Source: Octopus vulgaris (lineage: Eukaryota). Taken from it: a stretch of 64,000 bases of DNA. A program made the position numbers and the translations under genes. Location: positions 62,062,001 through 62,126,000 of the forward strand of contig OX597814.1 of the NCBI GenBank assembly GCA_951406725.2, read 5' to 3'. The number at the start of each line of letters is the position of its first letter. Positions within the stretch are counted from its first letter, which is position 1. The notes below the pieces were generated by a model. It had not been told where the DNA came from, did no database searches, and was given only the letters and a program-made list of their open reading frames with translations. This document shows, piece after piece, positions 1 to 64,000 of this stretch.

Positions 1-1249
1 ATATTTGATCACTCTGATCCCTTGGCTAAGAAGATTTCTACTAACTACACAAATTCCTGTGCAGATAATACACTTCACACTTCCTTAATTTTTTGCATAC
101 AAGTGTCATCCACATATAACATAGGCACCCAGTGCCTGATCTTCATTATTTTCATAAACAGATCCAAAAGTATCCTCATTGGGGACATGATAACCTAGTT
201 ATCAACAGCATAAAGCACACTAGTTACATATATCAAGGTAGAATCTTGTATCTCACTTTCTCTTGTCATGAATAATAGACTTTCTACAAATGCACATTAT
301 GCCCTCAAATGTATATAACATTACCAAAACTACATCCCTAACATGTGGTTTAAAATACTTCAGCCATGATTTGTTACTAACCTTCCAAGTTTGAATAAAG
401 CCTTAAGAGTTTTGTTCATATATTTGGGTTGGTGTTGTTGCTACACACTATCAACCAAATACAAAATTGTCATTTGGTTGATAAAGTAATATGTTCACCA
501 ACACACTCAGCATCTATCTCACAAATATATGGTGTCCTCTTTTTGCCTCTTCTATCATTAGTAGAATGGTTTCTGCTTCTAAACTAGTTGTCACACCCTT
601 CCACACAAGACTCATCCAACACACTCACCACTTATCAACCCTCTTATTTCATCACCCAAGCCTCACCCTAGACACATCTGCCAGTCCTTCTTTAGAACTA
701 TACTTTGGAATTCTCTCCTTGCTCGTGTTTTTTTCCAGATATCATACAGATGTTCCAACTAAACTACATTGACTTTACCAGTTTAGGCGAATTCACAAAA
801 GTTATGGCCACAGTCTTTCCTCCTTTAACTAACCATAATACTTATATAAATCAGTAGTTTGCAACCATTTCATTATCAAGGACCCCTATTATTTAAACGG
901 ATTTTCCCATGGGCTCCATGTTTCTTTCTATTCAACCAGCCAATTTTATTGACAAACTCATTTCCCTGTTTTCTCTCTTGATTGAAAGATGTATGTAACT
1001 GAATAATTATATGTAATAAAGTCATTGTACATTTTACACTGCAACCTTTTAAAATTTTGAACATACTCTGTAGACTTTAATGGACTTCTGGTTGGGTACT
1101 CCTAATTTAGACAGGTGCACACATGTATATAGGGTCTAAAATTTAGCAATATAAAATTCATTTTAAAAAGAGTTCCAATCTCTTGTGGTTTGAAGATGGA
1201 TTTTGCGATTTTATTAATTAAAGTTTGCTTATCTTTGTATGTGTTCTAG

Positions 1250-1359
1250 GTTGAACGCAAGTGTTCAAATTGTGGCTATGAAGAAATGATATTTAAAGCT
1301 CAACAGACAAGGTCAGCAGATGAAGGTCAAACTATATTTTATACATGCAAAGAATGCAG
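1250..1359 (+). CDS. POLR1H: POLR1H penultimate coding exon
   Basis: ttctag|GTT...TGCAG|gtaag; CxxC...RSADEGQT...CxxC. Confidence 0.93.
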
Positions 1360-3155
1360 GTAAGTTGTCTGTTAAGTTATATCTATTCATCTCTCAAGTG
1401 CTCAGTCTTGTGTATTGTTATTTAACTTTTTAATGTCATTTCATTATCAGTTTGGTATCTACTTTTCCATGTTGATACAAGTTGAATAGATATGCAATAA
1501 AAGATGTTTCCATGTGTCTCAAGTCTGTTCTGTTTGTCCATAAATCTTTCATTTGAAAACTACCATTATCATGATCAACGTTTAATGTCCATTTTCCATG
1601 CTGGCATGGGTTGGGCGGCTTGAGGAGAACTGGCAAGGCCAGGGGCTGCACTAGTTTCCATAGTCTGTTTTGGTTTGTTTCTACAGCTGAATGCCATTCC
1701 TAATGCCAACCAATTTACAGAGTGTACTGAGTGCTTTTTACATGGCAACATTACCAGTTTTTTTATGTGATACCAGCACCTACACCAATATATATTTTTT
1801 TTTAAAGTCCTAAACTATTAGAAAAGAATGTTTACTAAATGTTTAGTGTTATAGTGTCAGAAAGAGTAGACTAAGTATCATCCTTATATGTTCAGGTTTC
1901 AAATCACATCAGGGTTGACTGCCTTTTATATTCTTGGAGCCTTTCATATACTGGAGTTGATTCAGTTAACTATGTCTACTAAATCCCTTATACATTTTTG
2001 ACCATCCAAAAATATGAGAAATCATTATGACATCTTGAAACAGTCTCAATGTATTACAGGAACAGACATTAGTAAAATAAGTACTATAACTACTAAGTGA
2101 ATATAATTATTTGTATTGATCTGTTCAACAACTAGCCTTATGGCTGTGAAAGAAATGAATTTTTAATACATTGGTCATGTGTAGTGTTTTGATGTCTTTC
2201 ATGTGCAATAATCTTTTGAGCTGAATTCATCAAAAAACTACCAGTAACATGCTAAAACTGAAAGTATATGCTATCTGTAACCCCATAAATCTTGGTTTTA
2301 AATCCACTGCATTTTTTGGGGGGTGGGGACAGTTTACTTAATTAACCCTTTTGATACCAGCCCAGCTCAAACTGTCTCTGGCTCTGTTGTACAAATGTCT
2401 TGTTTTCAAAAGTTCTGAATTAAAATCTTCCACTGAACCTTTGTCACGATTTATGTTCCTAATATTAGCTTAATGATAACTAAGTTATTTTACTAAATTC
2501 TTTGTTATATGTAAAATTAATTGAAAGAAACACTGAGCATCTCAACAAAAATATGGTAACAAAAGGGTTAAATATATAACTCAGTTCATTTAGTTGTTTG
2601 AAGTTGTTATCAAGAGACAGACCCATCCAGGAAAATATTTTTTCTCAAATTCACTTAATGCTCTGAAAACTGAACAAAATATTTCTCTCTGGAGTTCAGG
2701 GGACTGTTTCTGGTTCAGGGAATTAACCCTAACCTTTTTCTATTTAATACAAATACAAACAAAATTGTGTGCCAAATCAAAAGAATTTGTAGTATGATTT
2801 TACTTTCATTCATTGAATAATAAAACATTCCTCTACATTTACTTATTTAGAGTTCATGCTTGTCTGTTCCTGAGCAAAACCTTCTCCCATAATTTTTACA
2901 TCTTTTGTCCAAAAGCTAAGAATTAGGTCCTGTAAAATTTAGATAACAAAATAGACTATCAGAATTTTGATTCTTGGAATTTTTCAGTACATTAAACTGG
3001 AATTAAAATTTAGTAAATGTATTCAGTTTATATAGTTCTTTGATTATTTGTATCTTTATTCATTTCTTTCAATTAACTGATTTATATATTTCTTCCATTT
3101 AAATAATATTTCTATTTTTATTTGTTACAGACATCAAGAAATCGAGTATTCCTGA
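1250..3155 (+). CDS. POLR1H: RNA polymerase I subunit RPA12 (ZNRD1), 3' part; join(1250..1359,3131..3155); upstream exons lie outside the window
   Basis: Spliced translation VERKCSNCGYEEMIFKAQQTRSADEGQTIFYTCKECR/HQEIEYS*: TFIIS-type C-terminal zinc ribbon with RSADEGQT motif; AG/GT sites in matching phase 2. Confidence 0.93.
2346..2567. mobile_element. piggyBac-type MITE
   Basis: TTAA on both sides; TIRs CCCTTTTGATACC / GGTAACAAAAGGG; no ORF. Confidence 0.8.
3131..3155 (+). CDS. POLR1H: POLR1H last coding exon
   Basis: ttacag|A CAT CAA GAA ATC GAG TAT TCC TGA; AATAAA at 3201-3206. Confidence 0.85.
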
Positions 3156-5727
3156 AATTCTGGTTATTGGATACATAATGAAAATGAATGTCACAAAGGA
3201 AATAAAAATGTGATTTGGCACAACCATTTTATAGGACTGACTGATTATAAAAAACTGATAACATTCACTAGTTATCATTTAAAATTGAATTTCAAGACAT
3301 TTTGTAAATATGTGTGTATATGAGTTATTTTATAGAAATATAATCTATTTTAAATACTGAATATGAGGTTTTGTATCAAGTTTTCTAATTACTGTGTCAT
3401 GGTATATGTATGCCATACTTTTTTAGTGTAATTATGTTGTTAGTTTTAACAAAGGACATCTAACTATAAATACCTGCTCTAAATGGAGTAATTCTCACCA
3501 ATCTTTTGAATCCTTTTTGTTTATTTTTTTTCACCAGAGACATAATACCAGTTACAGGATACAAGCACTCAGACATTAGACATTTGGCCATGTGGTATCA
3601 GCTTAGCTGGCTAATAATTTTCATACTGGAAAATGTTATTTGAAACCATTTAGTGGCAAATAGGAATATGATCATTTGTGAACTAAATAAGTACATTAGG
3701 CAATGATTGTGAAAGATATGTGGAGGTCAGAGAGAGTGAGTAAAAATGAGTTGTATGTGCAACATTAAAAGCCTTTGAATAGAAGTGATGTATGAAGGAG
3801 AGGTGGGTGTGCAAGTATTATTTCATTTTGTTTTCTATCATTATTTGTGAACATTAATATTACTGGTTACATGTTTCCAATGAGCCAGTTGCTGGTTCAG
3901 AACAGTTCTGACACCATAACTAATAAAGAAATGTCTTTAACTAGGTGCAAACTACTTCTTTTGAAGAGCACTGGGATTTTCCCTTTCCTACAGTATCTAT
4001 TACAATATATACTTACTCTAAAGTGTGTCTATTCTATTTAGTGGAGTAAAAGAAACCTGGACTAATTCTGTATTTGATTTATGTTCTGCATTAAAATTTT
4101 GCTATGGTATGGTAACTTTGCCTAACATCTTTGGAGTTGATAAAAATAATTGTCAAGTTTTTTTTAAAATTTAATTGGAGTGCTCCTCTTTTAAAATCTT
4201 CAAATTTATGTTGTTCTCATAAATCCATTTGTTAATACAAGTTTTAAACAAGCTCCAGAAGACACAATGTATATAAATTAGTAGGCCTGAAATGCATTTT
4301 GTACTATATCTTCTGTGGATCCATGATCCTCATCATCAGCCTTTAACTTCCATTTTCCATAATGTCATAGGTTGGACAGTTTGACCAGAGCTGGCAAACT
4401 GGGAAGCTGCAACAAGTTTCAGTTAGATTTGGCTTGGTTTCTATGACTAGATGCCCTTCCTAACTCCAACCATTTTACAGTGTGTGCTGGGTGCTTTTAA
4501 CGTGGCATTGGCACAAGGACTTTTACATCACACCAGCATGAGTGCTTTTTGTGTGACACCAGCATGAGCAAAATTAATTTCAGAAAGTTGGTAGATCTGT
4601 ATTTGTATTCCTGGAACAGTGTTTCATTGCTTTATGTCATGTATGAATCCACAAGACAACTAGAATTATGTGTTACTTACATGTATTATGAGTTTCATGC
4701 CTAAGGTTTCCAATGTAAGAAATGGTCAACTTAATTTGGCTTGGAAAGTTTCTTTGTATTTGTTTGAAAAATTGGAATAATATCCTTGTTTTGTTGGGGA
4801 CAATTTACAGTCAACTACTTCAAGGTATTTGAAACTGAAAATGTAGTAGTTTTATGAGATACTTAGTAGAAACTATAAATTTGCCAATTCTTACAGAATC
4901 ATATCTATGGTATATTTCTCTTTATCTATCTATCTTTTGAAGGAACATTAGCTTCAAGTTGGAAAAATATCAAATGAAACAATCATACAGTTTTAATTTT
5001 CACTGCATGACATCTTGAGTATGTGTCTTCTACCATAGCATCATGTTGACTAAAGACTTGTGAGTGAAATCTGTTGAATATAAACATATATGTTGAGATA
5101 TGTCAAGTTTATGGAGGCAATGTGACTTACAGAAAATACCAATTCTCTTTTTTGGCAGTTATTTAACATCAATATTAGAATAACCATGAAATTTTATTTT
5201 AGACTTAAAGGGTTAAGTCTTTCTCCATGGAACCGGTTAATGACGGATGATTTTGAGTTACCTTACTATACACACATACTCTCTCTCCGTTAAACGTTCC
5301 TATGTCAGTGAAACCCTATAACCATGTTTTGTTCTTTGTTTTTTATTTCTACTTTCTGACCCTCTGAATGTTTTAAATTTCCGCCAGTCTAACAAACTTA
5401 CTTGACGTATCTAACCTCACTTTCTTCTGATTCCCTGTCTTCTAAACTGTAATAATTTAAGTTAATTATTAATCTTAATTCCAGTTTTCCCCCAATGCTG
5501 TATGGTATGAGAGTGTTAAAAAGTTCTGTTACTGTATATCTTTAGAATACAAAATAATAATCATTATTGTGAAGACATAAAATTCAGTGTAATATTTTTT
5601 ATTTCTTGAATTTTCAATAAATAATAAGAATTATTATTGATAAAGTGAAAGCAAAAATATTTTTCATTCTGTCAGACATATGCAGCAAGCTATATAAAAC
5701 TTCTATAATCCTTATTTGTACGTTTTC

Positions 5728-5843
5728 AATATGGCGTCGCACATAGACTGACGGTGATAATTTCATTATCAATGTTAACATGTATATCTATGGTAAGCAA
5801 TTGCTTGTTACTTCCGGCCTTGCGCATTTCTGAGCCACGTCAT
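5728..5843 (+). promoter_or_regulatory. SEC22B promoter motif cluster (YY1-like, ETS, CREB3/XBP1-type UPRE)
   Basis: AATATGGCG 5728-5736, ACTTCCGG 5810-5817, TGCGCA 5821-5826, GCCACGTCAT 5834-5843 in a locally CpG-richer stretch about 430-550 nt upstream of the ATG. Confidence 0.55.
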
Positions 5844-6275
5844 AACGATTCAGTCGTCTGAGACCAATATATATGTGACAATCATTGACTTTGCAGTCAG
5901 TTTTCTTTCTCTCTCTCCTATCTTTTGTATTCTGCAAGCTTCATGTTGACATTTTTTTCAAATTAACTACGTAAAAAGAAAGGGGAAAAAGAGCAACAGA
6001 AAATTGATTGAAGGCTATTATTATGTTTCCTGGAACATTTCACTTGTCAAAGACTAAGCAGCTGGAGAGGCGTTGCGACGGATTCTGACAATAACAAGCA
6101 GCGAATTGCCAGTTTTCGGTCGTCTACATGTAATTATCCAACACATACACACACACATACTCACGTAGACTTACACATTTATCTGCATATTGACCGTAAT
6201 TACACGTGTAGCTTGTAACAGCTATTTAAATACACCCTCTTTGGTTATATAGATCTACATCAAATAAAAGCCGAA

Positions 6276-6350
6276 ATGATTCTCATGACGATGATTGCAC
6301 GTGTGGCCGACGGTCTGCCTTTGGCAGCGTCGGTCCAAGAAGATGAACAG
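6276..6350 (+). CDS. SEC22B: SEC22B coding exon 1
   Basis: [25 protein letters not shown]|gttggt. Confidence 0.96.
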
Positions 6351-9300
6351 GTTGGTCAACAACTCATCATCATTTAGTGTTTAAATAACTTATACACATA
6401 TACATTTATCCTCATTGCTTCGCTTTGTTTTTCTTGTCTATAATTGAATTTATTAAACTGCATCCAAACAGTCTTACTAATAATAATGATTTCTCAGATT
6501 GATACAAAGCATCAATATTTTGAAAGGAAACATTTAGTATCTATAATACCTAGTATGTATTATTATTTTCTCCCTTTCTCTCTGTTTTTTGTCACCCTCG
6601 AGAGGAATCATATTCCAACTGAACATATTTTAAGTACCTGGAGACTTTTTGAAAATATTCGCTGTTATTATTTTGAATGAACGCGGAATTAGTTTTCGAT
6701 TGGTGAGATATAGTAAATTAACTTGGTTCCAGAATACTATCTCTACCGGTAGATCTCATGTCAATAACAAGCGTTACTATTTTTCTGAAACATTATTTTG
6801 ACTGTTTCCAGTTTTCTCAAATAGGTTATTGATGTGCAAAATCTCTCACGTACATATTGGTATTACTTGGTTAAATTTTCTGAAGTCATAAACTTTTACA
6901 CTTTCCTTTTTGTTTTCTTAATTAGAAGGGGCGTAGGAACGTAACTGATTTTATTCGATCGGTCTGTATCTATTATCATACCGACGCTACCGGTATTTGA
7001 ACTCAGAACAGAAGTATCTAACTTCGGTTATTATGGATTATCCAGACCGGTGTTTTATCAACGGCGTTACTAAGCAGTGTCCCTAAGATTTGCTTCTAAA
7101 TAATAAAACTCATTGTTGTATTAAGTAGGGGATTATAGTTTGATCCACTCTATCCCAATATTTTAATGATGGATTATTTCATTAATAATTTCTTCGTGTG
7201 CAAAAGTTACAGTTTTTATTGAAAGAAAGCAATAATTGGAACATCATCTAATACTTTACCGCCAGAGGGATGAAAATCAAAGTTGACCCTGGTGGGATCT
7301 GAAATACTACGACGTATTTACGTTTTGATTTATTCGGTGATCTCACAATGTTATCAACGTGCATCCCATTAATAAGTGGTTTATATTTTATCATGATAAT
7401 TTGCCAAGGATGATGAAGTGGGTTGGATCAACACCGGCAGGATTTTAACTCTACATATTTTATATAAAGAACTTTGTGCAGTGTTCTGTTGTTATGTCCG
7501 CTAAGCAGTAAAACATTTTCAACGCTGTTTCTTTGGATTAAAAAATTTTATTGGGACAACCTGTTACTTTTGTTTTCTTAAGTTAAAAGTAATATTGCTA
7601 TTTAAATGCCCGTTAGCATTTTCAGTGTTAATTCATGATGATCATCTAAAAGGCATTTGACGTCAACGCGACTTTATCTCTTCCCTTGTTAATTCTAAGT
7701 ATTGGGCCTTTAAGAAAACATTTATGATGAAGATTCTGTAATTTCTCCTTGTCGTGTTTCAAAGTTCTCTCGTAATGCACCACCACCCCTAATTAGTGCT
7801 TTTAGCGGTTTCGTTTCTCAGATGGAATTGCTTAACTCTGAAAATTTACCATTGCTTTAACCACTTCCTATAACATACCCTTACTCAGTAAATCTGAAAT
7901 TTCATATCTCTATAACATACAATCTGTTGTTACAAGAACGAATTTTTTTTTAACACACACACGTTAATGAGTTAGATGTATGGTATCGGTGAATATCTGT
8001 GCACTATATTAAAATCATACACACATACACTAATTTTTAGGTACTTTTGCTTTGATTATCTGTCATATTTTTAAATAGATTGTTACTTTCGTCATTCAGT
8101 GACGTTGCTCCATTTCGATTCCTGGCTGTAGTATTTTCGATTTGCTGACGTAGCCAAAACCATTAAGAAAAGCATTAGTGTCGCAGAATCCTGTTTCCCC
8201 GGTTACCCCCCCCCCCCCTCCACCCACCATCCACTATCGAACTGCGTTTTTCTGCTTTCGTCAGTGATTTTCCTAAGTTTAAGATATGTGCCATCCCTTG
8301 TATGAATACTGAATAAATAGTGCGAGTTGTGTCATTTAATTCAAGCTCGCAATATCGCTGACAGTGCTGGGTGTCACGACACCCCGGTTGGAAACGACTG
8401 GCTTAAGTGATCGGAAATATTGGGGACAGTAGAGTAGCTTGATTAAACGGTTTCCAATTTTGGCAGTGTGGGACCAGTTAATTGGCTGGTAATTATTTTA
8501 TCGACTTTGGAAGAACGAAATGCAAAGATGACCGATTCCAGCGCGATTTGAACCTAAACTTAAAGTAAAGAAATGTAACTAAATGCTGCAATACATGTTC
8601 AATGTTCTACCGATTCTAACGGTTTTATAATTTTGTCTTTCACCTCACTGTAGTCAACTCAAATAAAATTAGTTATAGCCCAAGTTAAGACAACCAAGCA
8701 GAACACTACCACCGTATTAGCCATTGGATTTTGTCACGTAATCCAAAGAATTAATAGTGTTTATTTCTTTTTTTTTTAGCACAAGTTATACCCCTACCAC
8801 CACCCTTTCATTCTTGCTTACGTGTATCTTTTTTTTATTTTGTTTTCTTCTCCCAACCCAATTTTAAAACTTGTCAACTGTGCAAAAAAACTGATTCCAG
8901 TGAATAAAAGGATTGTCAAATAAAAATATGTGGATAGATGAATTGAAGAGAAACTAGTTTAAAATTCTTTTAAATGTGGCATTCATTATTTCTTGACTAT
9001 TCATATTCATTCCATATGTTAGCTTGTAACAAAGAGTAATATCATTAATATTAGTGTATTTGCTAGTACTACACAGAAAGAGGGAGATATACATAAAGAA
9101 AATACGATGATATAAACCAAATTAAAATTTATTTATATAATTTGATATGTAAAGAACCTCACTGAGAAACACAGATGAAACTGCTTATAACAGAATCATT
9201 AGCATGCTGGGCAAAATGTTTAGCGATATTTCATCCATCTTTACATTCTGAGTTCAAATTCTGCCAAGGTTGACTTTGCTGTTCATTCTTTTAGGGTTGA

Positions 9301-12300
9301 TAAACTATGACTACTGAGGTCAGTGTAATTGACCTGGCCTTTCCACAGAACTTGCCGGCTTTGTGCCAAAATCTGAAACCAATAATTTCTGTTAAAGTGA
9401 TCATTTATTGAACTTACAGTGATGTTGAAATCAACTTAAGAAATGAAACATTTTGAAGTTTGCTTGTACATTACATTTTGGTTGCTGACCATCTTCATCA
9501 GGCTTTCTTATTCCCAGATGGTATTGGATTGGATTTGAACTTGGAAGCCTGTTACTGAAAACTTAGAGTAATAATCACCTTATCATATACCCAGGCCTTT
9601 TTTTTGTTATAGGATTGGGTAGCCACAGCAAGTCACACACCAGGCATTCCATTCATTTCCCAGTTCAAAGGGATGAGCTCCATTCTATGCTCAGGTCAAG
9701 ACATAGAACACAACCCCCAATAGCAGCAGCAGGGCCCGACAGCATATGCTGGTTCACCCTCCTGTCACATCATGCTGGTTCCATACCCCTTTGAGCAACA
9801 TGAAAATTCACTCAGCTATCCACAAACACTCTCCAAGCTTTCCTATCATTTATAAACTCTCTTGCCTCTCGTTCCACCAAAGCTTTCCTCACTCCATCCA
9901 TCCACACAAATCAAGGTCTGCCTCTGGTTCTGCTGCCTACCACTTCGACCTTCATCACCCTCCTTACCATCCACTCCTCATCCATCCTCTCCATGTGGCC
10001 AAACCACCTCAACATTCGTCTATCCGATTTGGTTGTTAGGTTTTCTTTCATTCCTGCTTGTCTTCACACCTCCTCATTCCTCATCCTGTCCATCCATGTC
10101 ACACCAACCATAGCCCTCAGACATCTCATCTCAAACACATCTAGTCACTTCCTTTCCGCTTCTCTCATCCCCCACATCTCTACACCATATAACATTGTCG
10201 GCACAATCTCATACATACCTCTTTTCGCTTTCATACTCAACCTTTTCTCTCTCAGAATACCTTTCACATCTCCAAGTATCTTACTCCTCTCCCTCACACT
10301 GTATCCAACCCCCTCAGCCAACCCCCACCACCACCACCGTCACATGTGATCCTAGATACTTAAAAACATTCACCTCCTCTAACATCTCACCATTTATATT
10401 CACATCCATCCTACCACCCTTTCCATCTCTCGAATATCTCATCACCTTACTCTTAGCAACATTCATTTTCAGTTTCCTCCTCTCACACTCTTTTCCAAAC
10501 TCTACCACTAGTCTCTTTAGTTGCTCTTCTGAATCCACCATCAATGTTGTATCATCAGCAAACAACAACTGCCATTTCTCCATTTTCTCCCACCATTTGG
10601 ACTCTTCTACCAAAGGTTCTAGCATTTACCTCTCTCACCACACCATCCATATATAAATTAAACAGCCATGGAGACATCACACAAACCTGTCTTAACCCCA
10701 CTTTCACATCAAACCATTCACTTCACCACCCACCCTAACGCATGTCCTACTTTCTCTCTAAAAACTTTGAACAGCTCTCAACAATCTACTATCTACTCCA
10801 TACAACTGCAACACCTGCCACATTGCATCCCTATCCACTCGGTCATATATGCCTTTTCTAAGTCCATAAAGGCCCTATACACCTCCCTCCTTTTTGCCAA
10901 AAACTTCTCACATATCTGTCTTACTACAAATATTTGATCTGTACACCCCCTTCCACTCCTAAAACCATACTGCTCCTCCCCTAGTACAGTCTCTGTCTGG
11001 TTTCTCACCCTAACAATCAGAACTCTCCCATACAGTTTACTAACCACACACAACAGACTTATACCCCTAAAAATTTCCACACTCATTTATCCATTAAGTA
11101 TAGGTGTCAGTGGTTTAGTGGATAAGAGTAAGACCACTCTTAGCTTTGAAATAAATATTCCTAGTTCAAATCTAGGTTCTAGGAATAAGACACTTGATGA
11201 TAATCAATGGTCAAACCAGTTGAAACAAGAATATTAAAAAAGAAAATTATGTCTAATGTTATTTGCCTGAGAAAAAATTATCTTAACAACATGTCAGATG
11301 TTTAGACATTTAAAGAATCTGTGAGGAAATATTAAATTATTTATTTTAATTTACTAAAACATTTCATTAAAATGATTGAATATTAATGAAACTTTAAAAA
11401 GTGATCATTCTAAATCTCAATTAAGGATGTAGTTTCAATATTGATTTGGAATACTTGCCTTATGTTGTTGATGCTTTGCTAAACAGAAAAAAAGCATAAA
11501 TCTTACAACTTCCAATTTTCACTCCACCCCCAACAAGTGTTTAGGTCGTTGCATATGTCACTACAAAAAACTGTTTATTGTTGAGATCATTTACAATTGA
11601 CGGATATTTGTCCTCATCTTGTTTGTTGTTAACACAATGTTTCGGCTGATATACCCTCCAGTCTTCATCAGGTGTCTTGAGAAATTTCGAACCTGGGTTC
11701 TCATTCCTAAGGTATTTTTTCGATGTTATTGTTGTTGTTGTTACTATTATTATTATTATTATTCAGATCACTGCTTGGAATCGAACTTGGAATCTTGGGA
11801 TTAGTAGCCCGCACTCTTAACCACTATGCCATATGCCCATGAGCATATGGAGTAGTGGTTAAGCATGGCTACTAACCCCAAGTTCTATTCCAGGCAGTGA
11901 CCTGAATAATTATAATAACAACATCGAAAAATACCTTAGGAATGAGAACCCAGGTTCAAAATTTCCCCAAGACACATGATGAAGGCTGGAGGGTATATCA
12001 GCCAAAACGTTGTGTTAACAACAAACAAGACGAGGACAAATATCCGTCAATTGTAAATAATGTACATAATTCTTCATCTCTTAAAAAACTATTTGCTATC
12101 AAACAAGTCTACTTAATTTGCATAAAAATGGATTTTCCTTATGGGAGATGCAGTCATTGTGGTATTTTTCATTTGTCCTTGGTTATTATTGCAAGTTACT
12201 GATTAAAGTATGCAAAAACTCATGACAATAGCATGCTGACTTTGCTTTGATAGATTATGACATAGAATGTCAAGATCAATAAGATATAAAATATCCAAGA

Positions 12301-15300
12301 GGTTGGCAGTTTGTATTTTATCACTGTTTTATGTATATGGCAAGATGCTTAACTCACAAATAGCCCAATCTGCCTAGCTTTAAATAGTTACTTGGGCAAT
12401 AGTACTATAAAACCTATGACTGTTTAAGTATATTAACCAACAGTGCTGAACTTAATTACTTTTATTCATATAGCTTGAAGTGAGGAGTTTTCTACCTGAC
12501 TGACACTGTATCAAGACACAAATTTTCAATGTTGCTCCCATAGCACAATGACTTACATGTTTTACTAGAAGATAGAGTAGGAAGGCTTATGGTTAGCAGT
12601 CTTAAGAAGGTTTTAGGATGAGGATTGCGTGTAATAAAAGAAATAAGCCTAAATTTATTTGATTATATTTAAATAGACTGATGCAGAGTTAATAAGTTCA
12701 AAGAAGCAGACAATTTATGTAGTAACTAAAGAGACAAATAAAAATTTGAGAGTGACTAAGTGAATGTAGTGTTGATTTAGTGCAAATTTCCCAGATCTTT
12801 TCGGTTTGAACAGCAGTTTTTTCTAGCGGTGTCATATGAAATTGTCACCCATAATTATGACCCTAGTATCGATCTATTGCATTTCAATCTGTATTAGGGT
12901 TAGGGGTGGGGGGAAGGGTATCTTTTTTTCTTCACAAATGTAAATAAACCCAATCTGTTTCTTAAACGAGGGACATATTCATACGGCACAGAATATATTT
13001 TACCTCAATAGACATATTTGATTGGTTGAAATTGCAGAAATTGAAGAAGAAAACAACAAATATCTTACAATCTATAGAATTTTCTCAATAAAGCCAAGAG
13101 AAAAAGATGTTTTATAAACACATTCTACCAGTATACGAAGTTTAAAATTATTTAGTTACCTAGAAATTATGTTAAAAACTGCCGTTCAAACCGAAAAGAT
13201 CCAATTTCCCTACTAAGCAGATAGTCTTTTCTTGATAGCTATACAGAAATATATTTAATGAATATATGTGTAAAGGGTGCACAATTGTAGACAAGTAAGC
13301 AGTATTTTAGTACAGGGCAAGTTAGTAGAGATATGTTAGGGGCATATTTGCTATGTACTTTGTTAATATTGATTTGCCATATTCTTAATATTGATATTCC
13401 TTAAATTGGCACAATCCAATTGTAAGCTACATTATCTGACATCTGTCATTTCTGCCACTCCTGCTAACTTTTTCCTTAATTATAGTTTTAGAAGTCATCA
13501 TCAGTTAATGTCTGCCTTCCAAGCTGGCATGAGTTGGACATTTTGACAAAGCTGGTAAACCAGAGGATTGCACCAAGCTCCACTGTTTACTTTAGCATGC
13601 TTTTTATGACTGGATGCCCTTCCTAATGCCAGTCAACTCTGATTATCTCAACAATTAGCAAACAAAAACTCGCCATCTCTTGAGATATTTAAAATCTAAA
13701 ACAAGTAGAGGAAGTAACCCTACTAAAATCAGTTGATCAAAACTTTTGGACAATATATGTCCATGCTGATTGGAATGAATCTGGTTTTTAAAACCAAGTG
13801 CTGAAACCAATGCAACTGTCCCAGTCTTATACAGCCTTAGCAAAGAATATTCTGTGCAGTTGACCAGACTATGAGTGATCAATATATAGAAATAGAAAGA
13901 CTGCAGTGATTCTAAATATTTCAAGACTTTGTGTCGATCCAACAAGAGAAATAGATATGTTCTTTTTGATAATGTTCTTTTTGATATACTGCAACAGTAT
14001 CGTAACATTCTATAATAGTGAATATACTTGCACTTGCAAAATCATCGTCATTTTATGTTTGATTTTCATACTGGCATTTGTTGGGTTTGTCTGCTCTGGT
14101 ACAATATCTTGCCACATGTTGCAATTACTCATCATCTCTTGTGTGTGGTTTAGCCTCTTGAGATCAACCATACTTTTTATCTTCCCATGACTTCCTCAGT
14201 TTTTCTCTTCTACAAGTTCCTTCTACTTGAATTACTTGACATTTTACCTACTGGCCATCCTTTATATACACCTTATGTCTACCTGTGCAGTCTTCTCTCT
14301 TGCATGCTACATCTGAATCCTCTGATGTCCATTTTTCTCTCAGCTCATCTTTTTCTTACCTACTAGCATTACATATCCAGCAGAATATGCTCACAATATC
14401 TTTCTAGCATTAGCACATCCTTCGCATTTACTGTCCATGTTTTGCCGTTATGTTCTATCACATATACAATTTTCCCTTTTCGCAAAGGAAGAAATCCCTT
14501 ATCAGCTTTTCCCCTGTATCCTTACTCAACTAATATGCTTTTACAACAACCATTGCCACTGCTAATTTGGTTGCAGTGGTAACAGAAATTGTCAACTACT
14601 TCTGGTGAACCTTCTGGGCACTTCAAAGATTTCATATCTTGGTGCTCTACTGCTAACTACTATGAACCTATTAGATATAAAAATACTTGTCAGCTGCCTT
14701 GAGATCCCAATGCATTTTTGTGTGTCCACAGTTTACTTGACTACACAGTATAGTGTTTTCACCTAATCCTTTTCTGCAACTTGAACTTGGCTATTTTCCA
14801 GATAACAAGGTTTTATTTTGGGATAATAAATCTCTGAACGAGATATAAACAGTAACTGCTTGACAACGTAAGGTGTACTAGCCACATTCAGATGGCTAGT
14901 AACCGTTGTCGAGCGGTTACTGTTTATATCTCGTTCAGAGATTTATTATTGCTTTCAGACAGTTTTTCTAAATCAGTGACAGTGGTTGCTGTGAAAAACG
15001 TTAAATATTATTTGCAAGGGGTCTCCTTCATCGAAAACCGGTGCTTACCATGCATTGACGAGAGGCAATTACCTTGAAACTATAGTCCGTATGTAGTACT
15101 TAGGTTTTCGAGGGAGGATGACCTCCCTTTGCAAATAACACAAGGGCACTGAGATTGTGTCTAAAGTCCATCTGGTGACGTTGATCGCCTGGGGCTAAAA
15201 GCATCAGTAACACCCCACCCCCAGTGGCTAGCCACATTCAGATGGCTAGTACACCTTACGTTAAGGTTTTATTTTGTTTCCTTACTAAAATTTTTGTCTT

Positions 15301-18300
15301 TGCTCAGTCAACCTTTAGTCATATTGATTTTTGACTCTGTTTTCACTTTTGGAAATTTTCCTCTATTTAGCCTTCAGGAATTCCCAGTCTGCCAATCTTG
15401 ATCTGCTTTACACAGGAGAGAGTCGAGAACCATACACTAAATTTGTCTTGGGATTCGTTGCTAATTAGCACAGTATTGCTGGTACACCTGCACAAAAATT
15501 ATATAATATAGCCTTTATTTAAGAGTGTGCTTTGTGAAGCGTTTGACTCTTATTTGCAGCAGATTGAATAACAACTAAATTGCCATGTGTACTAACCAAA
15601 GCCTAACAATATTTGATGGTTAAAGTCCTTGATATTAAGAGAAATAGTTACCATAGCTACAGTACACCTGTTCTATTATTTATTAAAATATATGAATTAG
15701 GTGGTCTGTTGCAGTCTAGTTAAGATGTAACAATCTCTATCTTTAGCTGTCCATTTTCATTCTTATCTTCATTGATCGTAACTTAGAGAATGAGATGCAT
15801 CTTACTGATGATGATGAGATTTCAGATAAACCTAAAAGTGTATAAAAACGAAACAAGTCTATTTTGAATAACTATTTAATTTGAACTGACTTTCTCTCTA
15901 CCCATCATGTAACATATTTGTTTGGTGTAATTTAGCAAAATATTTTCATTATAATGGCAATAAATATATCTCTTAAAATTGTGAGGCCATCCTGTACAAG
16001 CTCAGTTAGAGCATTAGACTAAAGACCTTATATGTTCTTAGTTCAATCCCAAGTTTTAACATGTTAACAAAGTTCTCATTTGTCCTTGAAATTATTACTA
16101 ATCAAAATTTCTATAGTTTAAATTGTTCTCTTTTTACTTTTATTTACACTTGACTATAGATTATGTGTGTGTGTGTGTGCAATCACGGCTGTGTGGTTAA
16201 GAAATTTGCAACTACATGATATGGGGTTCAGTCCTATGGCACAGCATCTTAGGAAAGTGTCTTCTATTATAGCCCAAGGCAGATCAAGTTTTATGAGTGA
16301 ATTTTTTTGACAGAAACTAAAAGAAGCCCATCGTGAGTGTGTGTGTTTGCTGACATCTGCGTTTCTCAAAAAAAAAATCATTGAGCTACAAGTGGTAAAG
16401 TTGTTATTTCTCCTATCAACAAATTATCTGCTGGCTTTGCACTTTTAAACATATGTAGAACAAGAGATCCCTTACTTGAAAATCAAGTAAATGTTAGGGT
16501 CAAGAAGGGTACCTGGCTGTAAAATAATGCCTCAATAATACAGCCATCTTAAGATTGAGCAAAACAACAGATATATGTAGAGAGAGTATTTTTGAAAGTT
16601 AAGAGTAAGAGTATAGTTGACTGTTTCAAAGTTATCTCATCAACCAGATGTGCCAGTGCTTTGTTATTTCCTCTTTGAGCTTTTATCCTAAATTATATTT
16701 TAATTTTTATAATCAGTATATTGTCAATCTGCTTCTAATTTCCCACTAACACACACTTGCACCTCTTATTTGTATTTGTATTGCTTTATTATGTAAGTGT
16801 ATTCTCTTACATATATATAACCTTTTTTTCTCATTTTAGTCTGGGAGAAGTCTTATGGAATACCAAAATCAAGCTAAACAGTTGTTTAAGAAAATATGTG
16901 GCAATACATCACCAACAACAAGACAGACATTAGAAACAGGGCAATATTTCTTCCAGTAAGTGAATTTTGTTGTTGTTGTTCTTATTATTATTATTAAGGT
17001 GGCAAGCTATCATAATCATGCCAGGCAAAATGCTTAGCTTTTCTCCTGACTTAACATTGTAAGTTTAAATACTGCCAGGGTTGATAAAATAAGTACCAGT
17101 TGAATACTGGGGTCGATTAAATTGACTTAGCCCCTCCCAGTATTGCTGGCCTTGTGCCAAAATTTTAAACTTATTGTTGTTGCTATTAGGCTGGCATGCT
17201 GGCAGAATCATTAGCATTTCATCCATCTTTGTTCTGAGTTCAAATTCCACTGAGGACGACTTTGCCTTTCATGCTTTTGGGGACAATAAAATAAATACCA
17301 GTTAAATACTGGGGGTTGATGTAATTGACTTCCCTCCTTCCCTCAAAAACTGCTGGCCCTTACCAAAATTTGAAACCATTATTATTCAGTGAGAGAGCAA
17401 TGCATGCCATTAAAGTGACACTGGGGTACCAACATATGAAGCCCAGTACACCCATCGTGACTACCCATCTAATAAGGATACACCAGGCACATGCATCACA
17501 ACCATATGAGCATGACATGGTGATCTCGTATCAAGGGAAACAGCACATGACCTTGCAGGTGGGCCCAGTTAGAATTTTTTTCAGGTTGAATAGCCCATCC
17601 CACTCAAAAGGTCTCTGAATAATGTTTAAGGATGATGAATGAAACACCTTTGTTTCCAGAAGTGAAGTATTCATACCCCAAAGAATTCATCTCAACATAT
17701 GCCTATGATGCTCCCTCACTACTCCTGGACATGATCAGAGATGCACATAACGTCAGCCACTACAGGACATGCTCAACTGGTTAAGGTCAAACAACTCTGT
17801 GGTATTGAGCAGAATATTTACTGTAGCCCATCTTTTATACCGAGACAAAACATGTACATAACACTTCCAACCATTTAAGATCAGGAGCCATGAGAACTGC
17901 TGCCTGGTACTGCATCAGGGTATTTATTATTATTATTATTCAGTAGTCTTATTTTTGTCACGTGCTTTCACTGCACTACTGATCACTGCTCTTGGGTATG
18001 TGCTGTGGTTTGTTGTGATGCTCTTATTTTCACTGTATTGAAAGTGTTTATGTAGGATGTGTGCAGTGCTAGTAGTGCTATTTTCTGTATATTATTTACA
18101 TCATTTACATTTGACGGATATTTGTCCTCATCTTGTTTGTTGTTAACACGTTTCGGCTGATATATTTTCCAGCCTTCATCAAGTGTCTTGGGGAAATTTT
18201 GAACCTGGGTTCTCATTCCTAAGGTATTTTTCAATGTTATTGCTATTATTCAGGTCACTGCCTAGAATTGAACTCGGAATTTTGGGGTTAGTAGCCCACG

Positions 18301-21300
18301 CTCATAACCACTACACCATATGCCTGTCTGGAATCAAACTCAGAATCTTGGGGTTAGTAGCCCACACTCTTAACCACTATGCTATATGCCTGGGCATATG
18401 GTGTAGTGGTTAAGAGTGCAGGTTACTAATCCCAAGATTCCGAGTTGAATTCCAGGCAGTGACCTGAATAATAATAATAACAACATCGAAAAATACCTAG
18501 GAATGAGAACCCAGGTTCGAAATTTCCCCAAGACACCTGATGAAGGCTGAAGAGTATATCAGCCGAAACATGTTAACAACAAACAAGATGAGGACAAATA
18601 TCCATGAAATGTTAATAATGTACATAATTCCTCGCCTCTCAAATATAGAACTGTATTTTCTGTATGTTATGTACATTCATAAGTCCTGTTTAGGTTGTGT
18701 AATTTGTCTGAATATTTTTTAATCATAGCTAATGCACCTATTATGATAGGGATTGTTTCTGTTTTTAGGCTCCATATTCAGGCTACCTCTATTTCCAGAT
18801 CTTTGTATTTTGAGAGTTTCTCTCTTTCTTTTAGAGATACATTGTCATCTGTTGGTATTGATACATTGATTAGAAGGCAATTTTTTCTTGATGATCTCTG
18901 ACAACTATAACTGGTTATTATCCTTGATTTCTCTATCTGTATGCATTGGCATATTCCAGAGTACGGTTACTTTGTCATTTTTTGAGACCTTTTCTGGAGT
19001 GTGCCTATGCCATCTTTTTTCTGTTGTCATTCCATAGTGTTGGCATAGCTTCCAGTGTATCATTGATAATAATGATAGAAACAGCAGGACACCAAATTAA
19101 ATTAATTACACTGTTATGATATGTTATACGTTTTGCTCATGCTCCAGGCATTCAGCTTTTGCAAAGATAGAAACTTCAATGCCAATAGAGATGGCAGTTC
19201 TTTAAATTCGTCCACCTGTTTCCTGCTGTAACTGCAAAGTATGATTACACCCAACACTAACTATGACCACAGGGTAACAGAAACTACCTACTTGCTCTAA
19301 TGCACACCTGAGCAGTCCATGGATTTTTCATTTCATTGTATACTTATTACTAACTTCTCCAGTGCATCTATTGCATCTAAAGTCCTGGTTGTTGAAACAG
19401 TGCTTTGGGAGCTTGTGGTTAAAACATGTATATGAGTAAAGTGAATCTTTTTGAATTTATGTGTAACAGCCATAGTACTCAGTTGTGTAAGCACAAGAGT
19501 GTTCTCACTTCTATTCCCACTTGCTTTTCTAATTTTTTTAATAGTTTGGTCTGGCAGAGTAGGTGGTGCCTATGGTCCCCTTGAACAACTGTAAAAAATC
19601 ATGGGCTGAGAGAGGATTCCACAAAGCTAGGGAAGGAAGGATTGGGTATGACTGAACATAATAAAGAGGAAGAGTGATATAACATGAGCTGTGTAGTAGT
19701 GGCCAGTATTGATAGAGGAGATAGCATAATTGAATTATTGATAACAACAATAATAATAATGATAATAACTTTTCTCTTATAGGCGTAAGGCCTGAAATTT
19801 TGGGTGAAAAGGACTACTCTTTTTATCAACCCTGAAAAGATGAAAGGCAGTCAACTTTGGCAGTATTTGAAATCAGAACATAAAGCATTTTGTCCAGTGT
19901 GCTAAAATTCTGCCAGCTCACCACAATGATAATAATAATAATGGTTTCAAATTTTGGCACAGGGCCAGCAGTTTTGGGGAAGGGGCTAAGTTGGTTACAT
20001 TGACCCTAGTTCTCAACTGGTACTTATTTTATTGACCTCGAAAGGATGAAAGGCAAAATTGACCTCAGTGGAATTTGAACTCAGAGCATGCAGACAAACG
20101 AAATGCTGTAGGTATTTTGCTTGGCGAGATGTTGATAATAAGATCAGAGAATTAGAGATATGGATGGTCAATTAAATCAAGTCCAACACTTGACTGTTAC
20201 TTTATTTCACTAACCCTGGAATAATGAAAGCTAAGTTGACCTATGGTAGATTTGAACTCAAACGATAGATAGAGGTAGCAAATACTACAAAGCAGTTTCT
20301 CCAATGCTTTAATGATTCAGCCAATCTATTGTTATTATTATTATTAATAGTAATAATAATTATTAATAGTAATAATAGTTATTATTATTATTATTAATAG
20401 TAATAATAATAATAATGATGATGATGATGATAATGGTTTTGAATTTTGGCACAAGGCCAGTAATTTCAGGGTGGTGGGTAAGCCAATTGCATCAATCCCA
20501 GTACTTAACTGGTACTTATTTTATTGACCCCAAAAGGATGAAAGGCAAAGTTGACCTTGGCAGCATTTGAACTTTGAACATAAAGGTAGACAAAATACTG
20601 CTAAACATTTTACCTGGCGTGGTAATAATTCTGCCAGCTCCCTACCTTTAATAATAATAATAATTTCAAATTTTGGCACAAGGTTAGCAAGTTCGGTGGG
20701 GTGATAAATTGATTACATTGACACCAGTATTCAACTGGTACTTATTTTATTGATCCTGAAAGGAGAAAAGGTAAAGTCAACTACAGTGGAATTTGAATTC
20801 AGAATGTAAAAATGGACGAAATGCCACTAAGCATTTTACCCTATGTGCTAAAAATTCTGCCAGCTCACCACCTTAATAATAATCTTTCCTGCTGTATGCA
20901 CAAGGCCTGAAATTTGGGAGGAGGGGACTAATCGATTACATCAACCCCAGGACTTGACTGGCATTTATTTCATCGACCCTGAAAGGATAAAAGGCAAAGT
21001 TGACCTCAATGGAATTTGAACTCGGAACATAGCGACACAAAATACTGCTGAGCATTTCACCTGGTGTGTTATTGATTCTGCCTGCTTGCTACCTTAATAA
21101 TAATAATAATACTTATTTTTATAATATTGTGAATGGTAAATTGACAGAAATAATGACTAATGGATTAATTTCTTAAAACCTTTAGTTCCTTCCCTCTACT
21201 TTGTGTTCAACTTATTGTTGCTTTAGTAATTTAAGTATCAGTTGTGCATTATGATTTAATAAAATATGTCATTATAATTGCCCTGTTGTTGTTTGAAATT

Positions 21301-24300
21301 ATTATTATAATTCGGTTATGGTAGTGTAGCAGTAGATTGTTGATGAACCAAAGCTGTGACCTGGTTATGATTCTCCAGTTGGTTCTGCTTCACTTACATC
21401 ATTTCTGCTCTTTAAAGTGCATGGTGGATTACACAATTCTAGACTCAATCTCTGAAAAGTCTTGGGCTCCATGTCTAGTTATGAAGTCATTATTGGAATT
21501 ATTAATTAAAAGCATGAATGACTTGATTGGCAAACTATTTGTAGATATCGTATTGCTATTGGCCAAGACAGTTGCCTCTCTGCAGTTAAGTTGCTCTAGC
21601 TGTATGTTGGTTGTTATTGTTTCACTCCAGGACAACTCTGATCAAGCAGAACTATGATCAAAGGCATTCTAGTTGTGACCATCTTATACTTTTAGGGTTT
21701 TCTAGGAACATATCTAAAAAACAATGTGGTGTGATATGCGGGCCATATAGTTAAGTCAATGAGGAAGCCTCTGTTCAGTCAAATATTTGTGTAGGGACTC
21801 CCTTGATGAGTCACTCTATATAGGTACCTCAGGATTGCATAGATTGCCAATAAGATAAAAATACTAAGTGTTTTACAAGGTGTCAAAGTTGTACTGAACA
21901 CACACTCTCTCTCCTGCTCCCCCTCTCTTTCCCTCTTCTCCCCCCCTCTCTCACACACAAACACTTTCTATAGAAATATCCTCAAATATAGTTAAACAAT
22001 CTCTCTGCTTGTATTTTATAAAATACAAAAGATTAAGGGAATCAAATATAACAGAAAGCTCAGAAATGTAGACTTTAATTCAACCAGATAAGTACTTGGC
22101 CTGCTTCCTGAAGCTCCTACAGCCAAATTAATGCCAGTGTTGAGCTTTTTTTATTTCTTTGGTTATTTTTAAGACTGAGACTGAAATAGAAAGAGATATC
22201 CAGACACCTAAAGAGCATAGGGTTTCCATGCATAATAATGCCCATGGTTCCACCTTGGAAATCTTTCCTGAACCATTTGTCTATAGTCAATTAAAAAGTT
22301 TTCATTGTAGTAAAAAAAAACAACTCGAAATCATTAAAACAAAGAAAACCAGTAGTATAGAAACAATTCTTAGTAGCTGAAGGCAAAAACACTTTTGACA
22401 CCCACTAACACCTTAACAATCATAATAGGCCAAAAAATTTTGCACCCTTTCACACCTGAGCCCAGAGGAAAGCAGGAGGAGGAAAGCTGTCTTGCCTTAT
22501 ATCCCCTTGCTACATCTTTGCAAAAGACACAAGGAGAGTTGCCAATATTTGCCATAAGGTTGCAGAATTTCTATCACAATGAAGCTTAAGACAATTTTCC
22601 ACTAAACTCTTCAGCTATGTAATGATCCAATAACATATTCTACCATGTGCAATTGCCTCAGGATTCCATTAAAAAAATTCTTTACTACCTTAAGTAATGG
22701 TTCAATATAAATTCCAAAACAAGCTACAAGTGTGACTGATAATAAAATTCAACCATATCCATCATCCCTGTACTAAAAGGGTAAAGATCCCTTTTGGTCA
22801 TGAATGACCATGGGATTGCACCTAGAAAGTTACCTCTGAGGCACAAGTCCAGGCAGAGTTGTTACGGAAGTCCAGCAGTTACCCATACATACCAGCCCCT
22901 CCTCTCCATGCCATTAATGTTATCCAAGGCAAAGACAAACCTGATACAGGTGAACTGGAGCAACATGAAATAAAGTGTCTTGCTCAAGAACACAATACAC
23001 AGCCTGGTCTGGGAATTAACCACTGAGCCATGCGCCTGTACAAAGACAATCTATATGATATAACTTTGGATTTGTTTGATATTTTATTATTCTGCATTCA
23101 GATATTTCCAAATTCATAATTATCAACGTAAAGCACCTAAATTATTATGGTAGGCATAATCAGCTAGTTACTGACACACATACACACTTTACATAATTCC
23201 CGTACACATGCAGGGACTGGATGCCAGAACCATATAACCCCCCCACCTCTCATACATGCAATATTTACAAGCAGGTAAAAATCAATAGCCATCTGTTGTC
23301 TGTGTTTTCCACTTCATAATATATATATTATACAGTGACAACTGGCTTGGCCAATAGGGAAACAACAAATGTGATGGAACTAGTTTTTTTGTTTTTTTCC
23401 TTCAATGATTTACGTTGGGAAGAATGGACTGCTCACATGATTTGTGCATTCTCTTCAACACTGGCCAAGTTGATATGGCTGGTGTTCAGTTCGAACAGCT
23501 GCTAGTTAATACCTGAAAGAAAAAGACAAAGAAGATCCAGGAGATCAATGTCTTGGAAGGATTAGGAAAACACACATGTACAGAAAGAGAGGGTGCATAA
23601 GTGTGAGAGAGAAACATTAAACGGAATTGAAAATGAATTCGATTGACATACAATGAACCATCTCTACATAGACATTAAGAAAAATAGACACCACATAATG
23701 AGTAAAAAAGTGAAGAAGGAAATAAGCAGAAAGAGTTCAAATGAAGTTATCTCTCTTTATATGATGAAGAAACAGCAAAAGTTTTATTAACAGAAAAAAT
23801 TGCTATGCTAATTTATCCAAAATATAATTTATTTCAGTTTTTCATTTGACACTTATTAACGATTCTCAGGATGATAGTTGTTATGTTGAGTAAAAGCAAT
23901 TTTTATGGCACTAAAACATCTAATACCAAATAACCAGCACTCACAAATACACATTGTCTTAATTTGAAATGATGGGTGTATCAAAAACTTTTTGTCTTTC
24001 TTAAACATTGATGAATTTTCTTATTATTTTAGTGTTTGTAATTTAAATATTTGCACTAAATTTTCCCAGCTGAATGCTTTTCCAATCACTAATCATTCAA
24101 CTATGACATGATTTTGGCATCTATTTCCTGTTAATAGTCTGAGACAAACTATTGTGTCTTAGCAAAAGGCAAATCATAATGGTTCAATTGGAAACTATAT
24201 GTAATATTCATTACAAAGGCTGTTTCCATTGCTAATAGCAAATATGTATTTATATATATATATATATATCATTGGATGCCTTGAAGGGTTTTTAGTCCAA

Positions 24301-27300
24301 TGATTTAACCTCAGTACTTTTTTTAAAACCTGACACTTATTCTATCAATCTCTTTTGCCAAACTGCTAAGTTACAGGGATAGACACAAACCATCACTGAT
24401 TGTTAGTCAGCTGGGAGACAAACATATATGCAAACACTCACACACACATATATACGACCGGGCTTCTATCAATTTCCGTCTACCAAAGACACTTACCCAA
24501 GGGTCGCATAAGGGTATTGAACCCAGATGTAACTGTTAAGCAAACTACTTTACTACATAATTAGGCACATAGTTTATAGTTGCCACTACAATATCATTTT
24601 GAAGCAGTCATAAACTCTTAGACATATCAAAAATACTTGTTGTAGGGCACTCACATATCTATAATATAGGCAGAACTGTAGCCCATAGGCTATATTTCTT
24701 GAATGGGCTAGAAAAATGTTTAGATCCTGTTGTATGAGGGAACTGTAATGCGGGGAAATAAGAAATGGTTTGTCTACCTTTTCATTGTCTATCATCCAGC
24801 TGTACTCAATCCAAAACTTGTACCCAGCCTGTGCACCTAACGATAGCAGCTGCTAATACCAGTCCCTCTCAGCTATTTCGCCTCACGTCTGTTCATTACA
24901 AGCAGTTTAGGCAAAAGAGGGTGACCCTGGTCTTCCTTCCCTCACTTCCTCTCTCCCGCTTCCTGTTCCAGTCGAGCCCTTTGACCATTGATATTACAAC
25001 CCTTTCCTTCTGGCTCATCTCATCTCCACAGATCCAAACAGTTACAAAGAGTATTACTCAAATATTTATTATGGTGCACCTACTATACTCAAGCATTCTG
25101 GGCCACATCCCCAGACCTCCTTCTGCCTTAATAGATAAGACTTCTTATGTTGATATGTTGTGTTCATCTGCTATTTTGCACTCCCAAAACTATGTATCTA
25201 CCATTTCTGTTGTCATCCCTAATGTATCCTTTAAGCTCATTCCAGTCTTTCCACTTCATGAAGCAGACCTACTCAATCTTCCACTCTGCTTTCAATTTCC
25301 AATGAACATAACCCTCTAGAATTAAAGCTGAGTACAGTGCTATTAACCCTTTAGCATTCAGATTATTTTATCATATGTAATGCTTATTTATTCACAGTTT
25401 TGAATTAATCATTCATTATCTTGTAGCTTCAAGATTTCAATGATGTGATTGTAGATATTTAGAATGACATCAGAGAGTAAGTGTGGGAAGCCAGATCTAG
25501 TAAGGGTGAACACAAAGAAGTTAGAATATTTGCACCAGATATGGCCAGTTTAAATGCTAAGAGTTAAAGGCAATGCTTTCGTCTTAAGACTAATTCTTTT
25601 TAATGCCTAGTCCAGTGAAATATAAACATGTTCATACCAAAATAGCTCAGCAGTGATTGCCACACTTAATCTAAATTCTCTGTTTGGTTGCTATCCATGT
25701 CTAGTGAAGCTTTACTTATCTTTGATTTGGCTACCTCCAGAACTTTCAATTTTATGAAAATTGTTTGAAATGTATTATTGATTTACTATTACTCTTTGTA
25801 CTACACAGGCTGTAATGTGACATCTGATATGTACAAACACTACAGATTGTAGCTGAGTGTGTCATAGGCTAATGTCCACAATTGGATCTGCTTCAAAAGA
25901 GTTGACTATAGCTACATGACATTAACAATGTTGCACCTATAATAGCAAGAACTGAGTTCTTAACAATGTGAACATTGGACTCTCTTTCTCTCTCTCTTTC
26001 CCCCTTTCTCTCTCTCTCTATCTCTCTCTCATATATATATTATTCAAAGGAATTCCAAATCTGTCTGTTTTTATGTTTTATTTATATTCTTTATAATATT
26101 AATGTAGAATATAGAATATATAGTATAAATAATATATATTGTAAAATGAAATTAAGTATTGATTGTCTTATTGAATAGATGAAATATTGAATATCAAATA
26201 TTAAGGGACTAGTACACTTTCTTGCATTAAAGCAGTCTTCAAGGTCCCAGGTTGTGACAGGAGTGTTTCAACTGTCAACTGAAACACTCCTGTCCACAGG
26301 AACATATATAAAGGACAAAAGACAGCCAGTCAAAAAAACAGAGTTGAAATTCCTTTGAATAATATGTGTGTGTGTGTGTGTATGTATATATATATATATA
26401 TACACACACACACTGGGTTTGGACAAAATCATGGAAACACCTTAAAATTTCAAACAAGTTTATTTTAATATAGGGTAGGACCACCTTTGGCAGCAATTAC
26501 AATTACATCTTTAATTCTATGAGGTATGGACTCGTACAAAGTTTGAATTGTTTCCAAAGGAATTTTTGTCCGTTCTTCAGCTAAAACAGTCTTTAGTTCA
26601 TGTAGTGATGATGGTGGAGGATATCGACTCCTTGTTTTTCTTTTCTAAAATGCACCATAAATGTTCAATAATATTGAGATCTGGGGACTGTGGTGGCCAG
26701 ATAAGATATTCAAGTTCACTAGAATGTTCCTCGTGCCATTCAATAACAACTTTAGCTGTGTGAATTGGTGCATTATCATCCTGAAAGATTGTATTTCCCT
26801 CCAGAAACAATTCCACAGCTATAGGATGAATCTGATCAGATAAAATGCTTAAATAGTCTTGACTATTAATTCTGCCATGGAGGGAAACCATTTGGCCGGC
26901 AGATTTCCAAGATATAGCTGGTGCCCCCCACACACACACATCCCCAATCCTCACAGATCCTTTTCCCATGTTTAATATTTGGAAGAAGGCTGTCCGGGTC
27001 AAATGCTACTTTTGGCTGTCTCCACACATACACTCTGCCAGTGGTCAGAAATAAGGTAAAGGATGACTCATCCGAGAAAATAACATTCTTTCACTCCTTA
27101 GGGACCAATTCTGTACGTTTTTACTACACTCTAAATGCTTTGCAACATCTGTTTTTGAAAGTAGTAATTTTCTTGTACAGCCCTCCCATGAAATCCGGCA
27201 TTGTGCAGCTCCCGGTGAACAGTTTTTGTGGAAACTGGGCTCTTGAGGTAGTCATTAAGCTCTGCAGTAATTTTGGGAGCTGTACTTTTGTGATCCTTTC

Positions 27301-30300
27301 TAATAATTCACATAAGAGTCCAATGGCCCTATCTGAAAGTTTTGGTTTTCTTCCGGAGTTTTGTTTCTCAAAGGTTGTCATTACTTTTGAGACAGTAGTT
27401 CTCAATATGCTAAACATTTCAGCTGCTTTCATTACACTAGTGCCTGCCATAAGAGCACCAATAATTTCACTTCTTTGAAAGTCTGATAGACCTGTCATTA
27501 TAATGAATTTTAATTACCTTTTTGTGATGATATCTGGAAAGAAACAACAAAATTTTAGCAAAACATTAAGCAACACTAATAATAAATCAAAAAACAAAAA
27601 TAAACAAGCTTTTGATGGTTTTATAGATATTTCAAAATTATGATGTTATGATGCTAAGTGTTTCCATTATTTTGTCCAATCCCTATATGTACGCTTATAT
27701 GTATTAAACAGTATGGGTTTATTTTTTTATGAATTTGTATTTTTATATTTGCAACTAATTGTTGTTTTAATTATCTTTTAGTTATCTAATTGAACGTGGA
27801 GTTTGTTACTTGGTTTTATGTGAAAAAGTATTTTCCAAGAGGCTTGCCTTTTTGTATCTAGAAGAATTACAAGGAGAATTTTCCTTACAGTATGGAAAGA
27901 AAGTGGACACTGTTTCTCGGCCTTATCATTTCATTGAATTTGGTAAGTAGCTTTATTTATTGAGTGATGTCTGCACAATATGTAACTTCTCCAGAATCTT
28001 ACATATTATGGTCTTAATAGCTATGCAACCCTGGAAATTTTGTCAAGTGTGTCAGTTTTGTCTGGTATATGTGCAAGCATAGCAGTGTAGTAAAGAAGTT
28101 TGCTTCCCAACCCATCACCAACATCCGTTTTCTATGTTGGCATGGGTTGGATGGTTTGATAGAAGCTGACCAGCTGAAGGGCTGTTCGACCTCCATATAA
28201 CTGTTTTGTCATGGTTTCTATGGCTGGATGTCCTTCCTAACACCAACCACTTTACAGAGTGTATTGGGTGCTTTTATGCAGCACTAATATAGGTGCTTTT
28301 TACGTGGCACCAGCAATTACAAGCTCACAAAATTATGGATGCTCAGTTGGAGAAGGTTGCAAGGGACCATGCTTTTACTTAGCTTGATGTGTCTTTTCAA
28401 GCACAGCAAACTTCCAGGAGTCTCAATCCCCTCTGTGAGTCCCAACGTTTGTAGATCCTTTCTCAACACTTCATCCCATATATTCCTGGGTTTACCCCTT
28501 CCACATGTTCCCTTTACAATTAGAGATGAAACAATCCTTATTCATATGCATTACATGGCCATGCCAGCATAGTCTTCTCTCCTGCATACTATATCTGATG
28601 CTATATCCAGTTTTTCTCTCAAATCACTTATACTGTCATATATGCACACTGACATTACCCATCCAGCTAAGCATACTGACTTCACTTCTTTCAAGTCTTT
28701 GTATATCCTCAGTAGTCACAACTCATATCTCACTGTCATGTAGCATAACTGTCTGTACACAGGCATCATACAATCTACCTTTCACTCTGAGGGAGAGGCC
28801 CTTTGTTACTAATAGAGGTAGTAGCTCTCTGAACTTTACTCAGCTTATTCTTATTCTAGCAGCTGTGCTTTTGGAACAACCTCCCCCACTACTAACTTGG
28901 TTACCTGAGTAACAGAAACTGTCTACTATTTCTAGGGATCTCTGCTGACATATGGGGGTGTCTGTGTTTTTGTACATTCCTGGTGTTTAATGTACCTGTA
29001 CACCTGCTACATGTAAAGACTAGTTTTTCTACTAGTTGTCCAGTGATACTGCTGCACCTCTTATGTGTACATAGCTTGCACTGGATACACCTTATGGAGT
29101 TTCTCTAGACACCTTGTCTACATATCAAGCAAGGCCATCTCCTTAAAGGTACCTGCAATTTGTTTGTTTTCCTACTTATCAGTACTTTGGTCTTTGCTAT
29201 GTTAACTCTAAGACCCTTTGATTCCAAATCTTGCTTCCACACCTGAAATTTCTTCTCTAGTCTGGTAGTGATTCAGCATAGAGAAGCTCCCAGGAGCAGT
29301 TAGTCTTAAGTTCCGAAGTTATAGCTTGGGGGACCATGATAAATAAGAGGGTGCTAAGAACTGGCCCCTGGTGGACTCTTACTTCTGCACTAAATTCCTT
29401 GTTATACTTATTGGTTATTCTCACTTTACAAATGGCATCCCTGTACATGACTTCCACAGCTCTCACTAACCACTCATCTATCCTTAGCTTCCACATTGCC
29501 CACTAGATAAGGGAGCTTGTCAAAGGCCTTCTCCATGTCAACAAAAGCCAGAAACAGGTTTATTGTTTCAAATTCAGTTCTACTGCATTGCACCATGGGC
29601 AAATGTCTTCTACTATAGCCCTGGGCCAACCAAAGCCTTATTTAATAGATTTGGTAGACAGAAACTGAAAGAAGTGTGTGTGCGTGCATGCATGCATTAC
29701 TGTCTCCTTACCTTGACATTGCATGATTATCGTGAGTGTCACTATCATGCAGGCAGTGACCTTTGTTTCCAATTTTCTGAGATATGCCTGGTCATGAGGA
29801 AATATTACCGTACTTGAAACAGGTGAGGGTTAGTGATAGGAAAGGCATTTAACCATAGGAAAATTTGCTTCTATGAATTCCATCCAATCCATATGAGCAT
29901 GGAAAAGTGGACATTAAATGATGATGATGAACCAGTAATGAGAAAAACATTTAGAGCATGTAAAAACTAAGACATCATGCTATCATTAAGATCTGAAATC
30001 TAAAATTATCATCATCGTTAACATTTAGCATTTTCCATGCTGGCATGGGATGGATGACTTGACAGGAAGTGACAAGCTCACAGGCTGCACCAGGTTTCGT
30101 AGTCTGTTTTTGCATGGTTTCTATGGCTGGATGCCCTTCCTGACACCAACCACTTTACAGAGTGTACTGGGTACTTTTTATGTGGCACCTTGCTTTTAGG
30201 ATCTCAATTCTGGTGTGGTGGGTGGGTCTTCTCACATACAGCAATGCACCACATATCTCAATCCTGTCATCTCCTTCGTAACATTCAACATTTTCAGATT

Positions 30301-31375
30301 GGCCTTCAATACTTAGTTCTATGTTTTCCTGTGCCTGATCTTACTAAAATCTTATGGCTTCACATATGTGAAGTTACGGTTTGTCAGCAATTCATAGAAA
30401 CCACTGTTACGGTGTTTTGATTTAGTCTGTCATAAACAATTAGTCCAAGTGAGTTGGTTTGTTTACATGAACTTTAAGATAAGAATAGTTAAAGCCAAAG
30501 AGTCATTTATGTATATAGATAAGAGAAAATATTGCTGCAGATTTTGAGAAAAACAATATCCACAAAACTCAATGCAGATAATAATTTATTTATTGTTGTC
30601 CACAATGTTATGATAACACTTCTGTTATTTTAAGTCATTTGTCAGACATTCAACAAAGAATCCTCCACAAAATACAAAAGAAGTGTTTAAAACTGTAACA
30701 ACCATTCTTTGTACTTAGCATGTCTTTGTACTACAAGTCAGGAAACAACAGTTCTTTATTAACTGTGTTTCTGGTACAATTGAAGCCATTTATGGTTTCT
30801 TTATTCATTCAGCAACTCAGATGACCTGGAACAGGAACTTAAGGTTTCCATCAAGCTTGAATTAGGAAAACACTTCACCTCACTAAATGAAAGAGAAGTA
30901 ATGAATATTGTACATGAAAAACTATATGAGTTGCCAGAAATGTAAATGTAGCTGAAAACAAAATGTGGAGCTCGTAATATTCTGTAACCTGTTTTCATTT
31001 GATTTTCTTATGCTCTTGCATTTTGAGAGGATTCTTTTAACATTTAACAACATTCACTAGATACAAGGAAAGGCATCGCTGTCTGGTTAAGGAGCGTGCT
31101 TTGAAAGTGTGTGATTAGGGGTTCAGCTACTCTTGTATGGACACTGTCAACCTGTATTCTCCACTATTGCCACATGTTGACCAGTATTTTGTGAGGGAAA
31201 TTGGAAAAAGCTTATTGTGTGTGTATGTATATCACCTTTATCAATTAACTTCTGTTTTCCATGCTGGCATGGGTTGGACAGTTTGGCAGGAGCTGGCCAG
31301 CCAGAAGCCTGCACCAGGCTTCACTGTCTGTTTTGGCATGATTTTTACGGCTGGATGCCTTTAATACCAATCACC

Positions 31376-31416
<41 letters not shown>

Positions 31417-33480
31417 AGACTAAACACATATTTTCCTTTGTCTTTACATGTGTGCATTGATAGTAAACAAAAGTCTCACCATTCATATAAACTGTGTCAT
31501 GTGTTTGCAGTCTTATGTGAAAGAACATTCAATAGATTTATGATTGCTACCTTGCTTGGAAATAGGTTATGATTGGCATCTGGAAGGGCATCAGACCATA
31601 GAAAATTTTGCCTCTCTGAAGTTTCATTTGATTTATGCAAGCATGGAAAAATAGAAGTGATGATGACAATTGCAAGGACACTGGCTTCTGTTATAGTTAT
31701 TATTGTCGTTATTAAGGCAGTTAGCTGGTAGAATCATTAGCATGTTGGACTAGATGTTAGCTGTCTTCACATTCTGAGTTCAAATTCCACTGAGGTTTGC
31801 TTGTCATCCTTTTGGAGTCAATAAAATTAATACTAGTTGAGCACTGGGGTCGATGAAATCAACTTACCCACTCCCTACAAAATTTCAGGCTTTGTGCCTA
31901 TAATAGAAAGAATTGTTATCATTACTACTATTCTTTTAACTCAGGCTTTGTTGAAACTCCTGATGTTTTACATGTATAACAAACTTCCTATCTACAGTCT
32001 ATGGTACCATGTTATTCTCTTCAGCTTTCTAATGCTTTCCTGGTGATTCTGGCCATGCCAAGGTGGCAAACATTTTGCAACAGCTCTACTGGACTCTCTA
32101 TTCCCATTTCCTTTATATTCCTCTTAATACCTTCTGATACTGTCCCCCAAAGCCCCAACAATAATTGGTACTATCTTCATCGTTTTCATTTCCAAAGACA
32201 AGCTAATTCACTGATAGGTCCAACTTGTTGTGCTCAAGCACCTGACCTGTTTGGTTTGGGAAATCAGACAGGATTTTGCAGGTCCTTGACTCAGCCGCTC
32301 TCTGTGGTTTGTGTTTGTACTACATCTTGTCTCTCTCTCTGACCCCGACTTTTCACTCAGTTTCTAATGCCACACTTTTGCTACCTCTTCATGTTGCCAC
32401 AACATTATCATGATCATGATCATCATTATTAATAAAGCAATGAGCTGCCAGAATCGTTAGCACACCAAGTAAAATGCTTAGCAGCATTTTGCCTGTTTTC
32501 ACGTTCTAGGTTCAAACTCTGCCGAGGTCAACTTTAGCTTTCATCCTTTTGGGAGTCGATAAAATAAGTACCAGTCAAGTTCTGGGGTTGATGTAATCAG
32601 CTTGCTTTCTCCTCCAAATTGCTAGCCTTACGCCAAAATTTGAAATCCTCCTCGTTATTATTACTATTTTTTGTTTTGTGTGCTGTAACTCATTCTTTGA
32701 TATTGTCCTTCATGTCTTGGGCCTTTGTAGCCAACAAAAGAAATCATTATTATTGTCCAAGTAAGTCCTTATGAAGAAGGACTTGCTTGAACTGTGACAA
32801 TCAGTCCAACACCCATGCCAGCAAGGAACTGGACATACCATGATGGTGTTTCTATATTTAAAGAATTGATAATTATTTTTAAGAAATGACATCAAATTTT
32901 CAGAAACATTTGTTGATCAAATATATTAATTTTAAAAATTAATGTTCTTATTTTATCAGACACATTCATTCAGAAAACTCGTAAATCCTATATGGACTCA
33001 CGGGCTCGGAAGAATTTGTCTAGTATCAATACAGAACTTCAAGATGTGCAACGAATTATGGTACAAAATATTGATGATGTTTTACAACGTGGAGAGGCCC
33101 TAAACAGTAAGTATAACAGAGAAAACATTATTCTTCCTGTTAAATTTATTTTTACTTTTTTTTTGTTTTTCTGTTTATATCTCGGTGGGGGTGGGGTGGG
33201 ATCACAGTTGTAGTGCCTGTTTACCAGGTTACAGGCCAGCAGTTTGTATCCTGTCTTCAACACTGTACTGAGTTCTTAGCCAGAATACTTAATAGTCAGA
33301 AGGTTTTATATAACCTTTTTAATGCCAAACTGCCTGAGACTGCCAACTTTGTGCTTATTTCTAGCAGACTTAGTGACCATGTTAAAGCTCCCTTGTTGAT
33401 GCTTTGTATGGCTTTTTTGTTACTTTAGTGAAAGATATAGGTTCAGGCATGGCTGTGTGGTTATGAAGTTAGGTTCAGAA

Positions 33481-33512
<32 letters not shown>

Positions 33513-34518
33513 ATACTTATCCCACACATATAGAAGTATGTTAAGTATTCCTGTAGCTCCATCAATGGAACTCTCTGGCTCATTTAAATGTAAGTGACTA
33601 AATATTCTACAGATGTTTGTATTCTTAATATAACCTTTAGGCAGAATCATCATAACACAAGTTTATGATTCAAAGTGACAGGAATAGTCTGTTAGATGAG
33701 CTTCTGCACAGTTTTATCTACCCCAAGTTTGAGTAACTCCAACTTGCACAAGGTGCTATGCAGTGGAATGAACTCAGGGCCTCTTATTTATGAAGCAAAC
33801 TTGTTAACCATTCAGCTATGTTTACATTGTTTTGTAATCTTGGCACAGACTTTTATCAATTTCCGAAATTACACAGAAGCAAATTTTGATTTTATTTTCA
33901 TGGAGTATAAATTTACTAATGAGTTTTGAATTCCTGAAAGAATATGTTTGGATATACATTAAATAGAAATATGTATAAACAAGAATTCAGAGTGGAAGAA
34001 AGAATCAGAGTCATGAAAGTGCTAACTTGTTGATGGTTTAAATTTATTTGGAAAAGGAAGTGAGTCTAGCAGAATCATTACTACACCCGACAAAATGCTT
34101 AGCTGTATTTCTTCCAGCTGCACTTTCTGAGTTCAAATTCTGCCAAGGTCAACTTTACTTTTCATCCTTTCAGGGTTAATAAAATGCCTGTTGAGCATTG
34201 GGGTTGATGTAATCGACTATACTTCACCCTCAAAAATTTCAGGCCTTTTGACTGTAGTGGAAGGGAAAGAATTATTTATTTTGATTTTATTTTTGATTTA
34301 TCAAAATCTTTAAAACTGTATAGATTAAAACTAATTATTTTTCTTTTCTGTTTGTGATTTCAGCTTTAGGCAATAAAGCCAGTAATTTATCAATATTGTC
34401 ACAACAGTATAAGAAGGATGCAACTTACTTGAATCTCCGGTCCACTTATGCAAAGGCTGCTGCCGTTGTCATTGTCATTGTAGTTCTAATGTTGTTTATT
34501 CGCTTTCTCTGGTGGTAA
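6276..34518 (+). CDS. SEC22B: Vesicle-trafficking protein SEC22b (longin R-SNARE); join(6276..6350,16840..16955,27782..27942,32960..33106,34364..34518), 217 aa
   Basis: [25 protein letters not shown]...[15 protein letters not shown]...[23 protein letters not shown]...TM helix FIRFLWW*; all four introns GT-AG with consistent phases; 654 nt total. Confidence 0.97.
9598..11090 (-). mobile_element. 5'-truncated, decayed RTE-clade LINE (reverse transcriptase fragment, 3' UTR, A-tail)
   Basis: Broken frames: [41 protein letters not shown]; LLFADD..FKYLGS; T-run at about 9598-9605. Confidence 0.88.
11588..12080. mobile_element. Head-to-head palindromic dimer of a tRNA-headed, hammerhead-containing non-autonomous element (cassette A)
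   Basis: About 250-bp inverted arms with axis near 11840; each arm = tRNA-like head, (AAT)n, body with hammerhead-like motif (11631-11676 on -, 11971-12016 on +). Confidence 0.8.
12793..13202. mobile_element. MITE with 8-bp TSD
   Basis: TIRs GATCTTTTCGGTTTGAAC(A/G)GCAGTTTT; TSD AATTTCCC at 12785-12792 and 13203-13210. Confidence 0.9.
14821..15262 (+). mobile_element. 442-bp non-coding hammerhead-bearing insertion (retrozyme/Penelope-derivative-like) with 14-bp TSD
   Basis: AAGGTTTTATTTTG at 14807-14820 and 15263-15276; fold-back 14823-14949; direct repeat CTAGCCACATTCAGATGGCTAGTA at 14878 and 15228. Confidence 0.85.
15049..15093 (+). ncRNA. Type I hammerhead ribozyme motif (C3U variant)
   Basis: CAUGCA-UUGACGA-GAGG(CAAUUA)CCUU-GAAA-CUAUAG-UC^CGUAUG: stems I, II and III pair, GUC triplet. 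Confidence 0.75.
15999..16060 (+). pseudogene. tRNA-Phe-derived pseudogene fragment
   Basis: AGCTCAGTT-AGAGCATTAGACTAAAGACCT...GTTCAATCCC resembles eukaryotic tRNA-Phe(GAA), with anticodon GAA>AAA and a broken acceptor stem. Confidence 0.6.
16840..16955 (+). CDS. SEC22B: SEC22B coding exon 2
   Basis: tttag|[18 protein letters not shown]...LETGQYFF(H)|gtaag. Confidence 0.96.
17388..17922. mobile_element. About 530-bp non-coding interspersed repeat inserted in (TTA)n
   Basis: Partial inverted second copy at about 50280-50520; both abut TTA/AAT repeats. Confidence 0.65.
17942..19062 (-). mobile_element. R4/Dong-clade (restriction-like endonuclease) non-LTR retrotransposon 3' fragment, interrupted by cassette B
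   Basis: Minus-strand [43 protein letters not shown]...QKIALL; 3' end runs into (TAA)n. Confidence 0.8.
18091..18653. mobile_element. Head-to-head palindromic dimer of the tRNA-headed hammerhead element (cassette B)
   Basis: Same family as cassette A; axis near 18391; left head duplicated; TATTTTCTGTAT duplicated at 18079-18090 and 18654-18665; hammerhead-like motifs 18145-18187 (-) and 18532-18574 (+). Confidence 0.82.
19770..21100 (-). repeat. Cluster of about six same-orientation tRNA-derived SINE copies separated by (AAT)n
   Basis: Repeated GAAAGGATGAAAGGCAAAGTTGACC..GGAATTTGAACTCAG..TCTGCCAGCTC blocks. Confidence 0.85.
22778..23037 (-). mobile_element. SINE (family with GGTCATGAATGACC tail hairpin)
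   Basis: Reverse complement of the copy at about 44183-44508, which has a tRNA-like head. Confidence 0.75.
25347..25563. mobile_element. piggyBac-type MITE, second family
   Basis: TTAA flanks, CCCTTTAGCATT TIR; related copies at 48375-48587 and about 56819-57038. Confidence 0.78.
26039..26364. mobile_element. Small element with inverted termini, a hammerhead-like motif and a 15-bp hairpin
   Basis: TATTCAAAGGAATT inverted ends; minus-strand GGGAC-CUUGAAGA-CUGC..GCAA-GAAA-GUGUAC-UA-GUCCC at 26205-26248. Confidence 0.6.
26413..27685 (-). mobile_element. Tc1/mariner (DD34E) transposon, near full length, transposase frameshifted
   Basis: About 29-bp TIRs (GGACAAAAT(C/A)ATGGAAACAC); motifs [31 protein letters not shown]; sits in TA/CA repeats. 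Confidence 0.93.
27782..27942 (+). CDS. SEC22B: SEC22B coding exon 3
   Basis: tttag|[15 protein letters not shown]...SRPYHFIEF(D)|gtaag. Confidence 0.96.
28120..29560 (-). mobile_element. 5'-truncated RTE LINE with its 3' UTR
   Basis: [34 protein letters not shown]; decayed. Confidence 0.85.
31990..32400 (-). mobile_element. R4/Dong-clade 3' fragment
   Basis: Minus-strand [29 protein letters not shown], like the other Dong-type copies. Confidence 0.6.
32960..33106 (+). CDS. SEC22B: SEC22B coding exon 4 (SNARE motif)
   Basis: atcag|[19 protein letters not shown]...VLQRGEALN|gtaag. Confidence 0.96.
34364..34518 (+). CDS. SEC22B: SEC22B coding exon 5 (TM anchor, stop)
   Basis: ttcag|LGNKASNLS...[23 protein letters not shown]; AATAAA candidates at 34745 and 35504. 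Confidence 0.96.
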
Positions 34519-37500
34519 ACTTCTTTTAAAATCTGACCAAAACCCCTTATGGACTTTTTTTTACATTTTCACTACACTAGAAGATGTTTATACAGGGGGT
34601 TTTGTTTCTCTATTAAACTATCCAACAGGAAAGCTTTCACAGGAGTGCTTTCATTATAACAAAACAAAAACAAATTGTGAAAACTCTAGCTTATGTATGA
34701 ACTCATGACTAATCACTTAAACATTTTTATATTATAGCAAACATAATAAATATATGCTAATCATAATATCTTTTTGCATGGGAAATATAAAATGGTATAG
34801 CCACAAGGTATAAGAAAAAAAAAAAAGCTAAAAGATGAAGTATCCCTCCCAAAAATCCTTTATAAAAGAAAGAAAAATATTTAAAATGCATAAGAATTTG
34901 TCTCAAGAGACTTTTTTTTTTCACTTCAAAATTTTGCTTGAAACTAAAACTTTGATTACATACAGTGTAAAGGAAAACAGATGAACACAAAATAGGTTTA
35001 GGGCTTTGATATTTTGCAAACTTCCCTCCTCTCCCCAGAATATAACATTTAATATGATATTGAAGAAATGTTTTTTTTTTCTTTCAGTTTTGTCTCTATT
35101 AAAATTTTAAAGCTGTTGACTTCTCTTCCTAATTTCGACTTGTGGTTTTTCTCAAACAATATTTTCATTTTGAAGCATGCTGTTGATCAAAGCTCTTTGC
35201 TTTTTTTGAAGGGGTGAGGTTGTGTGTGTGTGCGCTAACTATTTTGTTCTTACTACAACAAATACTAATTATTAAGGATGTGTATTATTAGGGTACTGGA
35301 GAGATCACAGAACATTCATTTTAAGATTTGTGAGACTGATTCTTTGTTATAGACAACAAATGATTCTCAGTTTAAGTTTAGGTCATTATTTCAGTCAATA
35401 TGTTTCTAATGAATAATTTTTTATGTGACATCACCTTAATTTTTAAAAAGCTGACTGGAATTGTTAGGGAAAAGTTTTGACTTTGTTGACATTTGACTGA
35501 ACAAATAAAGATTTTCTATATTAAAAGTTTTAAATATTTTCTATGCATCAGTGTAAGGTATATAAAATAATTTTTTTTTTTTTTTTGGTCTGAGACTGGA
35601 TAGAACTGTAAGGTAAAATGTATTGGCTGGTGAAGTTGGTGCAGGACTGTGTAACAAACTTGTCAAAATGTTGAACTGATGGAAAGAACATCAGAAGTTC
35701 TCTGTCCTGCACAAAAAAATCCTGTATTTGCCCCATGGTTTTATTTCAACATCTAACCTAACAACTCAAACTAAAAACTGGCCTCACTCAAGTATCATAA
35801 TTGCCTGAAAATATTATGGAAGATATTACTTTTTTTTTCATTTAGACAAATAAAAGGCATTTATTCTCGCTAAAACAAACTTTTAAATCACTTTAAATGC
35901 TCATTTACAACTCTAAGTAGGTTTTATACATCTTAAATCCTTTCTGCACAATCACATTTATCTACTCTCTCATTGCTTTGAACCAGTTCTTTTAACCCTC
36001 TACTTTTTAGTAAAGAGTTTTCTCTCTGATTCCTTCTATTGTTTTGCTTTTCTTTCTTCACTTCTCAAAAATCATAATGTATGTATTTTTATTTATTTTC
36101 TTTCATAATGGATGACAGAGTTTCTAGTTTTGTTTCACTCCCTACTGCCAACAAAGCAATGCCCACCTTTAACAAGCATGCATTGTGTTGAAATTGTACT
36201 TATTGTGAAGACTGTAATTTCATATTATATTCAGTCATATCTCTTTTGTGTGTCTTCCTCTATTTGTACAAATTCAATGATTAATACATCATCTTACCAT
36301 CCCTCATAGTCAATTAAGATATCCATCTGGTGATAGATACATATGTGGGATGAAGCATCACATATCTGCTTGTAATCAGAACTCATGTTGGGATTTCTAA
36401 TAGTATGGCAGAGACTTAGCTGTTAGGGTGACTTTGGTTTGAGATTTCAGTACAGGAGAGTTTTCTATTTCACATTGTTTTCTCCAACTCCACAAGTGAA
36501 ACTGAATTCAATATTACAAAGCAACAAATCATTCTTGACTCGATGAGGGAACCTCTGTATGATCATTGGAGTTGCTAGAATTAACAGCCAGATGTCCCTT
36601 AAATCATATTCTTCTATCTTAGAAGGAAGAATACGTGGATTATGCAGTCTTGGTAGACTGTTTGAAGAAAAGATAGGAATGGTAATAGCTGGAAGGGATT
36701 AAAATTGAACTCAGAAACAACAGTTTGTGGATAACACTTGTTCATTCAACTGACAAATTATGTACTATAGGTTTGAATACATTTGACTGGAGCAAAATAA
36801 AAGACCAACTCAGTTTTATAGCAATGAGTTGTTATTGTTGCTATATGATAACTGTTTACAGCTAAGTGGACTGAGCTATTTGTGAGTTCAGTTTTCTCAG
36901 CCACATATACTGTCCACATCCTAGCTACCTTATTATTTTCATGTTTCCACTATTTAAAAATGCTGCAAAATAAATAGCTATATATCAGGGGCCAATTAGG
37001 TTAATGGTATAGGGTTCGATTATCTGTAGCCTCCCGTTGGCAGTGCACCAGCATGGCCGCAACCTTTATGTTGAAACATATAAAAGTGTATAGAACCAGG
37101 ATAAATTAAGCAGTTTTAGCAAACCATTTGGTAAATTGTAGTATCAGACCTTGTTCTATGAAATGCTACTATAACTGTATTAACAACAGGATACTGTTAA
37201 CCATGGTATACACACACACACATATGAATCTTTTGATTTCATGTTATGAGATATGGTAATTGCTCTAGAACTAATTAATAATTAACATTTTAATTGCTGT
37301 TGTTACTTACAACAAAAATTAAAATTCATTATGCAAGATATATTACTCTTAAACAAAATATATTAGAAAAATAATGATAAGTGTTGTAACAAGTAAACAC
37401 TCAACAATGCTGGATCCTAGCCTGTTTTCCATTCCAAGCTGAAGTAATTTTACTTCACCTATATGTCCAATGCATTTAGGAAAAGCATGACTTTCATAAA

Positions 37501-37871
37501 TTCTGATTCCTGTCTTTTATAAATTCATAGCATTGGAAGCAAGTATAAATAAAAGAATAACAATAATATAAGCACTAACTAAGGATAAAAAAGTCAATTG
37601 TTTATTAAATAAATTGCTGCATATACACCTTTATTATTTTGAGGCATTCTTTGTTATCACAATTTTACAAGGTTTTTTTTTCACTTTAAATCAAGAGAGT
37701 AATAAAAGAATATGAAAGTAAACATTTTGCAAAAAGGAAAACTTTTAAATGTAAATATTTAAAATTTTCATATTATATTAACCTTGTAGTTAACTGTTAA
37801 CTCCTATTATTTGCACATTTAGGATCCACATGTTGGATACATTAGTGTGATTGATTATAGAATATATATGT

Positions 37872-37918
<47 letters not shown>

Positions 37919-38487
37919 AAGTGACTTCCTTTTACTTTCTCAATGTGGACAACAAACCAAAGAATATTCCTAGAATAGGTGTTAACTACTGAGGACAGGT
38001 GAATTTCGCATCATAAAGTTAAGTGTCCTAATCATAAACAATAAAAACAAAAAGAAAACTTGCATCAAAATTGAATTCCTAATCTGTGTGACCTGATAGT
38101 TCCTCCACAGACAATTCACCTCTACATACTTAACATGAATTAGTCAATGATATCTATTTGTTGCAAATAAACACTGATATAGTAATTAAATGTTGGTTAA
38201 TAATCAGAATCTAGCACATCATCTGTTGCCTCCAGTTATTATTAAGAATGAAAATTGATCAATGTAGCCTGAGTCAAAAGAAGGTGCCACATGTTTAAAA
38301 GTAGTATGTAATTTAACTATCACAGTATTTTTACATAAATAGATATTTAAATTATCATTAATCATAAAAGAAAATGTCAATGTTTTGTTTTGTTACAAGA
38401 GCAGTTTCATAATACTGTTGTTCTCTAATATACTAAAACTTCTGAGGTTTATTGAGCTGTATTTAATTGTTAGATTTCTTAAACTAC

Positions 38488-38615
38488 TTATTTAGTTTTC
38501 TTCCTTCTTCTTGGCATGTCTTTTTTCATCTTAGCATCAATTATACTTTGAGATATTTTCTTTATGGCACTTCTGCTCAAGACTTCTGGTTCATCCTCTC
38601 GGCTACTTTCGCTCT
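38488..38615 (-). CDS. ODAD3: ODAD3 exon 12 (stop)
   Basis: aag|(E)SESSREDEPEVLSRSAIKKISQSIIDAK..RRRKKTK*; minus-strand AATAAA at 38448-38453. Confidence 0.9.
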
Positions 38616-41600
38616 CTTTGGTAATTAATAGGAAAAGAAAAATAATAAAATAATATATAGAAGTTAGCATTTTATCCATCTCTTTTGCATAAGACTGTTT
38701 ACAATAATAAAAACAGCAATGTTCAGTTAAGAAATACAAATTGTTAAAGGGATCAAACTCACCAGCATAGATGTTTTCAAGTTGTGTGGAAAGCTTAACA
38801 CGTGTATTATATGCAGGAAGTCTGCTTTCAATATTGATATGGAACTGAAATTCAGACATAAATATTGCATATTAAAATTACTGCTATTTATTTAGATATA
38901 AGTGAAATATCTGGGGAATCGCTCACTTCAAAAAATTTTTATTTGTATATAATTCTGCATGGTTTATTATTTTTTATATAATTATAATACAAATCAAATG
39001 CAAGAATATTTTGTCATTATCTTTGTTGCCTTTTATACTCTAACTTTTGCTCATCTAACATTAATTTCAACTCTAACCTTCTTCTAAGCAGCAATTCTAT
39101 TACATTTGAAGTTGAGAATAATGATGATGGTGGAACAGAAGAAAGAATGCACAGCTATTTTTCTGTTAATCTTACAGGGGTGCTAGAATACCTTCCAGTT
39201 GTGGTCTCTCTGATTTACTCACTATTTTGAGTTTGAAAAGAAAAGGCTTTTCAGCTTTTTGTGATGATAGCTTTTAGCAGTTCATTATATATTTTGTAGG
39301 ACTATAATATTCTAAAGATCTTGTCAACTATGACTACTGCTAATTGGTACTGGGTAAAAATATCATCATCGTACAATCTTAGATGAGGTGTTTTTCAAGT
39401 TGTATATCTCTTGATAACTATAGACTCAATTGTAAGGATAGATGTTGATTACTGTAAATCTGAATTACAGCTTCTGTACAAGTAACAACAAACTATTACA
39501 ACTTGTTGCCTTATATACAATTTTTAAATAAATAATAAATATGCACAAATTTAAGGCAAGGTTTTTTTTTCCAATTTTCTATCAAAAAAGAAAAGTGTTA
39601 CTTTATTGCTTTAAAAAGATTTTCATTATAAAAATAGAGGCTGACATATATTTTGGTGTGTATGTATATATATATAAGAAAGCTTGTAACAAAGCAAAGA
39701 GTCTTACAAAACCCTGTATATTTCAGGCTCAAAGGCCTATATTCAGAAGGAAGCAGTCTAAGAAATGTGTAGTAAAGGAAACTTCCAACTGCACATTCAT
39801 TTCTTGGATTGCTTCCTTCTGAAGATAGGCCTTTGCATGTGAAATATACAGGATTTTGTAGAACTTTCTGCATTGTTAGCATTTTTATTCCCCTTTTCTT
39901 TTTATACTACTGTACTACAATGCTTCAAGCAAACTACAACACTCATATATATATATATTTGGCATTGACAACTTTTCTAATATTATAAACAAATGCATCT
40001 AACCCATCTACATGTCATATCTGGCTCGTTGTTCCTTTCTATCCATCACAGTTGTTAAAAACTGAAAGAACACCGAAATATTTTTTTTAAAATCTCACTA
40101 ACATAAAGATTAAAACCTGTGGAATAGTCTACATCAGTCCAAACCCATGTCATTATGGAAAAACAAACCAATAGGAGTTGTAATGGTTTATTAATTAAAT
40201 TCTAGCATACAAATTGTGTCTGTACCAAATATTTAGAATGAGATCATCTGAGTAACTGATCACTGAAGATTTTATCATCAATACTTTGACACAAGCAATG
40301 TGGCATTAGGTACTTATGTAGACTATCTGCTTATTTATCATTGCTGAAACCTTTCCCCACTTGTACAGTAATTCTGACATAAGTTGTTATCTTGTATCTG
40401 CTCCAACACTACAGTTTGGGTTAAATTATCTTCTATTTGGAACCTACCCAGTTCTTAAGTGCATGATAGAGTTATGTGATATGTTTTTAGATGCAAATCT
40501 CTGCAAATAAATCTCAACAATATGCACATTTCTCCATCATGACAAGCAGATGATATTGTTGCTCACATATACTTGTCAGTTTGCATACAGATTTATTTCT
40601 TACCTCCTCGTCTTCCATTTGTTTTTGAACTTTCTCCAAGTCCACATCATGAAAGTCATCCATGAGCTTCAGCAGTTTCTCTTCACATAAAGCTAATTGA
40701 TCAAGGACATACTCATTTGAAGAAGGGGAAAGCTTTGTTGATGCTGTGTACCCTTTTGGCTGTAGTAGTGAAAGGGAGAACAAACCAAATTACCAGATGA
40801 TATTTCACCCCTTTAACATTCTTAACATGTTTCAGTCTATTAATAATCTCAGTCATTGTATTAGATATATATACAAATAAAAATACACACACACACACAC
40901 GTCATGAACTAACTATTACTTTCTCAGATGCAGCACGGAATTTTCTCAGTGAACAGGTCGCAGTTTCAAAGCGACGAAAATATTTCAACAAATTAAATTT
41001 AAATGTTGAAGTGAATCTAATGGTTTTTGTGTGTTTTTTAAATGGCTTATAAACACCTTCCACGCTGCAATAAAATAAAATTATTAGACTTAAGAAAATA
41101 AGATTTTTATTGAAATTTGTTAAGGAGCTTTTCTATTACTGTTGAAGAGTTTTTATTATAAGTTGGTGTACTGTGTGATGCCAAGATCTAACATTTCAGA
41201 CACTTGTTACAAATATAAAGAAAGTAATGATTTAAAGTGAAAGAATGATAAGGAAGAGAAGTAGTGTGAGATGAACAAAGAGGAAGCAGAGCAAGAGGAC
41301 CAAAATTTATAAGCAAGATGAAAATCAAATGAAGTGGAACAAAGGTAATAAGTAAACTGGAAATCAAATCTCGTCATAATACATCACATGTGTGTATATA
41401 GATAGATAATGTATGTATAAATGTGTGTCTGTTTTCTTTAGTAATTGGGTGTAAATAACCTAAGTTATTTATATACTCAGAAGGGAAATAATTCCCTAAA
41501 CAAGCATAATTCATGGGAAGTAAAGCCCTTCAAGATGAGAGTGTTGATGTAACAGACTAAAAATCTCTTGAAGGCTGTGCCCCTGCATTGTTACAGTCCA

Positions 41601-43815
41601 ATATTATAGCTTTATCAACAAATGATAATAGAAAAATAGAAAATACTTCTATAAAGTGTTTTTGTACAGCACAAGCAGTGTCAGTCACTGCAGGTTTTGA
41701 GCATTTGTGCTGTTTATAAATCTATTTATCTATCATCTGTGTGTGTGTATGAAGACAATGAACATTAAAAGAGACAACACAGGAAGGGCAAAGGTTGACA
41801 AATATGGTATATATGTACACACACATGCATGCACACCTAAAACACAGGCAGAATAAAATTGAAACCTGAGAAATACAAAAATATAAAATGAAAGACATAC
41901 TGTTTTTAGATGAGAGAGTCTATCAGCAAGATGGTCAATACCAGATTTGACTTGCAATAAGATTTTAGACATTTTCTCCAGTTTATTTTCAATTTCAGCC
42001 CTACTAGTTTCTTCTTCCTGTAATTTCTCTTGGAATTCTTCAAGCATTCTTTGTCCTCTGAAGAGAAATAATGAACAATATTCATTATCATCATCATTTT
42101 TTAACATCCGTTGTCTATGCTGGCATGGGTTGCACAGTTTGACCAAAGCTGAGGAGCTGCACCAGACTCCAGTCTGATATAGCATAGCCTTTCCAAACGC
42201 CAACCACTCTAAAAGTGCAATGGGTGCTTTTACATGCCACCGGTACAGATGCCAGTCGTGTGACACTAGTATCTGCCACAACTACGATTTCACTTGGCTT
42301 GATGGGTCTTCTACTCAAGCATGGTAGGTCATGGAAGGTCTCAGTCATTTGTTATTGCCTCCACTCAAATATTGAAAGAAAGAAATATATATATTAAAAA
42401 AAAGCAAAAAAAAAAACAAGGGTGACAGACAGATGTGTAAATTGGCAATGCTGATTACTCAGAAACACCATCTACACAAAAAAATAATAATCAAGTTTCT
42501 GCTAAAATATTTAATGTGCTAAAAATTATTAATCTTATTAGAACTGCTGATGCACCGAGGAAAAGATAACATTTGCTCAGGTCAAGAAGACACATGTTTT
42601 TGAGTATGTGAGTAGTTCACTTCACGACCACATGGTTTCAGATTCAATCCCAACATATGCACACTCTATTACCTAATATACAAATGCCTATTTTTTTTCT
42701 TTTCTGACTCATAATGTGCACACATATATAAATGTGTGTGTGTGTGAAGAGAGAAAAAACACAAAGATTCAGAGTCAGTGAAAGAAAATGAAATAGAACA
42801 TCAGTTTATTCCTCTTACACTTTCCTTCTTGCTGATTCTTCAACTCATTCTTATAGTTACACCTCTTGTTTTTCCATATAATTCTACTTTTCTTTCTCAA
42901 CTCTTCACTATCCTCCCCACCACCACCACTATCATCATCATCCTCATCGTCACAATAATCATTTGTCATGACTCTTCAATTACACCCACGTCCTCTTCAG
43001 TCTCACAACATCTATTATTGAGGCAATCAAATGCTTATACTCCATATCCAGCATCCACAACCTGGTCATAAGATATTTCTCACACAATACAAATGAGCCA
43101 GGAAAAAATTTGTTTAGACAAATCTGTAGGTGAAAGTATGTTGATATGTGTTAGTGATATTGGAAACTTATATATCAATGTGTGTGTGGGGGTGTGGATG
43201 ATGATGATGATGATGAAAGGCAGCGAGCTGGCAGAAACATTAGCACGCAGGGGAAAATGCTTCGGGGTATTTCGTCTGCCGCTACGTTCTGAGTTCAAAT
43301 TCTGCCGGGGTTGACTTTGCCTTTTATCCTTATGGGGTCGATAAATTAAATACCAAAATTTTGGGAATGATGATGATGATGGTGGTGGTGGTGGTGGTGG
43401 TGGTATGATGATGATGGTAGTGGTGGTGGTTGTAACTAGCATCAGACTAATTCTTCATCATCATCATCATCAGCATCAACAACAACAGTATTTTAATGTC
43501 CACTTTCCGATGCTTGCATGGATCAGACTAAGTTTATTGAGGTAGATTTTCTACAGCAAAATGCCCTTCCTGTCACCAACCTTTACCCGTTTCCAAGAGT
43601 GACAATATTTCTCCATGGCCAGATATGTTCATTACAGAATATTGGAAATGAATGGCACTGCTTGTATGACAGTGACAATCATATTACAACTGTCATGCAA
43701 TGTCAAGACAAGGAAACAAACATAAATACACTCACAGCCCCACACATTGATATACATATATACATACATGCATCCATCCATCCATCCATGCATCCATTCA
43801 TACATACATGCATAC

Positions 43816-43860
<45 letters not shown>

Positions 43861-45615
43861 TATCATATAACTATTGAAAAGGTTGCAAGATGCAACGAAA
43901 ATTTGAGAAAAATAAAAAAGAAATAAGTGGAAATTTTACCAGTGTGTGTGTTAAAATTATAAGGCACTAAAAGAAAATAACTCTCCCTAGACACAACAGA
44001 ATATGTTTCAACAAACGCTCTCATATAAAGAATCTTGCAAACCAAATCCCAAAACGAAATATATTAATTAAGTTATAGAGTTATATATATTAAGTCATAG
44101 AGTGATGAATGGTTTCACATCCAAAAAGGTCATAGCTTCGCAGATGTCTGCAAAATGTGTATATAAATGTGTGTGTGTGTGTGTGGCTCAGTAATAGAGC
44201 ACTGGGCTCACAATCATGAGGTAGTGATTCCAATTCCCAGGCTGGGCTGTGTGTTGTGTTCTTGAACAAGATACTTTATTTCACACTGCTTCAGTTCACT
44301 CAGCTGTAGAAAAGACTCACGATGTCACTGGTGCCAAGCTGTATCAGCCTTTGCCTTTCCCTTGGATAACACTGGTGATGTGGAGAGGGAAGGCTGGTAT
44401 GCATGGGTGACTGCTCGTCTTCTATAAACAACCTTGCCTGGACTTGTGCCTCAGAGGGTAACTTTCTAGGTGCAATCCCATGATCATTCATGACCAAAGG
44501 GGATCTTTATATATATATATATATATATATATTACAGGATTCTTTCAGTTTCCATCTATCAAATCCACTCACAAAGCTTTGATCAGCCTGAAGCTATAGT
44601 AGAAGACACTTGCCCAAGGTGCTGTGCAGTGGGATTGAATCTAGAACCCAGAACTATGTGGTAGAGAAGCAAACTTCTTACCACATAGCCATTCCTGTGC
44701 CACAATTCTAATTGAAGAAATCTATGATTGAACACATTCCAGCCATGACCACCCTGGCTTCTGAGCTTTATGTAGGACTATTGCAGCCCAATGTACTCTT
44801 AGCTTCCCTTAGATGCTATGGGACATATTGAGGGTGATTTAGATGCTATTTCTAGCCTGCAAAGAAACTATAGAGAAGTTGCTTAATTAGCTCACATGTG
44901 TAGCTGTTATCATGGATATTGTTGTTTTTAGCTGTGGTTTGCCCTGATCAATGAATCTGGTTCTACATTACCCAATATGTTCTTTAAGTCAGAGTGAGAT
45001 TTTGATGAAGATTTGGCTGCTATTTCCAGCAAGTCAACTGTATAGAATAGAAGTGGGAAACTTTTTTTTCAACCGGGGTCAGCAGATTTTTCTTTCTACA
45101 ATAGGCACAAAGGCTGAAATTTTAGGGGAAAGGAGCTAGTCAATTACATCAACCCCAGTGCTCAAGTAGTACCTTATTTTTTATCAACCCCCAATAGGAT
45201 GAAAGGCCAAGTTGACTTCAGCAGTATTTGAACTCTGAACATAAAGCTAGAAGAAATGCTGCTAAGCATTTTGTCTGGCTTGCAAATGATGCTGCCAGTT
45301 AACTTCTTTCACCAGGGTTAGTCCATCATAAACACATTAAGAACTGAACTAATAGTAGTAGTAGTAGCAGTGAAGGTAGCAGCAGTAACTATACTAGTTA
45401 TATCTGTTGTCTAGCCCCAGGTCAATCCTAATTAAACAGACCTATGATAAGAACTGTTTGAACTTGACCATTCTGTCCTTTTGTCTTTTTCTCAGACATT
45501 GTGTATCTAAGACTACATTGTGCAAAATGTGTCTTTTCTTTTTTTTTGAAGGTGGTGGGATGAAATTCGAGGGAGATTTGACTGCTACATCTAGCACAAT
45601 GAGCAACCATTACAG

Positions 45616-45662
<47 letters not shown>

Positions 45663-47422
45663 CTGTCTGTCTGTCTAGCTAGCTAGCTAGCTTTTAATGT
45701 ATTCATTTTCACTGCTATCTGTTTGAAAAAATTAACATGTGTTTCTCTTTCAATATTTCCCACTCCTAGCAGCAACAACAATAGAATTATTACCTATTAT
45801 TAGCAGGAAGCACTGTACCGAATTCCATAACTCATTCAACTGGGTCATTAAGATATCATTGAAATGTCCAAGCAGTGCATCTAGAGCAAGTCAACTTAAC
45901 AGGGGTCCATCTTAGACACACTATTTTAGAAAAGAGTATTTAACAGTTATATCACTTGTTAAGGTTATCTCTACAGTTTTTCTGTAGAAATAATAGTCAG
46001 CACTGATTTTATTACAACATTTCATAACAGAGATGCCTGATGTAAACAACAATGATACCAAAGATGAAAAATGGGTAATGGGCATATACACCCAATATCT
46101 ATGTCCCATTTTTGATCTCATTATTGGTTACATTAGGCATACTTGGATATGAGTGCTGCTTCAGAAAATCTGAAGCTGTTGTTTTAATACTGTATAAAAG
46201 GAAACAAACATATAAGAAGAAAATTTATGTATAAACTTGATCAGTTCACATTTTAGCCACTGCCTAGTAGTGTGTTTAATTTGTTCACTGAACACTGCCA
46301 AAAATTCTCTCGTGTTTCTCAAAAATTCTCCCTAAATCACAAAATAAGGGTGGGAAATGTGGCCTATTTTTCAAATCCTGGCAGCAACACTGAAGCTGGA
46401 AACAGGATAATAATGGAATTCTACACTTTATCAAATTCAAGAATATAAACATGTTTTTAAGCACAACACATGCGGAGTCAAAAAGAAACACTACCTTTCA
46501 CCAGCACACCAGGGTAGGCACTGCATGAATGACAGTGCTTTCTCTCCCTAGCATGAAGCTTCCTATCTTGAGCATGTGAGTATGCGCACAACTGCCAAAC
46601 ACCGCATTAGTAGAACTGTGAAGCGCACAGTTCTATACAAGGATTTTTGTATTTTTTCCATAAACTAGGGGATGGCTACTGACATTGAGCTTAAGGATTA
46701 TATAATGTATAAGTATAAAGAAAGAATTAAAGAAAAAAAGGACTCATTATATTGAATGTTATTGACATTGAATGGAAATATGGGATGCTGCAGTTTCGCA
46801 GTGCCTATGTACAAGCCACCACTGCTTGGGTAGGACAATAACAACCTAAAACACAAATTACAATACAACACAAATTACCTTGACAATTTGGTTTCTCCTG
46901 TATATTTCATTTCTTCAAATGTCTTTTGAAGTTTTACCTTTTCCTCTCTCAGAAGAGAAATTTGTTTTTCATTTTCTTGCTTCAGCTCTTCTAAATGAGC
47001 TGTTGTTGCTCCTTGGTTTTCAAATCGACTTACAACTTCCTTGAAAGAGTCCAAAATATAATGATATGTAATTTAAAATGCCAATAGGAAAATCATGCTG
47101 TTATATATATATATATATATATTTCGTTTTTGGACTTGGTTTGCAAGATTCTTTATGTGAGTTCATGTGTTGAAGCATATTCTGTTGTGTCTGGGGAGAG
47201 TCATTTTCTTTTTGTGCCTTATAATTTAAAACAGTCACCGGTAAAATTTCCACTTATTTCTTATTTTTATTTTCCTAAAATCTTCGTTGAGTTTTGCAAC
47301 CTTTTCAAGAGTGAAAACTATTGAAAAGGTTGCAATACGCAATGAAAATTTTAGGAAAATAAAAATAAGAAATAAGTGGAAATTTTACTAGTGTGATACA
47401 TTATAAAGCAGAAAATACACCG

Positions 47423-47476
<54 letters not shown>

Positions 47477-48021
47477 TATACAGGGTGTGATGGGTGAATT
47501 GTCGTCATTTTATAGTTTTAATTTCACACATGCACATTGTTTGTGTTTGATTTTGTCGACTACACACACACACACACACATGTATATACATACATGTAAG
47601 CATGCCTGTGGGTATATAAGTATGAATGTTTGCATATATTTTGTAATGTATGTATGGTTGTGTCTGTGTGTGTGAATCCTTATGGGTATAGAGTGAGAAT
47701 ATTTTACCATCGTATCAGATACACCAGTAGCCTCCTTGATGCGTCTAAAAGCTTCTTCATATGTACTGATCTTTTGTTGTTGCTCTTCTCCAGATAAAAC
47801 TTGTTTTTCTCCTGATGCAGTTTCATCTTGTTGTTGGAAGGATGGACGTTGGGCCTAGATGTTAAGAAAAAAAGATAGAGTTATAACAATAGCTAATCTC
47901 TAAATCTAAGGTAGCAGCAGAATGTGACATAGTGATGGTATATAAGGTAATCATTGCAAATCAGATAATATTTCCTAACCCTCTATAATGATGATGACGA
48001 CAATGACAATGGTGGTGATGT

Positions 48022-48059
<38 letters not shown>

Positions 48060-49645
48060 TTATTTTACACAATGCTCAGGTGCATTACATCACATCAGAA
48101 AAAGTAACCAAAACTGCATGAACAGTACACAGAATATGCATGGGAAGTGAACAGTGAAAAAGTGAATAAATCTTTAAAAAAAAAATGTACACAAGTTAAA
48201 CTCTGAGTATGTCATTCAGACTGAGGAAGAAAAACAAATCATGAAAAATTAATATTTTAAAATTGAATTTCTATACTTTTTTTTAAAATGGTATAATATC
48301 AGATTTGGTTATTGTTCACTTCCATATCTTAACATACTTTTAGCAAATCACTTATTGATGACACTCATACTTAACCTTTTTGCATTTTAACTGGCTGCAT
48401 CCAGCCATAATATTCTACCTGCTTTATGTTCAAACTGGGCAGATTCAGCCTCTCACACTTACCCTACAATGTCATTCTAAAAGTAAACAATCACATCATT
48501 GAAATCTCAAAGCTATGAGATAATGCGTGATTAATTCAAAACCTTGCGTATAAATACATTTGACCGAATAATTTGAATGCTAAAGGGTTAAAGAGCTAAC
48601 TGCCACAGAGATTTTAATTCAGTAGCTAAGTCAGTCACTTAATACAGCTTCAATGATTCACAACTGCATCACCATGATCGTCGTCATCATCATCATCATC
48701 ATCATCACGGAACATCCTTTTCCCATGCAGGCATGGAACAGACAGTTTGACAGGATCTGGTAAACTGTAGGGCTGCACTGAGCTCCAGTGTCAGCTTTAT
48801 CATGGTTTCTATTGATTGGATGTCCTTCCTAATACCAATTACTTTACAGTATGTACTGAGTGCTTTTCTTATGCCGCCAGTCTTTACTAAAGTCACTAAG
48901 AAACTTGCAAATCAAGAAAAAAACATGAAAAGAAAAATTAAAAAGTCCCATTAAAGGAGAAGCACAGGTGTTTTGTTATAGAGAAAATACACAGCTACCC
49001 CATTTTATATAAGGGTGGGTGGGAATACAAGCATAATGATATTAAAAGAAGTTGCCTAGAATGCTATCAGTCAAGTTTAATGTAGTAAAGAATAAAGTAA
49101 TCAGGTCAATGATTAATGTTAATTTAATCTGGTCAGATTAATTTGATATTAGTCATTGAGTCTTTGTCTCCTTATTGCATAAGTATTATTAATTAATAAA
49201 AGTTTTTTTTTTTCTCTCTCAGTACTTTTAGTGATGGCCAAAACTTGACTGTTATTTTCTGTGTAAATGACATCTCTGGGTAATGCCCCTTAATCATAAT
49301 TGTCCTATTTGTTTAGTTGTTTTAAATATAACATATAAAGATAGTTTTCATTGATATCCTGCTACATCCAATGAGTTAGGGGACATTGAATATGAACAAT
49401 GTATATAAAATGTCATACCATTTTTTTTTATGTTAATAATAACAATAATAATAATAATCCTTTCTACTTTAGGCACAAGGATTGAAATGTTGTGGGTGGG
49501 GACTAGTTGATCACATCAACCCCAGTGTTTCACTGGTACTTAATTTATCGATCTCAAAAGTATAAAAGGCAAAGTCGGCCTTGGCAGAATTTGAAAGGGA
49601 ACATAAAAACAGACAAAATGCCACTAAGCATTTTGCCCGGCTACC

Positions 49646-49694
<49 letters not shown>

Positions 49695-50182
49695 TTAAGC
49701 AGTTGTGGTTGATGTAAAAGGTAGCAGTAGTACCAATAATTGTTGGAGCCCTGGGAACAGTGAACAAAAATCTCAAGAAGAACGTGGAACAAATAGGGGC
49801 TGCAATAAGGGTGGAGCACTTGCAGAAGACAGCACTGCTTGGAACTGCTCGAATACTCTGGAAGGTGCTCGAAAAATAAGAGGTGTTACCATAGTTCACT
49901 GGTAATGAACAGCTGACACTGTAGTACATCTCCAGCATTAGAAACTGTGCAAAGGCAATGATAATAATAATCCTTTCTATTATAAGTACAAGGCCTAAAA
50001 TTTGGGGGATGGGGACTAGTCAATTATATCGACCCTAGTGTTTCACTGGCACTCAATTTATCAATCTCAAAAGGATGAAAGCAAAGTCGACATCAGCAGA
50101 ATTTGAACACAGAACATAAAGACAGACAAAATGCCACCAAACATTTTGTCCAGCATGCTAAAGATTCTGCCTGCACACCACC

Positions 50183-50216
<34 letters not shown>

Positions 50217-50231
50217 TAATAATAATAATAT

Positions 50232-50278
<47 letters not shown>

Positions 50279-53200
50279 AACCTTTATTCAGGGACCTTTT
50301 GAGCGGGATAGGTTACTTGACCAGAAGAAAATTCTAACTGGGCCCCACCTGCGAGGTCATGTGCTGTTTATCTTGATATGAGATCACCATGTCACGCACA
50401 TATGGTTGTGATGTATTAGCCTAGTGTACCCTTATCAGATGGGTAGTCATGAAGGGTATACTGGGCTTCATATATTTTACCCCAGTGTCACTTTCATGGC
50501 ATGCACTTCTCTTTCACGCCATAATAATAATAATAATAATAATAATCTTATTGTATACAGTGCCAGGTACCCTACAGCTCATTCAGAATGAGTAAAAGAG
50601 AGGATAAGTTAAGTAAAGGAAGACAACAATGAAAACCAAAAGTACATGCATTTGTACACAAATAAAAGACAAAGGTGAACAGTAAGAGAGCCACAAAAAG
50701 AAAATGGTACCTAGGCATGTAGTGTTGGTGAATTTCAGATTTTTGAAGGATGAGGTGTCTCGATGGCTAACAATGGACATGGGTAGTTTCTCCCATGTTT
50801 TTACAATTCTGAGCATGGAAAAATGCTTCTCAAAGTCTTGAGTGCTGTTGGTGTTTTTTTTGTTTTTTTTATATATATATTTTATAAGTATATCCATGGA
50901 TAGTAGAGATAAGGCTCCATCTAAGTAGGTTTCAAACTGATACACACCAGACTCCCTCAGACGCACACACAAAATATCAGAGCAAAATTTGTTGGCACTC
51001 CACTTTATTAATGAGATTGCACCCATATAATTCTTAGACAAGTTTAATAAGTTGAAAACCATCTTATTTGATAAACTTCTTAATTTGTTTACCTCCTTTC
51101 CAATCTCCACTAGGAGAGAGAGACTTGCCTCCATCCTAGTTAGAAACACTGCTCTAACTGTAACACATGACAGGCGATGTTTTTTCATGGTATCTAAGGT
51201 GGCGAGCTGGCAGAAACATTAGCCTGCTGGACGAAATGCTTAGCGGTATTTCATCTTTACGTTCTGCGTTCAAATTCTGTCGTGGCTGATTTGCCTTTCA
51301 TTCTTTCGGGGTCAACAAATTAAGTACCCGTTGCGTACTGAGGTCGATTTAATCGACTGGCCCCACTTCCCCCAAAATTTCGGGCCTTGTGCCTAGAGTA
51401 GAAAACATTATTTTGTCTTTACGCTCAGAGTTCAAATTCCACCGAAGACGACTTTGCCTTTCGTTCTTTCGGGGTCGATAAATTAAGTACCAGTTGCGTA
51501 CTGAGATCGATCTAATCGACTGGCCCCACCTCCCCCAAAAAATTTCGGACCTTGTACCTAGAGTAGAACAGGATATAGTTCATAGTATCTAAGGGAGATA
51601 ACTCTTCAACTTTTTTTTTTTTACTGAAGAAGCATTTACTTAAATTGATTTCAACATGTCCTTTAAAAAATTAGTGAAAATAAATGAAAATTATTGCATT
51701 CAGTTTTTTTTCTGTATAATTTAAACATTTCCCAAGAGTTATGAAAAGGAAGAACAGATTAATGTCCAAATTCTTAAAAAGTTATTTCAAATTTCAGTAA
51801 CTGTAAAGAAAATTACTTGAAAGAATATATTTGAAACAACCATTGTTTTTGAGAGAACAAGTTCACTAGAAATAAAAGGTATTAAGCATTTTCTGTCATT
51901 TTTGTTACCATAGCAACAATTTAACTTCAACTCTATAAAACTAAATTTTAATCAACTTACATTAAATCGCCGCTCTATTCTATCATGAAGCATCCTCTTT
52001 TCTTCAGCTTCTTTCTTAAGTTCTTGCAGCTGTATTTCTCGTTTCTTCCTTTCATGAGAAATCATATCCTCATGTTTCTTCAGAACTTTCAAGGCATTTT
52101 CTTTAGAAAGTTGAGCATCTCTATACATAGATTGTAGTTCCTCTTGCTCATTCAAACTTTGTTTGATTTCCTTCTCAAGGTTTTCTAAAACTAAAGGCCA
52201 TTTTAGAGAGTCCTATAAATAAGAATATAGTTCAAAAAGATTACATACATACATAAGTACGTACATACATTCATACATACATACATACATACATACATAC
52301 ATACATACATACATACATACATACATACATCTATTAGTGGTACAGTGGAGATTTGTAAGACATTCCAAAAATTCTCCATCTGAGATTCTTATGTGAATAG
52401 ATGCATACACTTGAGTGTATACATCGACAGTTCAACCAACACACCCACTCAACCACATATTTACAAACACAGGGAACTCTCTTAACTCAAAATGTCTTGT
52501 GAACAAGTAACACTCAGCATGTAGTTGGAGAGTTGTAAGTATTTAATAACCAGAAAAATTACATATAAAATTTAGAATAATATACTTATTTCTTTTAGTT
52601 TTTGAAGAATTTTTTCATATGTTCTTGTAAGATGTGTGGCCTCATATATTTTCATCTGTGCTTTATCACAGCTATTTTCCAAGTATCTTATTCTCTGTTT
52701 TATAGAAAATAGATATATTAAAAATAGAAATCTTTTACTCTAAAACATACATATGAAATAAGTTTTTCAAACCAAATATGTTTATCCCAAAATACACTAC
52801 CTTCTATGAATTCATCAATTTTCTCAGACACTGTGATGCTTTTGATCAATCAGAACATCCAACCATTAGTCTGATAACAGTAGTTAAACAACAATAACTG
52901 TTGCTGCTGCTGCTCCTGATACTACAACTAAGCTATTATGTGGTTGTTTAGTCTTTTGGAAATGACAACCAAATATTCCTAAGATTACACTCTACCATCT
53001 TAAAAAAAGAAGGAAGGGTACATTGATATAATGTAGTCCTGTGTATATTATGCCTGAAAAAGACAAGATGGTTATAGTTGGAGTGCTTCCAATCATAGGT
53101 CTGAACAATCAGAAGAGGCAACCTGGAGTTAAACATCAATAACAACAGTAACAGCAACAGCAACAACAATAAAGCATCCCCTATATCTGTAACACTCAAA

Positions 53201-56200
53201 CTTTTTTTTTTTTATTTCATAGCAGAAAATTACCTTCATCAACATCATTATTTAAAGAGTATTTTCTATGTTGGCATGGGATGGACACTCAGGATAAAAT
53301 TGAGAATTTTTGGTACACTTTGCATATAAAGTTAAAAAAAAAAAGAGCTAAAAAAATTTTCAAATTTTGAAAAAGAAATATAGAAAAATATTGATTATCT
53401 TGTTTCGTTAAAGTGCATCAGATGTAGTGTGCAAGAGAGAAGACTGCACCGGCATGACCATGTGATGCATATAGACAAGGATAGTTGTATAAAGAAGTGT
53501 CAATCATTAACTGTGAAGGGAACCTATGGAAGAGGTAGATCCAGAAAGATGTGGGATGAGGTGGTGAAATATGATCTTCAGATGTTGAGTTTCATGTAGG
53601 TGATGACAGAGACCAAAACTTTTGGTGATTTGCTATGCTTGAGAAGATATGTCAAGCTAAGTGAAATCATGGTCATGGCCAGTGCTGGTGATGCATAAAA
53701 GGCACCTGCGCTGGTGACATGTAAAAGGCACCCAGTACACTCCGTGGAGTGGTTAGCATTAGGAAGGGCATCCAGCTGCACAAACCAAGCCAAAATAGAC
53801 TGGAGTAGCCCTACGGCTTACAAGTTCCAATTAAACCATCCAACTCATGTCAGTATGGAAAAGAGACGCTAAATAAGGACGATGACAATGACAACGACAA
53901 TGATGATGACGACAACAACAACAATGATGTGCACCAATGCGTATGACTAAATTATGAATTCCATGATTTTCAAAACATTCACCTATTAGTATTGATATTC
54001 TAATGCCTTAAACTATACTTTTAAATGTCTATGTCATATCTAGACATTCCACATGGAGTATCTAGTGCAATGTAGTGCACCATTTGAGGATCACAACCAT
54101 ATATCTATGCCAATGGTTCCTAAACATTATTCAACAGGGTGTGTAGCTCAGTGATCAGACAAATCCTTCAAGTGAAACCAACTTGCTGGAGACCAAGGGG
54201 AAACGAGCTGGCTGAAACATTAGCACACTGGGTGAAATGCTTAACGGTATTTCGTCTGCCGTTACGTTCTGAGTTCAAATTCCACTGAGGTTGACTTTGC
54301 CTTTCATCCTCTCGTGGCTGATAAATTAAGTACCAGTTATGCACTGGGGATCGATGTAATCGACTTAATCCCTTCGTCTGTCCTTGTTTGTCCCCTCTAT
54401 GTTTAGCCCCTTGTGGGCAATAAAGAAATAAGAAATAAGGGGAAACCAAAAATGAGATGGTTGGAAAATGGTGACACTTGAAAATCCAGATAGAAAATTT
54501 AATGACAGTTGCTTCTGAAAAGATCCTGCAGTGGAGATTTTTAAGGACTCTACCCTGATAACCATCCCAGGAATAGAGGCTACATTTTACAAGCCTTAAT
54601 TTTTATAAAACGTTAAATGGAACAAACTTGTTTCACAGAATTTATTTCGGAGGAAAAAATGGTTTTAGTCACATTGTGTAGAACAAGTGTCTTCTACCAT
54701 AGACCAGGATCAACTAATACCATACGTGTGGGAACAAAGTTTGTTTTGTGGGTGAAAACCAAGGTCTTCAAATGGTGAAGAGCACTGAACATTCTCTCAC
54801 TTGATGCAACTGATATCCTCCCAAAATTTCATTGGGTGTGCTTGTACTCCTGACACATTCTGTTCCAAAGCCAATGACCAGCGTTTTGTGAGTGAATTTT
54901 GTAGACACAAACTGTGAATATGTGGTAAGAAGCTTGCTTCTCAATCACTTGATCCTGGGTCCAGTCCCACTGCATGGTACCTTGGGCAAGTGTCATCTAC
55001 TGTAGCCTTGGGCTGACCAAAGCCTTGAGAGTTGATTTAGTAGATGGAAACTGAAAGAAGCCTGTCATGTGCATGTATGTGTGTGTGTGTTTGTTCCCCA
55101 ACCTTGCTTCAAAACCGATGTTGGAGTGTTTATGTTTCTGTAACTTAGTGGTTCAGCAAAAGAGACCAACAGAATAAGTCCTAGGTGAAAGAAATGAAAG
55201 AAAGAAATGAAAATGTGATAATATTTTGTTAAACCTGAGCTTCTGTAGATTCCTTTTTATCTGTTGTTATTGCTAAAAAAGATGCTTGCTGTTGTTCATT
55301 GTATGTTATCTGCATATTCCTCAGTTGCTTTTCTTTCACAGCAACCTGATGTTTTAGAGCATTGAGAAGTCGCATACCATCAGAGACTTTATGATCCAAA
55401 ATAGTTATGGCTTCCTGAATGAAATTTAAAAAAAAAACAATTTTAAATATTACACATTTGTTTTTTCAAGCCAAAACAACATAAGTTAAAGGGAAATAAA
55501 TACAAGTTGATAGTTTCTACTTCTATCTTGTATTTCAATATTTTAGGGAATGAACTTTTTCAGGATATCTTTGGAGAAATGGTGTTGGGGCCAACTTCTC
55601 TGTTCTATAGTGTGTGCATATACAGGGTTGCTTTCCATGCACAAAATGGTGTTACTGTTTTTTTTTTATGATGAAGATGATGAGGAAGAGGGGGAGGAGG
55701 AGGATTAGCAATGAATGAAATATTTTTTATTTAATATTTTAGATGTGCTTTTTGTTTTTCTTCTGGTTGTTTTTGTGTATTTTAATTTACACTATCACTT
55801 GTGTATCGCATTTTACATCATCATTATCATCATCATCATATTTATCCTAAACACAACCCTCATTAACATGATTAAAAAATCCTTTTATTTATATTACTTA
55901 TGAGGGAATCAGTGCAACAATGGTTGCTGATATTTCTGTGACATTATCATCCTACTTTCCTATTCTTAAAGTGTGTGACACCCTTGCTGACATTTTTTGC
56001 TAATTACATTACTTAAATTTAAAACCTCCTGATACCTTTAACTACTGTCTATAACATCTTGATTGGAAAACAATGCTCTACATAGTCATTTGTCCTGATA
56101 GAAATAGCAGCCAATTCATCCTCAAATTACATTGTACTAACATACAAAAGGTTACATTGGATAATGTTGCCTTTGGTGTCCCGTTTCTGGGGAAAAGATA

Positions 56201-57790
56201 GGATAATTAAGGTTAGACTACCTTTGATCTGCTAGATCAAAGCTGACCTTGACTAAGAAGAAAATAATAACAAATACAACAACATGATTAAATAACTTCT
56301 TTGAAAATCAATATTTACCTGCCCAGTTTTGTTTTTTAGAGACGCTCGTTCAGTTGGTTTGTCCTTTAAGGCCTTGTTAATCACAGCTTCATCTTTCTGT
56401 AAAGAAGAGAATAGTCAAGCATTTGAGAGATAGAATAACTGTAATGGGTTTAGCTACAACAGCTACTAAGAGATATAAGAAGCTAAAGTGAGTTTAGCAA
56501 TGACATTTATTGAAGGATACAATAGTTGTAGTGACATTAGTTAAAGTACTTATCAAGGTATATAATACCTGTAGTGAGTTTGGTTATAATATTTATTAAA
56601 AAGGTGGTGAGCTGACAGAATTGCTAGCACATCAGGCAGGATTTCATTTGCCTTTATGTTCTGAGTTCAAATGCCACCAAGGCTGACTTTGCCTTTTATC
56701 CTTTCAGGGTTGATAAAATAAATACTTGTTGAGCAGGGTTGATGGCCTTCTGCCAAAATTTGAAGCTGATATTTACTAGGAGATAAAACAGCTGTTATAA
56801 GTTAAACTATAGCCTTAACCCTTTAACATTTAAATTACTCTATCAAATGTAATGCTTGTTTGTTCACAATGTTTTGAATTTATCATGCATAATCTCATAG
56901 CTTTGAAATCTTGATGAGGTAACTATTTATTTTTAGAATGACATTGTAAGGTTGGTGTGAGAGGCTTGATATGGTCAGTTTGGACATAAAACAAGTAAAA
57001 TATTTTGGCCAGATACGGCCGGTTTAAACGCTAAGAGGTTACTTGAGGAGATATAAGAACTGCAGTGAGCTTTGTTACATTTCTTGAGATATACAATAAC
57101 TGTAGTATTGCATTTCTTCTAGATCTTTACATTCTCAGTTCAAATCCTGCTGAGGTCACCTTTGCCTTTCATCCCTTTGAGTTTGATAAAATAAAGTATC
57201 AGTCAAGTACTTGGGTTGATGTAATCAATATGTCTCCACTCCTCAATCCTGAAACAGACTGGCATCCCAATCACAAGAATTGTCAAGTGGTAGTGGGAGA
57301 CGAACACAAACTCAAACACACACACACACGATACAATAGGCTTCTTTCAGTCTCCCTCTATCAAATCTACTCAAGACTTTGGTCCAGCTAATGCTATGGG
57401 AGAAGACACCTGCCCACGGTGCCATGCAGTGAGACTGTACCCAGAACCATGCTATTGGAAGCAAGCTTAAGGCCTTGTGCTGCACTATCTTAAATATAAG
57501 TGAGTTCCTTGATAACTTGAATGTAAGTTCTTAGAGAATTTTGAATAGGAAAATATCGCTCAGTAATTGAACTACTTACCATATGTAAATCATGAAGTTT
57601 TTGACGAAGTTCTTTGTTTTCTTTTCTCAATGTCTTTATTTTCTCTTTGTTCCTCTTTATTGTGAACTGAGATATTTCATTGTAAGCTTTTCTATCACCA
57701 TCTTACCATGCAATGAAATAATAGTCAATATCAGACTCTTTCAATTTTTGAAATGCAAAGAGCAAAAAAGCACACACGAACACACACACG

Positions 57791-57829
<39 letters not shown>

Positions 57830-59877
57830 AAAGTTATATTCTTTTTTTCTTTTACTTGTTTCACTCATTTGACTATTGCCATGCTGGAGCACTGCCCTGA
57901 AGGGTTTTAGTCAAACAAATCAACCCCCAGAACTTTTTTTTAAAGTCTAGTATTTATTCTATTGTTTTTTTTTTGCCAAACCACTAAATTATGGGGACAT
58001 AAGCTCACCAATACTGGTTGTCAAGCCCTGATGGGGGACAAACACAGACACAACCACACACACACACATGTACAACATGCTTCATTCAGTTTCCATCTAC
58101 CAAATCCACTCATATAGCCTTGGTTGGCCCAAGGCTATAGAAAAAGTGACTTGCCCAAAGTGCCATGCTGTGGGACTGAAGCTGGAACCATATGGTTGGG
58201 AAGCAAGCTTCTTATCACACAGCCACACCTGTGCCTCATCATCATCATCGTCATCATGATTTAACATCCGCTTTCCATGGTGGGTTGGACGGTTTGACTG
58301 AGAACTGGCAGGCCAGAAGACTGTACTAGGCTCCAATCTGATTTGGCAAGGTTTCTACAGCTGAATATCCTTCCTAATGCCAACCACACTAAATGTGTAG
58401 TGGATGCTTTTTATGTGCCATTAGCACAAAAGCCAGTCATTTGCACTGGCATTGGCTACACTCGGATGGTGCATTTTACATGCCACCAGCACAGATGCCA
58501 GTCAGGTAGCACTGGCATCAGCCGCAACTATGATTTCACTCAGCTCAACAGATCTCCACAAACATGGCATATTGGCCAACGATTGAAGGGTGCTTTTAAA
58601 TGGGTTATTTATGCAACACTGGCATCAGCCACAACTATGATCTCACTTGGCTTGCTAGGTCTTCTCAAGCATGACATATCTCCAAAGGTCTCGGTCACTA
58701 GTCATTGTCTTGGTGAGGACCAACGTTTGAAGATTGTGCATTACCACCTAATCTCATGCCTTCCTGGGTCTACCTCTTCCACAGGGTCCCTCCATTGTTA
58801 GGGTGTGGCACTTCTTCACATAGCTGTCCTCATCCATGCACGTCATATGACCATATCAGTGCAGTCGTCTCTCTTGCACACTACATCTGATGCTTCTTGT
58901 GTCCAACTTTTTTCTCAGGGTGCTTACACTCTGTCGTGTAAGTACACTGACATTACACATCGTCCTCAGCAGTCACAGCCCATTTTTCAATGCTGTGTAG
59001 CATGGCTATTCACACACAGGCATCATACAGTCTACCTTCCACTCTGAGTGAAAGGTACTTTGTTACCAGCAGAGGTAGGAGCTCTCTGAACTTTGCCCAG
59101 CTTATTCTTATTGTAGCAGCTATGCTCTCAGAGCATCCACCCCCACTACTGACTTGGTCACCTAGGTAACGGAAGCTATGAACTACTTCTAGATTTTTCC
59201 CCTGGCATGTGATGGAATCTGTTTTCTGTAAATTTTTGGTGTTTATTGCACCTGTGCATCTTCCACACACAAAAACTATCTTCCCAGTTAACCTTCCTTT
59301 GATATTGCTGCACCTCTTATGTGTCCAAAGCTTACACCGGGCACATCTTATGGATTTTCAACCTACCCCTTTTCTACAGATCGAGTATGGCCATCTACCT
59401 AATGGACTTGTGATTTGTCTGGCTTCCTACTTAGTAAGACTTTGGTTTTTGCTAGATTAACTTCGATTCTAAACCTTGCTTCCACACCTGAAACTTCTTC
59501 TCTAGTTCTGGTAGTGACTCAGATATTAGAGCAAGGTCATCAGCATACAGGAGCACCCAGAGGTAGCCTCTCTTGAATTCCTGTTATTGCCTGGAGGACT
59601 ATGATGAACAAGAGGATGATGAGGGTTGATTATACCCCTATATATATATATATATATGCTTTTCTTATATTGTTGAGAAATATATTACTGGTTATGACAT
59701 ATAACTAGTGAAAATGTTTGCACCAGCTATTGCTATGAGCAAGTTTGAATGAAACTGTTGGTAACATTCTCACCAGTTATTGCTTGACAATATAAGAATA
59801 TAACCATTCTGATTCTCTTTTTGAATGAGGTATTTTTCTTACTAATTGATAATTTATGTACGTATGTATGTATATGC

Positions 59878-59934
<57 letters not shown>

Positions 59935-61183
59935 AAGAGAGAGCGAGAGAAAGAGAGGAAGGTGGGAGAGGAGGATCAAAGCTAGAGAAGCCCAGCTATT
60001 TTGTCAGCTGAGTCTTGTCCAGTTTTAATCCTCACTTGATATTTCGAATTAAACATCTGCCGCTCAGCTCATACATTTCCAGTTGCCATTAATCTTTGTA
60101 CACTCTGCTTGTTTCTCTGACAATTGACAACATACTTTACCATAAATAATCTGTCCTTTACACATGAAAAAAAAATTCTGTTTCTAATAGAAGCATTTCT
60201 TCTTGACACTCAACTCTTACCATAATATTTTGTATAAGCTGTTTCAATTTATGTTGTTTCAAGTGAATTCATAAAATATTTTAAACTGGCACGAATTTTG
60301 TTCAAGCATATGACAGCTGGGTACATGTTATTGACAAGTGTCATGGAGGATGAAACATGCCTAATGTTCCCTTGAATTATTGTTGTGACAAAGATCATCT
60401 CACTTTGATATATCTTTCCTTTATCTTTTATTTGTTTCAGTCATATGACTGCAGCCACGCTGGTGCACCACCTAGAAAGGTTTCAGTTGAACAAATTGAG
60501 CCTGGTACTTATTCTGTTGATATCTTTTGCCAAACTGCTAAGTTACAAGGATGTAAACACGCCAACACTGGTTGTCAAGCTGTAGTGGAGGACAAATACA
60601 GACACACACACATAGATATATATGTGTGTATATATATATATATATGATGGGCTTCTTTCAGTTTCCATTCACTAAATCCACTCACAAGGCTTTGGTCATC
60701 CCGAGGCTATAGTAGAAGACACTTACCCAAGGTATCACGAAGTGGGACTGACCCCAGAACCATGTGGTTGGGAAGCAAGCATCTTACCACACAGTCACAC
60801 CTATATATATATATATATATATAAACATCTATATATAAGCATAAGCTTACACACACACACATACATACATACATTCATACATGTATGTATGTATGTATGT
60901 ATGTATGTATGCACTCGGCAGTAGTGACAGTGACTCAAGGCCCAAGTCTTTCGTGCATAGAACGTATCAAACACGCACATACGCACATACATTCACACGC
61001 GCGCACGTATTTGTGTGTGTGTGTGTGCGTATAGTAGAGCGAGCGCATAACATTTTATCTATTCAGATCCACTAAAGAAAGTAGATAGCATGAAATCTTA
61101 CCAAGAAGGCATTTCTTTGCTTTCATCTCTTCTATCTTTTCAGATACAGGCCTGTCCACGGAGATTTCCCTTAGATCAGGCAT
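38488..61183 (-). CDS. ODAD3: Outer dynein arm-docking complex subunit 3 (CCDC151); complement(join(38488..38615,38763..38844,40604..40759,41901..42057,46879..47039,47708..47854,51961..52212,52590..52694,55235..55414,56319..56396,57580..57701,61102..61183)), 549 aa
   Basis: Long coiled coil with LLDGDRKAY, LKNKTGQ, LENSCDKAQMK, ERKKRE..AEEK, IKEATG, MKYTGE, EEKLLKL, RLPAYNTR, matching recalled human CCDC151 blocks in order; 1650 nt; all phases consistent; one non-GT donor (intron 5). Confidence 0.93.
38763..38844 (-). CDS. ODAD3: ODAD3 exon 11
   Basis: cag|FHINIESRLPAYNTRVKLSTQLENIYA|gtgag. Confidence 0.92.
39697..39867. mobile_element. Fold-back element with two inverted hammerhead-like motifs
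   Basis: About 80-bp inverted arms; consensus CCUU-CUGAAGA-U-AGGC..GCCU-GAAA-UAUA-CAGG at 39713-39750 (-) and 39815-39852 (+). Confidence 0.7.
40604..40759 (-). CDS. ODAD3: ODAD3 exon 10
   Basis: cag|PKGYT..YVLDQLALCEEKLLKL..MEDEE|gtaag. Confidence 0.92.
40929..41069 (+). mobile_element. Small element with terminal stem and G3-C8 hammerhead-like core
   Basis: TGCAGC..GGAA / TTCC..GCTGCA ends; GUGAACA-G-GUCGC(9 nt)GCGAC-GAAA-AUAUUU at 40949-40985. Confidence 0.55.
41901..42057 (-). CDS. ODAD3: ODAD3 exon 9
   Basis: cag|GQRMLEEFQEKL..SGIDHLADRLSHLKT|gtatgt. Confidence 0.92.
43870..44062 (+). mobile_element. About 190-bp repeat starting with a U3-A8 hammerhead-like motif
   Basis: CUA-UUGAAAA-G-GUUGCA(AGA)UGCAAC-GAAA-AUUU; same family as 47120-47396; next to (TA)n. 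Confidence 0.65.
46879..47039 (-). CDS. ODAD3: ODAD3 exon 8
   Basis: aag|EVVSRFENQG..FEEMKYTGETKLS|gtaat. Confidence 0.92.
47120..47396. mobile_element. Fold-back copy of the U3-A8 family in a (TA)n tract
   Basis: Inverted arms around about 47314; motifs at about 47273-47310 (-) and 47318-47354 (+). Confidence 0.7.
47708..47854 (-). CDS. ODAD3: ODAD3 exon 7
   Basis: tag|AQRPSFQ..YEEAFRRIKEATGVSDTM|gtaaa. Confidence 0.92.
49700..49960 (+). mobile_element. R4/Dong-clade 3' fragment embedded in (AAT)n
   Basis: [46 protein letters not shown]; AAT repeats on both sides. Confidence 0.8.
50560..50985 (-). mobile_element. CR1-type LINE 3' fragment
   Basis: HFSMLRIVKTWEKLPMSIVS..SSFK resembles the FFSxRVVxxWNxLP..SFK end of CR1 ORF2. 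Confidence 0.6.
51200..51578 (+). mobile_element. Young tandem-dimer tRNA-derived SINE inside one TSD
   Basis: TTCAT(G/A)GTATCTAAGG at 51184-51199 and 51579-51594; CpGs retained. Confidence 0.82.
51904..51917. promoter_or_regulatory. RFX X-box in ODAD3 intron 6
   Basis: GTTACCATAGCAAC, a full match to GTTNCCATRGNAAC. Confidence 0.5.
51961..52212 (-). CDS. ODAD3: ODAD3 exon 6
   Basis: tag|DSLKWPLVLENLEKEI..ERKKRE..RIERRFN|gtaagt. Confidence 0.88.
52243..52330. repeat. (TACA)n microsatellite in ODAD3 intron 5
   Basis: Tandem ATAC units. Confidence 0.95.
52590..52694 (-). CDS. ODAD3: ODAD3 exon 5 (3' boundary non-canonical)
   Basis: cag|RIRYLENSCDKAQMKIYEATHLTRTYEKILQKLKE|ataagt. Confidence 0.8.
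53410..53880 (+). mobile_element. RTE LINE 3' end
   Basis: Reverse complement of 58240-58900; ends in GAT/GAC repeats. Confidence 0.75.
54205..54436 (+). mobile_element. tRNA-derived SINE with TSD
   Basis: AAGGGGAAAC at 54195-54204 and 54437-54446; B-box GAGTTCAAATTCC. Confidence 0.85.
54918..55190 (+). mobile_element. Second tRNA-derived SINE family (TGTGGTAAGAAGCTTGCTTC head, internal (GT)n)
   Basis: Related copies at about 16185, 24270-24560, 44535-44700, 57330-57470, 57850-58230 and 60420-60800. Confidence 0.8.
55235..55414 (-). CDS. ODAD3: ODAD3 exon 4
   Basis: cag|EAITILDHK..NALKHQV..ESTEAQ|gttta. Confidence 0.9.
56319..56396 (-). CDS. ODAD3: ODAD3 exon 3
   Basis: cag|KDEAVINKALKDKPTERASLKNKTGQ|gtaaa. 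Confidence 0.9.
57580..57701 (-). CDS. ODAD3: ODAD3 exon 2
   Basis: (D)GDRKAYNEISQFTIKRNKEKIKTLRKENKELRQKLHDLHM|gtaag. Confidence 0.9.
58236..59632 (-). mobile_element. 5'-truncated RTE LINE with 3' UTR and (GAT)n tail
   Basis: [37 protein letters not shown]; short 3'-end copies also at about 1570, 4330, 13500, 30005, 31240, 42085, 43490 and 48700. Confidence 0.88.
59880..59955. repeat. (GA)n microsatellite
   Basis: Long GA run; other simple repeats at 31377 (GT), 37881 (AT), 45618 (CT), 47425 (TA), 48023 (GAT), 49647 and 50185 (AAT), 63762 (TACA). Confidence 0.95.
61102..61183 (-). CDS. ODAD3: ODAD3 coding exon 1
   Basis: caaaaATG PDLREISVDRPVSEKIEEMKAKKCLL|gtaag; in-frame TGA upstream. 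Confidence 0.85.
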
Positions 61184-61202
61184 TTTTGTTGCGCTAATTT
61201 CT

Positions 61203-61262
61203 GTCACCAGCAAGTGCCCTCAAATGTTTACGTTGGTATCTAAGGTACGCTTCATTGGCAAC
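61203..61262 (-). promoter_or_regulatory. ODAD3 proximal promoter/5' UTR with forkhead and RFX-like sites
   Basis: GTCACCAGCAAG 61203-61214 (near X-box), TGTTTAC 61225-61231 (FOX), GGCAAC 61257-61262 (X-box half site). Confidence 0.45.
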
Positions 61263-62799
61263 ACTTAAATAACAGTAAGGGAAGTAACTGAAAGAAATCA
61301 AGTCCCTTAACTTTGTTGAATTTTCACCTTTAATTCTGACTGTGTGCAATTACGTACGTACATAGAGAGCAAAAATAAAGAAACACACAAAGAACAACAA
61401 ACGGTGTATTTGGTTGACCCTCTAGAAAAAGGGAAGAAGTCTTTAACGTTTTGAGCCAACGCTCTTCTCAGAAAGAATAGATTAGGAGAGAGACGTGTCT
61501 GAGATAAACGGTCGAGGTATGACATGCACACATACATGCATGCATGCATGCATGCATACATACATACATGCATGCATGCATACATACATGCATACGGCTT
61601 ATATACAAATGCATGTCCATCCAACACACCAATTTTGTTTCTTATAACTTTCAGAAAATGGACACTTTTTTAATGAATTTTCTACAATACCTTTCAGATG
61701 ATGTACATACCGATTATAAGGGAATTTGTTGTGAAATAGTTTTACAGAGGAAGTAGGGAAGTTTCGGATAATTGACACGAATCGATTTTGTTTCCTCATA
61801 TATTTCAGAAAAATGAGTAATGTGGGGCAAAATGGGTAGTTTCTGTTTTTTTTTTTTTTGTTTTTTTTTTCATTTATTTTGTTTTTATCTGCTTTAAATT
61901 ATTATATTACAATTATCGCAGCATCTTTGGGAGTAAAAATTGGTCAGTATAGTCATTGTTGACGAAATTGAGAGAGTTTGGACTAGTCAGTTGACAAGTA
62001 CATTCTTTCAAGAAATTTTTCTACTTTGACCCGGCTGTAATTGAAGCTGCTAATAAACTCTCTAGATAGTTTTTGGTGTTTAACAATCAATATTCTTTTC
62101 TCTGTCAATTTTTTTATCACCATAATGTCCATAATTTTCAATTTTCAAAAAATTACGTCTAAATTGGGGCAAAATGAGTAATGACTAATTTCAATAATTT
62201 CTTCCCTTGAACTGCATAATGCGTGGATATATTGAGAAGAGAGTCACTGCAGCAAATCGTAAAGAAACTATAGAGAATATTTCACGTTGCGTATTTAGAT
62301 TTAGTCGTGTTTCGTTAATTTCATATCATGCCATTTTTCCATTTTTCCTCTTTCATTTGATATAGATTAAAAAAAGAAATTGATGCATTTCTGATGTCTA
62401 AAAACGGATATTGATGTACAGCATTTGTTGCTGTTTTTTTTTTTTTGTTGTTTTTTTCTTATTAATAGTTCGATTACTATGATTTGAGGATATTTATCAT
62501 CATTTTGCTAACTTACTTTATTCATCAAGTTACAGCAAAAAGCAGCCTAGCTTTCAAATAGAGATTGAAGCCATCTTTCTGTCAGTTCTTTGACCCCATG
62601 CTGATACCAGTTCTTGTCCTTCCAGGCAAAGAACTCCTTCACTGAAGCTTGCACCTTCACTTGGTTCATGAAGCTTCAACTTCCTCTTACTGCATGTACT
62701 TTATATGCACTTTCTGACAAGTTGTGGTACACCTGAGCACTATATACAATAATTTCATTATTATATTATTTTAAAGTGAGCCATGGATTATTATTTGTT

Positions 62800-63725
62800 C
62801 CGATCAATGGCTCACTTCCTACACACGTGGTGCCTCAACGATGAGGAGGTGAAAGCGTTAATGAAGGAGTTCAATGATTAGTATGGTGTGTAACGCCACC
62901 ACCAGTGGCCAAGTTGTCACTCATCTGTCTTGCTTTATGACTACGAAGATGACTCTTGAGTTCAGCTTTACTGAGGCAGAGTCTTGCACAGACATTGCAT
63001 GTCAGTATCATAGGAAGCCCCTTCCCATCTGGAAGTGTAACGGCGATGCCCTTCCTGACATCCCTCCTTACTTTCTCATGCGCAACTCGAGATTTCCCAA
63101 AAGTAGCTGTTCCCTCGTGCACAATCCTTCTCCACCTGCTACGATCAATAGCTATGCCTTCCTATGTGTCAGGAGAGATGCAAGCAAGTCTTAAGGAAGC
63201 CTTCAGCAAGTCTTCATACCTCTTTTTTGGTTTATGTGGGGGTCATTCTCCTTCAGCTAATTCTCCATAAATAAGTTGTTTTGGCATCCTTGAATCCTTC
63301 ATCCTGACCAGATGACCACTCCATCTGAGCCTTTGCTTTAACACAAGAGCTTCTATACTTTCGCACCGAGAGCCTTCCAATATTTCAAGATCACTGATGC
63401 GGTCATCCCACTTAATGCCATAGATCCGTCTGAGACACATCTGATAGAAACGTTCCAGTTGTTTAAGTTGGTATTGATATGTGACCCACGTCTCGCAGGC
63501 ATAGAGAAGAGAAGGGAGCACACATGCCTTGTACACCTTTACCTTTGTCTTTCTGCATATGTCTCGCCGACTCTAGAGGCGCCTTTCTAGTCTTCAAAAA
63601 GCATCACTTGCTTTCCTAATTCTGTATGGAATTTCATCATCCAAATTGCTATATCTATTAACAGTGCTTTCTAGGTTGACAAACTTATCAACTACATCAA
63701 GTCGTTTACCATACACATAGATATT
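62800..63725 (-). mobile_element. RTE/BovB-like LINE 3' fragment with C-terminal C2H2 finger
   Basis: YKACVLPSLLYACETW..RLRWSGHLVRMKDSRMPKQLIYGEL; CNVCARLCLSKAELKSHLRSH. Confidence 0.9.
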
Positions 63726-64000
63726 TGGTACAGTATACTGCTTACCAGGGCTTACCACTTATGTACATACATACATACATACATACATACATACATACAT
63801 ACATACATACATACATACATACATACATACATGTATATACGTGTGTGATCTACTTATATAGAATTTTGGTTTCTCTAATTCGTTTTTCTTTTCTTTTTTA
63901 TTGGCGATAGAATCATTAAACTTTTTGTTGTCACTGTGCACAAAAGCCATATCTTGTGCAAAGTATGTGCACACCGAATACTTGCTTATGTTAAATGTAA

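Follow-up and report, generated by a model that had tools for sequence, protein, structure and literature searches.

The window, a 64-kb stretch of Octopus vulgaris DNA, contains 12 hammerhead motifs in eight cassettes that belong to six genome-wide repeat families. These cassettes are probably decayed copies of repeats with type I hammerheads that would be cut as dimers in master-element RNA, where selection would maintain the pair between core positions 3 and 8. The short copies would be run-off products of uncut transcripts.

All 12 motifs map, with the cores originally predicted, to the positions given for them; these positions denote the low end of stem I, except 40949, which is position 3. 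Four copies belong to family A, three to U, two to D and one each to B, C2 and G (Table 1). Lesions are found in 10 of the 12, and the fold of the family survives only in the copies at 47318 and 26205. The majority sequences of all six families restore a type I hammerhead, laid out as stem I, core, stem II, GAAA, short palindrome, UH and stem I, and mend the stems broken in the window copies. This is the outcome expected by the original prediction for family consensus sequences. Free folding leaves the palindrome unpaired, as expected of a weak helix. A minimal fold had been proposed throughout, and it applies to A, C2, D, G and U, but B has a canonical type I hammerhead with a 6-bp stem I and a 4-bp stem II. 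The extra nucleotide after A9, noticed earlier in four families, is unpaired in the majorities of A, D, G and U; C2 has one, too. Stem I comprises 7 bp in the majority of G. The U majority has two weak points: stem I has only 3 bp, and stem II is closed by a G·U pair. The C2 motif in the window has a 5-bp stem I and a 3-bp stem II with one unpaired nucleotide on each side.

Table 1. Hammerhead cassettes in the window and their parts
Feature	Position	Strand	Details
Family A inverted cassette 1	11565..12094	both arms	12-bp target-site duplication with one mismatch (11565-11576 / 12083-12094)
Family A hammerhead, core CUGAUGA	11631..11676	-	one lesion in stem II, one in palindrome
Two head-to-head tRNA-like heads, family A	11757..11910	- (11757-11838), + (11843-11910)	each followed by (TAA)n
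Family A hammerhead, C3A and G12A	11971..12016	+	predicted dead
Family B retrozyme-type insertion	14807..15276	+	exact 14-bp target-site duplication (14807-14820 / 15263-15276)
Parts of family B insertion	from 14821; 14903-15262	+	short inverted head; one 360-nt unit
Family B canonical type I hammerhead, core UUGACGA (U3·G8)	15049..15093	+	G2.1A lesion
Family A inverted cassette 2	18079..18665	both arms	exact 12-bp target-site duplication (18079-18090 / 18654-18665)
Family A hammerhead, C3U	18145..18187	-	3-nt cut-site deletion, common to both arms
tRNA-like heads of family A cassette 2	18244-18473		
Family A hammerhead, core intact	18532..18574	+	3-nt cut-site deletion
Family C2, end of Neptune-like PLE	26033..26363	-	begins at fixed 5' end of family, ~26277
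Head and flanks of C2 insertion	26276-26363		inverted head; microsatellites flank both sides
C2 hammerhead variant, 8-nt core CUUGAAGA	26205..26248	-	near intact
Family D inverted cassette	39676..39944	both arms	A1.1C common to both arms
Family D hammerhead	39713-39750	-	G8U
Family D hammerhead	39815-39852	+	stem II broken
Family G PLE end	40903..41071	+	common family 5' start ~40926; stops at first of two family 3' ends
Family G hammerhead, core GUGAACA (G3-C8)	40942..40992	+	three stem I lesions
Family U PLE end	43868..44060	+	
Family U hammerhead, core UUGAAAA (U3-A8)	43871-43907	+	U1.1G lesion
Family U inverted cassette	47122..47411	both arms	
Family U hammerhead	47275-47311	-	A15.1G
Family U hammerhead	47318-47354	+	family-intact, 3-bp stem I

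Strict hammerhead descriptors have no match in the 64-kb window, because the copies there have decayed. Rfam yields 79 matches in the window at E<=5, none of them a hammerhead and all of them microsatellite or hairpin look-alikes. Both failures would fit chance look-alikes within AT-rich repeat DNA. This reading is already refuted and retains practically no probability: the full descriptor found nine motifs in unselected sequence totalling 264 kb (the window and a further 200 kb), seven of them in one tandem array, and none in 15 shuffles of the same 264 kb. With core and stem II alone, four matches were obtained in the window compared to 0.55+/-0.75 in shuffled sequence, and one of 200 shuffles reached four. 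In addition, a scan without any core requirement recovered nine multi-copy clusters, seven of which have hammerhead-type cores, one an A6U core and one none. Furthermore, motifs are located downstream of ORFs of Penelope-like elements (PLEs). The rate of one cassette per 8 kb that was predicted here is correct for the window (8 in 64 kb). Unselected sequence is poorer, with about six from the same lineages in 200 kb, so that the window is an enriched stretch.

The proposed connection to Penelope elements is supported. C2, U and G occupy the terminal-repeat position downstream of an RT-GIY-YIG ORF. C2 is located about 290 nt past the stop of a GIY-YIG ORF at two loci (L217, L229), and the linker of this ORF is CX2-5CxxC, i.e. 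of the Neptune/Nematis and not of the Hydra type. U is found about 670 nt past a 665-aa RT+GIY-YIG open frame (L251) and downstream of an ORF end at L089, the only locus linked by tblastn with Neptune-like ORFs. Solved structures gave no match to the L251 protein. U3-A8 is also the state of an abundant PLE whose open frames comprise 781 aa. G is connected to its ORF by a chain of broken copies (overlapping loci L253/L265, then L259, then L035); at L264, no ORF was found upstream of a long G copy. The ORF pieces of G and U share 34-48% identity, more than the U ORF shares with Neptune-like ORFs (24-34%), and G and U are therefore sister lineages. This means that the families are not all unrelated, as had been supposed. 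Upstream of D, a conserved ORF end, which we take to be of the E..N type and PLE-like, is present at about 220-310 nt in 4 of 30 loci; it has 150 related matches, no profile match and no link by tblastn with Neptune-like ORFs. D is probably the truncated end of an ORF-bearing PLE. Pfam searches of 143 of the 210 long open frames beside family copies revealed pieces of LINE-type RT and DDE and no PLE link.

The elements were also thought to be non-autonomous. This does not apply to C2, U and G and probably not to D, but it appears to hold for A and B. In 16 of 30 family A loci, the motif is preceded by a tRNA-like head in the same orientation, compared to 0 of 150 other loci. The heads presumably resemble tRNA Box A/B; ARAGORN called no tRNA in the window, the family A heads included, and no ORF was seen beside A in the 30 loci. 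Family B consists of non-coding tandem units of ~355-360 nt, two same-strand motifs being present in 3 of 30 loci and seven at L235, a relative. It thus has the features of non-LTR retrozymes, non-coding 170-400-nt tandem units with a canonical type I hammerhead in each. No ORF was found for B, and a PLE ORF beside B at L216 was taken as chance and not as linkage.

The predicted covariation at positions 3 and 8 is borne out across families. A and D have a C-G pair, G has G-C and U has U-A, and either a CUGANGA core or its Watson-Crick-swapped version is found in A, D, G (G3 in 39/40, C8 in 38/40) and U (52/52). Eleven of 12 families have a Watson-Crick pair, whereas shuffling gives 5.25 on average (p=0.0012). 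When one family per lineage was used, 20 of 24 picks gave p<0.05, and the other four p 0.11-0.14. Strictly taken, covariation fails for two of the six window families, B and C2. The B subfamily in the window has U3·G8, and its sister subfamilies have C-G and U-A; among the 100 matches listed for the B lineage, 22 are C-G, 60 U·G, 18 U-A and none C·A. UUGACGA was considered as a damaged CUGACGA, which was rejected, since it is the state of the subfamily. C2 deviates from the seven-nucleotide core with its 8-nt CUUGAAGA in 44 of 45 copies, which can be read as C3 plus an extra U or as U3·G8; its relative L219 has a 7-nt core. The G3-C8 pattern has 8,954 matches compared to 167 for a control, and occurs in two loop-II subfamilies and in a diverged copy with compensated stem II. 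Stems are also compensated between relatives, stem II between G and U and stem I between C2 and L219.

The copy ends do not support the original view of ribozyme-processed elements. Among 229 pieces aligned for G, U, D and B, none starts at the cut site and five start <=4 nt from it, although a whole motif was required in choosing the central copies. Copy ends as marks of the ribozyme cut were rejected, as copies span the uncut site. Instead, G, U and C2 have fixed 5' starts 44-68 nt upstream of the cut, in C2 preceded by a TATA box 31 nt before the start in 27 of 31 copies. Of 63 copies, 27 have G as their first non-template base (13.5 expected), but the 5' junction shows an excess of A as well (26/63), and inverted junctions may bias these counts. 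A, D, G and U have two 3' ends each, which matches PLE tail and internal priming in the portions available of the two reports (PMC11167929, PMC3846280). As in Penelope-like insertions, the 3' tail is optional, inverted arms are 5'-truncated, targets are AT-rich or microsatellites and the duplication is variable. RNA-seq of family G (1,290-1,769 reads per run) displayed no pile-up of starts or ends at the cut, a test that is insensitive and uninformative for cut ends, as these data are fragmented cDNA of mixed copies, possibly from another species. Reads map to both strands, and ~80% extend into unrelated flanks.

PLE hammerheads cleave slowly in vitro. In master-element RNA the ribozymes likely cut as dimers, and selection likely holds the 3-8 pair as C-G, U-A or G-C. 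Short copies likely arise without cutting from uncut RNA as template. The PLE reverse transcriptase would prime downstream of the ribozyme at either of two sites in the tail, which, depending on the family, are some 55-105 or 95-175 nt away from the cut site, and would reach the capped 5' end or halt early. Often the cDNA would fold back, which yields an inverted arm, and its insertion would take place in AT-rich sequence or microsatellites. Once inserted, copies likely decay neutrally.

Other routes to the short copies have to be weighed against this run-off route. Short and inverted copies might stem from self-priming on an antisense or intron-retaining transcript (PMC3846280) or from terminal-repeat recombination, and the G start might be a splice acceptor. 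Upstream of this start, a branch point, a pyrimidine tract and CAG appear to be present, head-to-head junctions are frequent, and RNA-seq reads come from both strands. However, the C2 TATA box and a G excess consistent with cap copying speak against this, and an upstream exon common to copies stopping at the G start was not seen, so this explanation is unlikely, if worth keeping in mind. The original prediction, with six independent non-autonomous elements and RNA ends generated by ribozyme cutting, fits B with its tandem units and partly A with its tRNA-like head, and the fixed 5' ends of G, U and C2 resemble those of discrete short elements. But these ends lie upstream of the cut, and longer C2, U, G and D copies extend into the 3' UTRs and ORFs of PLEs. 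The ORF linkage already contradicts this reading for C2, U and G, and as a whole the reading is very improbable.

The G3-C8, U3·G8 and extra-U cores might instead be vestigial, having lost the ability to cut, with copy numbers due to founder amplification by the PLE machinery. This would explain why copies run across the uncut site and why one cassette (family A, 18079..18665) with the cut site deleted in both arms was inserted with a clean duplication. It would also agree with the family G RNA-seq and with cores predicted to be poor in high-copy families, namely U3·G8 in B, the extra U in C2, U4C in 6 of 10 copies of family E and a replaced A6 in 12 of 12 of family F. Naiad PLEs thrive without canonical hammerheads (PMC8557442), and insertion in vitro does not need cutting, as far as the available part of PMC11167929 goes. 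Yet a dead motif is not expected to transvert both positions 3 and 8 and still remain paired in an otherwise conserved core. Retention of G3-C8 in two subfamilies and a diverged copy, the absence of C·A among the B-lineage matches listed and the stem compensation between relatives argue in the same direction, so that vestigial cores seem quite unlikely. The compensated 3-8 changes between related lineages therefore lead us to argue that, judged from sequence, the active fold is under selection in master elements, though short copies need no ribozyme.

Most else about these motifs, such as the PLE end pieces and the hammerhead fold, is already known. In the literature searched, part of it available as excerpts, no earlier report of a natural G3-C8 hammerhead family was found, nor one of a retrozyme lineage in which C-G, U·G and U-A subfamilies have all been amplified; both would be new natural variants if the motifs cut. 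A natural mutational series of the active-site pair, comprising a working G3-C8 PLE, a three-state retrozyme and short copies that are run-off cDNAs, is a tentative reading with somewhat less than even chances. If true, a PLE lineage of ~9,000 copies would have a working G3-C8 hammerhead and be sister to a U3-A8 lineage, and a retrozyme lineage would have moved between C-G, U·G and U-A. As each of these states was amplified, the wobble would be usable for catalysis in vivo. Most short PLE copies would then be run-off cDNAs from the capped 5' end of uncut transcripts. The three retrozyme subfamilies and the G-C and U-A sister PLEs are natural constructs with which the limits of core-pair drift and the function of wobble intermediates can be measured. 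As predicted, a CUGANGA search overlooks families with G3-C8 or U3-A8. Since the families escape such descriptors and their window copies escape Rfam, hammerheads are undercounted in genomes of this kind.

The motifs closely resemble the min-HHR of PLEs (Cervera and de la Pena, 2014, PMC4209133). The available sections of this paper already contain the minimal type I fold with short stem I and palindromic stem III, the unpaired nucleotide between 9 and 10.1, U3-A8 (about 1,300 matches in Schistosoma mansoni), many families per genome with mostly solitary copies, and opposite-strand pairs 100-700 bp apart. By contrast, G3-C8 appears neither in these sections nor among the 56 motifs shown in Fig. 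S3, a single U3·G8 case is included (Saccoglossus 1) but not discussed in these sections, and the 8-nt core of C2 is not among the motifs listed. Natural core variants reported by Perreault et al. (2011, PMC3088659) include U3-A8, insertions near C3, U4C and a 10.1-11.1 mismatch; in the part available, natural G3-C8 is absent, and the insertions near C3 are from saltern microbes, whereas that of C2 is in an animal retroelement. In PLE hammerheads of the Hydra clade (Craig et al., 2021, PMC8557442, File S2), stem II is flanked by an unpaired nucleotide on either side, as in C2, but every core listed for these starts with CUG. The same paper suggests that PLE hammerheads may merely parasitize PLEs. 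Like animal non-LTR retrozymes, whose units comprise 350-390 bp in mussels (PMC7229834; bioRxiv 10.64898/2026.07.22.740005), B has non-coding units of similar length in tandem and inverted arrays with canonical type I hammerheads; unlike them, B, known here from its sequence, unites C3-G8, U3·G8 and U3-A8 subfamilies in one lineage. The closest parallel for the copy ends is the anole Poseidon PLE PAc, in which, according to the excerpts available, the hammerhead is located directly upstream of two priming sites that give an optional tail, and uncut RNA is the template (PMC11167929). Fixed 5' starts with non-template G, as seen here, are not described for PAc in these excerpts. PAc has C3-G8, and an engineered C3G/G8C exchange partly rescues cutting (PMC11167929); family G carries this G3-C8 pair naturally.

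The 12 hammerhead motifs were re-examined in the window sequence (G000:C1:62062001-62126000; 35% GC, microsatellite-rich; genome of 2.8 Gb in 227 contigs), and positions and cores agree with the original prediction. That observation is real, well read and of a known system. The motifs represent six families (A, four copies; U, three; D, two; B, C2 and G, one each) in eight cassettes, three of which are flanked by 12-14-bp target-site duplications. Ten of the 12 copies have lesions in core, stem or cut site, and the family fold is preserved at 47318 and 26205. No window copy passes strict hammerhead descriptors, and no motif copy matches the Rfam hammerhead models at E<=5. A relaxed core-plus-stem-II test yielded four matches in the window; 200 shuffles gave 0.55+/-0.75, and four was reached once. 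The proposed density of one cassette per 8 kb is true within the window. It is a local high, because 200 kb of unselected sequence holds ~6 cassettes of the same lineages.

Genome searches with each motif family returned 76-3,160 first-look candidates, of which 40 were scored and 30 loci kept per family. Majority sequences built from the 29 copies other than the window's restore the hammerhead helices. They have the cores CUGAUGA (A; stem I 5 bp), CUGAAGA (D; stem I 4 bp), UUGAAAA (U; stem I 3 bp), UUGACGA (B; stem I 6 bp, stem II 4 bp) and GUGAACA (G; stem I 7 bp, stem II 5 bp, palindrome 6 nt). C2 has the 8-nt core CUUGAAGA, a 5-bp stem I and a 3-bp stem II with unpaired flanking bases. In free folding of the majorities, stems I and II form and the palindromic dimer helix does not. 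After exclusion of 14 loci overlapping the window or one another, and with top-scoring loci biased toward the query, U3 and A8 are found in 52/52 U copies, G3 in 39/40 and C8 in 38/40 G copies, the majority core in 44/45 C2 copies, and U3 in 39/46 and G8 in 45/46 B copies.

The motifs are not due to chance. With positions 3 and 8 free, a descriptor matched nine times in 264 kb of unselected sequence (seven in one tandem array) and never in 15 shuffles. A core-blind scan gave 143 matches, falling into 15 singletons and nine multi-copy clusters: seven with a hammerhead-type core, one in which A6 is replaced, and one that has no such core and consists of a single tandem locus. Among 12 families with a clear core (C2 was excluded because its core is ambiguous; several families are represented by 2-5 copies), the 3-8 pair is Watson-Crick in 11 vs 5.25 when shuffled (p=0.0012). 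Taking one family per lineage, as grouped by eye, p was <0.05 in 20 of 24 picks and 0.11-0.14 in the other four. Stronger evidence of covariation than this family-level test is provided by two cases within related sequences, G/U and the B lineage.

G and U are sister lineages. G-linked ORF pieces share 34-48% identity with the U ORF; identity between the U ORF and the Neptune-like ORFs is 24-34%. Their stems II are one compensated pair apart and their cores are G3-C8 vs U3-A8; one diverged copy combines a G3-C8 core with a U-type stem II. The G3-C8 pattern has 8,954 matches genome-wide vs 167 for a reversed control, and the 100 matches listed include a few unrelated ones besides two loop-II subfamilies. 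With positions 3, 7 and 8 left open (N), a B-lineage pattern matched 352 times (control 0). By hand count, 60 of the 100 listed are U3·G8, 22 C3-G8 and 18 U3-A8, with no other state. The U-A copies are subfamilies, since 17/18 have C11.1 and they occur as neighbouring pairs; in single copies, CpG decay can also convert U·G to U-A.

Linkage to Penelope RT/GIY-YIG ORFs was found for C2, U and G. In two loci, the C2 motif follows the stop of a GIY-YIG ORF at a distance of ~290 nt. An intact U motif follows a 665-aa RT-GIY-YIG frame by ~670 nt in locus L251, and L089 also has a U motif behind an ORF end. The L251 frame matches Pfam weakly; its Atlas neighbours are RVT_1/HTH_animal/GIY-YIG proteins. 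In this frame, RT motifs A and B' are separated by ~120 aa vs ~55 in the 781-aa ORF described below, an insertion-in-fingers-like stretch in a Penelope-like element (PLE) with a C-terminal endonuclease. Such insertions are described mainly for Naiad and Chlamys in the portion of PMC8557442 considered. G is linked through a chain of loci: in the adjoining loci L253 and L265, a broken ORF end gives way to sequence that matches the start of L259 at 81% identity; L259 continues into the stretch leading to the G motif in L035, and L035 also carries an inverted ORF arm. In L254, G-type UTR sequence is immediately preceded, in the same orientation, by an RT fragment related to the U ORF (56% identity), possibly a chimera or nested insertion. 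In 4/30 loci a conserved ORF end, putatively a GIY-YIG C-terminus, precedes the D motif by ~220-310 nt; this end has 150 related matches. Family A loci showed no ORF. A tRNA-like head lies upstream on the same strand in 16/30 of them vs 0/150 others, and ARAGORN called no tRNA in the window. Family A resembles a tRNA-headed SINE that is linked via (TAA)n to a hammerhead end of PLE type; in some copies, two (TAA)n runs enclose an additional common stretch of ~550 nt. The GIY-YIG search of the genome returned 150 matches, many within 781-aa open frames (RT plus GIY-YIG by Pfam, with a CX4CxxC linker) of an abundant, apparently young PLE (L211-L215). Its own U3-A8 hammerhead lies ~870 nt behind the stop, and its 3' UTR is full of CCAAT/TGACGTCA-like repeats.

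The ends of the short copies suggest how they probably form. The 3' ends of A, D, G and U form two clusters each, ~35-65 nt apart. A fixed 5' stop point is found in 27/31 C2, 20/23 U and 16/27 G copies, and a TATA box precedes it by 31 nt in ORF-linked C2 copies. As first non-template base, G occurs in 27 of 63 copies (13.5 expected) and A in 26. From these features we infer that short copies are probably run-off products of capped RNA that had not been cut. Of 229 aligned G, U, D and B pieces, five have their start within 4 nt of the cut site and none exactly at it, a weak test because central copies were chosen for a whole motif. In one inverted A cassette both arms have a 3-nt cut-site deletion present in 3/41 A copies, and the arms of a D cassette have in common a change seen in 2/28; this pattern is consistent with one insertion derived from a non-cutting template, or with subsequent arm-to-arm conversion. 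In three RNA runs, family G is covered by reads of both strands, of which ~80% extend into unrelated flanks, with no pile-up of starts or ends. Outside the window, families were amplified with U4C (E, 6/10) or with A6 replaced (F, 12/12); copy number is therefore no proof of activity. The proposal of diverse non-autonomous, ribozyme-processed retroelements was partly right. The ODAD1-like frame in the window probably represents an exon of a host gene, in which case some cassettes may lie in introns.

Features of the window and of further loci
Feature	Location	Strand	Remark
Open frame, weak ODAD1 coiled-coil match	window 41736-42281	-	E 4e-5
DDE_3 (Tc1-like) transposase remnant	window 26601-27005	-	
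Other high-copy SINE-like repeats	window 9178-9314, 17231-17340, 32436-32572, 43219-43355, 54199-54375 and others		unrelated to hammerhead families
Family A: tRNA-like head, (TAA)n, PLE-type hammerhead end	window 11757-11910, 18244-18473; L004, L007, L011, L017		
U-linked ORF	L251:317-2311		
Tandem array	L093 (G000:C14:17562540-17563376)		~67-nt units derived from C2 hammerhead region
Further hammerheads outside window	L265:680-857; L226; L250:7050; L246:96; L199:27; L219:4806; L238:199		families E and F; a C2 relative carrying U4C; three additional U3-A8 motifs; a single C3-G8 motif with long loop II

No natural G3-C8 or U3·G8 family was found in the literature searched, which was covered in part, and the very large set of PLE hammerhead variants reportedly described by Lunse et al. 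2017 may include cases. Already reported in the sections of PMC4209133 considered are the minimal fold, the extra nucleotide, motif pairs on opposite strands, U3-A8 and weak activity as dimers; among the 56 motifs shown there as examples, one has UUGAAGA and none a GUGA core. Excerpts of PMC3088659 describe natural U3-A8, U4C and insertions near C3, and in those of PMC8557442 on PLE anatomy every core listed starts with CUG. Further literature considered comprises PMC3846280, PMC6765202, PMC3884650, PMC6155905 and PMC6962438. According to parts of PMC11167929, engineered C3G/G8C partly rescues cutting, cutting is protein-assisted and is dispensable for insertion in vitro, and the PLE tail is traced to two internal priming sites; the paired 3'-end clusters of A, D, G and U resemble this tail. 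A G3-C8 PLE hammerhead in high copy number with a U3-A8 sister would, as a predicted fold, be new. Family B, with units of ~355-360 nt in tandem and inverted arrays, is like the non-LTR retrozymes as described in the portions considered of PMC7229834 and a 2026 bioRxiv retrozyme paper; here, the new part would be the series of three 3-8 states inside one retrozyme lineage.

Follow-up and report, generated by a model that had tools for sequence, protein, structure and literature searches.

A hammerhead-bearing insertion in SEC22B intron 1 of Octopus vulgaris: a probable non-LTR retrozyme with the insertion anatomy of Penelope-like elements

Intron 1 of the SEC22B gene of Octopus vulgaris carries a 442-nt insertion that combines a hammerhead ribozyme motif with a long fold-back, raising the questions of what kind of element it is, which machinery brought it there and whether its ribozyme acts on the host transcript. 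The window analysed here is a stretch of 64,000 nt (GCA_951406725.2 OX597814.1:62062001-62126000), with positions counted from its first letter. The host gene was located through its Longin exon and then through SEC22B homologues, the closest named one being that of Argonauta hians (91%). Homologue mapping places five SEC22B coding exons on the + strand:

6276-6350, +, SEC22B coding exon 1 (host gene)
16840-16955, +, SEC22B coding exon 2 (host gene)
near 27782-27942, 32959-33126 and 34357-34515, +, later SEC22B coding exons

Intron 1 spans 6351-16839 and has GT/AG ends; the insert lies within it, its hammerhead arm being sense to the gene, as a preliminary description of this DNA had proposed. 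Elsewhere in the window, an open frame on the minus strand (41733-42281) weakly matches the ODAD1 coiled coil (E = 4e-5, below the cut-off) and, as far as the sequence tells, is probably an exon of a minus-strand neighbouring gene. In addition, 14280-14340 is a short fragment of another high-copy repeat, visible as a depth spike. The insert and its borders are made up as follows:

14807-14820, no strand, left target-site duplication (TSD), 14 bp, AT-rich (repeat search)
14821-14822, no strand, two extra bases between TSD and inverted arm, unlike the unit and unlike the TSD
14823-14884, -, short arm in inverted orientation, covering unit positions 16-77 up to the 'long' (tailed) 3' end, with two CpG-type changes
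14878-15262, +, sense arm, one unit (355 nt in the family, 350 here) plus 35 nt of the next
14901-14906, +, place where 5 nt of the family unit are missing, adjoining the inversion junction (family alignment)
14908-14952, +, 'tail' segment of ~45 nt, internal copy (the interval that separates the family's two 3' ends)
15008-15138, +, long stem bearing the hammerhead (extended stem I), with compensatory changes across sister families
15228-15249, +, terminal 7-bp hairpin, directly upstream of the short 3' end
15263-15276, no strand, right TSD

The inverted arm is 62 nt long and tailed, and the sense arm, 385 nt and untailed, stops at the 'short' 3' end. Both arms share a 7-nt overlap within the terminal hairpin, which suggests that this hairpin served as the microhomology joining them; it is also a candidate for the site that the protein of a Penelope-like element (PLE) recognizes. 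Most structural claims of the preliminary description were borne out. The TSD is perfect, and its 14-mer is found nowhere else in the window; the fold-back is real, with 46-nt arms (14823-14868/14904-14949) that are 96% complementary; the second stem at 15008-15138 is present; a 24-nt direct repeat (14878-14901/15228-15251) has its copies 350 nt apart; and the 3' end recurs in inverted form as a 20-mer at 14865-14884. The characterization of the insert as nearly all hairpin, however, does not hold: 71% of all its bases are paired, with 89% in the first 129 nt, where the inverted arm lies, against 63% over the remainder. The insert region folds far better than its shuffles (z = -13.2), largely because the inverted arm is present, since z becomes -4.2 when this arm is removed. 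The 127-nt fold-back is the inverted arm of the insertion and not an evolved RNA structure. Matches to miRNA/sRNA hairpins over the fold-back were far below threshold and were rejected as reflections of the inversion, and an Rfam scan of the window returned no family reaching its gathering score. No ORF of at least 90 aa overlaps the insert, including the RT + GIY-YIG ORF that marks an autonomous PLE, and the unit has no match among viral contigs. Ends and arm lengths do not resemble those of LTRs. The GC content, 0.43, lies below the 50% that bounds non-LTR retrozymes.

A genome search with the insert returned at least 44 near-full-unit matches at 93-98% identity (best 40 of 3,321 candidates scored). 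Exact patterns were found genome-wide for 226 U3 cores, 4 C3 cores and 196 terminal motifs; by these counts of exact cores and terminal motifs, the family, which is young, comprises at least a few hundred copies. Its unit, 355 nt, is non-coding and bears one type I hammerhead. Units fall within the 150-450 bp expected of tandem retrozyme repeats, and tandem arms reach three units (loci L107 and L108). Compared with the closest copy (L002), the sense arm in the window differs by the 5-nt deletion near 14902, which among the aligned segments is found in the window copy only, and by one substitution at 15054. Near-identical words of the unit occur in sequencing runs of three coded organisms (A, B and C), so that, on sequence grounds, the family may be common to close relatives. 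Contigs from presumed-RNA runs span the unit and a unit-to-unit joint, as genomic tandems would also yield. When an unoccupied allele was looked for, no contig extended as far as the point of insertion. On C1, family cores are spaced 3.6 kb and 1.4-1.6 kb apart; these pairs were considered as pseudo-LTR pairs and rejected, being local duplications. A four-unit insertion (L010, L012, L106:7516-8488) occurs twice on C2 in opposite orientations, and its centre is found again on C4, inside a 2-kb inverted duplication.

Two sister families were also detected. The older one, F2 (2,267 candidates; L068:5622-5817, L069-L098 and L188:2308-2865), is ~67% identical to the window family and has a mostly canonical core, a palindromic stem III and the same 3' end positions. 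The other, seen at L206:73-1166, is very young and 72% identical, with nearly identical arms, a U3·G8 core, another stem III palindrome, a U·U base of stem II, and one short and one long end.

The machinery behind these insertions may be assessed by considering where their ends fall. After clusters shorter than 100 nt were dropped and tandem-duplicated neighbours counted once, 83 3' ends from 50 clusters were available. As many as 72 of them fall in two classes, 39 at unit positions 31-37 and 33 at 73-86 (11 lie elsewhere), although these counts are biased toward the two classes by loci L001-L030, chosen by similarity to the window copy. The two sites are ~45 nt apart, and the interval between them is the 'tail'. 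There are 33 two-armed insertions, 25 of which have both ends in the classes, and in 22 of these 25 the two ends belong to different classes (p = 8e-5 against 50:50). The same pairing of one short and one long end was seen in 9/9 two-armed loci chosen by core pattern and not by likeness to the window. No fixed difference distinguishes terminal from internal copies of the tail. Among 85 arms, 5' ends lie at scattered positions, one of them at the cut site (216); a pattern targeted at 5' ends at the cut site gave two matches, of which one is a point change and the other an inversion junction (L115, readable as a start at 216/217). Read by eye, AT-rich or (TA)n sequence makes up most flanks of 28 insertions, and TSDs of ~11-15 bp are frequent.

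Partial tandems, inverted 5'-truncated arms and a one-sided tail are described for PLEs by Craig (2021, PMC8557442). According to Frangieh (2024, PMC11167929), the PLE protein nicks and extends both strands, and two internal start sites define the tail. The octopus insertions show this same combination of a partial tandem, an inverted 5' arm and a one-sided tail from two start sites. The layout is shared by a PLE of the same genome that retains RT/GIY-YIG coding remnants (L052), and 781-aa RT/GIY-YIG ORFs are present in the genome in many copies. From the insertion anatomy we infer a PLE partner of the family; no autonomous PLE with a shared unit was found in 78 stretches, some overlapping, taken around some of the 148 listed among 6,136 GIY-YIG candidates. 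Sister copies lying beside PLE pieces (L068, L188 and L206) were considered as pointers to the partner and set aside, being separate insertions with other sequence or (TA)n between.

Several further features of the PLEs of this genome were recorded. One Penelope-type family (L061-L066) has a 781-aa RT/GIY-YIG ORF, many copies that are nearly identical and, upstream, an open frame of 300-480 codons, and judging by these copies was probably active recently. The hammerhead-like motifs of PLE pseudo-LTRs (L038-L067, L148, L171-L183) often have a U3-A8 core, and the L052-type and L172/L179-type lineages have GCAA in place of GAAA.

We are confident that the insert behaves as a non-LTR retrozyme moved by a PLE. 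The preliminary description of it as retrozyme-like, a partial tandem with an inverted end, was right in kind, and the 3' end anatomy sharpens it to a non-autonomous Penelope-type element. Most likely, the RT/GIY-YIG protein of a Penelope-like element wrote a copy of the family into SEC22B intron 1. The protein would bind a multi-unit RNA, nick both target strands ~14 bp apart and prime on each nick, starting at one of two internal sites ~45 nt apart. The two cDNAs would then be joined head to head, here via the 7-bp terminal hairpin, giving the 62-nt tailed arm and the 385-nt untailed arm. The hammerhead would be slow and act chiefly as a dimer of neighbouring units held by the palindromic stem III, and most templates would be uncut or re-closed RNA.

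The nature of the template can be examined at diagnostic positions. The arms of one insertion agree at 498/532 of these and the units of one arm at 394/421, compared with 61% between insertions, and therefore a single template or source locus gave rise to both arms. Both arms of L012 consist of unit A followed by unit B, with the same two differing positions; the same two units in the same order in both arms require a multimeric template. Alternatively, the template could be a monomeric circular RNA, produced by double self-cleavage and host ligation and copied repeatedly as in the classic retrozyme cycle, which we regard as possible but somewhat doubtful. Such a circle would account for arms that are longer than one unit and cross the cut site (385 nt in the window, three units in L107 and L108) and for the five rare letters shared by four units across both arms of L108. 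Moreover, circles are reported for coral, mussel and axolotl retrozymes (PMC7229834), and the cut-site chimeras described below imply ends that cleave and join. However, a single monomeric circle cannot yield the A-then-B order of L012 or the unlike units found in tandem in L107, and homogeneous tandem sources account for L108 equally well, this locus fitting either a circle or a homogeneous array. In the case of the anole PLE, uncut RNA is described as the main substrate in vitro (PMC11167929). Circles are unnecessary for explaining the insertions, and a multi-unit RNA is the template that we prefer.

Whether the ribozyme takes part in this cycle depends on its core and helices, which in the window are arranged as follows:

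15049-15093, +, type I hammerhead (motif search, family alignment, fold prediction)
15049-15054/15088-15093, +, stem I, with an A2.1·C1.1 mismatch
15055-15061, +, core (U3·G8)
15062-15075, +, stem II, with a G·U base
15076-15079, +, GAAA
15079-15086, +, palindromic stem III
15087/15088, +, predicted cut

The layout recognized at the outset is correct, with the core at 15055, a palindromic stem III and a GUC ending at 15087. The accompanying claim that C3U is the only core defect is not: U3 is family-wide, there is a G10.1·U11.1 wobble, family-wide too, and this copy has A2.1 opposite C1.1 as well as the 5-nt deletion near 14902. When other copies were checked for CUGACGA, which they had been expected to carry, UUGAYGA was found instead (226 versus 4 exact cores). 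As for the hammerhead being the best preserved, this is true inside the window, where the only other descriptor match is weak, unrelated and on the minus strand, but not within the family, given the rare G2.1>A change. The canonical core (CUGAnGA...GAAA...UH, with C3-G8 or U3-A8) is replaced by one with U3·G8 in 226/230 exact cores. Using 73 core-spanning segments from 51 loci (58 fetched, 7 duplicates dropped), some of them chosen for C3 or for a change at 1.1, we aligned the cores and found position 11.1 to be U in 72 of the 73 segments, and position 2.1 to be G in 72/73 and A in the window copy alone. Among the 100 core matches listed first, A at 2.1 occurs in 3, and four sequencing runs aligned to the insert all read G at this position. 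U3·G8 and G10.1·U11.1 are family states, whereas the broken 2.1-1.1 pair, with a predicted probability that drops from 0.96 to 0.0 in the window copy, is this copy's own damage, because 2.1 is G in all other segments. Stem III is predicted at +2.9 kcal/mol as a hairpin versus -7.2 as a duplex, and is expected from these predictions to form only in dimers.

Comparative evidence indicates that the motif is a hammerhead by descent, because the F2 sister family has a mostly canonical core, a near-match in Rfam exists and the helices covary. The near-match is a sister-family copy scoring 32.2 bits against Rfam Hammerhead_1 (E = 2e-4; gathering score 34); the window family itself gave no Rfam hammerhead match, even at E up to 10. 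The three helices around the core are backed by covariation at the family level, the window copy having its 2.1-1.1 mismatch. In 17 sequences from two families, 89.5% of helix cells are paired, a value reached by 0/500 shuffles and compared with 27-58% in slid controls. Changes on both sides affect 3/6 stem I pairs and 2/4 palindrome pairs in the same sequences, which amounts to few events, and only two or three families, all related, contribute to the covariation as a whole. Across families, the stem III palindrome is maintained as three different sequences. Energy folding pairs part of the core alternatively, puts the monomer stem III at ~0 and lacks stem I in one F2 copy, and the RNAalifold consensus of the three families did not recover stems II and III. 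In published hammerheads, U3-A8 cores and weak stem II bases are reported by Perreault (2011, PMC3088659), natural U3/G8 cores with insertions are mentioned in PMC7151607, and dimer-dependent hammerheads with a weak stem III are described in PMC4209133 and PMC7229834.

Traces of cleavage were sought as copies that lack the C after GUC. Ten matches were found, namely, five CpG-type changes, one internal rearrangement (L120, which breaks at the site) and four junctions to one foreign sequence; the same pattern placed ten bases upstream, as the one control position, gave 0 matches. A looser junction pattern gave 12 matches, five of which are real junctions and the other seven were taken as chance (control 11). 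The five real junctions represent three separate insertions, on C1 (duplicated), C5 (both arms) and C15, in which the retrozyme up to C17 is joined to PLE position 1.1 (hammerhead/PLE chimeras at L117:1481-1630, L123 about 1320-1600 and L126:1410-1640). The 100 nt of foreign sequence correspond to the 3' end of another young PLE family (1,075 candidates). Their first base, with a one-base doubt due to an A-run, directly follows the cut predicted in that family's U3-A8 hammerhead-like motif, the cut having been located by comparing the motif with other PLE motifs of this genome. No homology spans the junctions, and the chimeric insertions end at the two ends of that PLE. At one retrozyme position that is diagnostic within the family, C5 departs from C1 and C15, and the loci also differ in their PLE parts, which suggests at least two joining events. 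The partner PLE motif has C at position 13, a change that recurs in another PLE lineage, and from its sequence the activity of this motif is uncertain.

The simplest reading of these junctions suggests that both RNAs may have been cleaved and then ligated, and RtcB is reported to join such cleaved ends in vitro (PMC7229834); an alternative is end-to-end template jumping. On balance, we lean toward the view that the U3·G8 hammerhead cleaves in vivo, that its cut end was ligated to the hammerhead cut end of a different PLE, and that the chimeras were retrotransposed via this PLE's two starts. If true, hammerhead cut sites would be hot spots of RNA-level end exchange between retrozymes and PLEs, offering retrozymes a route to gain a mobilising partner, and the cut-site-to-cut-site chimeras would be a genomic record, that is, fossil evidence, of in vivo cleavage and ligation. 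A literature search covering few subscription journals returned no paper on such retrozyme/PLE chimeras or on this family.

The opposite view, according to which U3·G8 and G10.1·U11.1 abolish cleavage and the family spreads with a dead hammerhead through its PLE-binding 3' end alone, seems to us rather unlikely. It is consistent with U3 being uncompensated while G8 is kept and with 5' ends not being piled up at the cut. Likewise, 8/9 Xenopus retrozyme dimers are described as uncleaved in vitro (Li, Clavereau and Pollet 2026, bioRxiv 10.64898/2026.07.22.740005), and hammerhead mutants are reported not to block PLE insertion in vitro (PMC11167929). A dead ribozyme is harder to reconcile with three loci that break exactly after GUC against none at the control position, with the recurrence of U3·G8 in the 72%-identical L206 family alongside a different palindromic stem III, with the covarying helices and with the natural U3/G8 variants mentioned in PMC7151607. 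Other insertions of the family contain two or three tandem hammerheads, all U3; the window copy has a single one, as opposed to the two consecutive hammerheads of an 'active' copy in the sense of Li et al.

The idea that the window copy cuts the SEC22B pre-mRNA within intron 1, with consequences for the gene, draws on its sense orientation within the intron and on stems I and II, for which local folding is predicted even when 300 nt of flanking intron are included on either side. A mismatch adjoining the cut strongly slows hammerhead cleavage. Since the insert's only hammerhead combines U3·G8, a G·U stem II base, a 2.1-1.1 pair predicted to be broken (0.96 to 0.0) and a stem III without a partner (predicted +2.9 kcal/mol for the monomer versus -7.2 for the duplex), such nicking would be unlikely; even axolotl monomers with canonical cores are reported to cleave only 6-22% in 1 h (PMC7229834), and we consider an effect on SEC22B very improbable. 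Still less credible is a MITE, fold-back DNA element or tRNA/5S-derived SINE with a chance hammerhead-like motif: despite the long inverted repeat at one end, the TSD and the lack of an ORF, the termini lie at unit positions 77 and 35 and do not form an inverted repeat, arm lengths vary among copies, units are arranged head to tail, 5' junctions vary while 3' ends are fixed, and no tRNA, 5S or 7SL match covers the insert. The insert is most likely a variant of non-LTR retrozymes, non-autonomous and of PLE type, and a neutral intronic passenger.

Among known systems, the metazoan non-LTR retrozymes described by Cervera and de la Pena (2020, PMC7229834), with units of 150-450 nt (350-390 nt in mussel), are similar in having a non-coding unit, one type I hammerhead, tandem copies, GC below 50%, a TSD longer than 4 bp and a short palindromic stem III suited to dimers; a weak stem II base is shared with axolotl Amex2. 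The octopus family differs from them in its family-wide U3·G8 and, at the loci seen, in consisting mostly of dispersed two-armed insertions of 1-3 units instead of long arrays. The main text of that paper names no cephalopods. The giant squid genome is reported to contain 235 type I hammerheads (PMC6962438), so that repeats of this kind are to be expected in cephalopods.

With PLEs and their pseudo-LTRs, as described in PMC11167929, PMC8557442 and Cervera and de la Pena (2014, PMC4209133), the octopus insertions share the partial tandem, the inverted 5'-truncated arm, the one-sided tail, two internal start sites, AT-rich and (TA)n targets, and a hammerhead upstream of the 3' end. Unlike PLEs, the octopus insert has no RT/GIY-YIG ORF, its tail is ~45 nt long compared with 30-40 nt, and its hammerhead is of full size, with an extended, long stem I, where PLEs have a minimal one. 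MRC1 and other non-autonomous Chlamys elements (PMC8557442) are likewise non-coding, head-to-tail and PLE-mobilised; however, Chlamys elements are green algal and resemble their autonomous partners at the 3' end, and the account given there does not mention a hammerhead.

The same relationship as proposed here, with dispersed monomers, is put forward by Li et al. (2026) for vertebrate retrozymes as derivatives of PLE pseudo-LTRs. They report ~43% of Xenopus retrozyme copies to be intronic, which makes an intronic octopus copy ordinary. Their case is built on co-occurrence and sequence kinship, mainly in vertebrates, whereas ours is built on insertion anatomy. More generally, arguments over what moves animal retrozymes have relied on co-occurrence and sequence kinship (PMC7229834; Li et al. 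2026), while the octopus insertions carry the PLE tail signature directly, and this signature names two positions where the PLE protein should prime. In this family a core pair that is normally conserved persists as a wobble, while a stem III capable of forming dimers is preserved. The pairing of tailed with untailed arms fits the two-strand, two-start-site chemistry demonstrated in vitro for the anole PLE (PMC11167929).

What the first reader, a model, noticed from the sequence alone, without database searches (positions are those of the whole stretch)
52213..52589. ODAD3 intron 5 starts with ATAAGT instead of GTAAGT
Seen: exon 5 ends ...CTA AAA GAA|ATAAGTATA and read-through hits TAA after 5 codons. 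Exon 6 starts tttatag|GAC TCT CTA in phase 0. Joining there gives KLKE-DSL, gap-free against recalled human YLMD-ESL. Possible explanations (inference): (a) an AT-AG intron whose +1 A is edited to inosine, creating a GU-like donor, which is attractive because coleoids have extensive ADAR editing; (b) a U2-type AT-AC intron using the AC 3 nt downstream (ataggac|TCT, in frame, loses one Asp; ATAAGT is the known U2 AT-AC donor, not the U12 ATATCCT); (c) GT at +5 joined to a downstream AG (cctttag|TT or ttttag|AA), in frame but losing DSLKWPL; (d) a splice-mutant allele or an assembly error.
Basis: partly seen in the sequence, partly recalled or inferred. Interest (0 to 1): 0.7.

Follow-up and report, generated by a model that had tools for sequence, protein, structure and literature searches.

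The report
Spliced AT-AG intron in octopus ODAD3
An intron in an octopus cilia gene starts with AT instead of the near-universal GT, yet it is cut out exactly in assembled RNA, so it is a real rare intron that two database gene models skip; whether RNA editing repairs the A before splicing is still open.

Summary
Intron 5 of ODAD3/CCDC151 (52589-52213, minus strand, 377 nt) reads AT...AG; the other 10 of 11 introns are GT-AG. In 2 of 3 RNA runs laid (two coded species labels), one contig joins exon 5 to exon 6 exactly at these ends with no mismatch; the third forks at the donor. A DNA run of the second species also has A at +1. AT-AC use, the +5 GT donor and assembly error are therefore not supported as the main form. 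The O. vulgaris and O. sinensis protein models skip this conserved exon. The donor is U2-type (7 of 7 U1 match at +2..+8), not U12. The mechanism is unresolved. Direct, less efficient use of an AU donor (0.5) fits an unspliced contig that keeps A and the lack of a convincing ADAR duplex. A-to-I repair (0.38) fits coleoid editing and the published second-step block by the same AUAAGU donor in Aspergillus telomerase RNA. Outgroup donors were not seen. It is a new member of a known rare class. The scan earlier noted a spliced AT-AG intron in a fungal genome (unchecked).

The parts
38488..61183 (-). ODAD3/CCDC151 coding region, 12 exons, 549 aa with exon 5
   Evidence: tblastn map; exon edges and open frame; Pfam ODAD1_CC on the matching model; NCBI names
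55235..55414 (-). exon 4
   Evidence: joined to exon 5 in X11 record 8 and X1 record 3
52590..52694 (-). exon 5, 105 nt, 35 aa, phase 0/0; skipped in the O. vulgaris and O. sinensis models
   Evidence: included in RNA contigs
52213..52589 (-). intron 5, 377 nt, AT...AG
   Evidence: removed exactly in X11 and X18; 52340-52619 seen unspliced in X1
52582..52589 (-). non-canonical donor ATAAGTAT: A at +1, 7 of 7 U1 match at +2..+8
   Evidence: A also in DNA run X5 and in the unspliced contig of X1
52213..52241 (-). pyrimidine-rich 3' end and TAG acceptor; no good U12 branch motif (best 5 of 8)
51961..52212 (-). exon 6; an in-frame AC at its positions 2-3 is not used in the contigs seen
52545..52602 (-). 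weak predicted hairpin over the donor; +1 A lies opposite A52559
   Evidence: -6.4 kcal/mol, z -0.95, 34 of 200 shuffles as good; not significant
52242..52330 (-). (AUGU)n microsatellite in intron 5; can self-fold through G.U pairs; role unknown

Best explanation
Intron 5 is a major-spliceosome (U2-type) intron whose first base changed from G to A, probably in the lineage of the common octopus and its close relatives. It is still removed exactly at AT...AG (shown). U1 and U6 most likely pick the site through the otherwise perfect intronic match at +2..+8, and the spliceosome accepts the unedited A at a lower rate (inferred). Some transcripts therefore keep the intron, which brings a stop 5 codons in, and some may skip the in-frame exon, while enough full-length ODAD3 mRNA is made.
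For: Shown: exact junction in 2 of 3 RNA runs, fork at the donor in the third, and A in DNA of a second species label; junction not shiftable; exon-5 residues present in 20 of 22 aligned proteins, the two exceptions being the skip models. For a U2 reading: +2..+8 matches U1 at 7 of 7, against 1-6 of 7 for the other 10 donors; U12 +3..+8 matches 2 of 6. For an unedited A: the unspliced contig in X1 (52340-52619, depth 5.7) has 0 other letters, and the exon-6 contig starts after exactly 30 unplaced letters, so no G-then-intron branch survived in that graph (inference from 31-letter words). No duplex beyond chance: 33 of 60 shuffles as good within 3 kb; a 9-bp helix over +1 is matched by 81 of 1000 shuffles and 19 of 173 nearby A sites, and a difference in organism B breaks one of its pairs. 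For slower splicing (weak hint): X1 holds intron 5 while unique bins of intron 4 and the start of intron 6 have no depth. Human AT-AG sites without editing evidence are reported (PMC4176328), and high coleoid editing is described as seen only in neural tissue (PMC6881472).
Against: G1A blocks the second step in yeast and human introns. The same AUAAGU donor from Aspergillus telomerase RNA gives almost no spliced product until it is changed to G (PMC4299874), yet X11 shows an unbroken 1823-nt spliced contig at depth 19.5 with no retained form. Unspliced RNA would be enriched for unedited A under the editing model too, so the A in X1 does not decide, and depth 5.7 is low. The AG is used rather than the AC 3 nt on, which an A-start might favour (weak, since that AC has G at -3; recalled rule). 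The 52720-52335 region folds somewhat better than shuffles (z -2.8). The GT ancestral state is inferred only from outgroup gene models.
Confidence: 0.5

Rival explanations
1. ADAR edits the +1 A to inosine co-transcriptionally. The edited molecules splice as GU-AG, the unedited ones stall. The genomic G-to-A change was tolerated because editing restores it.
For: The published second-step block by an AU donor against the efficient exact splicing seen in X11 and X18. Edited AT-AG donors exist in human: C14orf37 (U2-like), NUP210 and CRYZL1 (U12-like). The harm-permitting model for G-to-A changes in coleoids. Retained-intron RNA carrying A is also predicted by this model. A weak hairpin spans the donor, and a self-folding microsatellite lies 260 nt downstream.
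Against: No edited unspliced contig was seen in the 3 RNA runs, and no other letters were listed in exon 5 or in the 250 intron bases covered in X1. +1 A sits in an A.A mismatch of a hairpin no better than chance; its pairing probability ranged from 0.06 to 0.76 across seven folds. [quoted passage not shown]
Confidence: 0.38
2. The spliced mRNA comes from an unseen G allele or second gene copy; the A allele itself only skips exon 5 or retains the intron.
For: Contigs collapse heterozygous sites, and RNA and DNA runs are not from the same individuals. The O. vulgaris and O. sinensis models skip exon 5. In X18 the exon-4 contig stops exactly at the exon-4 donor, and two exon-6 bins have unexplained extra depth.
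Against: A is present in the window, in X1 and in DNA run X5 under another species label. The X5 contig depth (48.3) equals that of its neighbours (43-55), which suggests one copy. The two exon-4 differences in X18 RNA are the same as in X5 DNA.
Confidence: 0.06
3. It is a U12-type (minor spliceosome) AT-AG intron, the commonest known source of AT-AG ends.
For: In a five-species catalogue the AT-AG passages seen were all U12-type (20 introns; PMC1557818).
Against: The donor has 2 of 6 matches to the U12 core, and the best branch match is 5 of 8, no better than at the gene's GT-AG introns (4-7 of 8).
Confidence: 0.02
4. The main product uses the AC 3 nt downstream (U2 AT-AC) or the GT at +5.
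For: Both are in frame.
Against: The assembled junctions in X11 and X18 keep the Asp codon and add no intron bases; five cephalopod orthologues all read KLKE|DSL.
Confidence: 0.02

Closest known systems
U2-like AT-AG introns in human (Parada et al. 2014, PMC4176328; e.g. C14orf37, edited)
   Same: AT...AG ends with a U2-like consensus; prone to mis-annotation by aligners
   Different: This one is in a mollusc, and the exon looks like part of the main form of a conserved protein; editing is not shown here
Aspergillus telomerase RNA AUAAGU 5' splice site (Kannan et al. 2015, PMC4299874)
   Same: Identical donor hexamer read by the spliceosome
   Different: There the A blocks step 2 and the cleaved RNA is the product; here exon ligation to AG is completed
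U12-type AT-AG introns (ACTR10, NUP210, XPO4; Sheth et al. 2006, PMC1557818)
   Same: Same terminal dinucleotides; ACTR10 is a recent lineage-limited GT-to-AT change, as inferred here
   Different: No U12 donor or branch signal here
U2-type AT-AC introns (15 in human in PMC1557818)
   Same: U2 donor with A at +1
   Different: The acceptor used is AG; the adjacent in-frame AC is not used in the contigs seen
Restorative, harm-permitting A-to-I editing in coleoids (Jiang and Zhang 2019, PMC6881472)
   Same: Would be a G-to-A substitution rescued by editing, if the rival explanation holds
   Different: The passages seen concern codons in neural transcripts, not splice donors

Membership tests
U2-type AT-AG intron | Genomic AT at the 5' end and AG at the 3' end | tested here: met
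   A also in DNA run X5
U2-type AT-AG intron | Removed exactly at these ends in RNA, junction not shiftable to canonical ends | tested here: met
   X11 record 8, X18 record 14; shift test
U2-type AT-AG intron | U2-type donor consensus apart from +1, and pyrimidine tract plus YAG | tested here: met
   7 of 7 at +2..+8; TTCTTATTTATAG end
U2-type AT-AG intron | Dependence on U1/U2/U6 snRNPs | not testable with these tools
   needs snRNA blocking
U12-type intron | Donor RTATCCTT | tested here: not met
   2 of 6 at +3..+8 (motif recalled)
U12-type intron | Branch site TCCTTRAC near the 3' end | tested here: not met
   best 5 of 8, within the range of the gene's GT-AG introns (motif recalled)
U2-type AT-AC intron | AC acceptor used | tested here: not met
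   contigs use AG; rare use cannot be excluded
Editing-created splice donor (AU to IU) | A>G at +1 in unspliced RNA | tested here: inconclusive
   one unspliced contig, depth 5.7, shows A; contigs drop rare variants and edited molecules would splice away
Editing-created splice donor (AU to IU) | Double-stranded structure around the edited A | tested here: inconclusive
   no duplex above chance over +1; wider region z -2.8 to -3.9
Editing-created splice donor (AU to IU) | ADAR dependence of the junction | not testable with these tools
   needs knock-down or minigene
ODAD3/CCDC151 | Full-length similarity to named orthologues and the ODAD1_CC domain | tested here: met

The most novel reading that the evidence does not exclude
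The main splice donor of a conserved exon of a motile-cilia gene works only after A-to-I editing. A G-to-A substitution at intron +1, normally crippling, was fixed in common octopuses because ADAR restores it, which would make full-length ODAD3 depend on editing and perhaps on tissue or temperature. It would be an obligatory case of restorative editing at a splice site, in a group where a published survey found almost none.
Probability: 0.35. Interest if true: 0.8.

Novelty: new member of a known kind. Interest (0 to 1): 0.5.

Why it matters
Either outcome is useful. If editing is needed, this is a clean all-or-none test of the harm-permitting model of coleoid editing, at a site where the unedited state should cost the protein a conserved segment. 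If it is not needed, it is a natural animal intron that completes splicing with the AUAAGU donor that blocks step 2 in a fungal RNA, a handle on what relaxes the first-base/last-base check. Practically, two public Octopus protein models lack a 35-residue exon that RNA contigs include, and a published octopus survey reported no such junctions in same-genome mappings, so a search that permits AT-AG and GT-AA may find more.

Tried and rejected
No whole genome is held for this window, so no genome-wide count of AT donors and no U1 variant search could be made. Outgroup donors: two metagenome scans gave 0 loci and 2 loci that are intron-free transcripts. A search for short genomic read-through ORFs of exon 5, whose next residue would reveal GT or AT, found no candidate. 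An O. sinensis isoform X1 did not appear. Rfam on 51900-55500: 0 matches. Structure: the best duplex for the donor within 6 kb was the weakest of 11 donors and no better than shuffles; the 9-bp helix with 52755-52763 was rejected; the z of -3.86 comes partly from the microsatellite. Reverse-transcriptase template switching was rejected because the junction has no microhomology and orthologues share it. The joint and loose-end tables were cut (212 and 1157 rows hidden), so the absence of an exon 4-6 joint there proves nothing. Literature searches showed no paper describing this intron; the library lacks most subscription papers.

Full report
Observation. Mapping homologues on the window gives 12 coding exons from 61183 to 38488. 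Ten of the 11 introns are GT-AG and only intron 5 is AT-AG; the full join is an open frame of 549 aa (the intron-8 acceptor printed one base off is corrected there). Retention of the intron gives five codons and a stop.

Gene and database models. The window's exons without exon 5 equal the Octopus vulgaris model CAI9715222.1 letter for letter, and differ at one residue from O. sinensis XP_036357591.1 isoform X2. Both models jump from exon 4 to exon 6. Models or transcripts of O. bimaculoides, Argonauta hians, Sepia pharaonis and two unnamed Logan proteins contain the exon and read KLKE|DSL, with 34, 34, 26, 27 and 27 of 35 residues identical. In an alignment of 22 proteins (6 cephalopod sequences plus 16 picked from the best of 891 hits), 20 have residues in all 35 exon-5 columns; the two exceptions are the skip models. 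The exon's columns are more conserved than the protein average (0.59 versus 0.50) and hold five nearly invariant positions.

RNA and DNA evidence. The run search listed 24 runs, 20 holding part of 51961-52700. I laid 4 of the 24, all assembled contigs, with RNA or DNA status guessed by the tool. In X11 (organism A), one 1823-nt contig at depth 19.5 runs 55417-55235, then 52694-52590, then 52212-51960, on consecutive record positions with no other letters or gaps. In X18 (organism B, another study), a 350-nt contig joins 52590 to 52212 in the same way. In X1 (organism A, a third study), the exon 4-5 contig ends exactly at 52590, an unspliced contig covers 52340-52619 at depth 5.7 with no other letters, and the exon-6 contig begins with 30 unplaced letters. 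That pattern is what a fork at the donor would give, but the join itself is not displayed. DNA run X5 (organism B) covers 52471-53170 at depth 48.3 with 10 differences, the nearest at intron +13 and none at +1 or in exon 5. Of 13 shifts of the junction only the AT-AG reading reproduces the mRNA. So the A is genomic under two species labels and the intron is spliced at AT...AG.

Limits of that evidence. Contigs drop rare forms, RNA and DNA are from different animals, and the joint and loose-end tables were cut. In X18 two exon-6 bins have more depth (8.18 and 7.28) than the listed contig explains (about 1.9 and 1.6), and its exon-4 contig stops at the exon-4 donor, so a skip form there is not excluded. 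In X1, unique bins of intron 4 and the start of intron 6 have no depth while intron 5 has, a weak hint of selective retention; X11 and X18 show no retained contig.

Which spliceosome. The donor matches the U1 complement at 7 of 7 positions from +2 to +8, more than any of the gene's other 10 donors (1-6 of 7). Over -3..+8 it scores 8 of 11, within their range of 5-10. It has 2 of 6 matches to the U12 core and no better U12 branch motif than the other introns (motifs recalled). It is a U2-type intron by sequence.

Mechanism. Shown: genomic A, exact ligation, and uncleaved unspliced RNA with A in one run. Inferred: U1/U6 recognition through the strong intronic match; a recent G-to-A change (only from outgroup models that include the exon; their DNA was not seen). 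Open: whether the A is edited before splicing. Against editing: no edited unspliced contig; +1 lies opposite an A in a hairpin no better than shuffles (34 of 200); the best duplex within 3 kb is matched by 33 of 60 shuffled queries; a 9-bp helix to intron 4 is matched by 81 of 1000 shuffles and by 19 of 173 nearby A sites, and organism B's change at 52762 breaks one of its pairs. For editing: G1A is reported to block step 2, and the identical AUAAGU donor of Aspergillus telomerase RNA yields almost no spliced product until changed to G, whereas splicing here looks efficient in X11; unspliced RNA would carry A under either model; the region has some excess structure (z -2.8 without and -3.9 with the microsatellite). 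I put direct use at 0.5, editing at 0.38, a hidden G allele or copy at 0.06, U12 splicing and the AC or +5 GT options at 0.02 each, and the small rest unassigned.

Comparison with what is known. Parada et al. 2014 (PMC4176328; passages) list human AT-AG sites with editing (C14orf37, NUP210, CRYZL1) and others without, and note mis-annotation by aligners; their Table 1 was not held as text. Sheth et al. 2006 (PMC1557818; passages) count 20 U12-type AT-AG and 24 U2-type AT-AC introns in five species. Kannan et al. 2015 (PMC4299874; passages and sections 6-7). Zolotarov et al. 2022 (PMC9699675; passages, supplementary text passages and part 1 of 3 of the table file) looked for editing-made splice sites. 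They report 0 non-canonical junctions in four species mapped to their own genomes, and 1066 'AtoG?' junctions for O. vulgaris reads mapped on the O. sinensis reference. No gene list was in what I saw, and their annotation data file, which I did not see, may contain this junction. Jiang and Zhang 2019 (PMC6881472; passages) give the harm-permitting model; its author correction was seen only as a search listing. PMC1934990 (passages) gave only reference titles on inosine and terminal-base pairing; I did not read those papers. No paper on this intron appeared in searches. The scan holds one unchecked note on a spliced AT-AG micro-intron in a fungal gene and none on this gene.

Verdict. A real, spliced U2-type AT-AG intron: a new member of a known rare class, interest 0.5. 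The bold reading, obligatory restorative editing of a main splice donor, is not excluded (0.35) and would deserve 0.8. Lariat sequencing or raw nascent reads with matched DNA would decide it.

Noticed in passing
window 52590-52694: The O. vulgaris (CAI9715222.1, CAI9715223.1) and O. sinensis (XP_036357591.1) ODAD3 models lack exon 5, which RNA contigs include; probably an annotation effect of the AT donor or a minor skip isoform.
   Followed up: yes
window 46879-47039: Both O. bimaculoides models (XP_014787950.1, XP_052824547.1) replace the exon-8 peptide with unrelated residues, which suggests an assembly gap or mis-annotation there.
   Followed up: no
window 55227-55234: The intron-4 donor GTTTAACA is weak (5 of 11 U1 matches, tied lowest overall; 1 of 7 at +2..+8), so intron 4 also starts poorly; X18's exon-4 contig stops exactly there.
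   Followed up: partly
window 52242-52330: (ATGT)n microsatellite in intron 5, one of two such perfect arrays of 8 or more units in the window; as RNA it folds at -31 kcal/mol through G.U pairs.
   Followed up: partly
window 26598-27513: Broken transposase-like frames on the minus strand; one matches Pfam DDE_3 (E 3.6e-13).
   Followed up: partly
window 59010-59583 and 62871-63758: Fragments that look like non-LTR retrotransposon reverse transcriptase C-terminal regions (resemblance recalled, not searched).
   Followed up: no
window 53715-55166: High-copy repeats in intron 4, with summed contig depth up to 2e7 in the DNA run and 3e5 in RNA runs; probably SINEs (recalled).
   Followed up: no
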